A stretch of 64,000 bases of DNA, from contig OZ243037.1 in NCBI GenBank assembly GCA_965212015.1, forward strand, positions 928,001 through 992,000. The letters are read 5' to 3'. Shown in pieces: positions 1 to 64,000 of this stretch (position 1 is the stretch's first letter; every line of letters starts with the position of its first letter). Position numbers and translations under genes: made by a program. This DNA is from Cenarchaeum sp. Its GTDB lineage: Archaea; Thermoproteota; Nitrososphaeria; Nitrososphaerales; Nitrosopumilaceae. The notes below the pieces were generated by a model, which was not told where the DNA came from, ran no database searches, and was given only the letters and a program-made list of their open reading frames with translations.

Positions 1-588
1 ACGCCGGCCGATCTGGGAAACGCGAATCTGGTCGGGCAGAAAAAGGTAGAGTCAGACAAGTGGGTGTTCGTAGAGGGATGCAAAAACCCCCAGTCAGTCA
101 CGCTTTTGATAAGGGGAGGCTCGCAGAGAATAGTCGACGAGGTCGACCGCTCCATTCACGACGCACTCATGGTGGTAAAGGACGTAATTGAAAAGCCCGC
201 TATAGTCGCAGGCGGGGGCGCGCCAGAGTCATTCATCGCCGCGCAGCTCAAAGAGTGGGCCGACAGCTTTGACGGAAGGGAGCAGCTTGCAATCAAAAAG
301 TACGCCGAAGCCCTAGAGACCATACCGCTTACGATATCAGAGAATGCCGGAATGGATCCCATAGACACGATGGCAAGCCTGCGCGCAAAGCAGAACCAGG
401 GCAAAAAGTGGACCGGCATTGACGCAAGAAACGCAGGCATTGCAGACATGCTAGAGCTTGACATCGTAGAGCCCGCAGTGGTAAAGGAGCAGATTATAAA
501 ATCGGCCACAGAGACTGCGTGCATGATACTGAGAATCGACGACGTCATTGCGGTATCTGGCGGTCCGGCAGCCGGCCCGCCGATGTGA
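1..588 (+). CDS. Thermosome (group II chaperonin) subunit, C-terminal part; 5' end outside window
   Basis: Frame open from base 1; motifs VTLLIRGG, IHDALMVV, GGGAPE, ENAGMDPID, MILRIDDVI. Confidence 0.95.
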   Translation, partial: TPADLGNANLVGQKKVESDKWVFVEGCKNPQSVTLLIRGGSQRIVDEVDRSIHDALMVVKDVIEKPAIVAGGGAPESFIAAQLKEWADSFDGREQLAIKKYAEALETIPLTISENAGMDPIDTMASLRAKQNQGKKWTGIDARNAGIADMLELDIVEPAVVKEQIIKSATETACMILRIDDVIAVSGGPAAGPPM

Positions 589-607
589 CGGGACTATCAG
601 ATTTACA

Positions 608-1462
608 GTGAACCGCGTCGGAATCGACCTGGGCGGGACAAAGATCGAGGGCGTTGCGACTGACGAATGTTTCAACATAATTGACAGAATGAGGGTTGCA
701 ACCCCTGGCGACTATACCGGGATACTGCACGCCATACGCGACATGATAGCAGAGCTGCACAAGAGTGATGCGGTAATAGGCGTCTGCGCGCCGGGCACTG
801 CGCCGGCAGACACTGGCCTCATCCGGAACAGCAATACGCAGTGCCTGATGGGGCGGCCGCTCAGGGCGGATCTCGAGCTGCTGGCGGGGCAAAAAATAGC
901 AATGGAGAACGACGCCAACTGCTTTGCGCTAGCAGAGGCGGTAATGGGCGCCGCAAAGGACTATCGGACCGTCTTTGGCGTTATACTGGGGACCGGCGTG
1001 GGCGGCGGGATTATAATTGATGGCAAAATCCACCACGGAAGGGCCGGCATTGCCGGCGAGTGGGGCCACCACACGCTGCACCATAATGGCATTGCGTGCT
1101 ATTGCGGCCGCTCCGGGTGCGTCGAGCAGTACATCTCTGGGCCCGCGTTGGAGAAAAGATGGCGCGAGCTAGTCGGCGGGGGGCGCAAGCTGCGCGACAT
1201 TGCCGGCAGCATGCACGAGAAAAACGCGCAGAAATGGAAGGACGAGTTTCTTGACTGCTTTAGCTCCGGCCTTGCAAATGTAATTGACATACTTGATCCG
1301 GACGCAATAGTGCTCGGCGGCGGCGTCTCAAACGTGGAATTTCTGTACGACGAGGGCAGGGATCTCACGCTGCAAAAGGTGTTCGGCGGCATGGCAGACA
1401 CGCCCATACTCAAAAACGCCATGGGCGACTCGGCCGGCGTCATTGGCGCGTGCATGATATGA
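608..1462 (+). CDS. ROK family sugar kinase
   Basis: GIDLGGTK, ENDANCFALAE, GTGVGGG, GEWGH, CxCGxxGCxE zinc motif; GTG start at 608. Confidence 0.9.
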   Translation: MNRVGIDLGGTKIEGVATDECFNIIDRMRVATPGDYTGILHAIRDMIAELHKSDAVIGVCAPGTAPADTGLIRNSNTQCLMGRPLRADLELLAGQKIAMENDANCFALAEAVMGAAKDYRTVFGVILGTGVGGGIIIDGKIHHGRAGIAGEWGHHTLHHNGIACYCGRSGCVEQYISGPALEKRWRELVGGGRKLRDIAGSMHEKNAQKWKDEFLDCFSSGLANVIDILDPDAIVLGGGVSNVEFLYDEGRDLTLQKVFGGMADTPILKNAMGDSAGVIGACMI

Positions 1463-1466
1463 GTGG

Positions 1467-2990
1467 CTATTGCGGCTCTATCGTGGCAGGCGGCTTGCTG
1501 GATACTGCGTACGTGACCCACGTGACGTCTTCTAGCTCGTTTGTAATCCGGTTGCTTATGGCCTCGAGCAGCTCGTGCGGCAGCCGCGTCCAGTCCGCAG
1601 TCATTGCATCAACGGAATCGACCACCCTCACAGTTACAATGTTTCCGTGCCTTCTATAGTCGCCGACTACCCCCACTGCCATGTCATCGCCTACTGCCGC
1701 ATACGCCTGCCACACCATATCGTACAGTCCGGCCCGCTCCAGCTCTTCCTCGACAATCCTGCTTGCAATCCGGGATATTTCCAGCTTTTTGGGCGTCACC
1801 TCGCCGATTATCCGCACAGAGAGGCCGGGGCCGGGAAACGGGTGGCGGGTGACAAGCTTGTGCGGTACGCCCAGTATTGCGGCGACGCGCCGCACCTCGT
1901 CTTTGTACAAGTCGCGCAGCGGCTCTAGTATCTCGAGCTTTAGCCAGTCCGGAAGCCCTCCTACATTGTGGTGCGACTTTATGACAGACGCCGGTCCCGC
2001 AGATGCGCCGCTCTCTATTACATCCGGATACAGCGTGCCCTGCGCCAGCCAGCGGAACGGGCCGCGTTTTTTTGCAAACTCTGAGAATACCGCAACGAAC
2101 TCTTCGCCGACAATCTTTCTTTTCTGCTCGGGGTCTGCCACGCCGCGCAGCCTCTCCAGGAACCGCCCGGATGCGTCGATTGCAGTAAAGTCCATCCCAA
2201 AGTTGTCCCGGAACATTGACTCTATCTCTGCGGGCTCGCCGAGCCGCATCAGGCCATTGTCCACAAAGACGCACTTTAACCGGTCCCCGACGGCCCTGTG
2301 GATTAGCAGGGCGGCCACCGTAGAGTCTATCCCGCCGCTCACGCCGCACAATACGCCGCCTTTTATCTGCGATATTTTGGCCACTGCGCCGTCCACAAAG
2401 GCCTCCATGGTCCACTGCTGTTTTGCCCCGCAGATCCGGACTGCAAAGTTTTTGAGCATGTCCGGTCCGCGCGGCGTGTGCGCCACCTCGGGGTGAAACT
2501 GGATTCCAAACACGGACCCGTCCCCGTTTGCGATTGCGGCGGATTTTGCGCCCTGCGTGTGCCCGATCACCGCAAAGCCGTCGGGAATCCGCTCTGCCTC
2601 GTCGCCGTGGCTCATCCACGCCCGAGTAGAGCCGCCTATTCCGCCCAGCAGGCCGCCGCCGTCATCAACTGTCAGCACAGACGAGCCGTACTCTTTGTTT
2701 GCCCGCTTTACCTTTCCGCCAAAATGCTCGACTATCAGCTGGTGGCCGTAGCATATCCCGAGCACGGGCACCCCCAGATCAAAGACTGACCCGTCCGGAT
2801 GCGGCGCGCCCGGATCATAGACGCTTGACGGCCCTCCTGACAGTATTATCCCCGCCGGATTGCGCGCGCGCAGCTCTGCTGCCGGCGCATCATACGGGAC
2901 AAGCTCTGCGCGCACAGAAAAGTCCCGGATTCTCCTGCAGATAAGGTGGCTGTACTGCGAGCCAAAGTCCAGCACCAGTATAGGATTCAT
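1467..2990 (-). CDS. guaA: GMP synthase (glutamine-hydrolysing), fused GATase + ATP-PPase
   Basis: LDFGSQY, GICYGHQ, QFHPEV, SGGIDS, IKSHHNVGG, KPPATIE. Confidence 0.97.
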   Translation of the reverse strand: MNPILVLDFGSQYSHLICRRIRDFSVRAELVPYDAPAAELRARNPAGIILSGGPSSVYDPGAPHPDGSVFDLGVPVLGICYGHQLIVEHFGGKVKRANKEYGSSVLTVDDGGGLLGGIGGSTRAWMSHGDEAERIPDGFAVIGHTQGAKSAAIANGDGSVFGIQFHPEVAHTPRGPDMLKNFAVRICGAKQQWTMEAFVDGAVAKISQIKGGVLCGVSGGIDSTVAALLIHRAVGDRLKCVFVDNGLMRLGEPAEIESMFRDNFGMDFTAIDASGRFLERLRGVADPEQKRKIVGEEFVAVFSEFAKKRGPFRWLAQGTLYPDVIESGASAGPASVIKSHHNVGGLPDWLKLEILEPLRDLYKDEVRRVAAILGVPHKLVTRHPFPGPGLSVRIIGEVTPKKLEISRIASRIVEEELERAGLYDMVWQAYAAVGDDMAVGVVGDYRRHGNIVTVRVVDSVDAMTADWTRLPHELLEAISNRITNELEDVTWVTYAVSSKPPATIEPQ

Positions 2991-2994
2991 GCAA

Positions 2995-3534
2995 TCACTT
3001 TGTCTTTTCAAGCATCCTTGTCAGCGACCACCCGGCGGTGTTTATGATCTCCTTTACCCTCTCCTGCTGGCGGTAGTTTTTAATCAGTATCTCGCGTATG
3101 TGCGGGCCGTTTTTGTTAATCGTAAATCCAATGACGGACTCTTTTTGGATGGTGCCGTCCCTTACCTGCGCCTCGTCCTTTCTTTTCATCTCGCCGATTA
3201 TCCTGTCAATAAAGAACGACCGGAACGGCGGCGTCTCGGGATCCACGCCGACCCCGTCGCCTATCACTATCGATACCTGCCCCGGCGTGACGTACGCGTT
3301 GGCAATAACACCGCCCCCCGTGCCGTTTGTTATCGGAATGGAATCAGGTGCGGCATCCGGGCGGAGCGCCGATGCCTTTGTAAAGCTGGTCTTGCCTAGC
3401 ACCGAGTCGAGTACCTCCAGGTTCCTTCTGAGAAACTCTGCCTCCTCCTCGTGCCTTTCAAGCTTTTGCGTTATGCGATCCTTGAGCTCGAGTATCTCGT
3501 TGATCTTTTCGTCAGGCTCCATGGCATGGCTCAT
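2995..3534 (-). CDS. Conserved hypothetical protein with N-terminal coiled coil
   Basis: Host-like composition; ends 4 bp before guaA start (operon-like). Confidence 0.75.
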   Translation of the reverse strand: MSHAMEPDEKINEILELKDRITQKLERHEEEAEFLRRNLEVLDSVLGKTSFTKASALRPDAAPDSIPITNGTGGGVIANAYVTPGQVSIVIGDGVGVDPETPPFRSFFIDRIIGEMKRKDEAQVRDGTIQKESVIGFTINKNGPHIREILIKNYRQQERVKEIINTAGWSLTRMLEKTK

Positions 3535-3897
3535 GGCACATGGGTATTAAAACGCACTCTGGGCAGCCAGAATTCCGGCAGTTATTCCGATGAATGTCGG
3601 CAGCGGGTATGCCCAGGACCTGCCTCTCTGGCTTTTGTCCATAGGCAGATACCATATGGCAGGACGGATCTGGGCAGGCAGCAATGCGGAAAGTTGTGAT
3701 CAGGATCACGTGGCGCAGAGACGTAGATGCCACGGTATGAGCCGGTCATATTGTGATCGGCCATATCGGATATTTGCAACATGTCGATCTTTTTGTCCCG
3801 AAATTTTAAATGTCACGATGGGAAAAGTAAAACATGGCATTCCATGATTTTACTTTCAAAACTGTGGATTGTTATTCTAGGCATATATTGAGTAATA

Positions 3898-4143
3898 AAA
3901 GGCCAAAATTCAGGGTTAAAATTAAAGGCAAAATTCAAGTTTCTCTGCAATTCCCATCAGGCGTGCCCTGAAGTAAAACGGGTTTTAAAAGATCTTGGTT
4001 TTACGGATTTCAAGGATTTGGATAATTCCCCATCATTTGATATTCTTGCAAAATTTGAACTAGACGAAGGAGTAGAAAAAATCGCCAAAAGAATCCTTGA
4101 GCAGTGCAGGGAAAAAGTCCAGACGATTCAGATCACTACATAG
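3898..4143 (+). pseudogene. Start-less ORF resembling an Lrp/AsnC ligand-binding (RAM/ACT-like) domain
   Basis: Manual translation LKAKFKFLCNSHQACPEVKRVLKDLGF...FDILAKFELDEGVEKIAKRILEQCREKVQTIQITT*; no start codon near its 5' end; AT-rich. Confidence 0.35.
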
Positions 4144-4415
4144 ATCTGCAAGAAAGATATTCCCAGGCATGCCAAACATTCGTTTACGGCTACATCTCAA
4201 AGAGCAACTCGACAAATCCATGTGTAAGGAATTCCAAAAAATGCTCAAGCTGGAGAAAGATCTAACCGATACAAGGGTAGAAATTGCAAACAAGTATCAC
4301 AGATACAGGTGGGAAATCAGAGTAAAAAAAACCAAGCGCGCACTGGCAACATACCAAGGGAACAATCCCGACACGGGTATTTTCCCAGAGTAGATACATC
4401 CCCGACTAGATTCAT

Positions 4416-5150
4416 CTAGACAACTATTCCGCCGACGTCCCGGCGGGAGATTTTTTCAAACCCCGCAATCGGCGAGGACATTGTGTACAGCTCGCAGCGC
4501 GACTTTGTGGCCAGCCATTCCAAAAGCGCCCTGGCCCTGCGCAGCTTTGCGCGCTTTGTCGCCCTGTCTGACGGCGCAGTGTCAGAGGGCCCGCCGATGC
4601 GGCCCTGCAGATCCATTCCCACCAGGATTATCTTTTTTGCGCCTAAGGCATCGGCCATAAAGACGCACCTGTCCCCGTCGGTAAAGCCGCCAAAGTTGCG
4701 CAGGCGCCCCGTCTCTTTTGCCTGCGTGGTGCCCAGGCAGTTTTTGAATTTTTTCGCCATGTGCAGCCTTTTCATATTGTCGCCGTGCGCGTGGACCAGC
4801 ATTATCGAGCCTGTCCTTGCGGTTTTTTCAAGGGATTCGGCGTGGCCGTCAAGATCGGTCACCACAATGTCCGGCCGGATTCTGCCCTCAAGCAGGACCC
4901 GGACTGAGCTGTCGGCTGCAATCCTCGCCACGCGCGGATGCTCCCTGAGCACCGGCAGCAACGACAAAAGCGAGTGGCCAGAACCAATGACAAATACCGT
5001 TCTGCCGCGCAGCATTGCGCCTATTGCGCCAACAGGGACGGGCCTGCTTATCATACAGTCAAGCATGGCCGCCGCCTCGGCATCCCGCCTCCTGCTAAGG
5101 CCGAACTCGCGCGCAATGCCGGAATATCGCGCGGCCCACCCCCTGATCAT
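4416..5150 (-). CDS. mptE: 6-hydroxymethyl-7,8-dihydropterin pyrophosphokinase (MptE/DUF115)
   Basis: PDIVVTDLDG, VHAHGDN, NFGGFTDGDR; divergent from folP. Confidence 0.9.
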   Translation of the reverse strand: MIRGWAARYSGIAREFGLSRRRDAEAAAMLDCMISRPVPVGAIGAMLRGRTVFVIGSGHSLLSLLPVLREHPRVARIAADSSVRVLLEGRIRPDIVVTDLDGHAESLEKTARTGSIMLVHAHGDNMKRLHMAKKFKNCLGTTQAKETGRLRNFGGFTDGDRCVFMADALGAKKIILVGMDLQGRIGGPSDTAPSDRATKRAKLRRARALLEWLATKSRCELYTMSSPIAGFEKISRRDVGGIVV

Positions 5151-5184
5151 ACAACTCAAATTTGCGCGCCGTGCCATAAACCAT

Positions 5185-6033
5185 GTGAAGCTAGGATCAG
5201 TCCGCGTCGGGGGCGCCAACCCCACCAGGATCATGGGCATCCTCAACGTGAGTCCAGAGTCGTTTTACAAAAAATCCATAGAGACTACGGACGGCGGGAT
5301 TGCGCGCGCAGTCGGCAGGATGGAGCGGCACGGTGCGGACATAATCGACGTCGGCGCAATGTCCAGCGCGCCATACCGGAGGACGCTGATTCCGGAGCGC
5401 GAGGAGTCAAGGCGGCTTGCCTGTGCAATCAGAGTCATCCAGAGAACGTCAAACATTCCCATATCAGTCGACACGTGCAGGGCCGGCGTGGCACAAAAAG
5501 CACTTGAGCTTGGGGCGGACATTGTCAACGACGTGACCGGCCTGACCTACGACAAAAAAATGCCCGGCGTGCTGCGGCGCTACGGGCCGTCCGTGGTGCT
5601 GTGCGCGCACGGCCGCGCGGCAACGGGTGGAGTCCGGGAGACAAAAAGGCTGCTGGAAAAAGGCATAGCGCGCGCAAGAGACGCCGGGGTGCCGCCGGGG
5701 CGCATCACAGTCGATCCGGCAATCGGGTTTTTCAGAAGGTCCGGTGCGGGCAGGCTGCACTCCAGGATAGGATCGGACTGGGCCCGCCGCGATCTCGGTA
5801 TTCTCAGGTGCCTGCGGGATCTGGGGGCGGATCATCCCGTGATGGTCTCTGTGTCCAGAAAGTCGTTTCTTGGCGCAATACTGGGCCAGAGGGATCCCGC
5901 CGGCAGGATCTCCGGCTCGCTTGCATGCGAGATGCTCTCAGTCATCAACGGGGCAGACGTGATACGGACCCACGACGTCCAAGAGTCCGGACGCATAGCC
6001 GCCCTCGCGAACAGGACAAACAAAAGCTTATAA
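5185..6033 (+). CDS. folP: Dihydropteroate synthase
   Basis: IMGILNVSPESF, ISVDT, NDVTG, DPAIGF, SRKSFLG, IRTHDV; real start is GTG 5185 inside the longer predicted ORF. Confidence 0.92.
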   Translation: MKLGSVRVGGANPTRIMGILNVSPESFYKKSIETTDGGIARAVGRMERHGADIIDVGAMSSAPYRRTLIPEREESRRLACAIRVIQRTSNIPISVDTCRAGVAQKALELGADIVNDVTGLTYDKKMPGVLRRYGPSVVLCAHGRAATGGVRETKRLLEKGIARARDAGVPPGRITVDPAIGFFRRSGAGRLHSRIGSDWARRDLGILRCLRDLGADHPVMVSVSRKSFLGAILGQRDPAGRISGSLACEMLSVINGADVIRTHDVQESGRIAALANRTNKSL

Positions 6034-6062
6034 CGGATTTGCCGTTTTCGGTATAGGGTTTC

Positions 6063-7490
6063 ATGGAATTCAGGGAGGGTCTGACTTTTGACGACGTTCT
6101 CCTCGTCCCCAAGTATTCTGACATTACCAGCAGGGCGCAGACCGACCTGAGCACGAGACTCTCTAGAAACATTTCACTCAAAATCCCGCTTGTCAGCGCA
6201 AACATGGACACTGTAACAGAGTCCTCCATGGCAGTGACCATGGCAAGGGAGGGCGGCATTGGAATCATACACCGGTTCCTGACGGTAAAGGAGCAGGTGG
6301 CAGAGGTCCTCAGGGTAAAGCGCTCCGGCAGCGTGGTGATTGAAAACCCGTACGTCATCGGCCCGGGGCAGACAGTCGGCGAGGCAGTAGGGTATGCCAC
6401 AGACAAGAACGTCTCGGGGCTGCTGGTGACTGATGCCGACTCAAAGCTGGTAGGCATCATTACTGACCGCGACCTGATATTCGAGTCCGGCTCGAGCCTG
6501 ATAGGGGACGTAATGACAAAGGATATTGTCACGGCAAGGCCGGGAATCGATCCCGACGAGGCAAAGAGGATACTGCACGAGCACCGCATAGAAAAGCTCC
6601 CGCTTACAGACGAGTCGGGGCGCATCAGGGGATTAATTACAAGCAAGGACATAACAAACAGGGAAAACTATCCGAATGCCACCAAGGACAAAAAGGGCAG
6701 GCCGCTAGTCGGCGCCGCAGTCGGGGTAAAGGGGGACTTTATGGAGAGGACCGAGTCCCTGCTTGACGCAGACGCCGACGTCATTATAGTCGATATCGCC
6801 CACGGGCACAGCGAGAATGCGATTTCCACCGTACGCAACATCAAAAAGGCGTTTCCAAGCTGCGAGCTGATAGCGGGAAACGTCGCAACGTCAGACGGGG
6901 CGGCAGACCTGATAAGGGCCGGAGTCGACGCAGTCAAAGTCGGCGTGGGCTCGGGCTCCATATGCATCACGCGGGTGGTGACCGGCTCTGGCGTGCCGCA
7001 GCTGACTGCCGTAATAGAGTGCGCAAAGACGGGGGAGGACAGCGGAGTTCCGGTGATATCCGACGGCGGAACCAGGACGTCTGGTGACGCCACCAAGGCA
7101 CTGGCCGCAGGCGCATCATCGGTGATGGTCGGAAGCATAATGGGCGGAACCGACGAGTCGCCCGGCTCGGTGCTGACCAAAAACGGCAAGCGCTTCAAGG
7201 TCTACCGCGGAATGGCCTCGCTGGGCGCATCGCTTGGAAGAAAGTCAAGGGAGCCAGGCGGCATGCCGGCAGACGACCTGAACGACTATGTCGCAGAGGG
7301 CGTCGAGGCCATGGTCCCCTACAAGGGCAGCGTCACGGACATTCTAAAGCAGCTCACCGGCGGCATCCGATCCGGGCTTAGCTACTGCGGGGCGCACACC
7401 ATACCGCAGATGCAAAAAAACGCAGAGTTCATAAAAATGTCCGGGGCGGGCTTTGCAGAAAGCCAGTCGCACGACGTCTCCCTGATGTAG
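6063..7490 (+). CDS. guaB: IMP dehydrogenase with CBS pair
   Basis: LTFDDVLLVP, KVGVGSGSICITR, YRGMAS. Confidence 0.97.
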   Translation: MEFREGLTFDDVLLVPKYSDITSRAQTDLSTRLSRNISLKIPLVSANMDTVTESSMAVTMAREGGIGIIHRFLTVKEQVAEVLRVKRSGSVVIENPYVIGPGQTVGEAVGYATDKNVSGLLVTDADSKLVGIITDRDLIFESGSSLIGDVMTKDIVTARPGIDPDEAKRILHEHRIEKLPLTDESGRIRGLITSKDITNRENYPNATKDKKGRPLVGAAVGVKGDFMERTESLLDADADVIIVDIAHGHSENAISTVRNIKKAFPSCELIAGNVATSDGAADLIRAGVDAVKVGVGSGSICITRVVTGSGVPQLTAVIECAKTGEDSGVPVISDGGTRTSGDATKALAAGASSVMVGSIMGGTDESPGSVLTKNGKRFKVYRGMASLGASLGRKSREPGGMPADDLNDYVAEGVEAMVPYKGSVTDILKQLTGGIRSGLSYCGAHTIPQMQKNAEFIKMSGAGFAESQSHDVSLM

Positions 7491-7526
7491 TTAATTTTTT
7501 ATGCGTGGGCGCAGGACGGACTTGTA

Positions 7527-7994
7527 ATGTTTACAAAGCGCACCGTCATCGGAACCGCCATAGGCTGCACGATAATCGCCATCGGAGTGGCGGCGTTTGT
7601 CGGGGACCTCGGGCTGCAGACTGTACTGGTGGATGACACGCACGCCACAGGCGAGCAGGCCTCGTACAGGTTTGGCGCAGCGGCCAACTCGACTCAGAGC
7701 CTGAAAATCACAGGCGAGCTATTCGATGTAGAGATTGCAACGCCAGACGGCGGCCTGCAGGTGCCCCTGACCGAATACAAGGACGAGGCAGTCTTTGAGT
7801 GGACGCATGCAGCAGACGGCGTGAGCAGCATCCGCATACGCAACACCGGCTCGACTGACCTGGCAGTCACGGGGGAGCTTGGCATCAGCACGGATCCAAT
7901 CTATTTTACCTATCACGTGCTAGTCATGATATCAGGAATAGTCATCGTGGGCTTTAGCGCCGGCTTTAGCATAAGAAAGCCGCGCGGGTTCTAG
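7527..7994 (+). CDS. Hypothetical membrane protein (N- and C-terminal TM helices)
   Basis: Two hydrophobic segments flanking a beta-rich domain. Confidence 0.75.
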   Translation: MFTKRTVIGTAIGCTIIAIGVAAFVGDLGLQTVLVDDTHATGEQASYRFGAAANSTQSLKITGELFDVEIATPDGGLQVPLTEYKDEAVFEWTHAADGVSSIRIRNTGSTDLAVTGELGISTDPIYFTYHVLVMISGIVIVGFSAGFSIRKPRGF

Positions 7995-8803
7995 GCAGGA
8001 TCCGACATTGGGTATGATCCGAGCACCCGGAAAAAAAGCGAGTCCTTTTTTATCGCATCAAGCATCTGCGAGATTTTCTGCTCCCCGCAGCCGCCCTCAA
8101 AGTCCACGTAAAAGTTGTACTCCCATGCGGTATCCCTTTTTGGCCGCGACTCTATCTTTGTGAGATTCACGCCGCTCTTGTGAAAGCACTCGACTATCCG
8201 GTACAGCGCGCTTGGCCGGTGCCTCACCGAGAACACTATCGAGGTCTTGTCCCTTTCTGTCGGCTGCGCCGTATTTTTGGACAGTACTAAAAACCGCGTA
8301 TAGTTGCTGGCGCTGTCCGCAATGCCGGTGCGTATCACCGGAACCCCGTGTATCTCTGCTGCGTTTTTGCTTGCAATGCACGCAGCATCTGCCCTGCCGA
8401 GCTTTTTTATCATTGCAACGCTGCCTGCCGTGTCGTACGTGGGAACGGTCCTCATGGAGTTTTGTGCGATGAACTTTCTGCACTGTCCGAGCGCCTGCGG
8501 GTGCGAGTATACCGTGGTTATCCCGCCTAGCTCGCCGGTGCCTATCAGGCAGTGCTCGATTCTGTGGTATGTCTCGGCAGTCACGTGCAGCGGCGTCATG
8601 TAGAGCAAATCGCTGCTCTCGCCCACGCCGCCTTCCAGCGAGTTTTCCACCGGAAGGATGGCACAGTCGGACCTTGCCTCTATGGCACACTCGAGGGCGT
8701 CATGAAACGTGGGACACGGAACGGTCTGCGCCCCTGCAAAAAGCGATACTGCCGCCTCCTCGCTGTATGCGCCCCGCTCGCCCTGAAACGATACGCGCGT
8801 CAT
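7991..8803 (-). CDS. pheA: Prephenate dehydratase with ACT domain
   Basis: FQGERGAYSE, PVENS, SHPQALGQC, NYTRF, NLTKIESRP. Confidence 0.95.
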   Translation of the reverse strand: MTRVSFQGERGAYSEEAAVSLFAGAQTVPCPTFHDALECAIEARSDCAILPVENSLEGGVGESSDLLYMTPLHVTAETYHRIEHCLIGTGELGGITTVYSHPQALGQCRKFIAQNSMRTVPTYDTAGSVAMIKKLGRADAACIASKNAAEIHGVPVIRTGIADSASNYTRFLVLSKNTAQPTERDKTSIVFSVRHRPSALYRIVECFHKSGVNLTKIESRPKRDTAWEYNFYVDFEGGCGEQKISQMLDAIKKDSLFFRVLGSYPMSDPA

Positions 8804-9345
8804 GTGCACAATGCTTCTAGGTTGCCAAAGCCAGAGGACATTTTCCTGTCGTCCTTCCAGCCGCATTCCGTGCATTTCACCCCGTCGCGAATCGGAATCA
8901 CCTTCATTCCGCACTTTCTGCACTTTGTGTGCAGCACCCCGAGCTCCGGCTCGCCTATCGAGGCGTGAATCGTCCCGTTGAGCCGGCTGATTATCTTTAG
9001 CGCAACTAAATCATTGACTAGCGCCACCGTCTTTTTGCGCATGTTTCTAGTGGAGCATATGCACTCCACGCCGGAGCTCACCGCGTTGCCGTTTATCCTC
9101 TTTATGGCCACGGCAATCATCGAGGACATTACTGCGGCCACGGTGCCGATTACGACGTCGTCGGCCTTTGGGACAGACGAGTTCTTTGGGTTGCTAATGC
9201 TTGCAATCCTGAGCTTTTTGTCAATCTCGGCTGTTCCCACCGCGGCTGCGCGGACCTTGTCGCCGTCATCAAACGTGTTGGGGCCGGACTCGTACTCCTC
9301 AATAGAGGCAATCTCGTCGCCGGGCATGCAAAGCGGGCCAGTCAT
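8800..9345 (-). CDS. csl4: Exosome complex RNA-binding protein Csl4
   Basis: PGDEI..EEY N-terminus, S1 domain, C-terminal CxxC-CxxC zinc ribbon. Confidence 0.88.
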   Translation of the reverse strand: MTGPLCMPGDEIASIEEYESGPNTFDDGDKVRAAAVGTAEIDKKLRIASISNPKNSSVPKADDVVIGTVAAVMSSMIAVAIKRINGNAVSSGVECICSTRNMRKKTVALVNDLVALKIISRLNGTIHASIGEPELGVLHTKCRKCGMKVIPIRDGVKCTECGWKDDRKMSSGFGNLEALCT

Positions 9346-9422
9346 GGGGTTGGTTCTGGCGCTTGAATTATAATTGTTTGCGGTTTGGCAACCGGTATGA
9401 GACGTGCGGCAGGCGACGGGCC

Positions 9423-10487
9423 GTGAGGGCGCTAGTCTATGACGAATATTCCACAGACGACGATTTTGCGGGGATTCTCAGGATAAAAGAGCTAGACGAG
9501 CCTCGCGCAGGCCCAAACGACGTGGTATTCAGGGTCAAGGCAGTGGCGCTAAACTATGACGACATTTGGGCCATGAGGGGCAGGCCAATCAGGGTGCCCA
9601 TGCCGCACATATCGGGCACAGATGCGGCAGGCGAGGTAATAGAGGTGGGCAGGGACGTAAAGGGTGTAAGGGTCGGCGACAGGATAGTCTCGCACGGCAA
9701 CATTTCGTGCAGGGTCTGCGGCCTTTGCACCAGCGGACGCGAATACGACTGCAAAAGCAGGTCCATCTGGGGCTTTCAGACGGGGCCGCTGTGGGGCGGG
9801 TACTGTGAGATCAGCCACCTGCCGGAGATCAATACGCTGAGGATTCCAGAGAACATTAGCTACGAGCAGGCCGCAGCTGCATCCATGACGCTCATGACGT
9901 CGTGGCACATGCTGGTAGGCCGCGCAGGAATAAGGCCGGGGCAGACCGTGCTGGTCATGGGGGGCGGCTCTGGAATGGGAATCTTTGGAATCCAGATTGC
10001 AAAGCTGTTCGGATGCGACGTGATTGCCACTGCAAGCGCAGGCAAGCTAGACGGGTGCATCAGGCTCGGTGCCGACTATGCAGTGGATCACCGCAGGGAC
10101 GGATGGCACCGGGAGGTAATGGACATTACGCGGATTCTGGCGCAAAAGGGCAAGAGCCCCGGAGTCGACGTAATATTCGAGCACATTGGCGGCTCGCACT
10201 GGGGCAGGGAGCTGGGCCTGCTGAAATACGGCGCCACCATAGTCACCACCGGCGCGACTACGGGATACGACGTCAGGACGGATCTGCGCGAGGTGTTCTC
10301 AAAGGGGATAAACATACTTGGCTCCACGCAGGGCACCAGGGCGGAGCTGGAGCGCGGCCTGTACTGGATGTCGCAGGGAAGGATAAGGTCGGTGATAGAC
10401 TCCGAGTATCCGCTGGAACAGGCAGCGCAGGCGCATGCAAGGATGCTTGGCGGCGATATTTTCGGCAAGATAATCATAAGGCCGTAG
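9423..10487 (+). CDS. Zinc-binding (MDR) alcohol dehydrogenase/oxidoreductase
   Basis: PHISGTDAAGEV, CxxCxxCxxxxxxxC structural Zn site, GGGSGMG, FGKIII. Confidence 0.9.
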   Translation: MRALVYDEYSTDDDFAGILRIKELDEPRAGPNDVVFRVKAVALNYDDIWAMRGRPIRVPMPHISGTDAAGEVIEVGRDVKGVRVGDRIVSHGNISCRVCGLCTSGREYDCKSRSIWGFQTGPLWGGYCEISHLPEINTLRIPENISYEQAAAASMTLMTSWHMLVGRAGIRPGQTVLVMGGGSGMGIFGIQIAKLFGCDVIATASAGKLDGCIRLGADYAVDHRRDGWHREVMDITRILAQKGKSPGVDVIFEHIGGSHWGRELGLLKYGATIVTTGATTGYDVRTDLREVFSKGINILGSTQGTRAELERGLYWMSQGRIRSVIDSEYPLEQAAQAHARMLGGDIFGKIIIRP

Positions 10488-10489
10488 CG

Positions 10490-11485
10490 CTAGAGCCAGT
10501 GCGGAATCTGCATGTATTTGCCAATGTCCTGCTTTTTTAGCACCCTGAGCAGCGCAAGTGCCTGCGGCGTCGAGAGTACCGGCACGTCAAAGCGGTTGTC
10601 CGTCGAGATGCGCGGACACGCCACCTGAATGAACGCATCTATCCCCCCAAAGTTTTGCAGCCTGTCGTTGGTAATGTCCGTCATTGCAAAAAGCAGCACG
10701 GTCTTGCCGGCCCCCTCAAGCTCCCTTTTGAATTTCAGCGCGGTGGTCTTTGATAGCTGTCCCTCCTTTAGGCCGACTATAACGCCAAACGTTTCTGCGT
10801 CGGCGGCCTTGTATATTGCCAGCGTCGCCTTTTTCTGGATTTTTTGCGCAAACTCGGTGACCTCCCTTACCTCGTTAAAGTACGGATCCAGCACGTACGT
10901 GGGAAGGCCAGTCGACAGCGCGATTCCGGCGGCATGAAAGTTGCTCTGGCCCAAAAACACGTTTGCGTCTGCCTCCAGCCTGTTCTCCATTGCCGGATAA
11001 AACTCGCACCCAAAGACCTGCCCGTCGTTGAGCTGGCCCTTTGCTGCGCCGACCCTTACTGTGACCCCGCCGGACTCGAAAATGCCGCGCACCGTATCCA
11101 TCTGACAGAGGTGCTGGCTGTCCGTGACTAGCGACACGGTCCTGCCTGAGAGCCGCCCTACAGCCTTGAGTGCGACCCTGTCAAATGCCACGTCATCAAA
11201 GGCGTCTATCAGAAATACATTGTCCCCGTACTGCTCTGTGTTTATCGTGTGTCCCAGGTTAAAGAGAATCTCTGCTGCCAGCGTCCTTGCACCGTTCGAG
11301 TTGAGATCGCATGTGCCCCACGTGGTGTCCGCCAGAATGTACGCCGGGATTCCAAACCTGCCCATGATTTTAGACGCCGTATCTTGCACCTGCGCCAGCA
11401 TCCCGTCGGGCCCGTTGAGGGCCACAGAGGCGGGCTTTTTCCGGGATATGATCTCAAATATCCTCTCCTCGTCCACTATGATCAT
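10490..11485 (-). CDS. dph2: Diphthamide biosynthesis enzyme Dph2
   Basis: WGTCD, GQVFGC, ACPRIS Fe-S cysteines. Confidence 0.92.
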   Translation of the reverse strand: MIIVDEERIFEIISRKKPASVALNGPDGMLAQVQDTASKIMGRFGIPAYILADTTWGTCDLNSNGARTLAAEILFNLGHTINTEQYGDNVFLIDAFDDVAFDRVALKAVGRLSGRTVSLVTDSQHLCQMDTVRGIFESGGVTVRVGAAKGQLNDGQVFGCEFYPAMENRLEADANVFLGQSNFHAAGIALSTGLPTYVLDPYFNEVREVTEFAQKIQKKATLAIYKAADAETFGVIVGLKEGQLSKTTALKFKRELEGAGKTVLLFAMTDITNDRLQNFGGIDAFIQVACPRISTDNRFDVPVLSTPQALALLRVLKKQDIGKYMQIPHWL

Positions 11486-11564
11486 TTTCCAGCTAAAGGC
11501 GGGGCGATTTTAATTTAAACCAAGCTGGCAAAGCCAAAAATGGGAAGGGGCCGCACGCCGTACA

Positions 11565-12881
11565 GTGAAAGAGACCGTAATGCACATTGGGTTTGACGAC
11601 ACCGACTCGCCGGGCGGAATGTGCACCACGTATCTGGGCTTTAGGCTGGCAGGCGCCCTGCGGGACATGGGGGCGAGGTTTTTGGACTATCCCAGGCTGG
11701 TCCGCTTTAATCCAAACATCCCGTGGAAGACGCGCGGCAACGGGGCGGTGGGGCTAAAGATAAGCACCGACAATCCCGGGGCGGTCAAAAAAAAGGCCGC
11801 GCGCATGGTAAGGGAGAACTCGCAGGTTAATGACGGCGCAAATCCGGCCGTCGTCTTTTACGAGAGCGGGGATGTGCCAGAATCCATCACCGAGTTTAGC
11901 AGGGCGGCCCTGTGGAGGCTCATCGGCCGCAGCCAGGCAAAAAGATTCGTCAGGCAGAACAATCTCGAGTCGTTTTATTTTGGGAACGGGCAGGGGCTGG
12001 TAGGCGCAGTGGGCGTCATCGGCTACGAGTTCGGAGACGCGACCCTTGAGCTGCTGCGGTACAGAAAAAAAGAAAAGTTTGGCACGCCGCGGAAGATTTC
12101 CGCTGACAGCGTGAGGAGGATGCAGGAGGCCACATACCCCGGCACGTTTGGAAGCTATGACGAAAAAAAACGCAGGGTAATGATTGCGCCGCACGGGCCG
12201 GATCCCGTGCTTTACGGAATCCGCGGCGACGATCCGGCAGTGCTGCTCCGGGCATCAAAGATGATCAGGTGCGCCGAGCGGCCGGGCGGATACATGCTAT
12301 TCAAGTCCAACCAGGGAACCTCCGATCACCTGAGAAACGGGCTGGACGCAAAAGACCTGAGGCCGTACGCATCAGGCACGCTTGAGGGCACCATACAGTC
12401 AAGGCCCGTCACGGAGCGCGGCGGCCACGTGTTTTTTTCGCTGCGCTGCAGTGGCGGCGCAGTCCGGTGCGCCGTGTACAAAGAGTCCGGAATGGCCCGC
12501 CACATCGCAGAGCTTAATGCAGGCGACAGGGTAAGGGTGGGCGGAGGAGTCCGCAAGGCAAGCAAAAGACATCCAAGGGTGCTAAACGTAGAGTTTGTCG
12601 ACGTCACAGGCCTGGTCCGGGGGCGCCGCATGGCAAACCCGCTTTGTGCGGGATGCAAAAAAAGGATGAAGTCCAGGGGAAGCGGGCAGGGCTTTGCGTG
12701 CGCGCAGTGCGGGGCGCAAGGCGCCTCAAAGATAGCCGAGGCGGTGGAAAGAAAAATCAAGGCGAAAACGTACATGCCGGTAATCTCGGCGCAGCGCCAC
12801 CTGACGCGGCCGCGCCAGCGCATAAAGAAAAGAAACGAGGCGCCATTTGGCGGCTCTGTCAGGTGGTTTAGTGTTAGGTAG
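11565..12881 (+). CDS. tiaS: tRNA(Ile2) agmatidine synthetase
   Basis: IGFDDTDS..GMCTT, NPNIPWKTRGNG, PHGPDPVLYGIRG, OB fold, Zn ribbon, RHLTRP. Confidence 0.95.
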   Translation: MKETVMHIGFDDTDSPGGMCTTYLGFRLAGALRDMGARFLDYPRLVRFNPNIPWKTRGNGAVGLKISTDNPGAVKKKAARMVRENSQVNDGANPAVVFYESGDVPESITEFSRAALWRLIGRSQAKRFVRQNNLESFYFGNGQGLVGAVGVIGYEFGDATLELLRYRKKEKFGTPRKISADSVRRMQEATYPGTFGSYDEKKRRVMIAPHGPDPVLYGIRGDDPAVLLRASKMIRCAERPGGYMLFKSNQGTSDHLRNGLDAKDLRPYASGTLEGTIQSRPVTERGGHVFFSLRCSGGAVRCAVYKESGMARHIAELNAGDRVRVGGGVRKASKRHPRVLNVEFVDVTGLVRGRRMANPLCAGCKKRMKSRGSGQGFACAQCGAQGASKIAEAVERKIKAKTYMPVISAQRHLTRPRQRIKKRNEAPFGGSVRWFSVR

Positions 12882-12968
12882 CGGGGAGTAGATTTGAACT
12901 ACTGATTTGCGGGTTATGAGCCCGCCGGGATGACTTTGTCCACAAGTGTCTGACTTCCCCACCCCGCT
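12879..12968 (-). tRNA. Initiator tRNA-Met (CAT) with a 15-nt D-loop intron (12935-12949)
   Basis: A1-U72 acceptor AGCGGGG/CCCCGCT; anticodon arm GCGGG-CTCATAA-CCCGC (3 G-C pairs); T arm AGTAG-TTCAAAT-CTACT; 25-nt D-loop folds as a relaxed BHB. Confidence 0.92.
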
Positions 12969-13063
12969 GAAACACGAAAAACGCCATAGGTATATACACC
13001 TTATTTTGAGGATTCTGGTGCCGGCCTGCCATCTATAAATTAGGCCCCAAATGGCACAAGTCC

Positions 13064-14452
13064 TTGAGCATCACCACGGTCAATCCCGCAACGGGGGAGC
13101 CCATATCCACCTATGCTGCGATGGGCAGAGACGAGGTATGGCGGCGCGTCGAGACTGCAAGGCGCGCGTTTCCAGAATGGAGGTCGGATCTGGAAAAAAG
13201 GCGCGGCTGCGTGTATAATCTTGTAGAGCACCTGAGGGCCAACAGGGACAGTCTTGCCGGCGTAGCCACGCGCGAGATGGGCAAGGTAGCAAAAGAGGCG
13301 GCAGGCGAGATTGAAAAATGCGCATGGACGCTAGAGTTTTACGCAGACCACGCTGCAAGCTTTCTTCACGAGGAGGTCCTAAACACGGACGCCCGGAAGA
13401 GCTTTCTTGTGTTCGAGCCGATAGGCGTGATAGGCGCAATCATGCCGTGGAACTTTCCCTACTGGCAGGTGCTGCGGTTTGCGGCGCCGACTCTGATGGC
13501 GGGAAACACCATAGTCATAAAGCCCTCGAGCGTCTCGGTGCAGTGCGGAATAGAGATGGAGCGGGCCTTTGCGGAATCCGGCTTTCCTGACGGCGCATTT
13601 CAGGTGGTGGTAGGCGGCGCCGATACGGCAAACCACCTGATAGACTCCGGCGTCGGCGCAGTAGCCTTTACCGGCAGCACCGGCGCAGGCTCCAAGGTGG
13701 CGCGCCGCGCCTCGGCCAACCTGAAAAAATGCGTACTTGAGCTTGGCGGAAGCGACCCGTTCATAGTGCTGGAGGACGCCGACGTCGAAAAGGCAGCAGA
13801 CGGGGCAGTCAAGGGCAGGTTCATCAACTGCGGGCAGAGCTGCATTGCCTCAAAGCGCTTTTTTGTCGCAAAAAAGATAGCAGACGAGTTTGTCGAAAGG
13901 TTCATCAAAAAGGCATCAGACATCGCAGTCGGGGATCCCACGTCGCAGCAAAGCGACATGGGGCCGCTTGCAAGCGCCGGCGGCCTTGAGACCATCTCCG
14001 GTATAGTCGACGACGCAAGCTCAAAGGGCGCAGAGATTCTGCTTGGCGGTAAACGGATGGACGGGCCGGGGTACTTTTACGAGCCCACGATACTCGAGGG
14101 CGTCGCGCCGCAGATGAGAATCGCAGGCGAGGAGACGTTCGGGCCCGTTGCGCCGATCACAATAGTTGACGGCCCCGACGAGGCAGTCAGGCTTGCAAAC
14201 AAAGTCGAGTTCGGCCTTGGTGCGAGCATCTGGTCTGCCGACCTGGGCATGGCAGAGGATCTCTCGCGCAGAATCGAGGCGGGAATTGTCAGCGTAAACA
14301 ATGTGGTAGTGTCTGATCCCAGGATTCCGTTTGGCGGGATAAAAAACAGCGGGTTTGGGCGGGAGCTCTCGCGGTACGGCATGCTAGAGTTCATAAACAT
14401 AAAGTCCGTAAGGTTTTACGACAGCCTGGTCCACCACCACTTTGTAGAGTGA
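13064..14452 (+). CDS. NAD(P)-dependent aldehyde dehydrogenase (succinate-semialdehyde dehydrogenase-like)
   Basis: IMPWNFP, FTGST, LELGGSD, GQSC, EETFGP; TATAAA at ~13034. Confidence 0.92.
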   Translation: MSITTVNPATGEPISTYAAMGRDEVWRRVETARRAFPEWRSDLEKRRGCVYNLVEHLRANRDSLAGVATREMGKVAKEAAGEIEKCAWTLEFYADHAASFLHEEVLNTDARKSFLVFEPIGVIGAIMPWNFPYWQVLRFAAPTLMAGNTIVIKPSSVSVQCGIEMERAFAESGFPDGAFQVVVGGADTANHLIDSGVGAVAFTGSTGAGSKVARRASANLKKCVLELGGSDPFIVLEDADVEKAADGAVKGRFINCGQSCIASKRFFVAKKIADEFVERFIKKASDIAVGDPTSQQSDMGPLASAGGLETISGIVDDASSKGAEILLGGKRMDGPGYFYEPTILEGVAPQMRIAGEETFGPVAPITIVDGPDEAVRLANKVEFGLGASIWSADLGMAEDLSRRIEAGIVSVNNVVVSDPRIPFGGIKNSGFGRELSRYGMLEFINIKSVRFYDSLVHHHFVE

Positions 14453-14992
14453 TCAGATCTTTTTTACCAGCACGAACCTCGGCTTTGCGGGATCAATGTC
14501 CTCGTGCATCTCTACGTTGCTGATTATCCTGACTTTGTATGAGAGCCACTTTTGGTACATGTCCCTTCCCCTGCTGCGCGAATCCGGCCCGTCGCAGCCA
14601 AGCTCGCAGTTGACAATGTATCTTTTCGAGACGCGGAACATCTCGGCGAGCGCCGCGTCCACCTGGCCGTCATCCAGATAGTTGAAAAACCCGTGGGTAA
14701 AGACAATGTCGACTGAGGCATCGGCGTACGGCATGTCTACTGCGCTGCCCGTCCGAAAGTCAAACGACGCCAGCCTTTGCCTTGCAATGTCTACTATTTT
14801 CTGGCCGATATCCAGGCCGTGCACCTCCGTTGTCCCAGAAAACAGCCGCAGGTCGTTGCCTGCATTGCAGCCCACCTCAAGGACGCTTGCGCACCTGAGC
14901 GATGCGGCAAGGTCCCTGATGAATTTTGCAAACTCTTCGTTATAGTGCGAGTCGGCATCGGCGGCATAGTCCTCCCAGAACCTCCCGTCCAT
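14453..14992 (-). CDS. Class I SAM-dependent methyltransferase
   Basis: VLEVGCNAG motif I, PYADASVDIV. Confidence 0.85.
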   Translation of the reverse strand: MDGRFWEDYAADADSHYNEEFAKFIRDLAASLRCASVLEVGCNAGNDLRLFSGTTEVHGLDIGQKIVDIARQRLASFDFRTGSAVDMPYADASVDIVFTHGFFNYLDDGQVDAALAEMFRVSKRYIVNCELGCDGPDSRSRGRDMYQKWLSYKVRIISNVEMHEDIDPAKPRFVLVKKI

Positions 14993-15150
14993 TACGCCCC
15001 CCCGTGCCCGCACCGGCACCGGATCATCTTTGTGTCAAACGCGCAGTCGTGCGGCCCGTCGGATCTGGCATCCACCGGAATCATCCCCATGCATTCGGCG
15101 TGGCGGCCCTTTTTGCAGAACCAGCAGGTCTCCGTGTTTGAATTATTCAT
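14992..15150 (-). CDS. 52-aa Cys/His-rich microprotein (putative Zn binder), below the ORF-track cut-off
   Basis: MNNSNTETCWFCKKGRHAECMGMIPVDARSDGPHDCAFDTKMIRCRCGHGGA*; its TAA overlaps the methyltransferase ATG (TAATG). Confidence 0.75.
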   Translation of the reverse strand: MNNSNTETCWFCKKGRHAECMGMIPVDARSDGPHDCAFDTKMIRCRCGHGGA

Positions 15151-15183
15151 GCAGGTGCGCGGTGCCGTTTCACGTAAAAATCT

Positions 15184-16098
15184 TCAGATGTACCTGAGCC
15201 AGGGCAAAAACCTGTCATTGCGGCCCATGGTAATGTCGGCAAACGACTTTTGCAGTGCCCGCGTGACCCTGCCGGGCTTGCCGCCGGAGATCTTTGCCCT
15301 GTCTATCTGCGTTACGGACTTTACCTCCGCTGCGGTGCCCACCATGAACACCTCGTCGGCAACATACAGGTCCTCCCTGTCGATGTCCCTCTCTATTACG
15401 AATCCGCCGTTCTCCTCTATTATCTGCATGACGCTGTCGCGCGTGATTCCGTCCAGTATTCCCGAGTCAAGCGGCGGCGTGACTATCTGCCCGTCCTTGA
15501 GCATAAAGATGTTCTCGGCGCTTCCCTCGCCCACCTTGCCGTCGGAGTTTAGCATTATCGCCTCGTCGTATCCGTCCTCTAGCGCCTCGAGCCTTGCCAG
15601 CGCGGCGTTTGAATAGTTGGCGGCGGCCTTTGCCTTTACCGGCTGGGATCTAGAGTCTATCCGGGTCCAGCTTGAAATCTTGCACTTTGCGCCGGACTTT
15701 TTTCCGGCGCTTGACTCGCCCATCTTCCACTCCCAGCACGCAATGGAGACGTCTATCTTGTTCTTGGACGGGGTGAGGCCCATGTTGCCGTACCCATAGT
15801 ATGCAATCGGCCTAATGTAGCATTCCCTTAGGCTGCTGGCCCTCACCGTCTTTATTATCGCCTCTGTGATTTGTGCCTTGGTGTACGGGATTCTCATCGA
15901 GTACATCTTTGCGGATCGAAACAGCCTGTCGACGTGATCCGGGAGCCGGAATATCGCCGAGCCGCCCGGCGTGTCATAGCACCGCAGCCCCTCAAAGACC
16001 GCAGTGGAATAGTGCAGTGCGTGCGTCAGCACGTGTATTTTGGCGTCCTTGAACGGAACCAGCCTGCCGTTCATCCAGATTTTTCCGACCTCCCTCAT
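15184..16098 (-). CDS. ilvE: Branched-chain amino acid aminotransferase
   Basis: HALHY..AVFEG, YIRP, EGSAENIF, ILDGITRDS, GTAAEV. Confidence 0.95.
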   Translation of the reverse strand: MREVGKIWMNGRLVPFKDAKIHVLTHALHYSTAVFEGLRCYDTPGGSAIFRLPDHVDRLFRSAKMYSMRIPYTKAQITEAIIKTVRASSLRECYIRPIAYYGYGNMGLTPSKNKIDVSIACWEWKMGESSAGKKSGAKCKISSWTRIDSRSQPVKAKAAANYSNAALARLEALEDGYDEAIMLNSDGKVGEGSAENIFMLKDGQIVTPPLDSGILDGITRDSVMQIIEENGGFVIERDIDREDLYVADEVFMVGTAAEVKSVTQIDRAKISGGKPGRVTRALQKSFADITMGRNDRFLPWLRYI

Positions 16099-16174
16099 GC
16101 CGGTGCTAAGGACGGCTGGCAATTTAAAGAATTACGTGTGAAAGACAGATATTCCCGCGCCATACACCAGTGCC

Positions 16175-16381
16175 GTGATATGGGAGCTTGGCGTACCTGC
16201 AATCGTGCTGCTCGTAATAGGCCTGGTTGGACAGGGCTTTGAGATGAGAAGGATCAGGCTGGAGGGGGAGGCATCGGCAGGCGTTTTTGCAGACAGGCGG
16301 AACTTCAAGTGGTATGCCGTGATTGCAGCCGGGGTGGTATTATGGTATATTGCCGAGCGTGGCGGCTACGGATCTATATAG
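16175..16381 (+). CDS. Small hypothetical membrane protein
   Basis: Two TM segments; 68 aa; divergent from ilvE. Confidence 0.7.
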   Translation: MIWELGVPAIVLLVIGLVGQGFEMRRIRLEGEASAGVFADRRNFKWYAVIAAGVVLWYIAERGGYGSI

Positions 16382-16421
16382 ATCAAGCCTAAATAGCTGA
16401 GCCGTGCATGATAAGACAAGC

Positions 16422-16515
16422 GTGTTTAGGGTAACGCCGGAACTAAGTCTAGATAAGGTTCAAGAACAAACCCAGGTTGGTCAGACTGGTGAAAATCCAG
16501 TTAAGCCAACTTTTT
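16422..16515 (+). ncRNA. Candidate structured non-coding RNA (or terminator-containing small transcript)
   Basis: TAAATA box at 16390-16395; hairpin GTTGG..GACTGG-TGAAAAT-CCAGTT..CCAAC followed by TTTTT; lower GC than flanks. Confidence 0.45.
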
Positions 16516-17929
16516 AGATAAATTTTATCGCCGGCCTCTCCGAATGTATGGCGCGGATTGCAGCCTCGATGTTCTCACCAGAGTCCTCGACTACCAGTAT
16601 GATTCGCGAGGTCTCCTCCTGGGCGTCCATGTTCAGTATGTTCAGGCCCGCCTGGCCCAGCCTGTGGCTTGCCTTTGATGCCACGTGCTGCACGCGCCAC
16701 ATCTCGTCGCCAATCATCGTAATCACCCCCCTGTCGTAGGTAATCGCGGCAAGGGGGTCAAACCCGAGAAGGTATTTCTCGTTGCGCCTCACATAGTCGG
16801 CGTCCAAAAACAGGATTCTCGTAAACTCGGTTCCGTCCCTTGTAAACGGCGAGAGGATGACAAACTCGCCGTACCGCCTGTCCTCTTCTAGCGAGGCTAG
16901 CAGGCCCGCTGCCGCATGCGTCTCTATCCTGAATATGGCGCAGTTTTTCCTTCCCGTTACGATCTTTAGCGGATGGCCGCTTTGCGAGCCGGGCACCCGC
17001 TTTATCGTGGTGGTGTTTTGCGGGTTTTTCATGTCAGATACGGTTATCGGAATGTCCACGCCGTTTTCGAGTATCTCCTTGATTGCTATCGGATCCAGGA
17101 TCTTCATTCCGAACATTCCGGCCAGCCGCGCCTCGTTGTACGAGAGCTGCTTTACCCCGCTCAGGCCGTCGCGTACAATCTTGGGATCGGCAGACACCAC
17201 TGCGCTGTCCTTTTCAAAGTCTATTCTTACATTGTATTTTTTGTGCAGCAGTATGCCCAGATCGGCCGCCGTGCGATCAGAGCCGCCCCTCTCGTAGGTC
17301 GTGATTATATCATCCGTCGTTTTTCCTATGAACCCGCCGATTGTGACAATGTCGTTTTCCTCAAGCAGCCGCTCCAGTACGGAGGTGTGCGCAGCCGACT
17401 CGGAGTACAAAAAGTTTGTCGATTCTATGTTTTTGTCGGTAATGATCGGCCATGAATCAAACGGCACGACCTCGGATCGCATTTTCCTGCCCTTCAGTAT
17501 AAGGTTCATTATATGGGACATTAGTATTTCGCCTGCAAATGCAAGGGAGCTTGAGCGGATTTCGTTTGCAAACTCGCGCCCCTTTCGCGCCGCATCAAGG
17601 GAGGCAGATACCCTTTGAAGAAAGTCCGCTGTCAGCTTTGTGCATTCGGCCTGGTATTCAGAGCTTACCATCCCCAGGATTTTTTCATAGGCGCCCCTGA
17701 CCTTGTCAAGGCCAAAATCCTGCCCGGATTCGGCCCTTTTTCCCATGTCCAGTACAATGTCCGTAATGGAGCGGGTTTGTCCGCCGTCTGCAGTCAGCGG
17801 GGCGGAAAATACGCATATTATCTTGGAGTCCTTTTTCAGGTCCGTTATCCTCCGGATTATGACCGGGATTAAGAGCCCGTCAGGACCGATCGCGCTTCCC
17901 CCGAATTTTGCAACAACCAGATTTGCCAT
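16514..17929 (-). CDS. Aspartate kinase
   Basis: VAKFGGSA, GGFIG, ERGGSDRTA, SADPK, C-terminal ACT-like region. Confidence 0.9.
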   Translation of the reverse strand: MANLVVAKFGGSAIGPDGLLIPVIIRRITDLKKDSKIICVFSAPLTADGGQTRSITDIVLDMGKRAESGQDFGLDKVRGAYEKILGMVSSEYQAECTKLTADFLQRVSASLDAARKGREFANEIRSSSLAFAGEILMSHIMNLILKGRKMRSEVVPFDSWPIITDKNIESTNFLYSESAAHTSVLERLLEENDIVTIGGFIGKTTDDIITTYERGGSDRTAADLGILLHKKYNVRIDFEKDSAVVSADPKIVRDGLSGVKQLSYNEARLAGMFGMKILDPIAIKEILENGVDIPITVSDMKNPQNTTTIKRVPGSQSGHPLKIVTGRKNCAIFRIETHAAAGLLASLEEDRRYGEFVILSPFTRDGTEFTRILFLDADYVRRNEKYLLGFDPLAAITYDRGVITMIGDEMWRVQHVASKASHRLGQAGLNILNMDAQEETSRIILVVEDSGENIEAAIRAIHSERPAIKFI

Positions 17930-17957
17930 ACGGAAAAAAAGATCCGGATGCCGTCTA

Positions 17958-18986
17958 TTAAGCATTTGATTTGCCGAGGGCCTTTTCAATGACCCCGCAT
18001 GCTTGCTGTGCGCCGTCGTTTGCGGCTGGATTTCTTTTCTGTTTTATTTTTTCAGAGATCAGGCCCTCCAGGCGGTTCAGGTCCTCGTGCGAGAATCCCT
18101 CGTCTTTGGCGTTATCCTCCTGCTCAAAGTGCCCCAGAATTGGAATGAATATTGCCGGCGTCCCGTACGCGCGGCCTTCGTCTATGGTCGACTTGCCTGC
18201 AAGAGATACCAGCACGTCTGCTGCAAAAATCAGCTCGTGCAGGTTTGCGACAAAGCCCAGGTTTCTTATCCCCTCTCCGCACTCTATTTTCAGGGCAGGC
18301 CCCGTTGCCAGCACGATTTGCATGTCATCCGGCAAATTGGGCGCAATCCGGAGCATTTTCCGGATGAGAAATCCCCCCGCATCCGTTCCCCCGACGCTTA
18401 CCAGGATTGTCTTTCCCTCAAACCGGTATTTTTTTCGGAGCTCCTCCCTGGAACTGCTCGTCTTTCTTGTTATCGGGCCCACTCGGATAATGTTGCCGTT
18501 ATTTGCCCCGCGCTCCGGAAGTATTACCGCATTGCATTTTCCGGCCAAATCCCGCATTGAGCGGTTCATCCTTTTTTCAATCAGGCCGCCCACGCCGCTT
18601 GCAAACCTAGTCTCCAGAATGTCCGTAACCAGGATTGTCCGGATGCCTCTTTCCTGTGCGACTGCAAGTGACGCAAAGTCCTCGTCGCTTATTACCAGTT
18701 CTGGCTTGTGGCGTGCGATGATTTTTTCCGAGATTGACTTGCAGTCGTTATAGTACCGATAGTATCTCCACAGCCACCGTAGCTTGCCTTGCAGCCGGCC
18801 TCCCCGGACATCAAAGGCAGGCGGGCTGTACGCGTCGTCTGCATCAAAGCGCCCGGCAAGGAATTTTGCCGCATGGCCCCCCGATACAAACCTCAATGAG
18901 GCGCCTTTGAGGCACCCGGCAATGGCAGAATCCCTCGTGGCATGGCCCAGGCCTATCGGGCTGGAGAAAAAAAGAATGTCCGTCAT
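17958..18986 (-). CDS. GT-B glycosyltransferase (family 28/MurG-like)
   Basis: GLGHATR, SVGG, AGKSTIDE, HFEQEDNA. Confidence 0.85.
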   Translation of the reverse strand: MTDILFFSSPIGLGHATRDSAIAGCLKGASLRFVSGGHAAKFLAGRFDADDAYSPPAFDVRGGRLQGKLRWLWRYYRYYNDCKSISEKIIARHKPELVISDEDFASLAVAQERGIRTILVTDILETRFASGVGGLIEKRMNRSMRDLAGKCNAVILPERGANNGNIIRVGPITRKTSSSREELRKKYRFEGKTILVSVGGTDAGGFLIRKMLRIAPNLPDDMQIVLATGPALKIECGEGIRNLGFVANLHELIFAADVLVSLAGKSTIDEGRAYGTPAIFIPILGHFEQEDNAKDEGFSHEDLNRLEGLISEKIKQKRNPAANDGAQQACGVIEKALGKSNA

Positions 18987-19063
18987 GGCAGGTTTGGGCC
19001 GGCAATCACATTTCTAGATTTTTATTCTCAAAGCTTAAATGGGTTTTAATGGTCAGAATTGCT

Positions 19064-19138
19064 GGGCTCATAGTCCAGATCGGTTATGACGTCGCCCTTA
19101 CACGGCGAAGATCCGGGGTTCAAATCCCCGTGGGCCCA
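19064..19138 (+). tRNA. tRNA-Val (TAC)
   Basis: GGGCTCA/TGGGCCC acceptor; TCGCC-CTTACAC-GGCGA; CGGGG-TTCAAAT-CCCCG; TTAAAT box upstream. Confidence 0.97.
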
Positions 19139-19142
19139 CTCT

Positions 19143-19415
19143 TCTCCCACCTAGCCGCCCCGTAGCCGGAAGGATATTCTGATCGGCACGGAGCTGATCG
19201 ATACTATATTTTATGGAATTGTAAAACATTTGATCATGTGTGATTTTTCAGCATGTATTGAGAATGAGGATTGTCAGATTTGGTATGGCGAGAGTTTGAA
19301 AACCTCTATCGAGTCGCTCGATTCGCGGGTTCAAATCCCGTCCCTGACGCGGTTATTAGAATACTGGGAATTAAAAAGGTATCTTGGCGAGTCAGGCGTG
19401 GCCACAGGTCTGGTC
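19143..19415 (+). repeat. Direct repeat A, copy 1 (contains pseudo-tRNA)
   Basis: Highly similar to 26008-26276. Confidence 0.92.
19264..19349 (+). pseudogene. tRNA-Ser-like (type II) pseudogene with GAA at the anticodon position
   Basis: Long variable arm ATCGAG-TCG-CTCGAT; T arm GCGGG-TTCAAAT-CCCGT; G73; broken acceptor stem. Confidence 0.75.
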
Positions 19416-19452
19416 ATTGGGAGGCCCTTGATCCATCAGGTGTGACGTCTCC

Positions 19453-19575
19453 GGTGGGGGCTCTGGCTAGAACAGAATCCGTAGCCTCACGGCGTTTGGC
19501 TGGTGGTGGAGAAAGCCTCTGGCATCTACGGTTGTCTTTGGGCATCTAGACTCTGGCTTGTAGGGGCATCTGTCA
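19453..19575 (+). repeat. Diverged repeat B, copy 1
   Basis: Similar to 22472-22600 (GGTGGGGGCTCTGGC...CACGGCGTTTGGC...GGCTTGYAGGGRCATCTGTCA); its 3' end recurs at 19854-19875. Confidence 0.75.
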
Positions 19576-19710
19576 GCCTGTACTGACCACAAAAGGGTCG
19601 TTTTTCAAACTCTCCAAGCAGATTTCCAGCTCGCAGTTACCTCACAAACCCCAAAACAACGACCTCCATTCAGCTTCTTCAACGTCTTTTTCCTAGGACT
19701 CCCTGACGGG

Positions 19711-19854
19711 AAGGCCCGCCTGCGATTCGAAATATACAATCACCAAAAAGCTTGTGATGATCAGGGTTATCTGAAATGCAACTAAAATCCCAACCTTGGG
19801 CTTGGCATCCGTGGCGTGAAAATCATTCCCAACAATAAAAATTTAGCACATGTG
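19711..19854 (+). repeat. 144-bp direct repeat C, copy 1
   Basis: Near-identical to 21099-21242. Confidence 0.95.
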
Positions 19855-20026
19855 GCTTGCAGGGACATCTGTCATCCCAGAGGGTCTGATGTGCATTTTG
19901 TAATGCAGTAGGACCCCAAAATGGAGGCTTTTTGAGTAGCCTGAAGGGATTTCATAGAATATTCTCGCTTTGTCTGTCCGCATATACATGCATCTATGAT
20001 TTCTGGCCTCGATAAACAATCCAATG

Positions 20027-20701
20027 CTACGGGATGCCGGCAGTCGTGTTTATGTGATCGTATACAGCACGCTTTTGCTCGTCTGTTTGCTCATTATAGC
20101 CTATCTCACCTACGTATGTTAGGTGTGGCTTGTAGTGAAATGATCTGACATCTATGGAGTTTTTTATTACATCTGGATAATTGCACGGCATGTAGGTGTT
20201 AAGTTCCGCAGGCGCATGAAAGAATTTGTAAGACATGATGCCGTCCCTATCAGGCGTAGTTCCCAAATACTGCAGAAACTCCACATACGAGGTAGTATTG
20301 GTGGGTTCAGTGCAAATTCTCCTGCTATATCCGTCGACATTATGGCACAATTCATCGCGGGCCTCCAGAGTCAGCGGATAGCATAAAACTGCAAATGTCT
20401 GATTTATCAGGATATTCTCGGAATGCGTAAACGTGGGTACTAGTCTTGACGGGCCAGTATGACCGTTCTGTGAGAAATATACCTGTATGCTACCGTCGTG
20501 CAGGGGAGCGATCCTCTCTATTGTGGCATAGTGTCTTTCATCGGTAATTGGCTCATAGTGTATGTCGACGATATCTGGTACGATAACGGAATCCCTCATC
20601 GGGATTACATAGGTCTGCCTTTCATGCTCGGATGTGACATACAATGACACAAGCGTGGCTATGAATAAACATGCGACAATCGCGGAGATCCGCCTCTTCA
20701 T
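20027..20701 (-). CDS. Hypothetical membrane-anchored/exported protein
   Basis: MKRRISAIVACLFIATLVSLYV N-terminal hydrophobic helix; island composition. Confidence 0.7.
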   Translation of the reverse strand: MKRRISAIVACLFIATLVSLYVTSEHERQTYVIPMRDSVIVPDIVDIHYEPITDERHYATIERIAPLHDGSIQVYFSQNGHTGPSRLVPTFTHSENILINQTFAVLCYPLTLEARDELCHNVDGYSRRICTEPTNTTSYVEFLQYLGTTPDRDGIMSYKFFHAPAELNTYMPCNYPDVIKNSIDVRSFHYKPHLTYVGEIGYNEQTDEQKRAVYDHINTTAGIP

Positions 20702-20832
20702 ATGTAAAAAGGTGGGTTTTAAGATATAAAAACTAGCTCTCATATGTCGCTGCTTTGGCATCAACTTCTAGAGAAAATGTTCCACAATTATGTTCACGGC
20801 CACCACATCTAATGTCAAGATTAATGCTCTCT

Positions 20833-20958
20833 ATTATGGATATACTGTCAGTTCCAAAGCGTGGACCAATATTACGCTCTCCATGCGTATATCCATGAAC
20901 ACTATATCGGGATTGAACTCGGAATATTTTGCAATTGCCTCCCTCGGTCTTGAGAAAA
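20833..20958 (-). pseudogene. Response-regulator receiver domain fragment
   Basis: Manual translation RPREAIAKYSEFNPDIVFMDIRM matches the CheY-like phospho-Asp segment; truncated and frameshifted. Confidence 0.6.
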
Positions 20959-21098
20959 TTAATGTTATCTGAAAGATCCACAAGCGACCCTAGCACCATA
21001 TCTTGTGTCTGGTTGTGAAACAGGACGTGGTTTAGCTCTACTAGGACCATGCTGGTAAGCACCCTGTTTTTTCCCGCCACGTTTACAATGTTTCCGGC

Positions 21099-21242
21099 AA
21101 GGCCAGCCTGCGATTCGAAATATACAATCACCAAAAAGCTTGTGATGATCAGGGTTATCTGAAATGCAACTAAAATCCCAACCTTGGGCTTGGCATCCGT
21201 GGCGTGGAAATCATTCCCAACAATAAAAATTTAGCACATGTG
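21099..21242 (+). repeat. 144-bp direct repeat C, copy 2
   Basis: Near-identical to 19711-19854. Confidence 0.95.
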
Positions 21243-21343
21243 CCAGTTACGGGGAAATTTGGTGCCTGACGGATGAAAAAGAAGCATACCCCAACCCGAT
21301 ATATCGCCTTATATAACCGTGCAGGTTTACTGAATGTAATAAT

Positions 21344-22252
21344 ATGAACAACGCAAAAATAACTTTAGCAATACCTCTTCTAGCATTGATTTTGTTTGTT
21401 CCTACGGGATTGACAAATTCTATAGCTCAAGAAGTACCAGACAAAATAGATGGCAATACAATAGCATATGCAATTGAAGACATAGAACATTCCTTTTCAG
21501 TAATGGAGCAACATGTCATTTATGATGAAAATAAAAACATCACATTTGATATACTCAATGCAATAAATGACCAACATGTAACACAATTAGATATTGATAT
21601 TGTGTTAGATTTTGCAATTCATAATAACGATATTATGAATGCTGTAGTAGGATCAACAGGGCAAGTAGATGAAACCCAAACACGAGACAATGAGCAATTA
21701 AAGCAAGCTATAGAGGAATTAGAAAATGGAAAATTCAGATCTCTCTTTGGATATGAAACAGGATCTACAAATGATATCACGCTTGTTGGTTATAATCCAA
21801 TACATACTCCGGTCATTTCTGCATTTGGAATTTCTGAATATGTTGATATATATCCAACTAGACACAGTAGTTCGAGTAGTTCATCATCGTTAGCTTGTGG
21901 TGGTAGCTATCGAAATCCACATCCTGTAGATTCTACCCCAACAACAATAAATGGATTTAGTTCATTGAGTGACGTTCAACGAGAACTATATAGAAATGGA
22001 TACCACATGGTTTCAGCATATGCCTCTTGGGGTGGTGACAGCACACAACATATTGACTTTGCAAAAGTTGTAACATCAGGCGCTCCTGACAATTGCAATA
22101 ACGGACCATTCCGTGATCAAGCAACTATCAATCGACACACACATAGTTCATACAGAATTACTGAGAATGAACCAAATCCAGAAGTTCTAAGTTATGTGTG
22201 GCCTAAATTATGGTGGGGTCCTTATGTGCAATGGTGGCATGACAACTTTTAA
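21344..22252 (+). CDS. Secreted precursor: signal peptide, acidic pro-region, poly-Ser linker, Trp-rich C-terminal domain (candidate antimicrobial toxin)
   Basis: Signal peptide ending SIA-Q; poly-Ser linker; C-terminus EPNPEVLSYVWPKLWWGPYVQWWHDNF; TTATATAA box at 21309. Confidence 0.8.
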   Translation: MNNAKITLAIPLLALILFVPTGLTNSIAQEVPDKIDGNTIAYAIEDIEHSFSVMEQHVIYDENKNITFDILNAINDQHVTQLDIDIVLDFAIHNNDIMNAVVGSTGQVDETQTRDNEQLKQAIEELENGKFRSLFGYETGSTNDITLVGYNPIHTPVISAFGISEYVDIYPTRHSSSSSSSSLACGGSYRNPHPVDSTPTTINGFSSLSDVQRELYRNGYHMVSAYASWGGDSTQHIDFAKVVTSGAPDNCNNGPFRDQATINRHTHSSYRITENEPNPEVLSYVWPKLWWGPYVQWWHDNF

Positions 22253-22457
22253 AACTTCTTTTTTTCTTTTTACTATAATAATTTCAGTTATAATATCAAT
22301 CATCATCATATTTAATTTTGAATTATTTTGGAATATTATGGTGCATGGCACGATTTCAGGCAATTGTGTTTGGCCTTCAGACTATGTTGCAGCAGGAGAC
22401 GATTTTTCGAATTTGATATGGGATGAAGACTTGGAATGTTATTTGGAGAAGGATTAA
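22239..22457 (+). CDS. Small single-TM protein overlapping the secreted gene's stop (candidate immunity protein)
   Basis: MTTFKTSFFLFTIIISVIISIIIIF...; 14-bp overlap; acidic tail with 2 Cys. Confidence 0.6.
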   Translation: MTTFKTSFFLFTIIISVIISIIIIFNFELFWNIMVHGTISGNCVWPSDYVAAGDDFSNLIWDEDLECYLEKD

Positions 22458-22471
22458 TTTATAATAACTCA

Positions 22472-22600
22472 GGTGGGGGCTCTGGCCAGAACAATACTCG
22501 CGGTTCCACGGCGTTTGGCCTGTCCTTGAGAAAGTCTCGGGTATTCACTGTCGTCTTGGCATACGATAGTTTTCCGCTAGGCTTGCAGGGACATCTGTCA
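22472..22600 (+). repeat. Diverged repeat B, copy 2
   Basis: Similar to 19453-19575. Confidence 0.75.
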
Positions 22601-22782
22601 TTCCTAGCCTATTGTGCTTAATATTCTATCCTGCATTATCAGGATGGTGATGGCCGCATGACGTCATACCGGCGCGGATTGGGACTGCTCTGGGACGGGC
22701 GAGAGGGATCACGTTATGAGGTAAGGGAGTTGTGACACGGAGCAATTATAGTTAATATTGCCCCATATTTCTTTGTTATATT

Positions 22783-23130
22783 ATGAACAAAAAAAGCATC
22801 TTGATATCATCATGTTTTACTGTTATGGTTGGACTCCTAATTGCTTATGCGGTTGCATTGGACAATAAACAACAAGAGTTATTCATACATAGTGATATAT
22901 CAGGATACACATGGCATTTAATGCGTATGGAATATTTTGAAAATGGAATGGATCCATTAGATTTTAAAAACCTAATAACAGAACATGAAGATCGATGGTG
23001 TGAGATTGTAAAGGGTACTTGGAACAAAGAGACACGGGAATGCCGAAATATAACAGATTATTATTGTTTGATAATTACAGGTACGATGCAAAGTAGGCCA
23101 GACGGTTCTACTGTTTGTATCATTGCATAG
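22783..23130 (+). CDS. Small exported/membrane-anchored Cys-containing hypothetical protein
   Basis: N-terminal hydrophobic helix; C...GTW..C motif; 4 Cys in C-terminal half. Confidence 0.7.
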   Translation: MNKKSILISSCFTVMVGLLIAYAVALDNKQQELFIHSDISGYTWHLMRMEYFENGMDPLDFKNLITEHEDRWCEIVKGTWNKETRECRNITDYYCLIITGTMQSRPDGSTVCIIA

Positions 23131-23132
23131 TT

Positions 23133-23551
23133 TGCATATGCCGCAGATCAGAGCCGCAGTTTTTGCAGCTGTGATCGTCAGCGGTGCGCTTTTCATCGAC
23201 GCAGTCCGGCTTTTTTCTGCTGTTTCTGCCGTGTTTTGTGTGGGATTTACCAGTAACAGTTTTTTTTGTACGCTGGATGCCGATGTTTTTTGCCGCAAGG
23301 GCGGATATCGTCTCTTTTTAGTGCGGCCATGTCGGCATTTTGGATGCGTTTGTCCGCCTCAATTATGGATATCCTTTGCCCGAGATCTCTGTTTTCCGTC
23401 TTGATCTGCTGGTTTTCCATCTGGACTGCTCATTTTCCGCATTGCACTCCAGATCTATGTCCTCAAGACGTGTATATTTGTCTTGTAGATCCTGATATTT
23501 CTCTTCAATTTGCGTACATCTGTCGCGATAATGCTAGAGATTATCAGGCAT
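23133..23551 (-). pseudogene. IS66-family transposase (TnpC) N-terminal remnant
   Basis: Across a stop and frameshifts: coiled coil, then KHGRNSRKKPDCVDEKRTADDHSCKNCGSDL (basic stretch + CxxCG Zn finger); possible TIR ending at 23637. Confidence 0.6.
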
Positions 23552-23688
23552 GGTTGCTGTCCGTCGATCTGATCAGAAAAGGTATTGGTTAAAAATAACA
23601 GACTAGAAGATCTAACTTCAAAAACCTAGATGGATACGCTTCATTATGTATGGTTGATAGTGCGGGGTTTATTTGATTTACTCTTGTG

Positions 23689-23928
23689 TTATTTTATGAT
23701 CCCAGAATCATAATCTTCAATAAACTCCTCTCTACTGATTGTGATATTACTTAATATTTTTAATAACAAACCAATGCCTAATTTGTGATTTTTTGCAGGA
23801 ATTGTCGTAAATAATTCATTATTTCTTAATGTGACGTGACTGCCTTTTCTATGTGTTACGACGTATCCATTTTTGATGAGATATTTTATCATCTCATTGC
23901 CCGAAACTTTGGGGATTTTACTTGGCAT
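23689..23928 (-). CDS. hicA: HicA family toxin
   Basis: GY.VTHRKGSHVTL, TTIP, GLLLKIL. Confidence 0.9.
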   Translation of the reverse strand: MPSKIPKVSGNEMIKYLIKNGYVVTHRKGSHVTLRNNELFTTIPAKNHKLGIGLLLKILSNITISREEFIEDYDSGIIK

Positions 23929-24139
23929 GTTTGCTGACTATTAACATGTTAAAATCATCCGTGTTGCCGCTTTCTTCTACAGCGCATTCTACAGCTTCTT
24001 TGATATTTTCCATGATTTCACCATATGTTTTCCCCTGCGAATTTGCATGTAATTCATCACATTGTCCAATGAAAAGATTATCTGTTTCGTCCTTTGTTAT
24101 GACAATCGTATATGCCTTCTTTTGTATCATCGAACTCAT
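23918..24139 (-). CDS. hicB: HicB family antitoxin (short, partial RNase H fold only)
   Basis: YTIVITKDE, NSQGKTYGEIMENIKEAVE; overlaps hicA. Confidence 0.9.
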   Translation of the reverse strand: MSSMIQKKAYTIVITKDETDNLFIGQCDELHANSQGKTYGEIMENIKEAVECAVEESGNTDDFNMLIVSKHAK

Positions 24140-24186
24140 AATATGTTGTAGGAGTAGAAAGTAATAAACTTATTGTTAGTGGGGCT

Positions 24187-24246
24187 GTAACCGGTTAGGT
24201 TCAAGAGGGATATTTGGATCTACAGGCACGGGACCTAACCGATCAC
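24187..24246. mobile_element. 60-bp MITE (IS66-type ends), copy 1
   Basis: TIRs GTAACCGGTTAGGTTC / GGACCTAACCGATCAC; perfect 8-bp TSD GTGGGGCT (24179-24186, 24247-24254). Confidence 0.9.
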
Positions 24247-24365
24247 GTGGGGCTGTATAGTTATCGTCGCCTAGACACGAAGGATTTTTCTTCCAATTTA
24301 TCGATTCAGCCGAATTTGCTTGATCGAAGATTGACAAAGGGTCACAAAATCACCCAATCGTCAGA

Positions 24366-24893
24366 TTATGCGGGATAATACTGTTTTATTATTCGGTTAA
24401 CATCGCCCGGATCATCGGAAACACCATATGCCCACGTTCCAGAGCGGCCATCTGCATTTACTGCTTTTACCCACTCTGCTAGACCCTCATGTTTTACATC
24501 GCTTTGTGAACTCTTTTGACCCTTGACTTCCAATACTAGCATGATGAATCTTTTTTCCTTATTTCCCAACCTTACCAGAAAGTCTGGATAGTATTCCATA
24601 ATGTGACCCTCATATTGGTAGGTAATGGCAAATCCAATTCGATCATTTTTTACCCATGATTCTACTCTATCATTTCTTTCAAACTCCACAGATGCTTCCT
24701 TTTCCCATTTATTATCATAAGGAGATGGACTTGTGTGGGATTTTTTTATATTATCAATAACACCCTTGGTGGTAGACCACGGATTAACCTCGTTAGTTGA
24801 TCTTTCTTTTTTACTGGATCCAAAGATAAGTTTCTTAGATTTTATATTTTCATTCTCGATGTTTTTGGTTATATGATTAATAACAGCCTGCAT
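24366..24893 (-). pseudogene. C-terminal PD-(D/E)xK nuclease domain of a type III restriction enzyme Res subunit; helicase portion absent
   Basis: DNKWE, SWVKNDRIGFAITY, YYPDFLVRL, LVLEVKG, WVKAVN..G..W. Confidence 0.7.
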
Positions 24894-25093
24894 ATTAGAT
24901 CGTATGCGTAATCACATCAATTAAAGACTTGTAATTCCACGGCTTTGTATAATTCCAAGTAAAGAACAATCATACCCGGTTTCTATTTTTTTAAAGTTAT
25001 GGATTCGGAGATCCGTGCCTACCATGCGTTAAGTTAACAGAACCCCGCTATCCTGTCCTCTGTTCTGCCGATCTTTTTGTACGTGCGGTTCCA

Positions 25094-25125
25094 GGCATGC
25101 AAAATCCGTGCCTAGGAATCCAAAA
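25094..25125 (+). repeat. 32-bp direct repeat D, copy 1
   Basis: GGCATGCAAAATCCGTGCCTAGGAATCCAAAA, identical at 25723-25754. Confidence 0.9.
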
Positions 25126-25205
25126 CAGGTCTCACAAAGACTCAGATCCTGTGGGTCCACCCTACGTCCCTTTAGCACCAGTATTCATGATATCAGTTAA
25201 AGTGA

Positions 25206-25487
25206 TCAGTCGCCGCCATAGGCGGATTTGTGATCACACACACGGAGAAACTCTATCGTATTGTTGCTCCAGTTGATGTTATAGATTATCCTGTACTTTC
25301 TTCCAAGATCATACGAGAATACCCTTTTGCACTGCTTGTATCTGCCAAGTTGTGCGGGGTTTTCCGAATTCCTCAGCTCCTGCACCGCACTGTTGACTCT
25401 GATCTTGATTTGGGGATCCAGATTTTTGTACTGTTTCTTGAACTGTGCCTTGGCTTCAAATCCCCATTTGCTTTTCATCCTAGTCAT
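25206..25487 (-). CDS. RelE/ParE-superfamily toxin
   Basis: FKKQYKNLD, YRIIY, FLRVCDHKSAY. Confidence 0.85.
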   Translation of the reverse strand: MTRMKSKWGFEAKAQFKKQYKNLDPQIKIRVNSAVQELRNSENPAQLGRYKQCKRVFSYDLGRKYRIIYNINWSNNTIEFLRVCDHKSAYGGD

Positions 25488-25611
25488 TTAACCATGTGAT
25501 GAATTCGTCTGATGTCTTGAATTTCTTTTTGCCGTCATCGTTTGCATAAAACTCGTCAATGTCTTTGATCTCTTCTGGTGTCAGGTCGTCTGCCTGGCGC
25601 GTATCGGACAT
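25480..25611 (-). CDS. 43-aa acidic antitoxin candidate for the RelE-like toxin (not in ORF track)
   Basis: MSDTRQADDLTPEEIKDIDEFYANDDGKKKFKTSDEFITWLND*; abuts/overlaps toxin start. Confidence 0.7.
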   Translation of the reverse strand: MSDTRQADDLTPEEIKDIDEFYANDDGKKKFKTSDEFITWLND

Positions 25612-25722
25612 GCTTTGTCTAGCATGCATCCACTAAAAAAAGACTGCGTTGGGCCGGAATCAGCCGATAATTCGTCATTTTCCCCAAATAACCGGCGTTT
25701 TGTGCGATCAGCCCGGACAAAC

Positions 25723-25754
25723 GGCATGCAAAATCCGTGCCTAGGAATCCAAAA
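25723..25754 (+). repeat. 32-bp direct repeat D, copy 2
   Basis: Identical to 25094-25125. Confidence 0.9.
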
Positions 25755-26007
25755 TAAACCCCATAAAGATTCAAACCCGCGTGAGCCCATTAGGAAATCA
25801 TGCGCAAAAGGCAAAATGATGCAAAAAAAGCCCCGGCAAAACCCTCTGCCTTTTTTGCAGGATCCCAGAGGGCAAAAACACACCGGAGGGCAATTTTGAC
25901 ACCCAAACGGATCTTTTACATCCAGAATTACGGGGTTTTTCACTTGCATTACCCGTAAAACCACCACAATGGGTTTTTTCTAAAACAGAATCTACTCTGG
26001 CGTCTCC

Positions 26008-26276
26008 TCTCCCACCTGACCGCCCCATGGCAGGAATGACATTCTGATCGGCAGAGATGATCGATGCCATATTTTATGGAATTGTAAAATATGATCATGT
26101 GTGATTTTTCAGCATGTATTGAGAATGAGGATTGTCAGATTTGGTAGGGCGAGAGTTTGAAAACCTCTATCGAGTCGCTCGATTCGCGGGTTCAAATCCC
26201 GTCCCTGATATGGTTATTAGAATACTGGGAATTAAAAAGGTATCTTGGCGAGTCAGGCGTGGTTCTAGGTCTGGTC
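26008..26276 (+). repeat. Direct repeat A, copy 2 (pseudo-tRNA at 26125-26210)
   Basis: Highly similar to 19143-19415. Confidence 0.92.
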
Positions 26277-26566
26277 GTGGATGATCCGGCAGATCAGACG
26301 CCGTAAGAATGTCAAACCTTTACGTGCATCCCGACATGTGGGACACGCATCCTGCTCAGGGCCTGCCAGACTTGTCCCATACGGACAGACTGCCAAAAAA
26401 ATGCCAGACCCTCGCGTCCGGAATGTGTAACATAGCAAGACATCAATAAGAAATCCCGCCAAGCTTGGAGTTTGACCAATTCTTTAATACAGGAAATTCC
26501 AACAACAAAAATAATGACCGACCCCAGCACGTCTTGCCGTCAAGTCACCAAATACGAGGAAAGATT

Positions 26567-28036
26567 ATGCTTTCCATAACACAGTCAAAAAGGACGCATT
26601 TTGGCCTTGTTGCAATCATACTGATACTGTCCGCATACGTACATTTGTGGAATCCCGCGGGTTTTCCGGATATCTTTTTTGATGAAGGAATCTATATGCG
26701 CAGGGCAGTCAATGTGCTAGAATCCGGCAATCCGCAGGAGGGGGTGTTTTATGATCACCCGTATTTCGGCCAGCTCGTGCTTGCGGGATTTCTAAAGCTT
26801 GCCGGCTTTCCGGATTCTGTCCAGGCATCGCTTGAGGCGTCGTACCTGGTTCCAAGGGTACTGATGGGCGTGTTTGCCGTGCTAGACACGCTTCTAATCT
26901 ACGGGATTACGCAGAAAAAATTCGGGAAAAAAATAGCAGTCCTTTCCGGCATCCTGTTTGCAGTAATGCCGATTACCTGGCTGTTTAGAAGGATTCTGCT
27001 AGACACCATACTGATGCCGCTGCTGCTGTCGTCGATACTCTTTGCGCTGCATTCAAGGGACTCCCAAAGGAGGGGGATGCTGGTCCTATTCTCCGGAATA
27101 TTTCTGGGGCTGGCCATATTTACAAAGATTACCGCAGTTACAATGGTGCCGCTAGTCGCATACTTGATATTTTTGAATCCCGGCAGAATTAGGCATCTTG
27201 TGAGGTGGTTTGCCCCCGTGCTTCTCATCCCGCTCGCTTGGCCCGGCGTAAGCGTGTACCTCGGACAGTTTGATCTGTGGCTGAATGACGTGTTATGGCA
27301 GGCGGGGCGGAATACCGGGGATTTCCTTGTAGTGCTGGGATACCTTTTCAACATAGACGCCGTGATCATGGGTCTCGGACTCGGATCGTTTGTTTTTGCG
27401 GCAATAAGAAGGAACGTATTCCTGATTCTGTGGTTTTCCCCGTTTTTGCTGTTTGTGGCAAATATCGGGTTTTTGCAGTACTTTCACTATATTCTGATCA
27501 TACCGGTGATTTGCATCAGCACGGCATTTATGCTGCACTGGATAACGGACCGCATAACAGGGCCGAAAATCCGCAGTTACACGTTTGCAATAACGTGCGT
27601 AGCGGTCGCAGTTTTTGGCACGAGTGTTTCAGGCGTCATGATAAATACGGATGCAAGCTCGTCGCAGTTTGAGACCCTGAGGTTTTTGCTGGCCAATTTT
27701 GACGACAGCGACACCACGATCCTTGCAGGGCCGGCATACTCTTGGATTCTTGACGACGTGTACGGCAAAAACAACGTGCCAACCGACTATTCCCTAATCC
27801 TGTTTGAGCCAGTCAACACCGAAAAAGTCATCCTGGTTGCGGATTCACATTATGTTTCGGATATTAATCGGGACGAAATATTTCAGCGGACATATGACAG
27901 ACTGAACAACACGTACGAGATATACGGGGAGACAAGCAGAAACACCGTCTTTCCGTTTGAAGGCACAAAGTTCACAGATGGCGGGATCATCGAGATAAAA
28001 AGAAACTGGGACGGGGAATGGAATACGGCGCCGTGA
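26567..28036 (+). CDS. GT-C membrane glycosyltransferase (family 39/ArnT-PMT-like)
   Basis: FFDEGIY, YDHPYFG, multiple TM helices, GLAIFTK. Confidence 0.85.
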   Translation: MLSITQSKRTHFGLVAIILILSAYVHLWNPAGFPDIFFDEGIYMRRAVNVLESGNPQEGVFYDHPYFGQLVLAGFLKLAGFPDSVQASLEASYLVPRVLMGVFAVLDTLLIYGITQKKFGKKIAVLSGILFAVMPITWLFRRILLDTILMPLLLSSILFALHSRDSQRRGMLVLFSGIFLGLAIFTKITAVTMVPLVAYLIFLNPGRIRHLVRWFAPVLLIPLAWPGVSVYLGQFDLWLNDVLWQAGRNTGDFLVVLGYLFNIDAVIMGLGLGSFVFAAIRRNVFLILWFSPFLLFVANIGFLQYFHYILIIPVICISTAFMLHWITDRITGPKIRSYTFAITCVAVAVFGTSVSGVMINTDASSSQFETLRFLLANFDDSDTTILAGPAYSWILDDVYGKNNVPTDYSLILFEPVNTEKVILVADSHYVSDINRDEIFQRTYDRLNNTYEIYGETSRNTVFPFEGTKFTDGGIIEIKRNWDGEWNTAP

Positions 28037-28290
28037 TGCCGGCGGTGATTCCGCATGGCCGGGAACGCAGGAAAGCACAAAATATTCACCGGGCACGGCA
28101 TCGATCCAAAATCAAGCTCCGGCTCGCGGATGGATTTGCATTGTCCCCCGGTCCGGCCATGCCGGTACTGTATGACTGTGATTTGAGATCGGCCAGACCG
28201 GATTGGGCCGTAATTTGATCGTCATCTGGCCTGCAACTTCACGGCACCTGCCATAGACACAGTTATCTATGCCCGTTTCCCACAAAACCC

Positions 28291-28476
28291 ATGACAAGCT
28301 ATGCAAGCCAGGTAGCTGCAATACACAAAAGATTCAACGCGCAGATCAAGAGGGCAAAATCACGCAGGGCGCTTCAGAGTGCATACACAAAGCACAAGGC
28401 AGACCACGGGCGGATTTTGAAGAGGCACCTGAAAGAAGAGATGGCCACAGTCAAGAGGCTCAAAAACAAAATCTAA
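28291..28476 (+). CDS. Small basic helical protein
   Basis: 61 aa, K/R/H-rich, good codon pattern, isolated ORF. Confidence 0.7.
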   Translation: MTSYASQVAAIHKRFNAQIKRAKSRRALQSAYTKHKADHGRILKRHLKEEMATVKRLKNKI

Positions 28477-28547
28477 CCCAATTAAGCCCCCGGCCAAATC
28501 CCCCTTTTATTTACAATACAGCATGCCGGTGCCGCATTCGGCGCGGG

Positions 28548-28886
28548 CTAGCCGGGTTTTTCCTGCTTTTTCCCAAGCCGGGACGAGACAATCTCCCTGA
28601 GCTCATCATCAGTCTTTGAATCGGGGCTTATTCCAAGCGACTTTGAGATTGTCTCGAGCTTTTGCCTCTCGTTTTGCACGGGGCCGTCGACCTCCACTGT
28701 CTGATCCGCAAGCCCCTTTACCTGGCTTTCGACGTCGTTTTTGGCCCTGTTGTACTCGCTTACCACCCTGCCGAGCTTTTTGGCCGCATCCGGAAGCCTG
28801 TTTGTGCCCAGAATGAGGACCAGCACCGCAAATACTATAATCACCCATTCGCCCCCCGCTATGTTCAGCGCATGCCCGAGCATCAT
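28548..28886 (-). CDS. tatA: Twin-arginine translocase TatA/E subunit
   Basis: GGEWVII TM, LGTNRLPDAAKKLG amphipathic helix. Confidence 0.88.
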   Translation of the reverse strand: MMLGHALNIAGGEWVIIVFAVLVLILGTNRLPDAAKKLGRVVSEYNRAKNDVESQVKGLADQTVEVDGPVQNERQKLETISKSLGISPDSKTDDELREIVSSRLGKKQEKPG

Positions 28887-28917
28887 CCAGTACGTGCACG
28901 CCCATCAATTAAAATCA

Positions 28918-29619
28918 TTAGGCGCGGGCCGGGCCCTTGTAGGCGGCGACCATTATCGCCCCGCCCAATAGTTTCTTTTCAAACTCTACCCTCGGGAACT
29001 TTTCTCGCAGCAGCTCCTCGAGCTTTTTGTTCTGCGGCCACCGCCGGTAGGTGCCGTAAAGCGCGGCAAACTTTAGTCCGAGGCGCCCCCCCGCGGCATA
29101 CGCAATCAGCGGCAGGATTGCGCGCAGGTAAAACGACACCCCGAGCCTCAGCAGCGCGCAGTCCGGCTTGCCAAGATCCACTATTACAAACCTGCCGCCG
29201 TTTTTTAGCACCCGGTGGACCTCCGATATCGCGATTCGGAGGTTTATGGCGTCACGAAGCGAGTATCCGCACATTACTGCGTCAAACCCGCCGTCGGCAA
29301 ACGGCATGTGCTCAAAGACCCCGCACGACACGGCGTGGTTTGCAAGGTCGTCCCCGGTGTTTTTCAGCATCGGCACGAGCGGATCATACAGCACCACCTG
29401 CAGGTTTTCGCCGCACACCTCGCCTGCGGTCCGCGACATGTTTCCAAAGCCGGATCCCGCATCCAATACCACGTCCCCCGGCATGATGCGTCCCCTGATC
29501 CCCGCGCGCCTGTGCTTTGCGTCCCTTCCCAGCGAGATGCACGAGTTGACCCTGTCGTATACCGGAATAATATCCCGCAGGACACCGATTACCTCCGGCC
29601 AATATCCTGCAAGCCCCAT
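28918..29619 (-). CDS. UbiE/MenG-like SAM methyltransferase
   Basis: YDRVN, VLDAGSGFG, PFADGGFD, RVLKNGG. Confidence 0.85.
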   Translation of the reverse strand: MGLAGYWPEVIGVLRDIIPVYDRVNSCISLGRDAKHRRAGIRGRIMPGDVVLDAGSGFGNMSRTAGEVCGENLQVVLYDPLVPMLKNTGDDLANHAVSCGVFEHMPFADGGFDAVMCGYSLRDAINLRIAISEVHRVLKNGGRFVIVDLGKPDCALLRLGVSFYLRAILPLIAYAAGGRLGLKFAALYGTYRRWPQNKKLEELLREKFPRVEFEKKLLGGAIMVAAYKGPARA

Positions 29620-29646
29620 CAGTTCACACCGTCCCGGCGCAAGAGG

Positions 29647-30372
29647 CTAGACCTTGAATTTCTGCGACGCGGTTTTGGAGTATTTTTCCAGGTCCTGCTC
29701 TGTGACTTTTTCAAGCTGGCGCTTTTCGGTTGTAATCCTTGCCATCTTTAGGTGCTTTGCGTCATCCCGGGCCTCGGTCTTTAGGTTGATTGCCGCCACC
29801 GCAAGCGTGGCTGCGTCATCCAGGCTCATGTCAGGGCTGTATGTCTTTTCCAAAAATTCGTTTACCTCTTCGGAGCCGGCACCGATTGCCACTGCGGAAT
29901 ACGGCACAAACGTGCCGCTTGGATCCGTGACATAGATGCGCTCCCCCTTTTGATCCACGCCGGCGATTATCAGCGCCACCCCGTACGGCCGGACGCCGGA
30001 ATACTGCGTGAACTGGTGGCACTGATCCGCCAGGTGCTTGGCGACAGTCTCCACCTCTACGGACTCGTCGTACGTCATTTTGTTTCCCTGTGAGAAATAT
30101 CTCGCATTGTCCACCTGAACCCGCGCATCCGGTATGTATCCGGCTGCGGCCACGCCGATGTGCCTGTCTATTTGGAATATTTTCTGAGTGATATCTGATG
30201 CCTGCAAGGCGCGCGGCTTCTCCTCGACTGCGACTACCACGCCCTCCTTTGTCCTGATGCCGATTGCCAGCGTGCCGCGCTTTACCGTCTCTATGGCGTA
30301 TTCCACCTGGTATATGCGGCCGTCTGGCGAATACATGGTGGGCGTCATGTCATACCCGCGCGATGTCATCAT
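29647..30372 (-). CDS. psmA: Proteasome alpha subunit
   Basis: GYDMTPTMYSPDGRIYQVEYA, RPYGV, TDPSG. Confidence 0.96.
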   Translation of the reverse strand: MMTSRGYDMTPTMYSPDGRIYQVEYAIETVKRGTLAIGIRTKEGVVVAVEEKPRALQASDITQKIFQIDRHIGVAAAGYIPDARVQVDNARYFSQGNKMTYDESVEVETVAKHLADQCHQFTQYSGVRPYGVALIIAGVDQKGERIYVTDPSGTFVPYSAVAIGAGSEEVNEFLEKTYSPDMSLDDAATLAVAAINLKTEARDDAKHLKMARITTEKRQLEKVTEQDLEKYSKTASQKFKV

Positions 30373-30479
30373 GTATGGTCGTGAATTTCCAGCAAATTTA
30401 AGGGTAATTATCAGAAAACCGGCCGAATATGGAACAGAACTGGCAATAACGCTATATTGGAAACGGCCGCACCACACCC

Positions 30480-30863
30480 ATGAGTGCAGGCCAGCTAGTA
30501 GAGTTCAAGGCGATAATCAGGACCAGAAATCCCGGCCCCAGAAGGCCCGACAGGCAGGCAAGAAAGCTGCTGCTATACCTCTTTACTGGCACGAGGGGCG
30601 GCTTTACCAGGCTGAGGATAATCATGCTTTTGCTGGACAGGCCGTACAACACGCACCAGCTTGCGCAAAGGATCGGCATGGACTACAAGGCAGTCCAGCA
30701 CCACATGCAGGTACTGGGCAAAAACAACCTAATCTCCAAGTCCGGCGACAGGTATGGCGCAGTCTTTTACCTGTCAAACTTTTTGGAGATCAACATAAAC
30801 GCCCTGGAGGAGGTAATCGAAAAGCTGGAAAAAAGCATGAGCTACAAAAAGGTGTACATTTAG
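30480..30863 (+). CDS. ArsR-like winged-helix transcription factor
   Basis: GTRGGFTRLRI, NTHQLA..MDYKAVQHH. Confidence 0.88.
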   Translation: MSAGQLVEFKAIIRTRNPGPRRPDRQARKLLLYLFTGTRGGFTRLRIIMLLLDRPYNTHQLAQRIGMDYKAVQHHMQVLGKNNLISKSGDRYGAVFYLSNFLEININALEEVIEKLEKSMSYKKVYI

Positions 30864-30968
30864 AAACGCGCGTCCCTGTCCTCCAAATGGCAGGCGTACC
30901 GGGGCGATCAAGCCTGGGCATCCGCGGGGATGACAGACGGGACACAAACTTAAAATATTATACGGGGT

Positions 30969-32258
30969 TTGATTACTGCAAGATTGATAAAAAACGATCC
31001 TTTTGCAAACGCGACAAAGCAGGTCAATGACGCGTGCGATATTTTAAAGATAAAAGACGAGGGCCTGAGGGAATATCTGGCAATGCCAAACAGGCTCCTG
31101 CGGGTCAAGATTCCAGTCAGGATGGACGACGGAAAGATCCGCATCTTTACTGGGTTCCGCTGCCAGCACAACAACGACCGCGGCCCGTACAAGGGCGGCA
31201 TACGCTACTTTAACCCCAAGGGCGGAGTCGAGTACATGGAGCGCGAGGTCATGGCACTCTCTTCATGGATGACGTGGAAGTGCGCCATCGTGGACATACC
31301 GCTCGGCGGCGGCAAGGGCGGGATTTACGTCAATCCAAAGACAGAAAAGATAAGCGACGCAGAAAAGGAGAGGATTACCAGGAGATTCGCATACATGATT
31401 GCCGAAGTCATCGGGCCAGAAAAGGACATTCCCGCACCGGACGTCTATACCACGGGAAAGGAAATGACGCAGATAATGGACGTGTACGGCAAGATGAACG
31501 GAAACAGGTATCTGCCCGGCGTCATTACCGGCAAGCCGATTCCGATGGGCGGCTCGCTTGCGCGAAACGTGGCAACCGGACTCGGCGCCGCATACTGTAC
31601 GAGGGAGGCGGCCGGAACGCTAAAGATCAGCATAAAGGGCGCAAAGGTGGTGCTGCAGGGGTTTGGAAACGCGTCGACCTTTGCGGGCGAGTACCTTGAA
31701 AAGATGGGCGCCAGTATAATCGGCGCCAGTGATTCAAAGGGATCAATAATCGTACCCGGCGGCTTCAAGGTGGCAAAGCTGCTCGAGCACAAGCGTAAAA
31801 ACGGATCAGTCGTGGGATTTGCCGGCAGCAAAAAGGCAAGCACGGAGGAGCTGCTTACGACAAAGTGCGACGTCCTGGTTCCCGGCGCGCTAGAAAACCA
31901 GATCGACGCAAAGATTGCAGCAAAGCTGCAGTGCAGGATACTGACCGAGGCCGCAAACGGGCCCACGCTTCCGGAGGCAGACCCGATAATACACAAGAAA
32001 AAGATTCTGGTAATTCCGGACATACTGGCAAACTCTGGCGGCGTGTGCATATCGTACCTGGAATGGGTCCAGAACAACCAGGGATACTATTGGAGCTTCG
32101 ACGAGGTCGCAAAAAAGATGGAGGTCAACATTGTAAAGGGGTTCAAGGACTCGTATGCGTTTGCGCAAAAGCACAAGATAGACATGAGAAAGGCAGCAAT
32201 GGTGCTTGCGGTAAGCAGGGTAGTCGAGGCCTTTGAGCACAAGGGCATCTGGCCATAG
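30969..32258 (+). CDS. gdhA: Glutamate dehydrogenase
   Basis: GPYKGGIR, GGGKGG, DIPAPDV, QGFGN, EAANGP; start may be TTG 30984. Confidence 0.96.
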   Translation: MITARLIKNDPFANATKQVNDACDILKIKDEGLREYLAMPNRLLRVKIPVRMDDGKIRIFTGFRCQHNNDRGPYKGGIRYFNPKGGVEYMEREVMALSSWMTWKCAIVDIPLGGGKGGIYVNPKTEKISDAEKERITRRFAYMIAEVIGPEKDIPAPDVYTTGKEMTQIMDVYGKMNGNRYLPGVITGKPIPMGGSLARNVATGLGAAYCTREAAGTLKISIKGAKVVLQGFGNASTFAGEYLEKMGASIIGASDSKGSIIVPGGFKVAKLLEHKRKNGSVVGFAGSKKASTEELLTTKCDVLVPGALENQIDAKIAAKLQCRILTEAANGPTLPEADPIIHKKKILVIPDILANSGGVCISYLEWVQNNQGYYWSFDEVAKKMEVNIVKGFKDSYAFAQKHKIDMRKAAMVLAVSRVVEAFEHKGIWP

Positions 32259-32285
32259 TCAGCCGATTCCAGGCATGCCTGTAAA

Positions 32286-32939
32286 ATGACTGACGTGCTA
32301 GTAATACAGAACAACGGCATCGAGGGGGCCGGCAATCTTGGCCGGCTGCTGGCAGGCGACGGCTTTGATGTCAGGACGGTTCACGCGTGGCGCGAGGACA
32401 TTAGACACGAATGCGACATGCTCGTAATACTCGGGGCCCCGGAGAGTGCAAATGATGCGCGCCTGCAAGGCCAGCAGGACATGATACGCGACCACACGGC
32501 AAGACAAAAGCCGGTCCTAGGCATATGCCTGGGATCGCAGCTGATCGCACGCGCGCTTGGCGCCAGGGTCTATCGCGGCCCAAAAAAAGAGATCGGCTTT
32601 TACCACGACTTGCACCCGGAGGGCCCGCTGCTCGGGGGGCTTGGCAGCCCGTTTAGCGCGTTTCACTGGCACGAGGACACATTTGAGCTTCCCGCAGGCG
32701 CAGTCAGGCTGGCCAGCTCGGAGCACTATCCAAACCAGGCGTTCCGGCACGGGACTGCCGTTGGGCTGCAGTTTCACCTAGAGGCAGACCACGACATGAT
32801 GCGCCTGTGGCTTGCCAGGTCCGGCCTGGACTGCGCCGCTGCCGGCAGGATTGCATCGGAGATTGACGAGTTTGCCCCCGCAGTCGGCAGGAACCTTGGA
32901 ATATTCTACAAAAACTTCAAGTCAGAGTTTGGCCTATAG
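32286..32939 (+). CDS. Type 1 glutamine amidotransferase
   Basis: LGICLGSQL, WHED, QFHLE. Confidence 0.9.
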   Translation: MTDVLVIQNNGIEGAGNLGRLLAGDGFDVRTVHAWREDIRHECDMLVILGAPESANDARLQGQQDMIRDHTARQKPVLGICLGSQLIARALGARVYRGPKKEIGFYHDLHPEGPLLGGLGSPFSAFHWHEDTFELPAGAVRLASSEHYPNQAFRHGTAVGLQFHLEADHDMMRLWLARSGLDCAAAGRIASEIDEFAPAVGRNLGIFYKNFKSEFGL

Positions 32940-32955
32940 ACCGGCGCAACAGGGC

Positions 32956-33960
32956 CTAGCCGCTGAGCCATCCGACCTTTTTAAAGTACGCAAACATTAC
33001 TGCGGCCGGAACGACTGATGCCAGGATTATCGTGGCAAACGTGGTAAATGTCCCGGGCTCTTCTGCACCCCCCGGAAGGTTGACGTTCATGCCGTAGAAC
33101 GTGCCTATTACCGTGGCAGGTATGGCCAGCGCGAATATTATCGTGAGTACCGCAAGCACCTTGCTTGTCTTTTCCGTGCTCAGCATGAAATCCGTGTCCT
33201 TGTATATCTCCATGGTCTCCCTTGACTCCTCAAGCGTGTCGATTACCTTGTCCACGTGATCAATAATGTCATCAAAGTACAGCGTGAGATCCTCCGTTGC
33301 GGAAAACCTCGGAATCTGTTTTGAGGTGGCAAGTATTATCCGCTTGAGCGGGCTCACTATCCTGCGCAGCATTGTAATCTCGCGCCGCAAAACAGAGATC
33401 TTTCTTGCCACGGACTTTTTGTCATCAAAGACGACCTCTTCTAGGTCGTCAAGGTTTGCAATTATCCTGCGCAGTGTGTGCAGCAGGTCGTCTACCAGTA
33501 TGTCTATGATCTCGTGCAGCAGGACGCCGGTGGATTTTGAGAGCAGGCGATCCCTTCTTTGCTGGTCCACGCCGTTCTCGCAGATTCCGACTAGCTCGAC
33601 GAGCGGGGCGAGCTCCCCCTGGTGGACCGTGATCAAAAAGTCCTTGCCCATAAAGACTGAGAGCTGGCTGTACTTTGGCATCGTCTGCTTTGCAAGCGGC
33701 GGAAAGTGCAGTATGAGAAAGACGTGCTCGGCGTACGTGTCAAGCTTTGAAAGCTCGAACTTTGTCAGGCAGTCCTCGACGTTTAGCGCGTTCAGGTTAT
33801 AGTCCCGGGCCAGATCCTCGACGTGCTTTCTGTCCGGATTCTGCAAGTCAGTCCAGGTAAACTTGTCGCCCCGGATCACCGTGGTCTTGCGCTCGCCGGT
33901 GCGGTCATCTGCCGGCTTTTTTGCATGACGCAGCTTGCGGGTGATGAATTCGCGCTTCAT
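32956..33960 (-). CDS. corA: CorA family Mg2+/Co2+ transporter
   Basis: YGMN signature and two C-terminal TM helices. Confidence 0.92.
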   Translation of the reverse strand: MKREFITRKLRHAKKPADDRTGERKTTVIRGDKFTWTDLQNPDRKHVEDLARDYNLNALNVEDCLTKFELSKLDTYAEHVFLILHFPPLAKQTMPKYSQLSVFMGKDFLITVHQGELAPLVELVGICENGVDQQRRDRLLSKSTGVLLHEIIDILVDDLLHTLRRIIANLDDLEEVVFDDKKSVARKISVLRREITMLRRIVSPLKRIILATSKQIPRFSATEDLTLYFDDIIDHVDKVIDTLEESRETMEIYKDTDFMLSTEKTSKVLAVLTIIFALAIPATVIGTFYGMNVNLPGGAEEPGTFTTFATIILASVVPAAVMFAYFKKVGWLSG

Positions 33961-34200
33961 TTCGCAGGGTCTGCGGATGCTACGGATTTAACGATTATCA
34001 TTGTGCGTGGCGCCTGCGGGCTATTTGAAGGGCAGCAGGGCATAGGAGCCATAGTATACGACTAGCGCCGATACTGCCATGCCAATCCACCATCCCCTGC
34101 CGGACATGCCTACGGGAGGGAAATTCTCAATAATAAACGTAAAGGGCGTCTGCGCCCCGAATCAAAGATTATTACGGGAAAAGACACACCCGTCTTTTGT

Positions 34201-34273
34201 GGCCTCCGTCGTATAGTGGCTAGTATAGGGGACTGTGGATCCCCGGACGGGAGTTCGATTCCCCCCGGAGGCC
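34201..34273 (+). tRNA. tRNA-His (GTG), encoded G-1
   Basis: GCCTCCG/CGGAGGC, C73, GGGGA-CTGTGGA-TCCCC. Confidence 0.95.
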
Positions 34274-34280
34274 CTCAAAC

Positions 34281-34625
34281 TCAAAAAATCCCAAACTTGC
34301 TTGATTCCATCTCTTCTTTGATTGCGAGCTTGAACCTGCTGCCGCCTGTCTCCAGCCTGGCAGTCAGCAGCGCGAGAAACTTTTTGTCCGTCCCCTTTCC
34401 GGGCAGGCACTCAAAATCGGCGCCCATCTGTCCGGCGAGCTTTAGCACCATCTCGCGGCTCACGCTTAGTACGAAAAAGTGCCATCCAAAGGCAAACTCC
34501 GAGTCCGTCATTACAAAGCAGTCCTGCTCGTGCACGGTCTCCTCGAGGCGCCGGAGGGCGGACCGCAGCGCCCCGCTCGTCTTGTCATAGTCCACCGCAG
34601 AGACGTTGATGTTGATTCGCTCCAT
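34281..34625 (-). CDS. Conserved hypothetical protein
   Basis: DSEFAFGWHFF motif; host-like composition. Confidence 0.75.
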   Translation of the reverse strand: MERININVSAVDYDKTSGALRSALRRLEETVHEQDCFVMTDSEFAFGWHFFVLSVSREMVLKLAGQMGADFECLPGKGTDKKFLALLTARLETGGSRFKLAIKEEMESSKFGIF

Positions 34626-34668
34626 GCCGTAGCGTGTCGGCCACAAAATAAAAGGTTTGCACGGGGGG

Positions 34669-35427
34669 CTATTTATCGAGCATGTGGTCCAGCTCAATGT
34701 CGTAAAAGTTCCTCAGTATCCCCATGTACGCCCTTATCGGATCCGGCACGCCGTCGCCGCATGCCACCCCCAGGTTTTTTGCGTTAATCCATATCACCAG
34801 CGACTGCACTATGGTGACAAACCTGTTGTTCTCGGCATCTGGCAGCTCTATTGCCCTGGTGTACCTTTCTGCGTGCTCCCACGCCGTTACAAAGTCGACG
34901 CACTTTACCCCAAACACCGCAAGGAGCTGATCCTGCAGGCTTTTTGCCGGCCGCAGCGGGATCTCGCTTACCACATACGGAAACCTCACCCTGTGCGGCA
35001 TGTATCCGGGGAGCGGGCCCCACAGGGTCGCTATCCTGCACCCGCGCTGGAGCCGCCTGAGCTTTGGAACCATCCTTCGTATTACGTCTGCGTCTGCAAA
35101 CCAGAACAGGACCGCCGTGGCGTCATCCATGTCCGCCTCGGCAACATCCCCGCAGGTAAACTCGGCACAGTCCAAATCCCCGCACGCGTCTTTTGCGCGC
35201 GCTATTTTTTGCGCATCAGAGTCAATGCCTGCTGCCTTTTTTACGCCAAACTCCCTTGCCGCCACGGATACCGCCCCGCCATCACCGCATCCCAGGTGGT
35301 AAAACACATCGCCGCCTCCCAGCTCCAGAAACTCAAAGATGTCGCGGATGGATCTGTCCGGCAGCCGCACGTCCTGTCCGGACATTATCTCGGGGGGCAG
35401 TGATTTCAGGTATTCCTCGAGTTTCAA
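34669..35427 (-). CDS. SAM-dependent methyltransferase
   Basis: FYHLGCGDG motif I, GIDSD. Confidence 0.85.
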   Translation of the reverse strand: MKLEEYLKSLPPEIMSGQDVRLPDRSIRDIFEFLELGGGDVFYHLGCGDGGAVSVAAREFGVKKAAGIDSDAQKIARAKDACGDLDCAEFTCGDVAEADMDDATAVLFWFADADVIRRMVPKLRRLQRGCRIATLWGPLPGYMPHRVRFPYVVSEIPLRPAKSLQDQLLAVFGVKCVDFVTAWEHAERYTRAIELPDAENNRFVTIVQSLVIWINAKNLGVACGDGVPDPIRAYMGILRNFYDIELDHMLDK

Positions 35428-35449
35428 TTGGCCAGCTGCACCAGTCGGG

Positions 35450-35719
35450 TCACTCCCTTATTCCCTCCAGCTTGGATACTGCCTGCCACAGGGTGACCCG
35501 GACGTATGACGGCATGTTTGGATCCTGCGTAATGTCATCAAGCATGCTGATTGCGTTTGCGGCCCTTACCGAGAGCGAGGATTCCTGGACCTGAAGCCCG
35601 GCGACCAGGTCGACAATGTTTTTTTTTATGGTCTTGGGCGTGGAGGGGTTTGCCACCATCTGCTCCAGCGTGTCTATTGCCTCCTTCATGGATTCCCTGT
35701 TTTGGTTTTCATCGGCCAT
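35450..35719 (-). CDS. UPF0147 family protein
   Basis: PKTIK, VRAANAISMLDDITQDPNMPSYVR. Confidence 0.9.
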   Translation of the reverse strand: MADENQNRESMKEAIDTLEQMVANPSTPKTIKKNIVDLVAGLQVQESSLSVRAANAISMLDDITQDPNMPSYVRVTLWQAVSKLEGIRE

Positions 35720-35728
35720 GACGCACAC

Positions 35729-36034
35729 CTATACCTCGATGAAGACACTGTCTGCCTCTATTACAACCTTGTATGACTTTAAATCGTTAATCTTTGCCGG
35801 GAACTTTGCCAGCTTGCCGGTCTTGCAGTCAAACTGCGCCCCGTGCCACCCGCAGGTCACGACATGGCCCTCAAGGCTGCCCTCCGAGAGGCTCGCCCCC
35901 GAGTGTGTGCAGGTGTCATCCATTGCGTGGTACGTCCCGTCGATGTTTGCCACGAGAATGTCGCGCCCGTCGACTGTGACCTTGTGCGGCGCTCCCTGGA
36001 CGTCAGATACCTTGCAGGCCTCTATCCTTCCCAT
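35729..36034 (-). CDS. Rieske [2Fe-2S] ferredoxin
   Basis: CTH...CGWHGAQFD. Confidence 0.93.
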   Translation of the reverse strand: MGRIEACKVSDVQGAPHKVTVDGRDILVANIDGTYHAMDDTCTHSGASLSEGSLEGHVVTCGWHGAQFDCKTGKLAKFPAKINDLKSYKVVIEADSVFIEV

Positions 36035-36076
36035 GGCACCATCTCAATGGGTTATTCTTAATAGTTTTTCTACCGT

Positions 36077-36916
36077 TTGGCACGTATGCGGGTTCAAAGG
36101 GCCTCAGATTCGGACAGGGACGCGGTTCTGGGTTTTTGCAGGAACACCTTTTCGTGGGGGGACTATATAGGGAGGGTCTGGGACGACTGGATTCTCAGGG
36201 GCGACTTGCTCATAGTCTGCGACGGCGGCGCCCCGGTGGCCGTGTGCCATGCGCGGCACTTTGCGTGCCAGCAGGGCATGTGGATAGAGGGAATAAGGGT
36301 GCATCCCAGTCACAGGAGGCGCGGCCACGCATCAAGGCTCGTGCGGCACTGCGAGGGGATTGCGCGCGCCAAGGGGTGCACAAACGTGCAGATGTTCATA
36401 GAGACGGACAACCTGCACTCCATCGCACTTGCAAGGACGGCCGGATACAGGATTGTGGAAAAGTGGGGCTTTTACTCCCTAGAGTGCGCGCGCAAAAACG
36501 CAGGTGCGGGACAGGATGCGGGAAAAAACGCGGCAGAATTTCTCGCATCACTCGGTGGCGGCTATGTCGACTCGTGGCACTGGCGCGCGCTGACCAAAGA
36601 TGCAATAGACGCGCTGGTACAGGGAAACAACGTCATAATCTCGCGCGCAGACGACGGCGCAATGGGCGCCGCAGTGTTTGCAGAGTCAGAGAACTTTGGC
36701 CGGACCGTGCTGGTAAGCGTTCTTGCCGGGGACTGTCACAGGATATCTGACATGCTGTCAAGCGTACAGTACATGGCGCAAAAAAGGGGCATGAGGCGGA
36801 TTCAGATAGTCACCAGGATGGAGTCGATGCCGCCCCTTGCGGGGCTGGAAAAAAAGCTGTCGTTTTACCTGGTGGAAAAAAGGCCGCACGCTATGTCATC
36901 CTTACAGAGTTCCTGA
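36077..36916 (+). CDS. GNAT family acetyltransferase
   Basis: IEGIRVHPSHRRRGHAS, N..SIAL. Confidence 0.88.
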   Translation: MARMRVQRASDSDRDAVLGFCRNTFSWGDYIGRVWDDWILRGDLLIVCDGGAPVAVCHARHFACQQGMWIEGIRVHPSHRRRGHASRLVRHCEGIARAKGCTNVQMFIETDNLHSIALARTAGYRIVEKWGFYSLECARKNAGAGQDAGKNAAEFLASLGGGYVDSWHWRALTKDAIDALVQGNNVIISRADDGAMGAAVFAESENFGRTVLVSVLAGDCHRISDMLSSVQYMAQKRGMRRIQIVTRMESMPPLAGLEKKLSFYLVEKRPHAMSSLQSS

Positions 36917-37757
36917 GCACCCCAAGCCCGCTTATCTCCATCTCTATTTTGTCGCCGTCCTTGAGGTATTCCAGATCCGGGCGGTTCAGTACGGCGCCGT
37001 ACGGCGTCCCCGTCGATATGATGTCGCCCCTCTCAAGGGTCATCGAGCGGCTGAGCCGGGATATTATCTCCGGCGGCTTTATGTGCATTTTGCGAGTCGA
37101 CGAGTCCTGCCTTGTCGCGCCGTTTATTTTTGTAGTCAGCCTCAGGTCATCGGGATCCGGCACTGCGTCAGACGTGGTAATCCACGGGCCGCACGGCGCA
37201 AACGTGTCAAAGCCCTTTGCGCGGGTAAACTGCCCGTCCCGGAACTGTATGTCCCTTGCCGAGACGTCATTCAGTATGGTGTATCCGAATATGGCTTCTG
37301 CGGCCTCTTGCACCCCGACGTCCTTGCAGTCCCTGCCGATTACGATTGCCAGCTCTATCTCATAGTCCAGCCGCCTGACAAAGCCCGGACAGAGTATCTC
37401 ATCGCCATATCCGCAAAGCGCGGTGCGCGGCTTTATGATTATCACGGGATCCTCAGAGGGGACCACGTCCTGCCTTCTTGCGTGCTCCGGATAGTTAAAC
37501 GCAAGGCAGATGATCTTCGGCGGCCTGTCAACGGGGGCCAGGATGCGAAACTCTGAGAGACTCCGCCCGTACGGCAGGCCGCCTAGCCGGTCCTTGATCT
37601 CCTCGAACCAGCCGTCAAAGAGGAACTCCCTTACGCCCTGCGGCAGGGGCACGCCGGTCTGGTATGTCATCTCTTCTCTTGTGGCCACGCAGCCGTCCCT
37701 TATCAGGCCGAATGTCTCCTTGTTCTCATGCGATAGCCTCGTAATCCTCACAATCAT
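36891..37757 (-). CDS. Fumarylacetoacetate hydrolase family protein
   Basis: KIICLAFNY, DYEIEL, NDVSARD, KGFDTF, STGTP. Confidence 0.92.
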   Translation of the reverse strand: MIVRITRLSHENKETFGLIRDGCVATREEMTYQTGVPLPQGVREFLFDGWFEEIKDRLGGLPYGRSLSEFRILAPVDRPPKIICLAFNYPEHARRQDVVPSEDPVIIIKPRTALCGYGDEILCPGFVRRLDYEIELAIVIGRDCKDVGVQEAAEAIFGYTILNDVSARDIQFRDGQFTRAKGFDTFAPCGPWITTSDAVPDPDDLRLTTKINGATRQDSSTRKMHIKPPEIISRLSRSMTLERGDIISTGTPYGAVLNRPDLEYLKDGDKIEMEISGLGVLRNSVRMT

Positions 37758-37758
37758 T

Positions 37759-39456
37759 TCACCTGTGCGCATATATCGCCATTCCGCGCGACTCCTTTCG
37801 GCAGTATCCGAACCTGACAAACTGGATCAACCCGCCGTCCGGTATCTGCAGATAGTGCGGTTCTGCCACCGTCAGGAGCTCATCCAGGCTCCCCTCGTTA
37901 AACGAGTCGCCCTCAAAGAGCGGCCCTGGCACCATAATCCGGAGCTCGCAGGCGCCCCTTTGCGGGACCCACTGAATCTTTGGATGGCCGGCCCCAATCT
38001 CGTCGCCTGCGTATGTGCCGGCAAGCCCGGAGCTTGTCTTTTTTACGTCAATGTCGCCGAGTCCCATGAGGCGCACGCGCCCGTCCCCCGCAATGTCGTC
38101 GGCAGACACGTATACTGCACCGTCCAGCTCTATTCTTCTTTTTCCCATGTCCGTTGCCGGATGGTTGGGGATCTCTACCGTATCGGACGGCAGGCCGTCC
38201 AGCGTCATCCTTTGCGGGTTTTTTACAAGAAACAGCCTCGGCGTGTCTGCGTCGATTTTTTTGCGGTTAAAGGCCTCCAGTGCGTCAAAGGGCGCAAGCG
38301 TGTCGGCCTTTGTAAGGCCCAGCGACATTACAAACTGCCTTACGGCCCCCGGCACTATCCCCCTTCTTTGCAGCCCGGCAAGCGTCGGAAGCCGCGGATC
38401 GTCGTACCAGGGAATCTGGCCGCGCTCGATTAGCGGCTTGAGGACGCGCTTGGAGACGGGCATTCCCCGGAACTCTAGGCGCGAAAACGAGATCACCTCG
38501 GGCCTCCTCATATTTAGCGCGTCTAGAATACCTGCGTACAGCTCGTCGCGCAGCTCGTACTCTTTGGATCTAAACGCGTGCGTGACGCCGTCTATGCTGT
38601 CCTCGATGGCCACTGCAAAGTCGTAGCTGGGCCACACCCTGTACCTGTCGCCAAGCAGCGGATGCCTGGCGTCTATAATCCTGAACAGCACGGGATCGCG
38701 CATCACCGTGTTTGCCGAGTCCATCCCGCCGCGAAACCTCACGCAGGCGCCGCCCGGCTTGTATTTTTCCTGCATTTTTTCCCACTCCTCCATGTCCGCC
38801 CCTGCGCCCCCCCTGCTGCACTTGCAGGCAGTCATGCTGCGCCTGTTTTTTCCAATGTCATCACGCTTGCACGTGCAGACGTACGCGGCGCCGGATGCGA
38901 TTATCTCGCGGCCCTTTGCAGTCAGCAGCTCCATGTCATCAGACGTGTTTTTGATCCTGTCATAGGTGATTCCCAGCCAGTCCAGTCCGACTTTGATTGC
39001 CGCATAGTATTCCATGCGCTCGTTTTCCGGATTGGTGTCATCCATCCTGAGGATCTTTTTGCCGCCGTACTTGTCGGCGTACGCCTCGTTGATTATCGCA
39101 GCCTTTGCGTGGCCGATGTGCGGATAGCCGTTTGGCTCAGGCGGAAACCTGGTCACCACGTTACCCTGCACCGCCCCGGACAGCTCCGGCAGTCCGCGCT
39201 GCTCCCTTGGCGCCTTTTTTGCCAGAATCTCCGGAAAGTCCGACTCGATCTCTGAGCTTTGCCGTTCTGCCGACAGGCCGTTTACGCGCGCGACTTCTGC
39301 TGCAATGTATGGCGCCAGCTCCGCTGCCCTGCCCCGAAGATCCGGGTTTGCCCCGAGAATCTTGGAGAGGACCGTATTGTCGCGCGTCTTTGCCCCGTGC
39401 TCAAAGGCGTTTTGCAGGGCAATCCTCCTGATCTCCCTTTTTGTATTGTCATCCAT
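37759..39456 (-). CDS. gltX: Glutamyl-tRNA synthetase
   Basis: RFPPEPNGYPHIGH, DDTNP, VSKR, WYDDPRLPTL. Confidence 0.96.
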   Translation of the reverse strand: MDDNTKREIRRIALQNAFEHGAKTRDNTVLSKILGANPDLRGRAAELAPYIAAEVARVNGLSAERQSSEIESDFPEILAKKAPREQRGLPELSGAVQGNVVTRFPPEPNGYPHIGHAKAAIINEAYADKYGGKKILRMDDTNPENERMEYYAAIKVGLDWLGITYDRIKNTSDDMELLTAKGREIIASGAAYVCTCKRDDIGKNRRSMTACKCSRGGAGADMEEWEKMQEKYKPGGACVRFRGGMDSANTVMRDPVLFRIIDARHPLLGDRYRVWPSYDFAVAIEDSIDGVTHAFRSKEYELRDELYAGILDALNMRRPEVISFSRLEFRGMPVSKRVLKPLIERGQIPWYDDPRLPTLAGLQRRGIVPGAVRQFVMSLGLTKADTLAPFDALEAFNRKKIDADTPRLFLVKNPQRMTLDGLPSDTVEIPNHPATDMGKRRIELDGAVYVSADDIAGDGRVRLMGLGDIDVKKTSSGLAGTYAGDEIGAGHPKIQWVPQRGACELRIMVPGPLFEGDSFNEGSLDELLTVAEPHYLQIPDGGLIQFVRFGYCRKESRGMAIYAHR

Positions 39457-39457
39457 G

Positions 39458-40426
39458 TTATAGCCTCCTGTTTACCACAAAGTCCAAGAGCTCGACTAGC
39501 TCGCCTTTTGCCACGCCGGAATACCCGTCTAGCGAGGCGCGAGCCGCGTCTGCGTACCGCATTGCGCGCCCCCGGATCGCCTCCTCTATTCCCAGGCCCG
39601 CAATTATCCCGACTGCCTCTCGCAGATCCCCTTTTGTGGCGCGCGGATTTCCAAACTGTTTCATGATGGCCCTCCTGTCTGCCCCGCCGGCCTTTTTTAT
39701 TGCCAGCAGTATGGGAAGCGACTTTTTGCCCTCCCGCAAGTCGTTGCCGACTGGTTTTTTTGTGACTGCGGGATCGCCCATCACGCCTATCAGGTCGTCT
39801 GTAATCTGAAACGCCACCCCGAGGTTGTCCCCAAACGACGAAAGGTTTTTCACGTCGCCTTTTTTCGCACAAGAGCACAGCGCGCCCATCGCGCACGAGA
39901 CATCAAACAGCGCGGCGGTCTTTTTTCTGATCATCCTGATGTACTGCGCAGGCGTCGGGGTTTTTTTGTCCTGCGCCATTGCAATGTCGTATATCTGCCC
40001 CTCGCACACGCTCACGCATGCGGCGGCCAGCCGCCTGACAAGCTCGATTGAAATCTCCGGCGAAAGCCTTGGGCCGGATATTATCTGGTACGCCTTTGAG
40101 AACAGTACGTCGCCTGCCAGTATCGCCACCGGCATTCCGAACTTTCTGTGCACCGTCGGCACCCCGTGGCGCACCTCGTCGTTGTCCATTATGTCGTCAT
40201 GGACCAGCGTAAAGTTGTGAATCATTTCTACTGCCGCAGCTGCTGCCATCGCGTCGCGCCTTTTGCCGCCCAATAGCTGGCAGCTCTTAAAGACCATGAA
40301 CGGGCGCAGCCGCTTTCCCCCGTTGACTATTAGGTGTCTTGCCGCCGCATAAAGCTGCGCCGGATCCCCCCTGATGCTCGCAGCAAGGCGCCTGTCTACC
40401 TGCGCGCCGTCCCCCGTCCTAGTCAT
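39458..40426 (-). CDS. Polyprenyl (geranylgeranyl) diphosphate synthase
   Basis: GGKRLRP, HDDIMD, FQITDD, DLREGKK. Confidence 0.94.
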   Translation of the reverse strand: MTRTGDGAQVDRRLAASIRGDPAQLYAAARHLIVNGGKRLRPFMVFKSCQLLGGKRRDAMAAAAAVEMIHNFTLVHDDIMDNDEVRHGVPTVHRKFGMPVAILAGDVLFSKAYQIISGPRLSPEISIELVRRLAAACVSVCEGQIYDIAMAQDKKTPTPAQYIRMIRKKTAALFDVSCAMGALCSCAKKGDVKNLSSFGDNLGVAFQITDDLIGVMGDPAVTKKPVGNDLREGKKSLPILLAIKKAGGADRRAIMKQFGNPRATKGDLREAVGIIAGLGIEEAIRGRAMRYADAARASLDGYSGVAKGELVELLDFVVNRRL

Positions 40427-41060
40427 GCAGCATCCTCCAGTCGTCATCAGAAAGGTGCGCCCTGATTGATTCTGTCAGCGCATCGCAGAGCTGCGGGCCG
40501 GTCCATTCGCCCAGCTCCCGGTGCCGCCTGAGCGCCTCCGGGCCGGATTCCTGCAGGAGGCGCAGCGCGATTAGCATCCACGGGCAGTACGACTCTGGGC
40601 TGTCGCGCACCGCAGAGAGCAGCTCTTGTGCGGTAACCCATCTTACGTCGCTTATCTCGTCCCGGACCAGCTCAAACTCGGAGCTTGCATCAACTGTTCC
40701 GACCAGTGTGGCGCATATCTCGTTTTCGGATCCCACGTCCCTGTACGGCACGTGGTACTCAAACCGGAACAGATAGTCCATCTCGCACGAGACTCCCAGC
40801 TCTTCGGGCAGGCGCCGCATGGCAGAAGCAGTGTACGACTCGCACTCTCTGGGATGGCTTGCTACCGTGCCGTCCCAGTCCCCCGGCCACAGCATCTTGC
40901 CGGGACTCCGCCTTGCAAGCAAGAGCCTCCCGGAGTGATCAAAGATCAGCGCGGTAAACGCCCTGTGCAGCCTGCCGCCTGGCAGGTGGCACTTTGTCTT
41001 TTCCTCGAGGCCTATGGGATTGTCGTCCCCGTCTACTAGCACTACAAACTCTTGCGCCAA
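40419..41060 (-). CDS. idi: Type 1 (Nudix-fold) isopentenyl-diphosphate delta-isomerase
   Basis: LHRAF, KMLWPG.W, SHP, RRLPEELG, ENEIC, PWM. Confidence 0.9.
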   Translation of the reverse strand: MAQEFVVLVDGDDNPIGLEEKTKCHLPGGRLHRAFTALIFDHSGRLLLARRSPGKMLWPGDWDGTVASHPRECESYTASAMRRLPEELGVSCEMDYLFRFEYHVPYRDVGSENEICATLVGTVDASSEFELVRDEISDVRWVTAQELLSAVRDSPESYCPWMLIALRLLQESGPEALRRHRELGEWTGPQLCDALTESIRAHLSDDDWRMLHD

Positions 41061-41806
41061 CTGCGTCCCCCCCGGAATATCGTTCCCGTGAACTTTTTTC
41101 CCCTGCAGGCCTCCAGAATCCTCTCCGGCCTGTTACCGTTTACAAAAAACACGTCAAGCCCAGCCCTTGCAATGCCCCGGGCCTCGTTAATCTTTCTCTG
41201 CATTCCCCCCGTCACGTCCATTGGGACGCCGGCAATCTCGGGCCTGTGCCCTTTTAGCTCCGGAATGAGCCGCTTGGTTTTCGGATCGGAATACACCCCG
41301 TCAATGTCCAGCACAAACATGCAGAGCCTCGGCCGCAGCGCCCTTGCCAGCATGCCCATGATTCTGTCGCCGGACAGTATGTAATACTTGTTTTGCCCGT
41401 ACCATACGGCGTCGCCGTGCGTGACCGGGACCATTCCGGACTTTGCAATCTTTTCCATGTCCGCAATGCCGCGTGCGACGGGCCTGTCTGCGCGGACGAA
41501 TCCCGCAGGCGGCAGCACGTACGGGTACAGGCCGTTTTTTAAAAGCGAGCCTGCAACCATACAGTTGAGCTCGGCCATCGAGTCCCTTACGGTGGCCACG
41601 GCCTTTGCGCCGTGCCTTGCGGGCCTTGTGTGCATGTTGTATTTTACCGACCAATAGTGGCCAAAGGATCCCCCGCCGTGCACTATTATGAACGGCTCGC
41701 TGATTTTTTTGAGCGCCCGGGAAATGTTGTCTGTTGCCTTTCTCCGCGGGGAGAGCGGCCTTTTCTTGTTTGTTATTATGGAGCCGCCAAGCTTGATCAA
41801 TAGCAT
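41042..41806 (-). CDS. Isopentenyl phosphate kinase
   Basis: KLGGSIIT, HGGGSFGH, SGD, DVTGGM. Confidence 0.92.
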   Translation of the reverse strand: MLLIKLGGSIITNKKRPLSPRRKATDNISRALKKISEPFIIVHGGGSFGHYWSVKYNMHTRPARHGAKAVATVRDSMAELNCMVAGSLLKNGLYPYVLPPAGFVRADRPVARGIADMEKIAKSGMVPVTHGDAVWYGQNKYYILSGDRIMGMLARALRPRLCMFVLDIDGVYSDPKTKRLIPELKGHRPEIAGVPMDVTGGMQRKINEARGIARAGLDVFFVNGNRPERILEACRGKKFTGTIFRGGRSWRKSL

Positions 41807-41830
41807 GATCTTACCTGCCGCCTAGGGATT

Positions 41831-42769
41831 TTAAAAGGTATCCAGCCCCCCAAAGTCGATCCGGGCCAAAAAGCACTCCGGGGCGCTTTTGCGCAGGTTG
41901 CAAATGGATTCGTTGATCCTTTGCGGCGCGGCGACTGCAACGATGCAGCCGCCTCCCCCGGCGCCCGTAATCTTTGAGCCGTGGCACGTCCTGTCTGCAA
42001 CATCGATCATTGCCCGCATTTTTTCCCCGGACACGCCGATTGCCTCCAGGTACCGCTGGTTCTCAGACATTGCCGCCCCCAGCGACGCCAGGTCGCCGCC
42101 GGACAGCAGCCCTTTGGCGCGCGCGACAAGGGCCGACTCTTTTTTGCACAGAGACGAGAATGTGCCGGGGTTTTTTCTCCGGAACTCATCCACGCGGGAG
42201 ACCATCTGGCCTGTTGCATGCACCTGTCCAGAGTTGGCGATTATGAGCTCAAGGCCAGAGTCGGCATCGATGGCAGTATGGCCGGCCTTTGTGCCGTACT
42301 CTATTATTCCCCCGTATGTGCACGCCGCGCTGTCGGCGCCTGATGCGCCTCCGAACATTGTACGCTCAGCTTCTGCTGCAATGCGCGATATCTCCCCTCT
42401 AGAGTGCCTTACAAAGAGCCCCATTACGGAGGCTGCCGCCGCAACGCAGCACGCAGAGGACGACCCCAGCCCCACGCCTGCGGGAATCTCCGAGTCGATC
42501 GTAATTTCCAGTCCCCCGGCATGGCCAAACTCCTTGATTGCCCTTTTTGCAAGAAATACAAACGGCCCGAACCGCCCTGCGGATGGCGAGTCCGGATCCA
42601 GCCGGATGCTGCCGATTCCCGAGTTTATCCGTATTTCCCTCTCGTCGGTCTTGACAGTCGTGACTTTCACCCTCTTGTCTATTGCGCACAGGATGGCGTT
42701 TACACCATGCACTACAAAGTGCTCTCCGAACAGTATCGCCTTTGCAGGCGCAGAAGCTATGGATCTCAA
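41831..42769 (-). CDS. mvk: Mevalonate kinase
   Basis: APAKAILFGEH, P.GVGLGSSSA, SGAD, KITGAGGGG. Confidence 0.94.
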   Translation of the reverse strand: MRSIASAPAKAILFGEHFVVHGVNAILCAIDKRVKVTTVKTDEREIRINSGIGSIRLDPDSPSAGRFGPFVFLAKRAIKEFGHAGGLEITIDSEIPAGVGLGSSSACCVAAAASVMGLFVRHSRGEISRIAAEAERTMFGGASGADSAACTYGGIIEYGTKAGHTAIDADSGLELIIANSGQVHATGQMVSRVDEFRRKNPGTFSSLCKKESALVARAKGLLSGGDLASLGAAMSENQRYLEAIGVSGEKMRAMIDVADRTCHGSKITGAGGGGCIVAVAAPQRINESICNLRKSAPECFLARIDFGGLDTF

Positions 42770-43587
42770 TTAAACGCAATCGAGCAGTATCCCACTACCG
42801 AAGTCTTGTCGCCAGAGACGTCGCCGCTTGTGGCGTATTTCAAGAGCTCCCCGCCCGTGGCGCCAAGGCCGCCGCACGCCTCCATGGTGGCCGCAATGGC
42901 CCCATAGCCGCAGGCGCTTACCGCCTTTTGTGCAAGCACCCCGTAAAACTCGCCGGTATCCATCCCCAGTATGGCGTCTATGAGCGCCCCGTCCTGCGTG
43001 CGGGCAAATCCGTCGGGCTCATAGTGCGTGAGATCCGACGATCCTATTATCAACATGTTTTTGTTTTTTCCAAGCCCCGATATTGCCTGTCCCACCATGA
43101 CGGCAGTCCCCATGTCCTGGTCTGCCAGGGCTATCGGCAGTATCTTAAAGTCGTGCGAAAAGAACTGCTGCAGCATGGGAACCTGGACCTCCAGGCTGTG
43201 CTCGCGCGCATGCGAGGACGAGTCCACCTCTATTCCCGAAAGGCGCGATAACTCGTCGGCTGATTCCGAGTCGACTTTGACGCATCCCAGCGGGGTCTGC
43301 CATGTGCAGTCCCGCATGGTCGCAACGCCGCATCCGTCCCCGCTATGGTTTGGCCCCACCATTACGAACAGATCCGGCCGCTGCTCCCTGATTGCGTGAA
43401 ACGAGTGGCATGCGACGGCCCCGGAATACTCGTATGCCGCATGCGGGCATATTATTCCGACTGCGCCGCGGCTCGGGCCTTTTTTCGGCCCGAGCTCGTG
43501 TGCAACGCACCCGCTTATGGCCCGCCGGAGCGGCGCTGCGTCGCCTGGATAAAACGCCCCGGCAACTGCCGGAGTCCTGGTATGCAT
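42766..43587 (-). CDS. MEMO1 family protein
   Basis: PAVAGAFYP, PHA.YEYSG, EHSLEVQ, SSDLTHY, CGYG. Confidence 0.93.
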   Translation of the reverse strand: MHTRTPAVAGAFYPGDAAPLRRAISGCVAHELGPKKGPSRGAVGIICPHAAYEYSGAVACHSFHAIREQRPDLFVMVGPNHSGDGCGVATMRDCTWQTPLGCVKVDSESADELSRLSGIEVDSSSHAREHSLEVQVPMLQQFFSHDFKILPIALADQDMGTAVMVGQAISGLGKNKNMLIIGSSDLTHYEPDGFARTQDGALIDAILGMDTGEFYGVLAQKAVSACGYGAIAATMEACGGLGATGGELLKYATSGDVSGDKTSVVGYCSIAFN

Positions 43588-44210
43588 TATTCTGCTGCCT
43601 CTTCTATTATCTTTGTCTCAAAATCGTCAATGTCGAGCTTCATGGACTCGTCTTTTTTTAGCTCGCCCTTTTCAATGAGTATCTGCCGCGCAAGCAGCCA
43701 GTATACCGTCGCCAGCGACTTGCGGCCGCGGTTGTTTGCAGGTATGATGACGTCAAGCTTTGAGGTGATATTGTCCGTGTTTGCAACCCCGATTACGGGA
43801 ATTCCCGCGTTTGTCGCCTCAGTTACCGCCTGGCCGTCCACCTGCGGGTCAGATACCAGCAGCAGCTTCGGCTCGATATAGTACGGCAGTGACGGATTAG
43901 TCAGCGTCCCCGGCATGAACCGTCCGAGCATCGGCACTGCCCCGACTGTCTCGCAGAATTTCTCTATCGGGCTCTGGGCGTACTTGCCGCCGGAGCACAC
44001 AATTACGTTTTCCAGCCCGGCCTTTGTGATGAACTTTGCAGACGTCTCGATTCTTGCCAGCGTCGTGTCCAGGTCTATCATGTAAAGGCCGCCCGGGCTT
44101 GCCTGAGTGATAAAGGACTTCATGAACTTTGTCTTGACCTGTGTTCCCACATCGATTCCCGTGGAGAGTACTTTTTTCTTGATGTCTGGAATCTCAGTCT
44201 CTTGGCTCAT
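43587..44210 (-). CDS. rpsB: 30S ribosomal protein S2
   Basis: GRFMPGTLTNP, IPANNRG. Confidence 0.96.
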   Translation of the reverse strand: MSQETEIPDIKKKVLSTGIDVGTQVKTKFMKSFITQASPGGLYMIDLDTTLARIETSAKFITKAGLENVIVCSGGKYAQSPIEKFCETVGAVPMLGRFMPGTLTNPSLPYYIEPKLLLVSDPQVDGQAVTEATNAGIPVIGVANTDNITSKLDVIIPANNRGRKSLATVYWLLARQILIEKGELKKDESMKLDIDDFETKIIEEAAE

Positions 44211-44217
44211 CGGATTT

Positions 44218-45456
44218 TTAAAATTCCGCCATACCTCGTATTAAATCATGCTCCGAGAGCCGGATTAGCTCGTTTAGTTTTGCGACCCGCTCGCCGCCCA
44301 CGATTCCCGCCTTGAGCATCCTGGAGCCGGTTGCGATTCCAATGTGGGATATGTGGCCGTCTGAGGACTCGCCGGACCTGTGCGAGGTGACCAGCGCAAC
44401 TCCGCTGGCGTCTGCCTCCCTTGCAAATTCCATGGCATCAAACAGGCTGCCTGCCTGGTTTACCTTGAGAATCGCAGCATTGCACGCCTTTTTTTGGACC
44501 GCCACCTGCAGTATTTTCCTGCTCGTCACGGTGAGATCGTCGCCTGCAATCATTACTGCGGGAAACCTAGAGGTGAGCTCGGCCATGTCGTCGAATGCCT
44601 CCTCGTGTACTGCGTCCTCGGCGTATGCCAGCTTGTACTTTTCAATAATTGAGGCGGCAAAGTCTATCTGCTCGCCTCGGGAGTTTTCAAATCCCGACCT
44701 GTCATAGACGTATTTTTCCCTTTTCTGGTCCCACTGCGTGGAGGAGGCAAAGTCGACTCCGAGTGAGACCTCCCTGCCAAGCGTGAATCCCAGGTTCTCG
44801 CACGCCGTGACGGATGCCTCCAGTGCGCCCTCGTTGTCAAGCCTTGGCGCCCAGCCCCCCTCGTCACCCCGCCCGTTTGTAAAGCCGGGATCCCTTTTTT
44901 GCAGGACGTCGCGCAGCTCGCGGTGGACTGCCATGTTGGTCTCAATTGCGTCGCGGACGTTCTTTGAGCCTGTGGCACTGACTAGTATCTCCTGTATGTC
45001 CGGCGTGCCCGGCCCTGCGTGTGCGCCGCCGCCGAGTATGTTTCCAAGCGGGAAGGGGAACCGATAGTCCGGGCCTCCCGGAAGCGTCCGGAACAGCGGC
45101 AGGCCCGAGGCCTTTGCGGCCGACTCTGCTGATGCTATGCTGATTGCAAACGCAGCCGCCCCGCCGATGCCAGAATAGTCCGGCGTGCCGTCAATGTCGC
45201 GGATTGCGCCGTGCACCGACTCTGGATCGCCTGCCTCCAGCCCGACGAACTTGGTGGCGTTACCGTTTAGAATCTCCAGGCTTTTTTGCGGGCCTCCTGC
45301 GGGAAAGCTTGCCGCCTCGTGGCGCCCCACGCTTGCACCCGACGGGGCGCAGACGCGCCCGGTAAACCGGCCGTCGGACTCGACGTCCACCTCGATTGTC
45401 CTGGCTGCCCGGCTGTTGTAGATAATGCGTCCCTTAATCGAGGTGATCTTTGGCAA
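44218..45456 (-). CDS. eno: Enolase
   Basis: PSGASVG, GDEGGW, GDDL.VT, KVNQ.G, SHRSGE. Confidence 0.95.
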   Translation of the reverse strand: MPKITSIKGRIIYNSRAARTIEVDVESDGRFTGRVCAPSGASVGRHEAASFPAGGPQKSLEILNGNATKFVGLEAGDPESVHGAIRDIDGTPDYSGIGGAAAFAISIASAESAAKASGLPLFRTLPGGPDYRFPFPLGNILGGGAHAGPGTPDIQEILVSATGSKNVRDAIETNMAVHRELRDVLQKRDPGFTNGRGDEGGWAPRLDNEGALEASVTACENLGFTLGREVSLGVDFASSTQWDQKREKYVYDRSGFENSRGEQIDFAASIIEKYKLAYAEDAVHEEAFDDMAELTSRFPAVMIAGDDLTVTSRKILQVAVQKKACNAAILKVNQAGSLFDAMEFAREADASGVALVTSHRSGESSDGHISHIGIATGSRMLKAGIVGGERVAKLNELIRLSEHDLIRGMAEF

Positions 45457-45457
45457 C

Positions 45458-45700
45458 CTATTCTAGCTCAGACTGGACTTCCTGGTGCCTTTTTTGAATT
45501 GCCTCGTAAAACGGAACAATCTGTCTAATCGTTTCAATGGATGTTAAGAGCATTCTCCGGCAGCAGTATCTCTTGACTCCAAGCGAGTCCATCACCTTTG
45601 CGGGCCCCTCGCCCAGCTTTGTCCTTGCCTTATAGTCTTCGTACTTGTCGGCGATCATGTTTCCGCAGGTAAAGCAACGCACCGGAACTAACATGCTCAC
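45458..45700 (-). CDS. rpoN: DNA-directed RNA polymerase subunit N (Rpo10)
   Basis: PVRCFTCG, RYCCRRM. Confidence 0.96.
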   Translation of the reverse strand: MSMLVPVRCFTCGNMIADKYEDYKARTKLGEGPAKVMDSLGVKRYCCRRMLLTSIETIRQIVPFYEAIQKRHQEVQSELE

Positions 45701-45745
45701 GGTGAGTAATCAAGGATTATAAAAACCCTGCACGGAGTTTTTGTT

Positions 45746-45830
45746 GCGGGTGTAGCCCAGCCTGGCCAAAGGCGCTAGCTTGAGGGGCTAGTCTCTCAGG
45801 AGTTCGTGGGTTCGAATCCCACCGCCCGCA
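45746..45830 (+). tRNA. tRNA-Leu (GAG)
   Basis: GCGGGTG/CGCCCGC, CTAGC-TTGAGGG-GCTAG, long variable arm. Confidence 0.96.
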
Positions 45831-45835
45831 TTTCA

Positions 45836-46453
45836 TTACCTACTAGTCAGCCTTGCAATGGCGTCGATCAGGTCGGATCTGCGCATCTCTTCTGTAATGA
45901 CGGCCCTTACGTCCTCGATTAGCATCCTGTTGACGTCCAGCTTTCTTTTTGCCTCCTTGAGCACCTTGTCATAGGTGGCAAACGGATAGAGCAGCTCGTA
46001 CAGCTCCTCCATCACCTGGAATATCCCCTGCGCCTCTTTTGTGCGGCCTGCGCGTATCCTGTCAAACACCAGCCGCTTTAGCTCCCCGATACAGTCAAGC
46101 AGGCCAAGCACGTACGACGGGCCGGAGACGGCCAGCGCGGCTGCAGAGGGAACAGGCCTCTTGTCTGCAACGGCAATAAGCGAAAAGGCCTCGACTAGCT
46201 CCTGCTCCGGGACGGCTATGTGCCTTCTGAGGTTGTTAGTTGCCCTGGCCCTCTGGGATCTTAGCAGCGAGTCTGCCCTCTTGGCCTTTGTCCGAGCAGA
46301 GTCCATGTCCCCCCTGTGCACGGCGATTATCGACTGGCTGCACAGTATGACTATCTGTCTCGTGTTTTTTATTAAAAATTCGCGCGAGTCCCTGACGGTC
46401 TCTAGTGATTTTGAGATTTTGCCGAGGGACGCCCTGGCGCTTTTGAGCGACAC
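45836..46453 (-). CDS. Translin-family RNA-binding protein
   Basis: SREFLIK, QELVEA, YVLGLLDCIGELKR, KRKLDV; GTG start at 46453. Confidence 0.85.
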   Translation of the reverse strand: MSLKSARASLGKISKSLETVRDSREFLIKNTRQIVILCSQSIIAVHRGDMDSARTKAKRADSLLRSQRARATNNLRRHIAVPEQELVEAFSLIAVADKRPVPSAAALAVSGPSYVLGLLDCIGELKRLVFDRIRAGRTKEAQGIFQVMEELYELLYPFATYDKVLKEAKRKLDVNRMLIEDVRAVITEEMRRSDLIDAIARLTSR

Positions 46454-46501
46454 AAACGACGGTGGGATGCTCCAAGATAAAGCCGTTTGCAAATGCAGGC
46501 G

Positions 46502-46561
46502 GTAACAGGCTAGGTCCAAGAGGGATATTTGGATCCACAGGCGCCGGACCTAACCGATTAC
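46502..46561. mobile_element. 60-bp MITE, copy 2
   Basis: GTAACAGGCTAGGTCC...GGACCTAACCGATTAC; TSD TGCAGGCG/TGTAGGCG (7/8). Confidence 0.88.
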
Positions 46562-46759
46562 TGTAGGCGCGCGACGTGTAACAGTTGGCTACTAGCTTGC
46601 ATGACTGGAATTTGCGTGTGATCGGCCTTTGGAATGGCAGGCGGGTCGCCGTACCGCCGAGTCAATTTCGTGGTTTTTTGATGGAAATCATATCCAAGGT
46701 ACAATTAGATCTATTTTGCATAACTCATTAACCTTTAATATGCGCGATTACAAAATGGC

Positions 46760-47209
46760 ATGATGGAGCATATTGGATATTTTGCATATGGTTCCAATCT
46801 GAATAAATCACAAATGCGGAAAAGGGTTGGAGCATGGCATTCGTCAAAAAGAGCACGTCTGATAGGATACGAGTTTGTGAGTAATGTTAAATCCAAAAGA
46901 TGGGATTGCAATACATCCAACGTGAGGGTGGGAAATGAAAATGATGTGGTATACGGAGTTGTCTATTTTATAACAAGAGAACAGCTTGACCAAATGACAT
47001 CCTTTGAAGGAATTGATCCGAGGTATGTGGATGTCACGGATGAAGATGAAAATGTGATACGCAATGTTGCAGTTTATTATTGGGACTGCGAGCATCCATC
47101 AGAAACACCTTCCAAAGCATACATAGATACCGTGATCGAAGGCATTATAGAGCATCAATATTCTGAGAGTGTAATTACAAAGGTAAAAAAAAGTTTTAAA
47201 AGATTATAG
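46760..47209 (+). CDS. Gamma-glutamylcyclotransferase (GGCT/AIG2-like) family protein, AT-rich
   Basis: YFAYGSNL, VYGVVY, LD..FEG, PSKAY. Confidence 0.88.
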   Translation: MMEHIGYFAYGSNLNKSQMRKRVGAWHSSKRARLIGYEFVSNVKSKRWDCNTSNVRVGNENDVVYGVVYFITREQLDQMTSFEGIDPRYVDVTDEDENVIRNVAVYYWDCEHPSETPSKAYIDTVIEGIIEHQYSESVITKVKKSFKRL

Positions 47210-47554
47210 TCAAAGGTATGAGTATTTGGAACCAGAGTAACCCTCATGAAATATTTCATCACGTCTAGCGAATATCTTTGTCCTGAAATACTCACGTGGG
47301 GAAATATTTCATCGCATCAAATGTAGTATTCAGATGGCGTTTTGAATGTAGTGGATCAGGTTTTCGTTTTGTCTGATGGGCGCCTGCCGGCATGCCAGTT
47401 TCCAGCTGTGCCAGTCCGGATCCCTGCCCATCACTCACGCAATCCCCCTTATGGGCAAAGCTCCATTTCTGCAATCAGGCAGATCCCGATCTGTTGCATC
47501 TGACACACATTGATGCAGTCTTTATATTAAAAAAAACCCCGCAGGATTGGCAGC

Positions 47555-49234
47555 CTATGGCCGCGTGTATGCCTGCGTATCTGCGCCGCCTAGCGTGTCA
47601 CGGTACGCCTGCGGAATGAGATCCCAGGACCTCTGTATCAGGTGCTGCACCATAGAGTCAAGCACGTACGTCCTGGCCCAGTCGTCCTGGCTGCGGATGG
47701 ATCTTCCAAACCCCTGCAGCAGCTTTGTCAGCGTCTGCGAGGCGTACCAGAGCGGGTATTTTTTCATCTTTAGGGCGACGCGCTTGTCAGAAAAGTTCGG
47801 GTACGGAATCTTTGAGATGATTTGAAACCTGGACATGTCGTCTTTGAGGTCGACTCCCTCCCACAGCGACGAGGAGAGAAGCACGCCGCCAGGGTCGCAA
47901 GAGTGCTCCGCTATTATCTCGTCAGGCGTCATTGCGCCCTCGCCTGCGTGGCATATCCTGATCCTCTTTCTGTTGGATTCTGACAGGTTGTCGCGTATCT
48001 GCCGGCACCTGGCCCTAGACGAGGTCAGCACCAGTCCGCGCTGGCCTGCGTGCGCGCAGAGCAGCTCGTCGATTCTCCCTATCACTGCCAGCTCGTCGGC
48101 CAGCGACGACCTGTATCCCAGGCTCCGGACGTTGAGAAACTCGATCCTGCGGTTCTCCAGCGGAAAGGGCGACACGGGCGCATCGACTATTGCCACATCG
48201 GACGGCGCAATGCCCGTAGTCTCGCAAAAAGAATTCCTGTTAATAGTGGCAGACATGAATACCTGCACCGGCGCATCAAAGAACTTTTGGACGTACTTTG
48301 AGATGTCAAGCGGCCTGACGTCGGCCAGGGAGTACTGCGGGTTTCGCGGCAGGTTTATGACAAAGTTGTCCTTGTTGGAGCTAATCTCGGCGCTTGCCGC
48401 CGCATACCTCGTATATCCCGCATCAAGGCGGTTTAGCAGGTCATAGTCCGGATTCTCCTCAAAGCCCGGACTCTGCTGAATGTCCGATATTTTTTTGGAA
48501 TAGTGCCCTGCCATGTCGTCGAGCAGCGCGGTGATGAGATCAATGTCGGACAGGTCGTACGAGTCCGTGTCGATGCCGCACTCTTCTGCATCCCTCCTGT
48601 TGATGGCGATTCCTATGAACTGGAGTATCTGATCCTCGATCTTGTGCGCCTCGTCGAATATCGCCACCGGCCGGTCCAGGTACTTTGCAAAGGTCTTTTT
48701 GTTGTACTTCATTATCTGGAAATAGGCGTAATAGTTCCACAAAGAGTGCGGGGAGATTAGCGCCGTGTATTTCTGATCATAGTACGGGCAGACTGTCCCC
48801 TCAAAGGAGCCGGATTCAAAGTCCTCTATTGCCGGCTTGTACTTGCAGTTGTACGTCTTGCCGTCCCTTTTTTCCTGGCACTGGCCCTTGTTGCACGTCA
48901 TGCGCAGCTCCATCGCCCTGGCAAGCTCCTTTTTTGCAACGCCGTTTTGCTCCATGATCTTCATGCACGCAAAGTTCGACTTGCCCTTGACCGGCCTGAG
49001 CATTTCAAACTCTTTTGAATACTGGTCCTGCAGCTGCTTTGAGGCGGTGACTATGAACGAGCCGCCATAGTGCAGTGAAAGGTTGACTGCAATCGGGGAT
49101 TTTCCCACCCCGGTGGGCGCAGATACGATGATTTTTTCGTACCCCGACTTTATGCTTTCCTCGATTCGGGCCACCAGATCCACCTGGATTGGCCGCGGCG
49201 TCAGGCCGGCAGGAAAGCTCCCAATCATTGCCAT
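47555..49234 (-). CDS. DinG/Rad3-like SF2 helicase
   Basis: APTGVGKS, DEAH, MSAT, EGVD, QGFGRSIR. Confidence 0.92.
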   Translation of the reverse strand: MAMIGSFPAGLTPRPIQVDLVARIEESIKSGYEKIIVSAPTGVGKSPIAVNLSLHYGGSFIVTASKQLQDQYSKEFEMLRPVKGKSNFACMKIMEQNGVAKKELARAMELRMTCNKGQCQEKRDGKTYNCKYKPAIEDFESGSFEGTVCPYYDQKYTALISPHSLWNYYAYFQIMKYNKKTFAKYLDRPVAIFDEAHKIEDQILQFIGIAINRRDAEECGIDTDSYDLSDIDLITALLDDMAGHYSKKISDIQQSPGFEENPDYDLLNRLDAGYTRYAAASAEISSNKDNFVINLPRNPQYSLADVRPLDISKYVQKFFDAPVQVFMSATINRNSFCETTGIAPSDVAIVDAPVSPFPLENRRIEFLNVRSLGYRSSLADELAVIGRIDELLCAHAGQRGLVLTSSRARCRQIRDNLSESNRKRIRICHAGEGAMTPDEIIAEHSCDPGGVLLSSSLWEGVDLKDDMSRFQIISKIPYPNFSDKRVALKMKKYPLWYASQTLTKLLQGFGRSIRSQDDWARTYVLDSMVQHLIQRSWDLIPQAYRDTLGGADTQAYTRP

Positions 49235-49301
49235 GCACGCATCACCCCCGCGCGTCCCCCGCCGGTCCGCGCCCGTGGCAGCACAATGCGGCGCATGCCG
49301 T

Positions 49302-49850
49302 CTAGGCCACGGGATAGCCGCGCTCGGCCCTCAGTACAGGCATCTTTTGGTGCAGCCAGACGAGCAGCTTTATGAACTCGTCCGCCTCGTTTTTAATGTA
49401 ATTTTCAATCTCGCCGTGCTGCCCGTTGCGGTACCACTGCGGAATAGTCAGGCCGCTGTGCGGCTTGCCCGTTAGCTTGTCAAGGCCAGAGCCCTTGAAC
49501 TGCCCGTTGTTCATGAGAACCGCAATGCTGTGCAGATCAATGCACGGCCTTGACATTATGTCGATCGGGTGCTTGCTGTATTTTTTGGACTTTGATAGAA
49601 GAAACTTGTGCTCGAATGTCAGGTTGAATCCCACGGGGACAAAGTCAAAGCCGTACGTGTGTATGATCTTGGACTCGGTGATGAACTTTTGGATCATCGC
49701 CTCCTCGCCTTCCTCCCATTCCTTGAGAATGACTAGCTCGCCTGTCGGCCTGCCCGTTCCCTGCTCTAGCTCCTGGTACTGTATCGTTATGATCTTGTCG
49801 CCGAAAACATCCAGCCCCTCTGTCTCGATGTCAAGATAGTAATTTCCCAC
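49302..49850 (-). CDS. RNase H-like/DEDD 3'-5' exonuclease domain protein
   Basis: YLDIETEG (ExoI), GFNL.F (ExoII), Y...E (ExoIII). Confidence 0.8.
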   Translation of the reverse strand: MGNYYLDIETEGLDVFGDKIITIQYQELEQGTGRPTGELVILKEWEEGEEAMIQKFITESKIIHTYGFDFVPVGFNLTFEHKFLLSKSKKYSKHPIDIMSRPCIDLHSIAVLMNNGQFKGSGLDKLTGKPHSGLTIPQWYRNGQHGEIENYIKNEADEFIKLLVWLHQKMPVLRAERGYPVA

Positions 49851-50068
49851 AAGCTCGGTGCGGCGCGCCGTATTATAATTATTGCCCAGCGGACTCTTTC
49901 CGGGTCATGCAATCAGGATCGGCTGATCGCCTCCGATCATTGCCAAAAAAGGGAGTCACGCCCGGTGGACGCGGGTCGGTAATTTTGGCAGAAAGCGATC
50001 GGAACGCCTACAATATTCCTGCCATTTTTTTTCTAAACACATTAAAACCCGTTTTTTTATATTATTCC

Positions 50069-50574
50069 ATGAAAAAATCACACACCTTGGCATATTTGGA
50101 TACCAATATTCTGCTGATGATTATAAAATATGATGAATTTCCTGATTACGACTATAAACAATCCATTCACAAATGCTATATGACCACAGGATAAAGATCC
50201 CGCAGATAGTATTAGGGGAGGCGCTAGCAGTGATGTTGAAAAGCGAGTCAGATCCGGGGCGGATCTTGCAATGCACGACAGATATGGGCAACATATCAAA
50301 CAAGTGGAAGCTTGATTCTGACAAGTTTCCTCCCCCTAACAATCTGATCATACAAAGAGCAAAAATACTATCTGATCTTAGCGGCGTGGTAAACAATATG
50401 GATTCCTTGATTTTGGCTCATGCGATAGAGGATGGAGATGCCACGCATTTTTTAACGACTGACAGGCCGTTGAAAAACCCCCTAGTATTAAGCCATATCG
50501 AGGACCTGAAAAAGAATGGAACACGCAACCAGATCCTGAACATACCGGCCGAGTTTACAATAGGCAAAGACTAG
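50069..50574 (+). pseudogene. PIN-domain ribonuclease, frameshifted near 50172
   Basis: Frame 1 AYLDTNIL joins frame 2 IPQIVLGE...MDSLILAHA...FLTTD. Confidence 0.75.
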
Positions 50575-51004
50575 TCAATTTCGAATAGACCGAATCAATG
50601 AACTTTGGGTCGTGATCACACTTTAGCATGTAAAAATGCTCCAGTTTTAGGCCCTTGTCAAGATTCGTCTCGTGCAGTATGGTTGCTGCAATCTCCAGCC
50701 AAGCAGTACTCTTGCCCCTCAATACTGACAAAAATTCCTCATGACGCAGCGCAGGCGGTGCCGATGCAGATGCCATGTTTGCAACGTCCAGATTATAGTA
50801 ATCCGACGTCAATCCACGCGAGTATGGTCCGCGCAGGTGTATATTGTACGCATAGCCTAGATCCAGCCCGAAATGTTTGGCCAGATATGTGTATTTTTGA
50901 ACCTTTAGGCGGTTCTCAAAGCCCTCGTCACTGTCATCTTTTAATCTGGCTACATTAACCATGCCCTGTCCCGAAAGATACGATACAAACTCCCCAAGTG
51001 CCAT
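50555..51004 (-). CDS. YwgA/SocA-like winged-helix putative antitoxin
   Basis: RLKVQKYTYL, Y...RGPYS..L, WLEIAATI. Confidence 0.75.
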   Translation of the reverse strand: MALGEFVSYLSGQGMVNVARLKDDSDEGFENRLKVQKYTYLAKHFGLDLGYAYNIHLRGPYSRGLTSDYYNLDVANMASASAPPALRHEEFLSVLRGKSTAWLEIAATILHETNLDKGLKLEHFYMLKCDHDPKFIDSVYSKLTSLCLL

Positions 51005-51052
51005 ACACTTAACTGGCCACTCTACTCATATAAAATTACGCCATTGGTTAGT

Positions 51053-51112
51053 GCAACAGGTTAGGTTCAAGAGGGATATTTGGATCTACAGGCACGGGAC
51101 CTAACCGGATAC
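51053..51112. mobile_element. 60-bp MITE, copy 3
   Basis: GCAACAGGTTAGGTTC...GGACCTAACCGGATAC; TSD TGGTTAGT/TGGCTAGT (7/8). Confidence 0.88.
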
Positions 51113-51183
51113 TGGCTAGTCTGTTGCATAACTCACCTGATCATGCCAGATATCCCACTTTGACTCAGATTCCCATTGGATCG

Positions 51184-51362
51184 TTGCCAGTTCTGCCATC
51201 CTGCTGGACACGCCGGCCTTGATTTTCAGCTCCCGTATCATTCTCCCATTTGCACAAATACACATAATCCCCCAGGCATCTTGAATGTCGAAAAGACAAT
51301 CTCTACGAGCCATCTCTGGCCGTATCGCACGCGTTTTTTCCATCTTGGCTGGTTTTCGAGCC
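51184..51362 (-). pseudogene. IS5-family transposase C-terminal remnant
   Basis: Across frameshifts RWKKRVRYGQRWLVEIVFSTFK...MIRELKIK, parallel to GYGKRWIVESLFSAIK...MMHEMALK in the 62.4-kb IS. Confidence 0.7.
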
Positions 51363-51441
51363 TTTCTGCCTCATCAAGCTGGCTTTGCCCCATAATGTGC
51401 CGTGTGTAATGTCAGAAAGTGGAATTACCGGACAATGCCGC

Positions 51442-54213
51442 CTATTCCGGACAGCCGTCGGAATCTGCGTCGCCGTCATGGTCCTCGGGGACGGCGGGGC
51501 ACTGGTCGTTGTCGTTGATTATGCCGTCAAGATCGCCGTCATGCACGAACCTGGACTGCTCTGGAATGACGTCGGGGCACCCGTCTGCGTCGCGGTACTT
51601 GTTCCACGTCTCCGGACTCGTCGGGCACTGGTCTATTGCGTCAGTAATATTGTCCCCGTCCGCATCAGGCGGGCTGTTTTCTGTGTCGCCCTGCGGAATG
51701 ACGTCGGGGCATCCGTCCCAGTCAAGATAATTGTTGAAATTCTCGCGCTCATCTAGGCACTGGTCCCACCTGTCGTCTATGCCGTCGGCATCAACGTCGG
51801 GGAACTCGTAGCGGACGGTATCAACCACCACGGTATCTGGGCATCCGTCCGTATCCTCAAAGCCGTTATAGACCTCCTTTGCTGTGGGGCACTCGTCTAT
51901 CGAGTTGTCGATATTGTCCTGGTCGGAGTCAAGATGCAGTTTTTCGCCGTCGGGGCATCCGTCCCAGTCGCTAAAGCCGTCGTGCACTTCTGCCTGGTTG
52001 GGGCACACATCCACATAGTCGTTGATTCCGTCGCCGTCAGAGTCCGGCACGCTCGCCTCGCTGCCCACAAAGTCCGGGCAGCCGTCAGAATCCATGTGCA
52101 GGTTGTAAGTCTCCGATACCGTAGGGCACAGGTCCACGTCGTCGGCCACGCCGTCAGAATCCCTGTCCCTTACCACCGTGTAATCGACATAGTCGGGGCA
52201 GCCGTCCTCGTCCCTGTAATTGTTATAGCGCTCGCCTGCTGCGGGGCACTTGTCCACAGAGTCCAGGATTCCGTCGCTGTCAGAGTCAAGCAGTACGCTT
52301 GATGCCGATCCCGGGACGTCCGGGCAGCCGTCCCAGTCAAGATAGCCGTTAAAGGTCTCGGCGCCCTCTAGGCACTGATCCCACCTGTCATCCACGCCGT
52401 CGGCATCGGTGTCGGGAAACTCGTATAGCATTACAGAGTCCTCGACTGCGTCAGGACACCCGTCGTCGTCCTGGAGCATGTTGTAGGTCTCCCTGTCCAG
52501 CACGCACAAGTCCTCGCTGTTGGGGATTCCGTCCCTGTCCGTGTCGGTAAGATCGGTAAACTCGTCGGGACACCCGTCAGAGTCGGCATAGTCGTTTATT
52601 GTCTCTGGCTGGTTGGGGCACAAATCCAGCGGGTCGCGGATACCGTCTGCATCAGAATCCAAATCAGAGGAATCGGCCGTCACCGAGTCCGGGCATCCGT
52701 CTGCGTCCTGGAACTTGTTATAGACCTCCTTGACCCTCGGGCACATGTCGATGTCGTCGCTGACTCCGTCGCCGTCAGAATCGCCCATGGACTCTGTCAG
52801 CAGCGTGTCGGGGCATCCGTCCTCGTCTAGCAGCCCGTTGTGCCTTTCTGCGATTGCGGGACAGAGATCCTCGCTGTCAGGTATCCCGTCCTCGTCAGCA
52901 TCGGTGAAAAATGACGCCGAGTCCAGCGGGGTGTCCGGGCAGCCGTCGCGATCCGCATAGCCGTTATAGGTCTCCGGTTCAGAGACGCACTGGTCCCACC
53001 TGTCATCCACGCCGTCGGCATCGGCATCGGGAAATTCGTAGAGCACGGAAGAGTCTGCAACCGCATCGGGACATCCGTCCTCGTCAAGATGCTTGTTCCA
53101 GATCTCGCGCGTATCGGGGCACTCGTCAGATATGTTTGGTATTCCGTCCGCATCGGTGTCGGTAAGATCGGTAAACTGGTCGGGGCAGCCGTCGGTGTCG
53201 GCATAATTGTTGTACGACTCGGGCTGGATCGGGCACAGGTCCAGGCGGTCGGAGATTCCGTCGCCGTCAGAATCCGGTATTGGTTTTTCCGTTGCGACAT
53301 AGTCCGGACAGCCGTCCTCGTCGAGAAACTGGTTGAATGTCTCTTTGCTAAATGGGCAGACATCAAAGTTGCTCGGTATGCCGTCAAAATCCACATCGGT
53401 GACTGTGGGCAGGAATATTACGTCGGGACAGCCGTCCTCGTCCTGGTACCCGTTAAAGTTCTCAGGTTCGGATACGCATTCGTCGACCTCGTCTATTATG
53501 GTGTCAAAGTCAGAGTCTTTTTTTGTGTCAGATGAAAACCCCATGGTGTCGGGACAGCCGTCCCAGTCAAGATAGCCGTCAAAGTTTTCGGCCTCGTTTA
53601 TGCATTGATCCCGCCTGTCCTCGATTCCGTCCGCATCGGCGTCCGGAAACTGATAGGCTGACGTGTCCGAGTCCACATCATCCGGGCAGCCGTCCGTATC
53701 CTGGAACATGTTGTAGGATTCCTGCTCGTACTGGCACAGGTCTGCCACGTCGGGAACCCCGTCCTGATCAGAGTCCCTCAGGGACATGTTGTCATCCGGG
53801 CAGCCGTCAAGATCCAGCAGTCCGTTGAACGTCTCGGGCTGGTTGGGGCACAGGTCTGCCGTGTCGATAAAGCCGTCAGAGTCGGTGTCGGCAGCTCCCG
53901 AACCGGTCTCTTGGGGTGCAGTATCAGGGCAGCCGTCCGTGTCCTCAAAGGCGTTGTAATTCTCCCTTACGGTGGGACAGCCGTCCAGGTGATCCTGTAT
54001 TCCGTCATGATCCACGTCGTACCAGGGGACAAAGTTCGACGGGCAGCCGTCAATGTCCCCCTCGCCGTCCTCGCGCACAAACGGGCACAAATCCACGGAA
54101 TCGGCAACGTTGTCACCGTCGATATCGTTGGGTGCGGCAAGGGTATGGACCGGAGCCATGCCCATGGTCACTGCCAAAAGTATAAACAATCCCAAAATGT
54201 GATATTCTCTCAT
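51442..54213 (-). CDS. Secreted thrombospondin type 3 (Ca-binding) repeat protein, 22 repeats
   Basis: Signal peptide; repeated DxDxDGxxDxxDxCP...E.xN.xxDxDGCPD. Confidence 0.92.
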   Translation of the reverse strand: MREYHILGLFILLAVTMGMAPVHTLAAPNDIDGDNVADSVDLCPFVREDGEGDIDGCPSNFVPWYDVDHDGIQDHLDGCPTVRENYNAFEDTDGCPDTAPQETGSGAADTDSDGFIDTADLCPNQPETFNGLLDLDGCPDDNMSLRDSDQDGVPDVADLCQYEQESYNMFQDTDGCPDDVDSDTSAYQFPDADADGIEDRRDQCINEAENFDGYLDWDGCPDTMGFSSDTKKDSDFDTIIDEVDECVSEPENFNGYQDEDGCPDVIFLPTVTDVDFDGIPSNFDVCPFSKETFNQFLDEDGCPDYVATEKPIPDSDGDGISDRLDLCPIQPESYNNYADTDGCPDQFTDLTDTDADGIPNISDECPDTREIWNKHLDEDGCPDAVADSSVLYEFPDADADGVDDRWDQCVSEPETYNGYADRDGCPDTPLDSASFFTDADEDGIPDSEDLCPAIAERHNGLLDEDGCPDTLLTESMGDSDGDGVSDDIDMCPRVKEVYNKFQDADGCPDSVTADSSDLDSDADGIRDPLDLCPNQPETINDYADSDGCPDEFTDLTDTDRDGIPNSEDLCVLDRETYNMLQDDDGCPDAVEDSVMLYEFPDTDADGVDDRWDQCLEGAETFNGYLDWDGCPDVPGSASSVLLDSDSDGILDSVDKCPAAGERYNNYRDEDGCPDYVDYTVVRDRDSDGVADDVDLCPTVSETYNLHMDSDGCPDFVGSEASVPDSDGDGINDYVDVCPNQAEVHDGFSDWDGCPDGEKLHLDSDQDNIDNSIDECPTAKEVYNGFEDTDGCPDTVVVDTVRYEFPDVDADGIDDRWDQCLDERENFNNYLDWDGCPDVIPQGDTENSPPDADGDNITDAIDQCPTSPETWNKYRDADGCPDVIPEQSRFVHDGDLDGIINDNDQCPAVPEDHDGDADSDGCPE

Positions 54214-54308
54214 CTTCTAGACGCATTTGTCAGGGCGTCTTTATTAAACGTCACGGTAAAAATCAGCTATCCGATTGAAACGATAATCTTGTAAAAGTCG
54301 TGCCGGGC

Positions 54309-57300
54309 CTATGGATCGGGACAGCCGTCAGAGTCGGCATTGCCGTCATAGTCCTCAGGTATGTCGGGGCACAAATCCAAGTCGTTGATTATGCCGTCTA
54401 GATCACTGTCGTGCTTGTAGCGTGATTGCTCCGGAATGACGTCTGGGCAGCCGTCGGCGTCCTCGTACTTGTTCCATGTCTCAGGCTCGGCGGGACACCC
54501 GTCATTGCCGTCCCTTATGCCGTCGGCGTCAGAGTCAAGGTGCACGGGTGCGGCCGGCACCGTATCTGGGCAGCCGTCATAGTCCACATAGCGGTTCCAT
54601 GTCTCCTTTACTGTCGGGCACACGTCCATGTCGTCTGGGATTCCGTCGGCGTCGCCGTCAAGGAACGTCACGTCCGGACAGCCGTCCTCATCAGAGACCG
54701 AATTATACGTCTCTGGCCTTGTCGGGCATTCGTCTAGCGTGTTTTCAATTCCGTCGCCGTCAGAGTCAAGCGCCGTCTCTACAGAGTCTGGGCAGCCGTC
54801 CGTATCCTCGAACTGGTTGTGCACCTCGGGCTCTAGCGGGCAGGCGTCCGTCTCGTTTGGTATCCCGTCATTGTCGGTATCTGCCGATGCCGCATAGTCA
54901 TCCGGGCATCCGTCGGAGTCCAGAAATCCGTTGAATGTCTCGGACTGATTTGGACAAAAGTCCTCTAGATCGGATAGCCCGTCGCCGTCAGAGTCGTTCA
55001 GCTCGTCATAGTTTCCCGGAGGCAGAATGTCGGGACAGCCGTCCTCGTCCTGGAACATGTTGTACCTTTCTGGCTGCAAGATGCACTCGTCGACAGAGTC
55101 GGCAATGTTGTCAAAGTCAGAGTCCTTGTCGAGTATATACGGTAAAAAGTCGGGGCAGCCGTCCTCGTCAAGATAATTGTTGTACCTTTCCTGGTCAGTC
55201 ACGCACTGATCCAAGTCGTCGGGTATTCCGTCCCGGTCTGCGTCAGAATCCACAATGCCGTCAGGACACCCGTCGTCGTCAAGAAACCTGTTCCACGTTT
55301 CAGGCTGGGTGGGGCACAGGTCCGCATCATCGGGAACGCCGTCGGAGTCAGAGTCGGACTGCGACACGGCATCCGGGCAGCCGTCAGAGTCGAGATAGCC
55401 GTTGTATACCTCGGCGTTTACTATGCACTCGTCAGACGCGTTTTCAATTCCGTCGCCGTCGGCGTCTGCAAACTCGGTGTCCACCGTGTCGGGGCAGCCG
55501 TCCGTATCCTGATAATTGTTGTACGTCTCGGCATACAGGGGGCACGAGTCGGCCTCGTCTGCTATCGCATCGCCGTCGGCATCAGCGGTGCTCTCGCGGT
55601 CGGGGCAGCCGTCCCTGTCAAGAAGATCATTGAATGTCTCTGGCTGGTTGGGGCAGGAGTCCATATAGTCTGAGATTCCGTCGCCGTCAGAGTCCGGCGT
55701 ATCCTTTGCGTCCACGACGCGGTCAGGGCAGCCGTCCGTATCCTCGAACTGGTTGTAGGATTCATCAAGCAGCGGGCAGGCGTCAAGCGAGTCCATTATG
55801 CCGTCCTGATCAGAATCGATGAGGGTCTCATAGGGTGGAATGTCAGGGCAGCCGTCCGTATCCTCATAGCTGTTAAACCTCTCCGGCACTAGCGGGCAGG
55901 AGTCTTGCGAATCTGCCACGCCGTCGCCGTCTGTGTCTGCAAGCGATACCGTGTCGGGGCATCCGTCCGTATCCTTGTATGCGTTCCATACCTCCCTTTC
56001 GGCAGGGCAGGCGTCCTCAGAGTCCGGCACGCCGTCAGAGTCGCCGTCTGCGTACGGCACCTCGTCTGGGCAGCCGTCAGAATCAAGATGGCCGTTGAAC
56101 GTCTCCGGATCAAGCACGCACCTGTCTGAAATATCCGCAACGCCGTCGCCGTCGGCATCGTACGTTTTTGCCACTATAGAATCGGGGCAGCCGTCTGTAT
56201 CCTCGTAATTATTATACGTCTCAGGCTCTAGCATGCAAGAGTCCGACTCGTCGGAGATTCCGTCCCTGTCTGCGTCATAGGACGTGGTATAGTCCGGACA
56301 GCCGTCTGAGTCAAGAAGATCATTGAATGTCTCTGGCCGGTTGGGGCAAGAGTCCGCATAGTCTGAGATTCCGTCGCCGTCAGAGTCCGGGTTTTGCTCG
56401 CCTAGCGCGACATGGTCGGGGCATCCGTCAGAGTCGTCGAGCTGGTTGTAAACTTCGGCAACATCTGGGCAGACATCCATGCTGTCTAGTATCCCGTCCC
56501 TGTCAGAGTCCACATCAGAGACATAGGGGGGAATGTCCGGGCAGCCGTCTGCGTCCTCGTATCCGTTGTATCTTTCTGGCATCAGCGGGCAAGAGTCGAC
56601 GCTGTTTGGTACGCCGTCCTCGTCTGCATCACCCAGGTTTACCGCCGAAAACGACAGCGAGTCCGGGCAGCCGTCGTGATCCGCAAACTGGTTGTGCGTC
56701 TCTGGCTCGTCGGGGCACACGTCAAACTTGTTTACGATTCCGTCGCCGTCAGAGTCAAAGAGGCGCGCGCCGGACTCTACCGTGTCTGGGCAGCCGTCGC
56801 CGTCAAAATAGCCATTGTATACCTCCGGCTTGTCAATGCAAGAGTCAAACTTGTCCTCGATTCCGTCATTGTCGGTATCATCAAAAACAGAGTCAGATAC
56901 GCTGTCAGGACACCCGTCTGCGTCGTCGAGCTGGTTGTAGATCTCCGCGCTTAGCGGGCACAAGTCGTCTGCGTTGGGAACGCCGTCCCTGTCGGTGTCC
57001 CGGGATGGCGCAAAGTCGTCCGGACAGCCGTCCGTGTCATATACGCCGTTGAACGTCTCAGGCTGGGTGGGGCACAGGTCCGCAAAGTCGGCAAAGCCGT
57101 CAGAGTCGGTGTCGTCCGCACCGGTCTTGCCGGTGATTGGCGGGGTGTCAGGGCAGCCGTCGGCGTCCTCGAATTGGTTGTAATTCTCTTTAATGTCCGG
57201 GCAGGCGTCGTTTTGATCCTCGATGCCGTCAAAGTCCTCGTCGTACCAGGGGACAAAGTTCGACGGGCAGCCGTCCAAAATGCCCTCATTGTCCTCCTGC

Positions 57301-57437
57301 AGGTTGGGGCACTTGTCCGCCGAATCCTCGACTCCGTCATTATCCAGGTCGGATTCTGCAAATGCCGTATATACCGGAATGCTCGAAATGGCAAACATTA
57401 TTAAAAATATGAAACTAGCGGTGTGTTTTGTATTCAA
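54309..57437 (-). CDS. Secreted thrombospondin type 3 repeat protein, 26 repeats (tandem paralogue)
   Basis: Signal peptide; same repeat unit and shared terminal caps. Confidence 0.92.
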   Translation of the reverse strand: MNTKHTASFIFLIMFAISSIPVYTAFAESDLDNDGVEDSADKCPNLQEDNEGILDGCPSNFVPWYDEDFDGIEDQNDACPDIKENYNQFEDADGCPDTPPITGKTGADDTDSDGFADFADLCPTQPETFNGVYDTDGCPDDFAPSRDTDRDGVPNADDLCPLSAEIYNQLDDADGCPDSVSDSVFDDTDNDGIEDKFDSCIDKPEVYNGYFDGDGCPDTVESGARLFDSDGDGIVNKFDVCPDEPETHNQFADHDGCPDSLSFSAVNLGDADEDGVPNSVDSCPLMPERYNGYEDADGCPDIPPYVSDVDSDRDGILDSMDVCPDVAEVYNQLDDSDGCPDHVALGEQNPDSDGDGISDYADSCPNRPETFNDLLDSDGCPDYTTSYDADRDGISDESDSCMLEPETYNNYEDTDGCPDSIVAKTYDADGDGVADISDRCVLDPETFNGHLDSDGCPDEVPYADGDSDGVPDSEDACPAEREVWNAYKDTDGCPDTVSLADTDGDGVADSQDSCPLVPERFNSYEDTDGCPDIPPYETLIDSDQDGIMDSLDACPLLDESYNQFEDTDGCPDRVVDAKDTPDSDGDGISDYMDSCPNQPETFNDLLDRDGCPDRESTADADGDAIADEADSCPLYAETYNNYQDTDGCPDTVDTEFADADGDGIENASDECIVNAEVYNGYLDSDGCPDAVSQSDSDSDGVPDDADLCPTQPETWNRFLDDDGCPDGIVDSDADRDGIPDDLDQCVTDQERYNNYLDEDGCPDFLPYILDKDSDFDNIADSVDECILQPERYNMFQDEDGCPDILPPGNYDELNDSDGDGLSDLEDFCPNQSETFNGFLDSDGCPDDYAASADTDNDGIPNETDACPLEPEVHNQFEDTDGCPDSVETALDSDGDGIENTLDECPTRPETYNSVSDEDGCPDVTFLDGDADGIPDDMDVCPTVKETWNRYVDYDGCPDTVPAAPVHLDSDADGIRDGNDGCPAEPETWNKYEDADGCPDVIPEQSRYKHDSDLDGIINDLDLCPDIPEDYDGNADSDGCPDP

Positions 57438-57567
57438 TGCCCGAATTTACCTTTACGATCCTGTTATTAAACTTCACTCTAAAAAAATCCAAACCAACGG
57501 CGCCAAAGGGAATAACCCCGCAGGCGGCGATGCGATCACTTAAGTAAATCACTTGGGGAGTACCGCC

Positions 57568-58566
57568 ATGAGCTGTTCAGGCGAAGTAGTCCAGGAGCTA
57601 ATCCAGATAAAGTCCGGGATCGCAGCGCAGCTAAAAAAGGCAAAGTACGGGGTGGCGGATCACTCTACCGTGGAGCTGTGCCACTGGACCAAGAAATCCT
57701 TTAAAAACGAGGGGGACTGCTACAAGCACCGGTTTTACGGCATATCGACCCACAGGTGCATGGAGTTTTCGCCTGCCGGCATGCACTGCGAGAACAGGTG
57801 CGTATACTGCTGGAGGCCCATGGAGTTTTACGACTCGATCAGGATGGAGCCCGAAAGGGTCTCAGATCCCGAAGAGATCGTCAGGCGGCTCTCAGAGGAG
57901 CGAAAAAGGCTGATCATGGGATATTACGGGAACCCGGCCAACGACATGCAAAAGATCGACGAGTCGCTGCTTCCGAGCCACTATGCAATCTCGCTGTCCG
58001 GCGAGCCGACAATGTATCCAAAGCTGCCGGAGCTAATCAGGCACCTAAAGACGCTAAAGGAGACAAAGTCGATCTTTTTGGTTACAAACGGACAAGAGCC
58101 GGAGATGCTGCAAAGGCTGCAAGACGAGGACGCGCTGCCCACGCAGCTTTACCTGTCGACTAATGCCGCCGACCGCGACTCGTTTGCGAGAATCAACAGG
58201 CCGAGGTATGACGACGCATGGAAGAGGTGGAACGCCTCACTTGAGCTGCTAAAAAAGCTGGACACCAGGACTGTTCTCAGGATAACGCTGATTCGCGGAT
58301 ACAACACCAGAAAAGACATGATACCTGCCTTTGCCGCCATGTTTGAAAAGTCCAGCCCGCATTTCATCGAGATAAAGTCGTACATGCACATCGGGCGCTC
58401 GACGAACCGCCTGGAAAGGGATCACATGCTAGAGCACGACGAGGTGCGCAGTTTTTCAGACGGGATAGCCGGGAGGGGCGGCATGTTCTCTATAATAGAC
58501 GAGAGTGTCGTGTCACGGATAGCCCTGCTGCAAAACAACGAGCGACGCATCGACAGGTACATCTAA
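57568..58566 (+). CDS. taw1: 4-demethylwyosine synthase (radical SAM, TYW1/Taw1)
   Basis: CHWTK, CYK..FYGI..HRC, CENRCVYCWR, SLSGEPT. Confidence 0.94.
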   Translation: MSCSGEVVQELIQIKSGIAAQLKKAKYGVADHSTVELCHWTKKSFKNEGDCYKHRFYGISTHRCMEFSPAGMHCENRCVYCWRPMEFYDSIRMEPERVSDPEEIVRRLSEERKRLIMGYYGNPANDMQKIDESLLPSHYAISLSGEPTMYPKLPELIRHLKTLKETKSIFLVTNGQEPEMLQRLQDEDALPTQLYLSTNAADRDSFARINRPRYDDAWKRWNASLELLKKLDTRTVLRITLIRGYNTRKDMIPAFAAMFEKSSPHFIEIKSYMHIGRSTNRLERDHMLEHDEVRSFSDGIAGRGGMFSIIDESVVSRIALLQNNERRIDRYI

Positions 58567-59099
58567 AACCACGCGGCGAACTTTTTTAGCGCCTTGTACC
58601 TGTGCGAGATGGTGTTCTTGTCTGCTTGTGCAAACGTCTCTGTCTGTCCGGACGGGACAAATATCGGATCATACCCCCATCCCCGCCCCCTCGCGCGCGC
58701 AGATATTTTTCCGGCGGTTTTTCCCCGGAACAGCTTTTCGTTTCCAGAGTCCCGGTATGCAATCACGGAGTGAAATGATGCGGCCCTCCCTGTCTTTAGC
58801 AGCCTCAGTATGCCGGCGTTGCCGATGCTCCGGAATACAAACGACGAGTACGGGCCGGGAAACCCGCCGAGCGAGTCGACAAACATGCCGTCGTCCTCCA
58901 CCATTACCGGCCGCCCGCACCTGGAAAACGCGTCTCTGACCTTGTGCCTGGCAATCTCGCCCAAAGAGTCGGACTGAATCTCTGCCAGCTCGCACCTGAA
59001 AAACCCAGCCGAGATGCCAAACCCCCGGAGAATCTCCTCGGCCTCGCCGAACTTGTCTGCATTCGATGATGCAAACAGCACGTCATACGACTGTGGCAT
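58563..59099 (-). CDS. rdgB: Non-canonical purine NTP pyrophosphatase (HAM1/RdgB)
   Basis: SSNADK, EDDG, GFPGPYS, GYDPIF, SHR. Confidence 0.93.
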   Translation of the reverse strand: MPQSYDVLFASSNADKFGEAEEILRGFGISAGFFRCELAEIQSDSLGEIARHKVRDAFSRCGRPVMVEDDGMFVDSLGGFPGPYSSFVFRSIGNAGILRLLKTGRAASFHSVIAYRDSGNEKLFRGKTAGKISARARGRGWGYDPIFVPSGQTETFAQADKNTISHRYKALKKFAAWF

Positions 59100-59703
59100 A
59101 CCTGCCCCTGCCCTCGATTACTGCCACAAGGCCGGTGACCGTATCGTGCCTGTCCTGTCCCACGGCTGACTTGTATCCTGCCAGAAAGTTCCTCCACGCC
59201 CCCCGCATCTCGCCTACGTGCGCGCTGTTGAGAATCTCCTTGAAGAGGCGCAGATCCACTGCGTGATCTTCTGGCTTTGAGGTCCGCATGGCCAGCCCAA
59301 AGTCAATTATGAACGTCCTTTTGGCAGATATGATAAAGTTCGACGTGGTCAGATCGCCGTGCATTATGCCGTTTTCGTGCAGCCTGCCTACTATACCGCC
59401 GAAATCCCTGCAAAGCCCGACTAGCCTTTTGCCAGAGATACAGTTGGCCGGCCGGCCGCGTATGAGCTGCATCATTATACGGCACTGCACGGCGTCTGCA
59501 AGAAATATCACCGGTGCGGCAATCCCGAAGGACTTTACCTGCCGGATGATCTCGGCCTCCCGGATGGTCCTCTGCCTGCGTATTCTGGCATCCAGCTCGG
59601 GATTCCTATAGTCCTTTTTTTTTCTTATCTTGAGGACGGATTTTTTTCCGTTCCAGGTCGTCTCGTATAGATCGCCTTCGGCCCCCCTTTTGATCAGCCT
59701 CAC
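59083..59703 (-). CDS. bud32: KEOPS kinase Bud32
   Basis: GAEG, HGDLTTSN, IDFGL, AVDL. Confidence 0.94.
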   Translation of the reverse strand: MRLIKRGAEGDLYETTWNGKKSVLKIRKKKDYRNPELDARIRRQRTIREAEIIRQVKSFGIAAPVIFLADAVQCRIMMQLIRGRPANCISGKRLVGLCRDFGGIVGRLHENGIMHGDLTTSNFIISAKRTFIIDFGLAMRTSKPEDHAVDLRLFKEILNSAHVGEMRGAWRNFLAGYKSAVGQDRHDTVTGLVAVIEGRGRYATVV

Positions 59704-59800
59704 CGGATGGACTGGTGCGGCGGCATAATTTAGGGTTTATTTTTGCGCCGCAGGGAGGGGCCCCACCACAATTATAACACGAGTGCGGCATGATACGGCC

Positions 59801-60115
59801 ATGGACGAGGGGGAGAAAAAGATCAGGCAGGAGGACTGCAGCGAGGACAAGCTCGGCCCGGGAATACTGACGCTTACAAGCAAGAGGATTGCCTTTGACA
59901 AGACAAAGGGCAGAATCATGGATTTTAAAAAAGAGTTCGGCGAGACCGTAATAGATGTGCGGCTAGACGACGTGTCGCGCGTCTGGAAGGAGGGGCTGCT
60001 CATGAAAAAGGTGTGCTTTACTGGCAAGACGGATGACGGCGAAAAGACCTTCAAGTTCGGCGTGTTTGGCAGCGGCGGCTGGCTAGAGTCAATCCAGGAC
60101 GCAATGAAGGCCTAG
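59801..60115 (+). CDS. Small hypothetical protein with PH-like pattern
   Basis: G.LTLTSKRIAF, beta-rich, C-terminal W-containing helix. Confidence 0.7.
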   Translation: MDEGEKKIRQEDCSEDKLGPGILTLTSKRIAFDKTKGRIMDFKKEFGETVIDVRLDDVSRVWKEGLLMKKVCFTGKTDDGEKTFKFGVFGSGGWLESIQDAMKA

Positions 60116-61095
60116 TAGGACACGTCCACTGAGTCAAGGCGCCACGACTGCCTGACAAACGTGTCCTCTAGTTTTGCGCCATCCTTTACTGAGGCCTCCA
60201 GGATTCCAGTGCACGCAATCTGCGAACCGCAGTCCCCCGAGTACCTTGGGGGCGCGGCAAAAAATGCGCACCCCTGCCTCCTGCAGACGCTTTGCAGCAT
60301 TTCTGAGAGCCGCATGTTTGCGGCAACGCCCCCGACTATTAGCAGCTCCTTTTTCCCCGTAAAGGACAGCGCCCTCTCCACTGCCTCACTCACCATGGCA
60401 AACGCAGTCTCTTGCAGCGAATAGCACGCGGTGTTTTTTCCCTGCGGTATTATCGCCTTGGATGCGGACAGCAGGCCGGAAAACGAGACGTCGTTGCCCT
60501 TGACGGAATACGGGAGCGCGACATACCTTGTCGTTTTTGATGCAAGCGACTCTATGCGCCTGCCGCACGGCGACGCAAATCCGAGGGAGCGTCCAAACTG
60601 GTCTAGCAACTGCCCCAGTGTGATGTCAAGGGTCTCGCCAAAGACGCGCCACCTCCCCTGCACGAACGCAAGAAGCATGGTGTGCCCCCCCGACACTAGC
60701 AGCACGAGCGGGTTTTTTGCACCCGTCAGCATCTTGCCAAGCTCGATGTGCCCTATGGCGTGGTTTACCGGGTATATCGGTATTCCATAGTACGAGGCAA
60801 GCGAGCGGGCCACCACTGCGCCCACCCTCAGGCACGGCCCAAGTCCGGGTCCTGCGGCATACGAGATGATGTCAAGATCAGCCACCGTTATTCCCGCCTC
60901 CCCCACACACTGCGACAATACGGATGAGCTGTTTGCCGTGTGGTGCCGGGACGCCTCCCTGGGATGTATGCCCTCGCCGTCCGGGGGCCGGTAGATCATC
61001 CTGACGTCGGATCTGATGGCGGTTTTTTTGCGGCTTTTTTCCAGTATGGCGCACGAAAACGTGTGCGCCGTGCTCTCTATTCCAAGACAGAGCAT
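60112..61095 (-). CDS. kae1: KEOPS t6A synthase Kae1
   Basis: LGIESTAHT, GPGLG, NHAIGH, VSGGHT, GGVAAN. Confidence 0.95.
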   Translation of the reverse strand: MLCLGIESTAHTFSCAILEKSRKKTAIRSDVRMIYRPPDGEGIHPREASRHHTANSSSVLSQCVGEAGITVADLDIISYAAGPGLGPCLRVGAVVARSLASYYGIPIYPVNHAIGHIELGKMLTGAKNPLVLLVSGGHTMLLAFVQGRWRVFGETLDITLGQLLDQFGRSLGFASPCGRRIESLASKTTRYVALPYSVKGNDVSFSGLLSASKAIIPQGKNTACYSLQETAFAMVSEAVERALSFTGKKELLIVGGVAANMRLSEMLQSVCRRQGCAFFAAPPRYSGDCGSQIACTGILEASVKDGAKLEDTFVRQSWRLDSVDVSY

Positions 61096-61097
61096 CG

Positions 61098-62282
61098 CTA
61101 TCCCCTGCTGAGAGTCGAGACGATTTTGACCACGTCGCCGTTTTTCAGCCGGTGATCCGCCCCGATTCTCTGCTTTGTTTTGCAGTCTATGGCGTGCAAA
61201 AACCCGCCTGCAATGTCGGCGTGAATGGTCCCTGCCAGATCCAGTGCGGTGGCATCGCCCCTCAAAAGCCTGGCATCGGGGAGAACTATGCCGTCCTTGC
61301 TGCACAGCTTGCCCTCGTCCTCCACCGGATACACCGCAATGAGGCCCAGCACGTCAAAGACTATGGAATCCAGCGCCGCCTGGATTCCCGTCGTCTTTAT
61401 CCTCGAGAATACGGCCTCGACTAGCTTTAGCGCCTCTTTTTGCTGCGGCGACATGTCAGTATCTGTGATTGTAAAGCCCTCGGATCCCGGAACGTACCTT
61501 ACAAGTCCGGACTTTGTGGCCTTTTTCAAGAGCAGCTCAGTCTCTGCACTGCACGGAACCACCGTGCCGGGAATCCTTGAGACTATCCCCAGATCGCCGC
61601 ACAAGTCCGCCTTGTTTGCCGCAATCAGCATTGGCTTTGTGCGCGCCCGCAGCTCCCTTACAAACAGGAGAATGTCGCCGCCGTTCCACTCCCCGTGCTG
61701 CTTGGAGAGCAGGCCCGTCTTTTGCATGGCAGCCCGGACATCGTGCTCCTTTACCCCGAGGCCGCTAAAGCGCCTGGCCACCCCGTCTGCCAGCTTTGCC
61801 TTTTTTTGCTCGATCTCCTTTGAGAGCTTGGGCCACTCCCTCTCTAGTATCTGCGCAAACCACTGATCAAACTCTTCCTGGACGAACTTTACGTCCTCAA
61901 GCGGATCATGCGCGCCTACGGGAACCGGCCGGCCCTGTATGTCAGTCGCACCCGCAATGTCGACTATGTGAATCAGGGCCTCTGCCTGCCTTGCGTCGTC
62001 TAGAAACTGGTTTCCAAGCCCCTTGCCCTCGTGGGCGCCGGGTACCAGCCCGGCAATGTCGATTAGCTTTACGGGGATAAAGCGCGTCCCGTCTGCGCAC
62101 AGGCTGTTTTCGTGATCCACTCCGAAATGCCTGCATGCGCAGTCAGTCCTCACGTATGCGACGCCGACGTTTGGCTTTATGGTGGTAAAGGGAAAGTTTC
62201 CCACCGGCACCGGCGTCTCTGTGGCCGCAGAAAAGAATGTCGATTTTCCCACGTTTGCCTTGCCCAACAGGCCTATCTGCAT
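61098..62282 (-). CDS. ychF: Obg-family translation-associated NTPase YchF (archaeal type)
   Basis: [26 protein letters not shown] domain. Confidence 0.93.
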
Positions 62283-62311
62283 GCCGATTCACAGTATGGT
62301 TTGACATATTA

Positions 62312-63346
62312 GTGCTCTGTGTCACAACTCCCTTACCTCATAACGTGATCCTCCAACCCGTGCCATAGTCCGATCCATACCGGCATGACGTCATGCGGCC
62401 AGCACCATCCTGTTGTATATGGCCATCTTTAGCGCCATCTCATGCATCATGTTCTCTTTTTTGTGCGCCATGACTGATTCTCCGAACATTCTCTTTATTG
62501 CAGAGAATAATGATTCAACAATCCATCGTTTTCCATATCCGGAGGATTTTTCCCATTCCGAATAGTCATGTTTTTGAATCCTGACTGCCATCCGGTGCGG
62601 ATATGACGGTGTGTCAGACCTGGAATTTTTTCTGACGGGTACTTCCAGTTTAATATTATTGTAATACATGTCATCATGTATCACGCCGGAATCATACGCG
62701 CCGTCTGCCAGCACACATTTCCGCATTGCTGTGACTGCTCTACCAGTCCTGCAAAATGATTTGAATCATGCGAGCTTTCATCCGTAGTTATAAATCCCGT
62801 TGTCTTTCCGGAATCTACGTTAATGGCGGCGTGTATTTTTATAAACCCCTTTCTTGTCACGCCATGTTTTTCTCGCATCCAGTCGCCTCTGTTTGTCACC
62901 TTTATTCCCGTACTGTCTATTGAGATTGTACCGTGCGCCTTTCTGCCTGCGGTAATATCCAAATCCAGGTTGTTGATCCGTTTGCAGATGGTAGAATATG
63001 ATGGCACTGTTGTATGCATTCCAAACAACGATTCTGCAAGGCCCTGTGTCTGTCTGTATGGCAGTCCAGAGATGAATGTATGCCAGAACGGTAATCATTT
63101 CGTCAGAATATAGGAATCTGCATCTTTCCCTTGTTCATCCTATTCCGATCTCTCTCGAATGATTTCAGGACACGTTTGTCGATGTGGATGATTCCGCGGT
63201 CCCTTAACCTACAGTCATAATCTGAATTTTTACCCACAGTGTGGTCGTGTAGTCATGATCTAAAGCTTTTTGGGTCGGATTATGTGGACAGGCAGCCTAG
63301 ATTAATTTATGCTGGGAAAAATTAGGCAGCTTGTGACACAGAGCAC
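62312..63346 (-). mobile_element. IS5-family (IS903-like) insertion sequence with frameshifted DDE transposase
   Basis: Perfect 16-bp TIR GTGCTCTGTGTCACAA (62312-62327 / 63331-63346); split ORFs IDSTGIK, KIHAA, ADGAYDS, RWIVESLFS. Confidence 0.9.
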
Positions 63347-63382
63347 CAAATAGTGATCATAATCTATAAAAAATAATGCCGG

Positions 63383-63487
63383 CTAAATGTCTATCTCTTC
63401 GCCCTGAGTGTTGTTTTTGAACATTTTGTCCACCTTTTCTGCCATTTTATAGTGGCGATCTTCCCATTTGCGCTTGATTTCGGCCAT
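63383..63487 (-). CDS. Candidate 34-aa microprotein
   Basis: MAEIKRKWEDRHYKMAEKVDKMFKNNTQGEEIDI*; TAAATAA about 25 bp upstream. Confidence 0.35.
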   Translation of the reverse strand: MAEIKRKWEDRHYKMAEKVDKMFKNNTQGEEIDI

Positions 63488-63671
63488 ATTATACGGTGTA
63501 TACGCGGTTATTTAGAATTATCCCTTTTTACCAGTCGTAAAAACCGTTCCCGCGTGGTATTTTTTGCTGGTTTTGAGAGATTCGGACTCGCGCACGAAAC
63601 CTTGCCAGGAACTAGCCAGTCCCGCGGCGCCTGGATTCGAAATCATTTAATCCGGTCTGCTGCCATCCGAG

Positions 63672-64000
63672 GTGTTGTCACTGGTAATAACTGGCAGTCC
63701 CGGAGTCGGCAAGCACACCGCGGCAAGAAGCATAGCCGGGATGCTCGATCTGGAGGTGCTTGATCTCAGCGAGATTGCAGAGGGTGTGTTTGAGCAGGCA
63801 TCCGGGACAAGGGACGTGGATACGGACGCGCTAAAAAAAAGGCTGGGCCCGATGCTTGGCGAGAGGTCTCTGGTTGTAGGCCACCTGGCGCCGTACGTGC
63901 TTGCAAAATCACAGGTCAAGAGACTGGCGGTGCTTAGAAAAAATCCCTACAAGCTTGCCGCCGTATACAAAAAGAGGGGGTACGCAAGGCGCAAGGCAAT
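63672..64000 (+). CDS. Archaeal adenylate kinase AK6/Fap7-like, truncated by window end
   Basis: Manual translation LVITGSPGVGKHT...VVGHLAP...LRKNPYKL...KRGY. Confidence 0.85.
   Translation, partial: MLSLVITGSPGVGKHTAARSIAGMLDLEVLDLSEIAEGVFEQASGTRDVDTDALKKRLGPMLGERSLVVGHLAPYVLAKSQVKRLAVLRKNPYKLAAVYKKRGYARRKA

What the first reader, a model, noticed from the sequence alone, without database searches (positions are those of the whole stretch)
24187..51112. 60-bp MITE inserted at a fixed distance upstream of TATA boxes: possible promoter-targeted transposition in an archaeon
Seen: three copies (24187-24246, 46502-46561, 51053-51112) are each exactly 60 bp, with 16-bp imperfect TIRs and different 8-bp target duplications (GTGGGGCT, TGYAGGCG, TGGYTAGT), so they are independent insertions. 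All have the same orientation relative to an adjacent minus-strand gene. They begin 48, 49 and 49 bp upstream of the start codons of hicB (24139), translin (46453) and the YwgA-like gene (51004). That is about 19, 21 and 19 bp upstream of the TATA-like boxes (TTTATTA, TTTATCT, TTTATAT), just outside the BRE. The target sequences share little, so position rather than sequence seems to be read. Established: yeast Ty3 integrates at a fixed offset from Pol III promoters by binding TFIIIB (TBP/Brf1), and archaea use homologous TBP/TFB. Inference: an IS66-type transposase tethered to the TBP-TFB complex gives safe-harbour insertion, or the MITE is retained as a portable upstream regulatory element. 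n is only 3 and one start codon (translin GTG) is my own call.
Basis: partly seen in the sequence, partly recalled or inferred. Interest (0 to 1): 0.88.

Follow-up and report, generated by a model that had tools for sequence, protein, structure and literature searches.

The report
Archaeal jumping DNA that targets promoters
A 60-base mobile element in an ammonia-oxidising archaeon, and the larger insertion sequences it derives from, land at a fixed distance just upstream of the TATA boxes of genes, so this transposon family appears to aim at promoters, as a few bacterial and yeast elements do.

Summary
The genome (1.76 Mb, amoA-positive archaeon) has 34 copies of the 60-bp MITE with 8-bp target duplications. 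In 22 of 34 a TATA box begins 17-22 nt (mode 19) from an element end, against 11.8% for random intergenic points; 15 of 34 also have a start codon about 30 nt further on, against 2.2%. Genes here are leaderless. Four promoters are conserved without the MITE in four same-genus genomes, and another strain has the exact empty site (68 bp missing) at the translin copy. The parent is a decayed IS66-type IS. Intact IS66-type relatives in other genomes of the family show the same offset: one genome 10 of 16 nearly identical copies (null mean 0.77), three others p 0.003 or below, a fifth marginal (p=0.057). Three other IS groups in the same genomes show none (1 of 10 each), which argues against selection alone. 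A second IS type with 9-bp duplications also targets TATA, at 16-18 nt. Orientation is not fixed. TBP/TFB tethering is untested. The closest known cases are bacterial TnGBS/ISLre2 elements at sigma-A promoters and yeast Ty3.

The parts
24187..24246 (+). MITE copy 1 (60 bp), upstream of the hicB-like/hicA pair
24179..24186 (.). target-site duplication of copy 1, gene-proximal copy (GTGGGGCT); the second copy is at 24247-24254
   Evidence: 8 of 8 bases match
24161..24168 (-). TATA box TTTATTAC of the hicB-like gene; begins 19 nt from the MITE end
   Evidence: PWM 8.2
23918..24139 (-). 73-aa ORF (hicB-like by position; no Pfam hit), ATG at 24139, 47 nt between it and the MITE
23689..23928 (-). 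HicA toxin gene (PF07927)
46502..46561 (+). MITE copy 2; absent together with one duplication copy (68 bp) in contigs of runs X3 and X4
   Evidence: joint 46496->46565
46494..46501 (.). target-site duplication of copy 2 (TGCAGGCG); second copy at 46562-46569 (TGTAGGCG)
   Evidence: 7 of 8 bases match
46474..46481 (-). TATA box TTTATCTT of the translin gene; the block GCAAACGGCTTTATC is identical in same-genus genome G001, which has no MITE there
   Evidence: PWM 5.9
45836..46453 (-). translin gene (PF01997), GTG start at 46453
51053..51112 (+). MITE copy 3
51045..51052 (.). target-site duplication of copy 3 (TGGTTAGT); second copy at 51113-51120 (TGGCTAGT)
   Evidence: 7 of 8 bases match
51027..51034 (-). 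TATA box TTTATATG of the 149-aa gene; begins 19 nt from the MITE end
   Evidence: PWM 8.9
50555..51004 (-).

Best explanation
The 60-bp element is a non-autonomous deletion derivative (MITE) of a single-ORF IS66-family insertion sequence. Transposases of this IS lineage choose their target at the upstream edge of archaeal core promoters. The 8-bp staggered cut ends 10 bp upstream of the TATA box. With leaderless genes this places the cuts at about -40 and -48 from the transcription/translation start, just outside the BRE. The element goes in either way round and the core promoter stays intact, so the site acts as a safe haven in a compact genome. Shown here: the fixed offset, its independence from element orientation, its presence in full-length active relatives, its absence in other IS families of the same genomes, and pre-existing promoters with empty sites. 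I put targeted insertion itself at about 0.9. Inferred: the landmark read is the BRE-TATA DNA as bound and bent by TBP and TFB, through contact with the proteins or with the distorted DNA beside them, rather than the naked sequence. The confidence given below is for the whole statement including this inferred step.
For: Own genome: nhmmer finds 34 copies at E<1e-5. A TATA match (PWM trained on 747 other upstream regions of this genome, score >=6) begins at column 17-22 from an element end in 22 of 34 copies, against 11.8% of 100,000 random intergenic junctions (p=5e-13). TATA plus a start codon of an ORF >=45 aa at 45-56 nt on the same side occurs in 15 of 34, against 2.2% (p=2e-16). After dropping 4 duplicate or partial copies the counts are 20 of 30 and 13 of 30. 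The histogram of TATA starts is column 19: 10, 21: 6, 22: 3, 20: 2, 18: 2. Leaderless genes: the genome-wide TATA peak lies at -29/-30 from start codons in 769 upstream regions. Pre-existing promoters: the rpl15e, aIF2-beta, rpl30e and translin promoters keep the same TATA-to-start spacing in 4 of 4 same-genus genomes, and none has a MITE. Exact empty site: contigs of runs X3 and X4, from a second study and a strain about 2.7% diverged, join 46496 to 46565 and skip 68 bp, which is the MITE plus one duplication copy. Parent: the MITE ends equal the two ends of decayed ~1.4-kb IS copies that carry DDE_Tnp_IS66 fragments. Three of 6 such IS ends have a TATA at column 19-21 by PWM, and 2 more by eye. 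Independent replication in other genomes of the family: G082 (GC 61%) has 16 copies, 98.8-100% identical, of a 1688-bp IS66-type IS; 10 of 16 have a TATA at column 17-22, nearly all at 19, against 1.4% (p=2.6e-15). By eye 14-15 of 16 do, with the TATA at the left end in 4 and at the right end in 6 in IS orientation. The window-scan test gives G082 10/16 (p<=0.001), G274 3/6 (0.003), G099 4/8 (0.002), G096 5/15 (<=0.001) and G289 6/14 (0.057). Negative controls in the same genomes are three IS groups with ~4-bp duplications: 1/10, 1/10 and 1/10 (p 0.72-0.85). For the inferred step: 15 of the 22 MITE-adjacent TATA boxes (68%) are followed by a properly spaced start codon, against about 19% (0.022/0.118) of TATA-like words at random intergenic junctions. 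Also, a second, unrelated transposase type (PF01609, 9-bp duplications) uses the same landmark at its own offset of 16-18 nt, which fits a shared structural landmark.
Against: No experiment and no transcription-start data exist, and no RNA run was listed. Promoters are inferred from TATA matches and from start codons called by a crude gene finder of my own. Eleven to 12 of the 34 MITE copies lack a TATA above threshold, and some IS copies sit in genes (for example L115 in G082), so targeting is a preference, not a rule. In the AT-rich genome G289, which holds the closest intact relative of the parent IS (63% identity over 64 aa), the signal is weak: 6 of 14, p=0.02 and p=0.057. The only conserved target feature is the TATA itself plus weak A at columns 14-16, which a DNA-binding domain of the transposase could read without any host protein. 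Nothing here shows contact with TBP or TFB. The nulls for the other genomes used all positions of the fetched loci rather than intergenic positions only. Copies within a genome, and genomes within a family, are not fully independent.
Confidence: 0.5

Rival explanations
1. Targeted insertion as above, but the transposase reads the BRE-TATA sequence or its intrinsic shape directly on naked DNA, with no part for TBP, TFB or the pre-initiation complex.
For: TATA (columns 19-25) and weak A at columns 14-16 are the only conserved positions in the target; the duplication itself and the far flank carry no information. Bacterial ISLre2/ISKra4 transposases that target sigma-A promoters carry a sequence signature linked to that specificity (PMC3942029, passages read). 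A symmetric transpososome reading a motif on one side explains insertion in either orientation.
Against: The accepted TATA variants are as loose as those of promoters in general: TTTATTAC, TATATATA, GAATAAAT, GTTTACAA. MITE-adjacent TATA words are followed by a correctly spaced start codon far more often than random intergenic TATA-like words, 68% against about 19%. Two unrelated transposase types would each need to have evolved TATA recognition. None of this is decisive.
Confidence: 0.35
2. No targeting. Insertion is random, and only copies in the few harmless places of a compact genome, just upstream of core promoters, survive purifying selection.
For: The genome is compact: 81% is covered by my gene calls. 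The MITE copies are old, with median pairwise identity 0.82 among 25 full-length copies. Insertions inside the core promoter or inside genes would be lost.
Against: Three other IS groups in the same genomes, under the same selection, show no TATA association (1/10 each). The strongest signal comes from 16 IS copies that are 98.8-100% identical and therefore recent. The offset is sharp to 1-3 nt although the intergenic space on the far side is often tens to hundreds of nt. Random intergenic junctions give 11.8%, not 65%. The offsets are family-specific: 19-21 against 16-18.
Confidence: 0.04
3. The MITE is kept because it works as a portable upstream regulatory module (a binding site, insulator or terminator hairpin) that functions only at this distance from the TATA box.
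For: It sits where archaeal activators are known to bind, directly upstream of the BRE (established knowledge). It can form a hairpin through its inverted repeats. It lies upstream of housekeeping genes such as rpl15e, rpl30e, aIF2-beta and atpK.
Against: Either orientation occurs. Full-length 1.4-2.5-kb ISs with unrelated internal sequence and different inverted repeats take the same offset. The hairpin is not exceptional: -6.6 kcal/mol, z = -1.5. The translin copy is absent in another strain and all copies are absent from congeners, while the promoters are otherwise conserved. Single copies may still have been co-opted.
Confidence: 0.05

Closest known systems
TnGBS conjugative elements and ISLre2 / ISKra4-group insertion sequences of bacteria (Mutator-like DDE transposases)
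   Same: DDE transposition at a fixed short distance upstream of a core promoter element (15-17 bp upstream of the -35 box of sigma-A promoters). It is found in two distant transposase families. Elements with nearly symmetric inverted repeats insert in both orientations. It is read as a way to avoid genes. Source: PMC3942029, abstract and passages read.
   Different: Those are bacterial sigma-A promoters and Mutator-like transposases. Here the promoters are archaeal TATA/BRE promoters served by TBP and TFB, and the transposases are of the IS66 family (PF03050) and a PF01609 type. The offset is 10 bp from the duplication to the TATA. A 60-bp MITE shows it too.
Yeast Ty3 retrotransposon (integration at Pol III start sites through TFIIIB, i.e. 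TBP and Brf1); also Ty1 and Dictyostelium TRE elements
   Same: A fixed-offset insertion next to a TBP-containing initiation complex, with convergent 'safe haven' targeting in compact genomes.
   Different: Ty3 is an LTR retrotransposon with an integrase and inserts at the start site itself. Here DDE DNA transposons insert about 40-48 bp upstream. A protein contact with TBP/TFB is not shown.
IS66 family of insertion sequences (single-ORF members, the ISBst12-like group as I recall it from ISfinder)
   Same: 8-bp target duplications, inverted repeats beginning GTAA/GTAT, and a transposase with the DDE_Tnp_IS66 domain.
   Different: There are no TnpA/TnpB accessory ORFs within the 1.4-1.7 kb elements. 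I found no report of promoter targeting for IS66 in the searches, nor in passages of PMC13343696.
ISH6 family of archaeal ISs
   Same: An archaeal IS whose target preference was suggested to favour promoters or intergenic DNA (PMC3942029 discussion passage).
   Different: ISH6 duplicates an AT-rich motif (AANATNTT), so it inserts into the AT-rich word.

Membership tests
MITE (non-autonomous derivative of an insertion sequence) | Short, no coding capacity, many copies | tested here: met
   60 bp; 34 copies at E<1e-5 in 1.76 Mb
MITE (non-autonomous derivative of an insertion sequence) | Terminal inverted repeats flanked by target-site duplications that differ between copies | tested here: met
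   15 of 34 copies have >=7 of 8 matching flanking bases and all are different words; 4 more have 6 of 8
MITE (non-autonomous derivative of an insertion sequence) | Ends identical to those of a transposase-encoding element | tested here: met
   The first 15 nt of each MITE end equal the two kinds of end of the decayed ~1.4-kb IS copies in the same genome
MITE (non-autonomous derivative of an insertion sequence) | Presence/absence polymorphism with a precise empty site | tested here: met
   Contigs of runs X3 and X4 skip exactly 68 bp (60 + 8) at copy 2; no MITE in 40 relatives searched
IS66 family | Transposase with the DDE_Tnp_IS66 domain (PF03050) | tested here: met
   Fragments over the Pfam cut-off next to matching ends in the own genome; intact relatives score 73.7 and 99.1 bits
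IS66 family | 8-bp target duplication and ends starting GTAA | tested here: met
IS66 family | Accessory tnpA and tnpB genes of canonical IS66 | tested here: not met
   One long ORF (447-540 aa) fills the 1.4-1.7 kb elements. This fits the single-ORF subgroup, whose name is recalled, not tested
Promoter-targeting transposons of the TnGBS/ISLre2 kind | Insertion at a fixed distance upstream of a core promoter element, in excess of chance | tested here: met
Promoter-targeting transposons of the TnGBS/ISLre2 kind | Mutator-like (p-MULT) transposase with the specificity signature described for that group | tested here: not met
   The transposases here match PF03050 or PF01609 only. It works like that group but is not a member
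Ty3-like tethering to a TBP-containing initiation factor | Physical contact between the integrase or transposase and TBP / TFB (Brf1 homologue) | not testable with these tools
   One structure-prediction job gave no verdict; it needs a pull-down or an in vitro transposition assay

The most novel reading that the evidence does not exclude
Transposases of at least two unrelated IS families in ammonia-oxidising archaea dock on the TBP-TFB-promoter complex and integrate at a set distance from it. This would be an archaeal counterpart of Ty3/TFIIIB targeting, arisen by convergence. Under this reading the insertion sites are natural footprints of occupied promoters, and the transposases could be used to deliver DNA to the upstream edge of TATA promoters.
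Probability: 0.4. Interest if true: 0.9.

Novelty: new variant of a known kind. Interest (0 to 1): 0.8.

Why it matters
Promoter-targeted transposition is known for a few bacterial elements (sigma-A promoters) and for yeast and amoeba retrotransposons at Pol III genes. I found no report for archaea or for the IS66 family, in seven full-text searches and in passages of two papers. Archaeal promoters use TBP and TFB, the homologues of the factors that Ty3 uses. The case therefore makes a testable link between prokaryotic DNA transposons and eukaryote-style initiation complexes. It also helps explain how IS-rich archaeal genomes of this family tolerate many insertions. The insertion sites give free promoter annotations in organisms that are hard to grow. 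The finding also names concrete intact transposases, for example the 511-aa protein of G082, for biochemical tests.

Tried and rejected
- Rfam: no family matches the MITE; the window has only three tRNAs.
- Pattern scans for the MITE core returned only single chance matches. The genome-contig scan gave 25 stretches, of which I read two archaeal ones and found them unrelated. The metagenome-contig scan gave 45 stretches, none with the extended MITE pattern. The MITE was therefore not found outside this species' own lineage with these patterns.
- No RNA holder was listed among sequencing runs, so no transcription starts could be read.
- Complex prediction of the G082 transposase with TBP and the TFB core: no support, no verdict.
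- A ~1.03-kb repeat in the own genome, tried as a control IS, has copies only 81-94% alike and looks like a gene family, not an IS.
- The first intended negative control (PF01609 ISs with 9-bp duplications) turned out to target TATA boxes too. Three further IS groups then served as controls.
- In one search the left/right counts for the IS families are in locus orientation, not IS orientation, so I did not use them.
- One search was a script error, repeated correctly. The regex failed and was replaced by tblastn.
- Supplementary tables S1 and S2 of PMC3942029, which list elements and insertion sites and may include archaeal ones, could not be seen.
Full report
**The observation.** Each is 60 bp, has imperfect inverted ends starting GTAAC/GCAAC, and is flanked by an 8-bp duplication that differs between copies. 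A 48-nt core occurs twice exactly in the window and never in 100 shuffles. The element ends lie 48, 49 and 49 nt from the start codons of three minus-strand genes. TATA-like boxes begin 19, 21 and 19 nt from the ends.

**The organism.** The window is bases 928001-992000 of a single 1,764,220-bp contig with 51% G+C. The genome carries archaeal amoA, so it is an ammonia-oxidising archaeon. Its family in the tool's scheme holds many genera with genomes of about 1.5 Mb. In 769 upstream regions from my own simple gene calls, TATA-like words peak 29-30 nt before the start codon. Archaeal TATA boxes sit about 25 nt before the transcription start (established knowledge). Most genes are therefore leaderless, and a start codon marks the transcription start.

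**All copies in the genome.**
- An iterated nhmmer search finds 39 matches at E<=1 and 34 at E<1e-5.
- Fifteen of the 34 have at least 7 of 8 matching flanking bases, all different words.
- Pairwise identity among the 25 full-length copies runs from 0.62 to 0.98, median 0.82.
- I built a TATA weight matrix (consensus TTTAAATA) from 747 upstream regions that are not near a MITE.
- I then read each flank outward from the element end. A match of score 6 or more begins at column 17-22 on at least one side in 22 of 34 copies.
- The same test on 100,000 random intergenic junctions gives 11.8% (p=5e-13). For the whole genome the figure is 4.5%.
- A TATA plus a start codon of an ORF of at least 45 aa at 45-56 nt on the same side occurs in 15 of 34, against 2.2% (p=2e-16).
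- I dropped one duplicated locus, one paralogous flank, one copy that abuts another MITE and one partial copy. That leaves 20 of 30 and 13 of 30.
- TATA starts fall at column 19 (10 cases), 21 (6), 22 (3), 20 (2), 18 (2), 17 (1) and 15 (1).
- Four further copies, including the translin copy with TTTATCTT at 5.9, fall just under the threshold but have a start codon at 47-51 nt.
- Eleven or 12 copies show no TATA above threshold.
- The genes behind the hit promoters include ribosomal proteins L15e and L30e, aIF2-beta, the ATPase proteolipid, a SPOUT-like protein, translin, small ORFs and giant surface proteins. These names come from my reading of the sequences; only Translin and HicA were checked against Pfam.

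**Orientation.** The TATA lies at the left end only in 14 copies, at the right end only in 7 and at both ends in 2 (two-sided p=0.19). The uniform orientation of the three window copies is thus not a rule.

**The promoters came first.** Orthologues of rpl15e, aIF2-beta, rpl30e and translin exist in all four same-genus genomes searched.
- Their upstream regions keep a TATA word at the same distance from the start codon. The word is TTTCAGATATTAAGGG for rpl15e and GCAAACGGCTTTATC for translin in G001. None has the MITE.
- The MITE was found in none of 40 relatives searched, including 4 of the same genus and 20 more of the same family.
- Contigs of four sequencing runs from two studies hold the region.
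- In the two runs of the second study the strain differs by about 2.7% (116 differences in 4304 nt). There a contig joins 46496 to 46565 and skips 68 bp, which is the MITE plus one copy of its duplication. That is an exact empty site.

**The parent element.**
- Both MITE ends match, over their first 15 nt, the two kinds of end of larger repeats in the same genome.
- One repeat is complete at about 1.4 kb (about 541585-542992). It carries a frameshifted IS66-type transposase; others are truncated.
- No intact transposase of this kind is left in this genome.
- Three of the 6 IS ends have a TATA match at column 19-21, and two more look TATA-like by eye.

**Replication in other genomes.** I searched 300 further genomes of the family with an intact 80-aa frame segment of the decayed transposase. 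Relatives turned up in 35 of them (this tally includes G221, flagged unpublished, which I did not read).
- **G289 (GC 33%)** holds the closest intact relative, with 63% identity over 64 aa. It is a 1438-bp IS with 14 copies and 8-bp duplications in 13 of 14. The signal there is weak: TATA at column 17-22 in 6 of 14 against 16.8% (p=0.02), and TATA plus start codon in 3 of 14 against 1.5% (p=0.001).
- **G082 (another genus, GC 61%)** has 16 copies, 98.8-100% identical, of a 1688-bp IS66-type element with a 511-aa transposase (PF03050). Ten of 16 have a TATA match at column 17-22, nearly all at exactly 19, against 1.4% (p=2.6e-15). By eye 14-15 of 16 do. Five of 16 also have a spaced start codon, against 0.4%. 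In IS orientation the TATA is at the left end in 4 and the right end in 6.
- **Window-scan test.** This test allows for choosing the best 4-column window, using 1000 random sets from the same loci. It gives G082 10/16 (p<=0.001), G274 3/6 (p=0.003), G099 4/8 (p=0.002), G096 5/15 (p<=0.001; this set includes truncated copies) and G289 6/14 (p=0.057).

**Controls.** I fetched other IS types from the same genomes.
- Three groups with duplications of about 4 bp show nothing: 1 of 10 each, p 0.72-0.85. These are the G096 459-aa group (PF13359 plus PF01609), the G096 435-aa group (PF01609) and the G274 406-aa group, which was not scanned against Pfam on its own.
- These groups live under the same selection as the IS66-type elements. 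Survival of harmless insertions therefore cannot by itself make the pattern.
- Three PF01609 groups with 9-bp duplications (G082, G099, G274) do show it, but at column 16-18: 6/10, 5/10 and 4/10, p<=0.002. A second transposase type thus uses the same landmark at its own offset.

**What is read.** The TATA-side flanks were aligned by distance from the element. They are conserved only at the TATA (columns 19-25) and weakly at A-rich columns 14-16, where the BRE lies. The 8 duplicated bases and the far flank carry no information.
- So a shared target sequence does exist, namely the promoter itself. The data cannot tell a direct reading of BRE-TATA DNA from recognition of the TBP-TFB-bound, bent promoter.
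- Two hints lean to the latter. First, 68% of MITE-adjacent TATA words are followed by a correctly spaced start codon, against about 19% of TATA-like words at random intergenic junctions. Second, two unrelated transposase types share the landmark.
- I put targeting at about 0.9. Given targeting, I put a part for TBP/TFB at a little over one half.
- In promoter coordinates the duplication covers about -48 to -41, and the BRE begins about three bases further in. The core promoter is left whole. This fits the persistence of copies upstream of ribosomal-protein and translation-factor genes.

**Comparison with what is known.**
- The nearest prokaryotic case is TnGBS and the ISLre2 and ISKra4-group ISs. 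These insert 15-17 bp upstream of the -35 box of sigma-A promoters. They go in both orientations when their inverted repeats are nearly symmetric (PMC3942029, abstract and passages read).
- That paper mentions archaea only for ISH6, which duplicates an AT-rich word.
- Ty3 at TFIIIB is the eukaryotic parallel; this is recalled, not read here.
- Full-text searches found no report of fixed-offset promoter targeting in archaea or for IS66. The searches combined archaea, MITE, IS66, TATA, TBP/TFB and Nitrosopumilus-type terms, and I read passages of a 2026 survey of archaeal ISs (PMC13343696).
- Supplementary tables of these papers could not be seen.

**Verdict.** It is replicated in intact elements of other genomes and passes negative controls.

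Noticed in passing
loci L179-L208 (genomes G082, G099, G274): Insertion sequences with a PF01609 transposase and 9-bp duplications also sit next to TATA boxes, with the TATA starting 16-18 nt from the IS end: 6/10, 5/10 and 4/10 copies. This is a second, unrelated promoter-targeting IS type.
   Followed up: partly
window 49893-51442: In runs X3 and X4 a contig joins 49892 to 51443 with 7 other letters in between. The 1.55-kb stretch holding the 149-aa gene and MITE copy 3 is therefore missing in that strain.
   Followed up: no
genome 604116-604860 (outside the window): Two tandem paralogous 51-aa genes each have a MITE at the same place in near-identical promoter flanks, but the two MITEs face opposite ways. 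Either the same site was hit twice, or the MITE interior was inverted after a duplication.
   Followed up: no
genome about 391500-391550 and about 1006360-1006408 (outside the window): Two paralogous giant surface-protein genes (at least 983 aa read) have a run of 10 or 11 G between the TATA box and the ATG. Changes in its length would alter TATA-to-start spacing, so it is a candidate on/off switch.
   Followed up: no
genome 361417-361540 (outside the window): Two MITE copies lie 8 nt apart head to tail, about 3.7 kb downstream of amoA (357208-357756). The outer flank of the second has a TATA match at column 21.
   Followed up: no
window 23689-24139: A small two-gene cassette: a 73-aa ORF with no Pfam match, overlapping a HicA toxin gene (PF07927). 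It is a probable hicBA toxin-antitoxin pair whose promoter carries MITE copy 1.
   Followed up: partly
genomes G082, G096, G099, G274: These relatives are very rich in insertion sequences: 47-109 PF01609 matches per genome, and up to 18 matches listed per genome with the IS66-type query (the number of candidates scored was capped at 18). The window's own genome keeps only decayed IS66-type copies.
   Followed up: no
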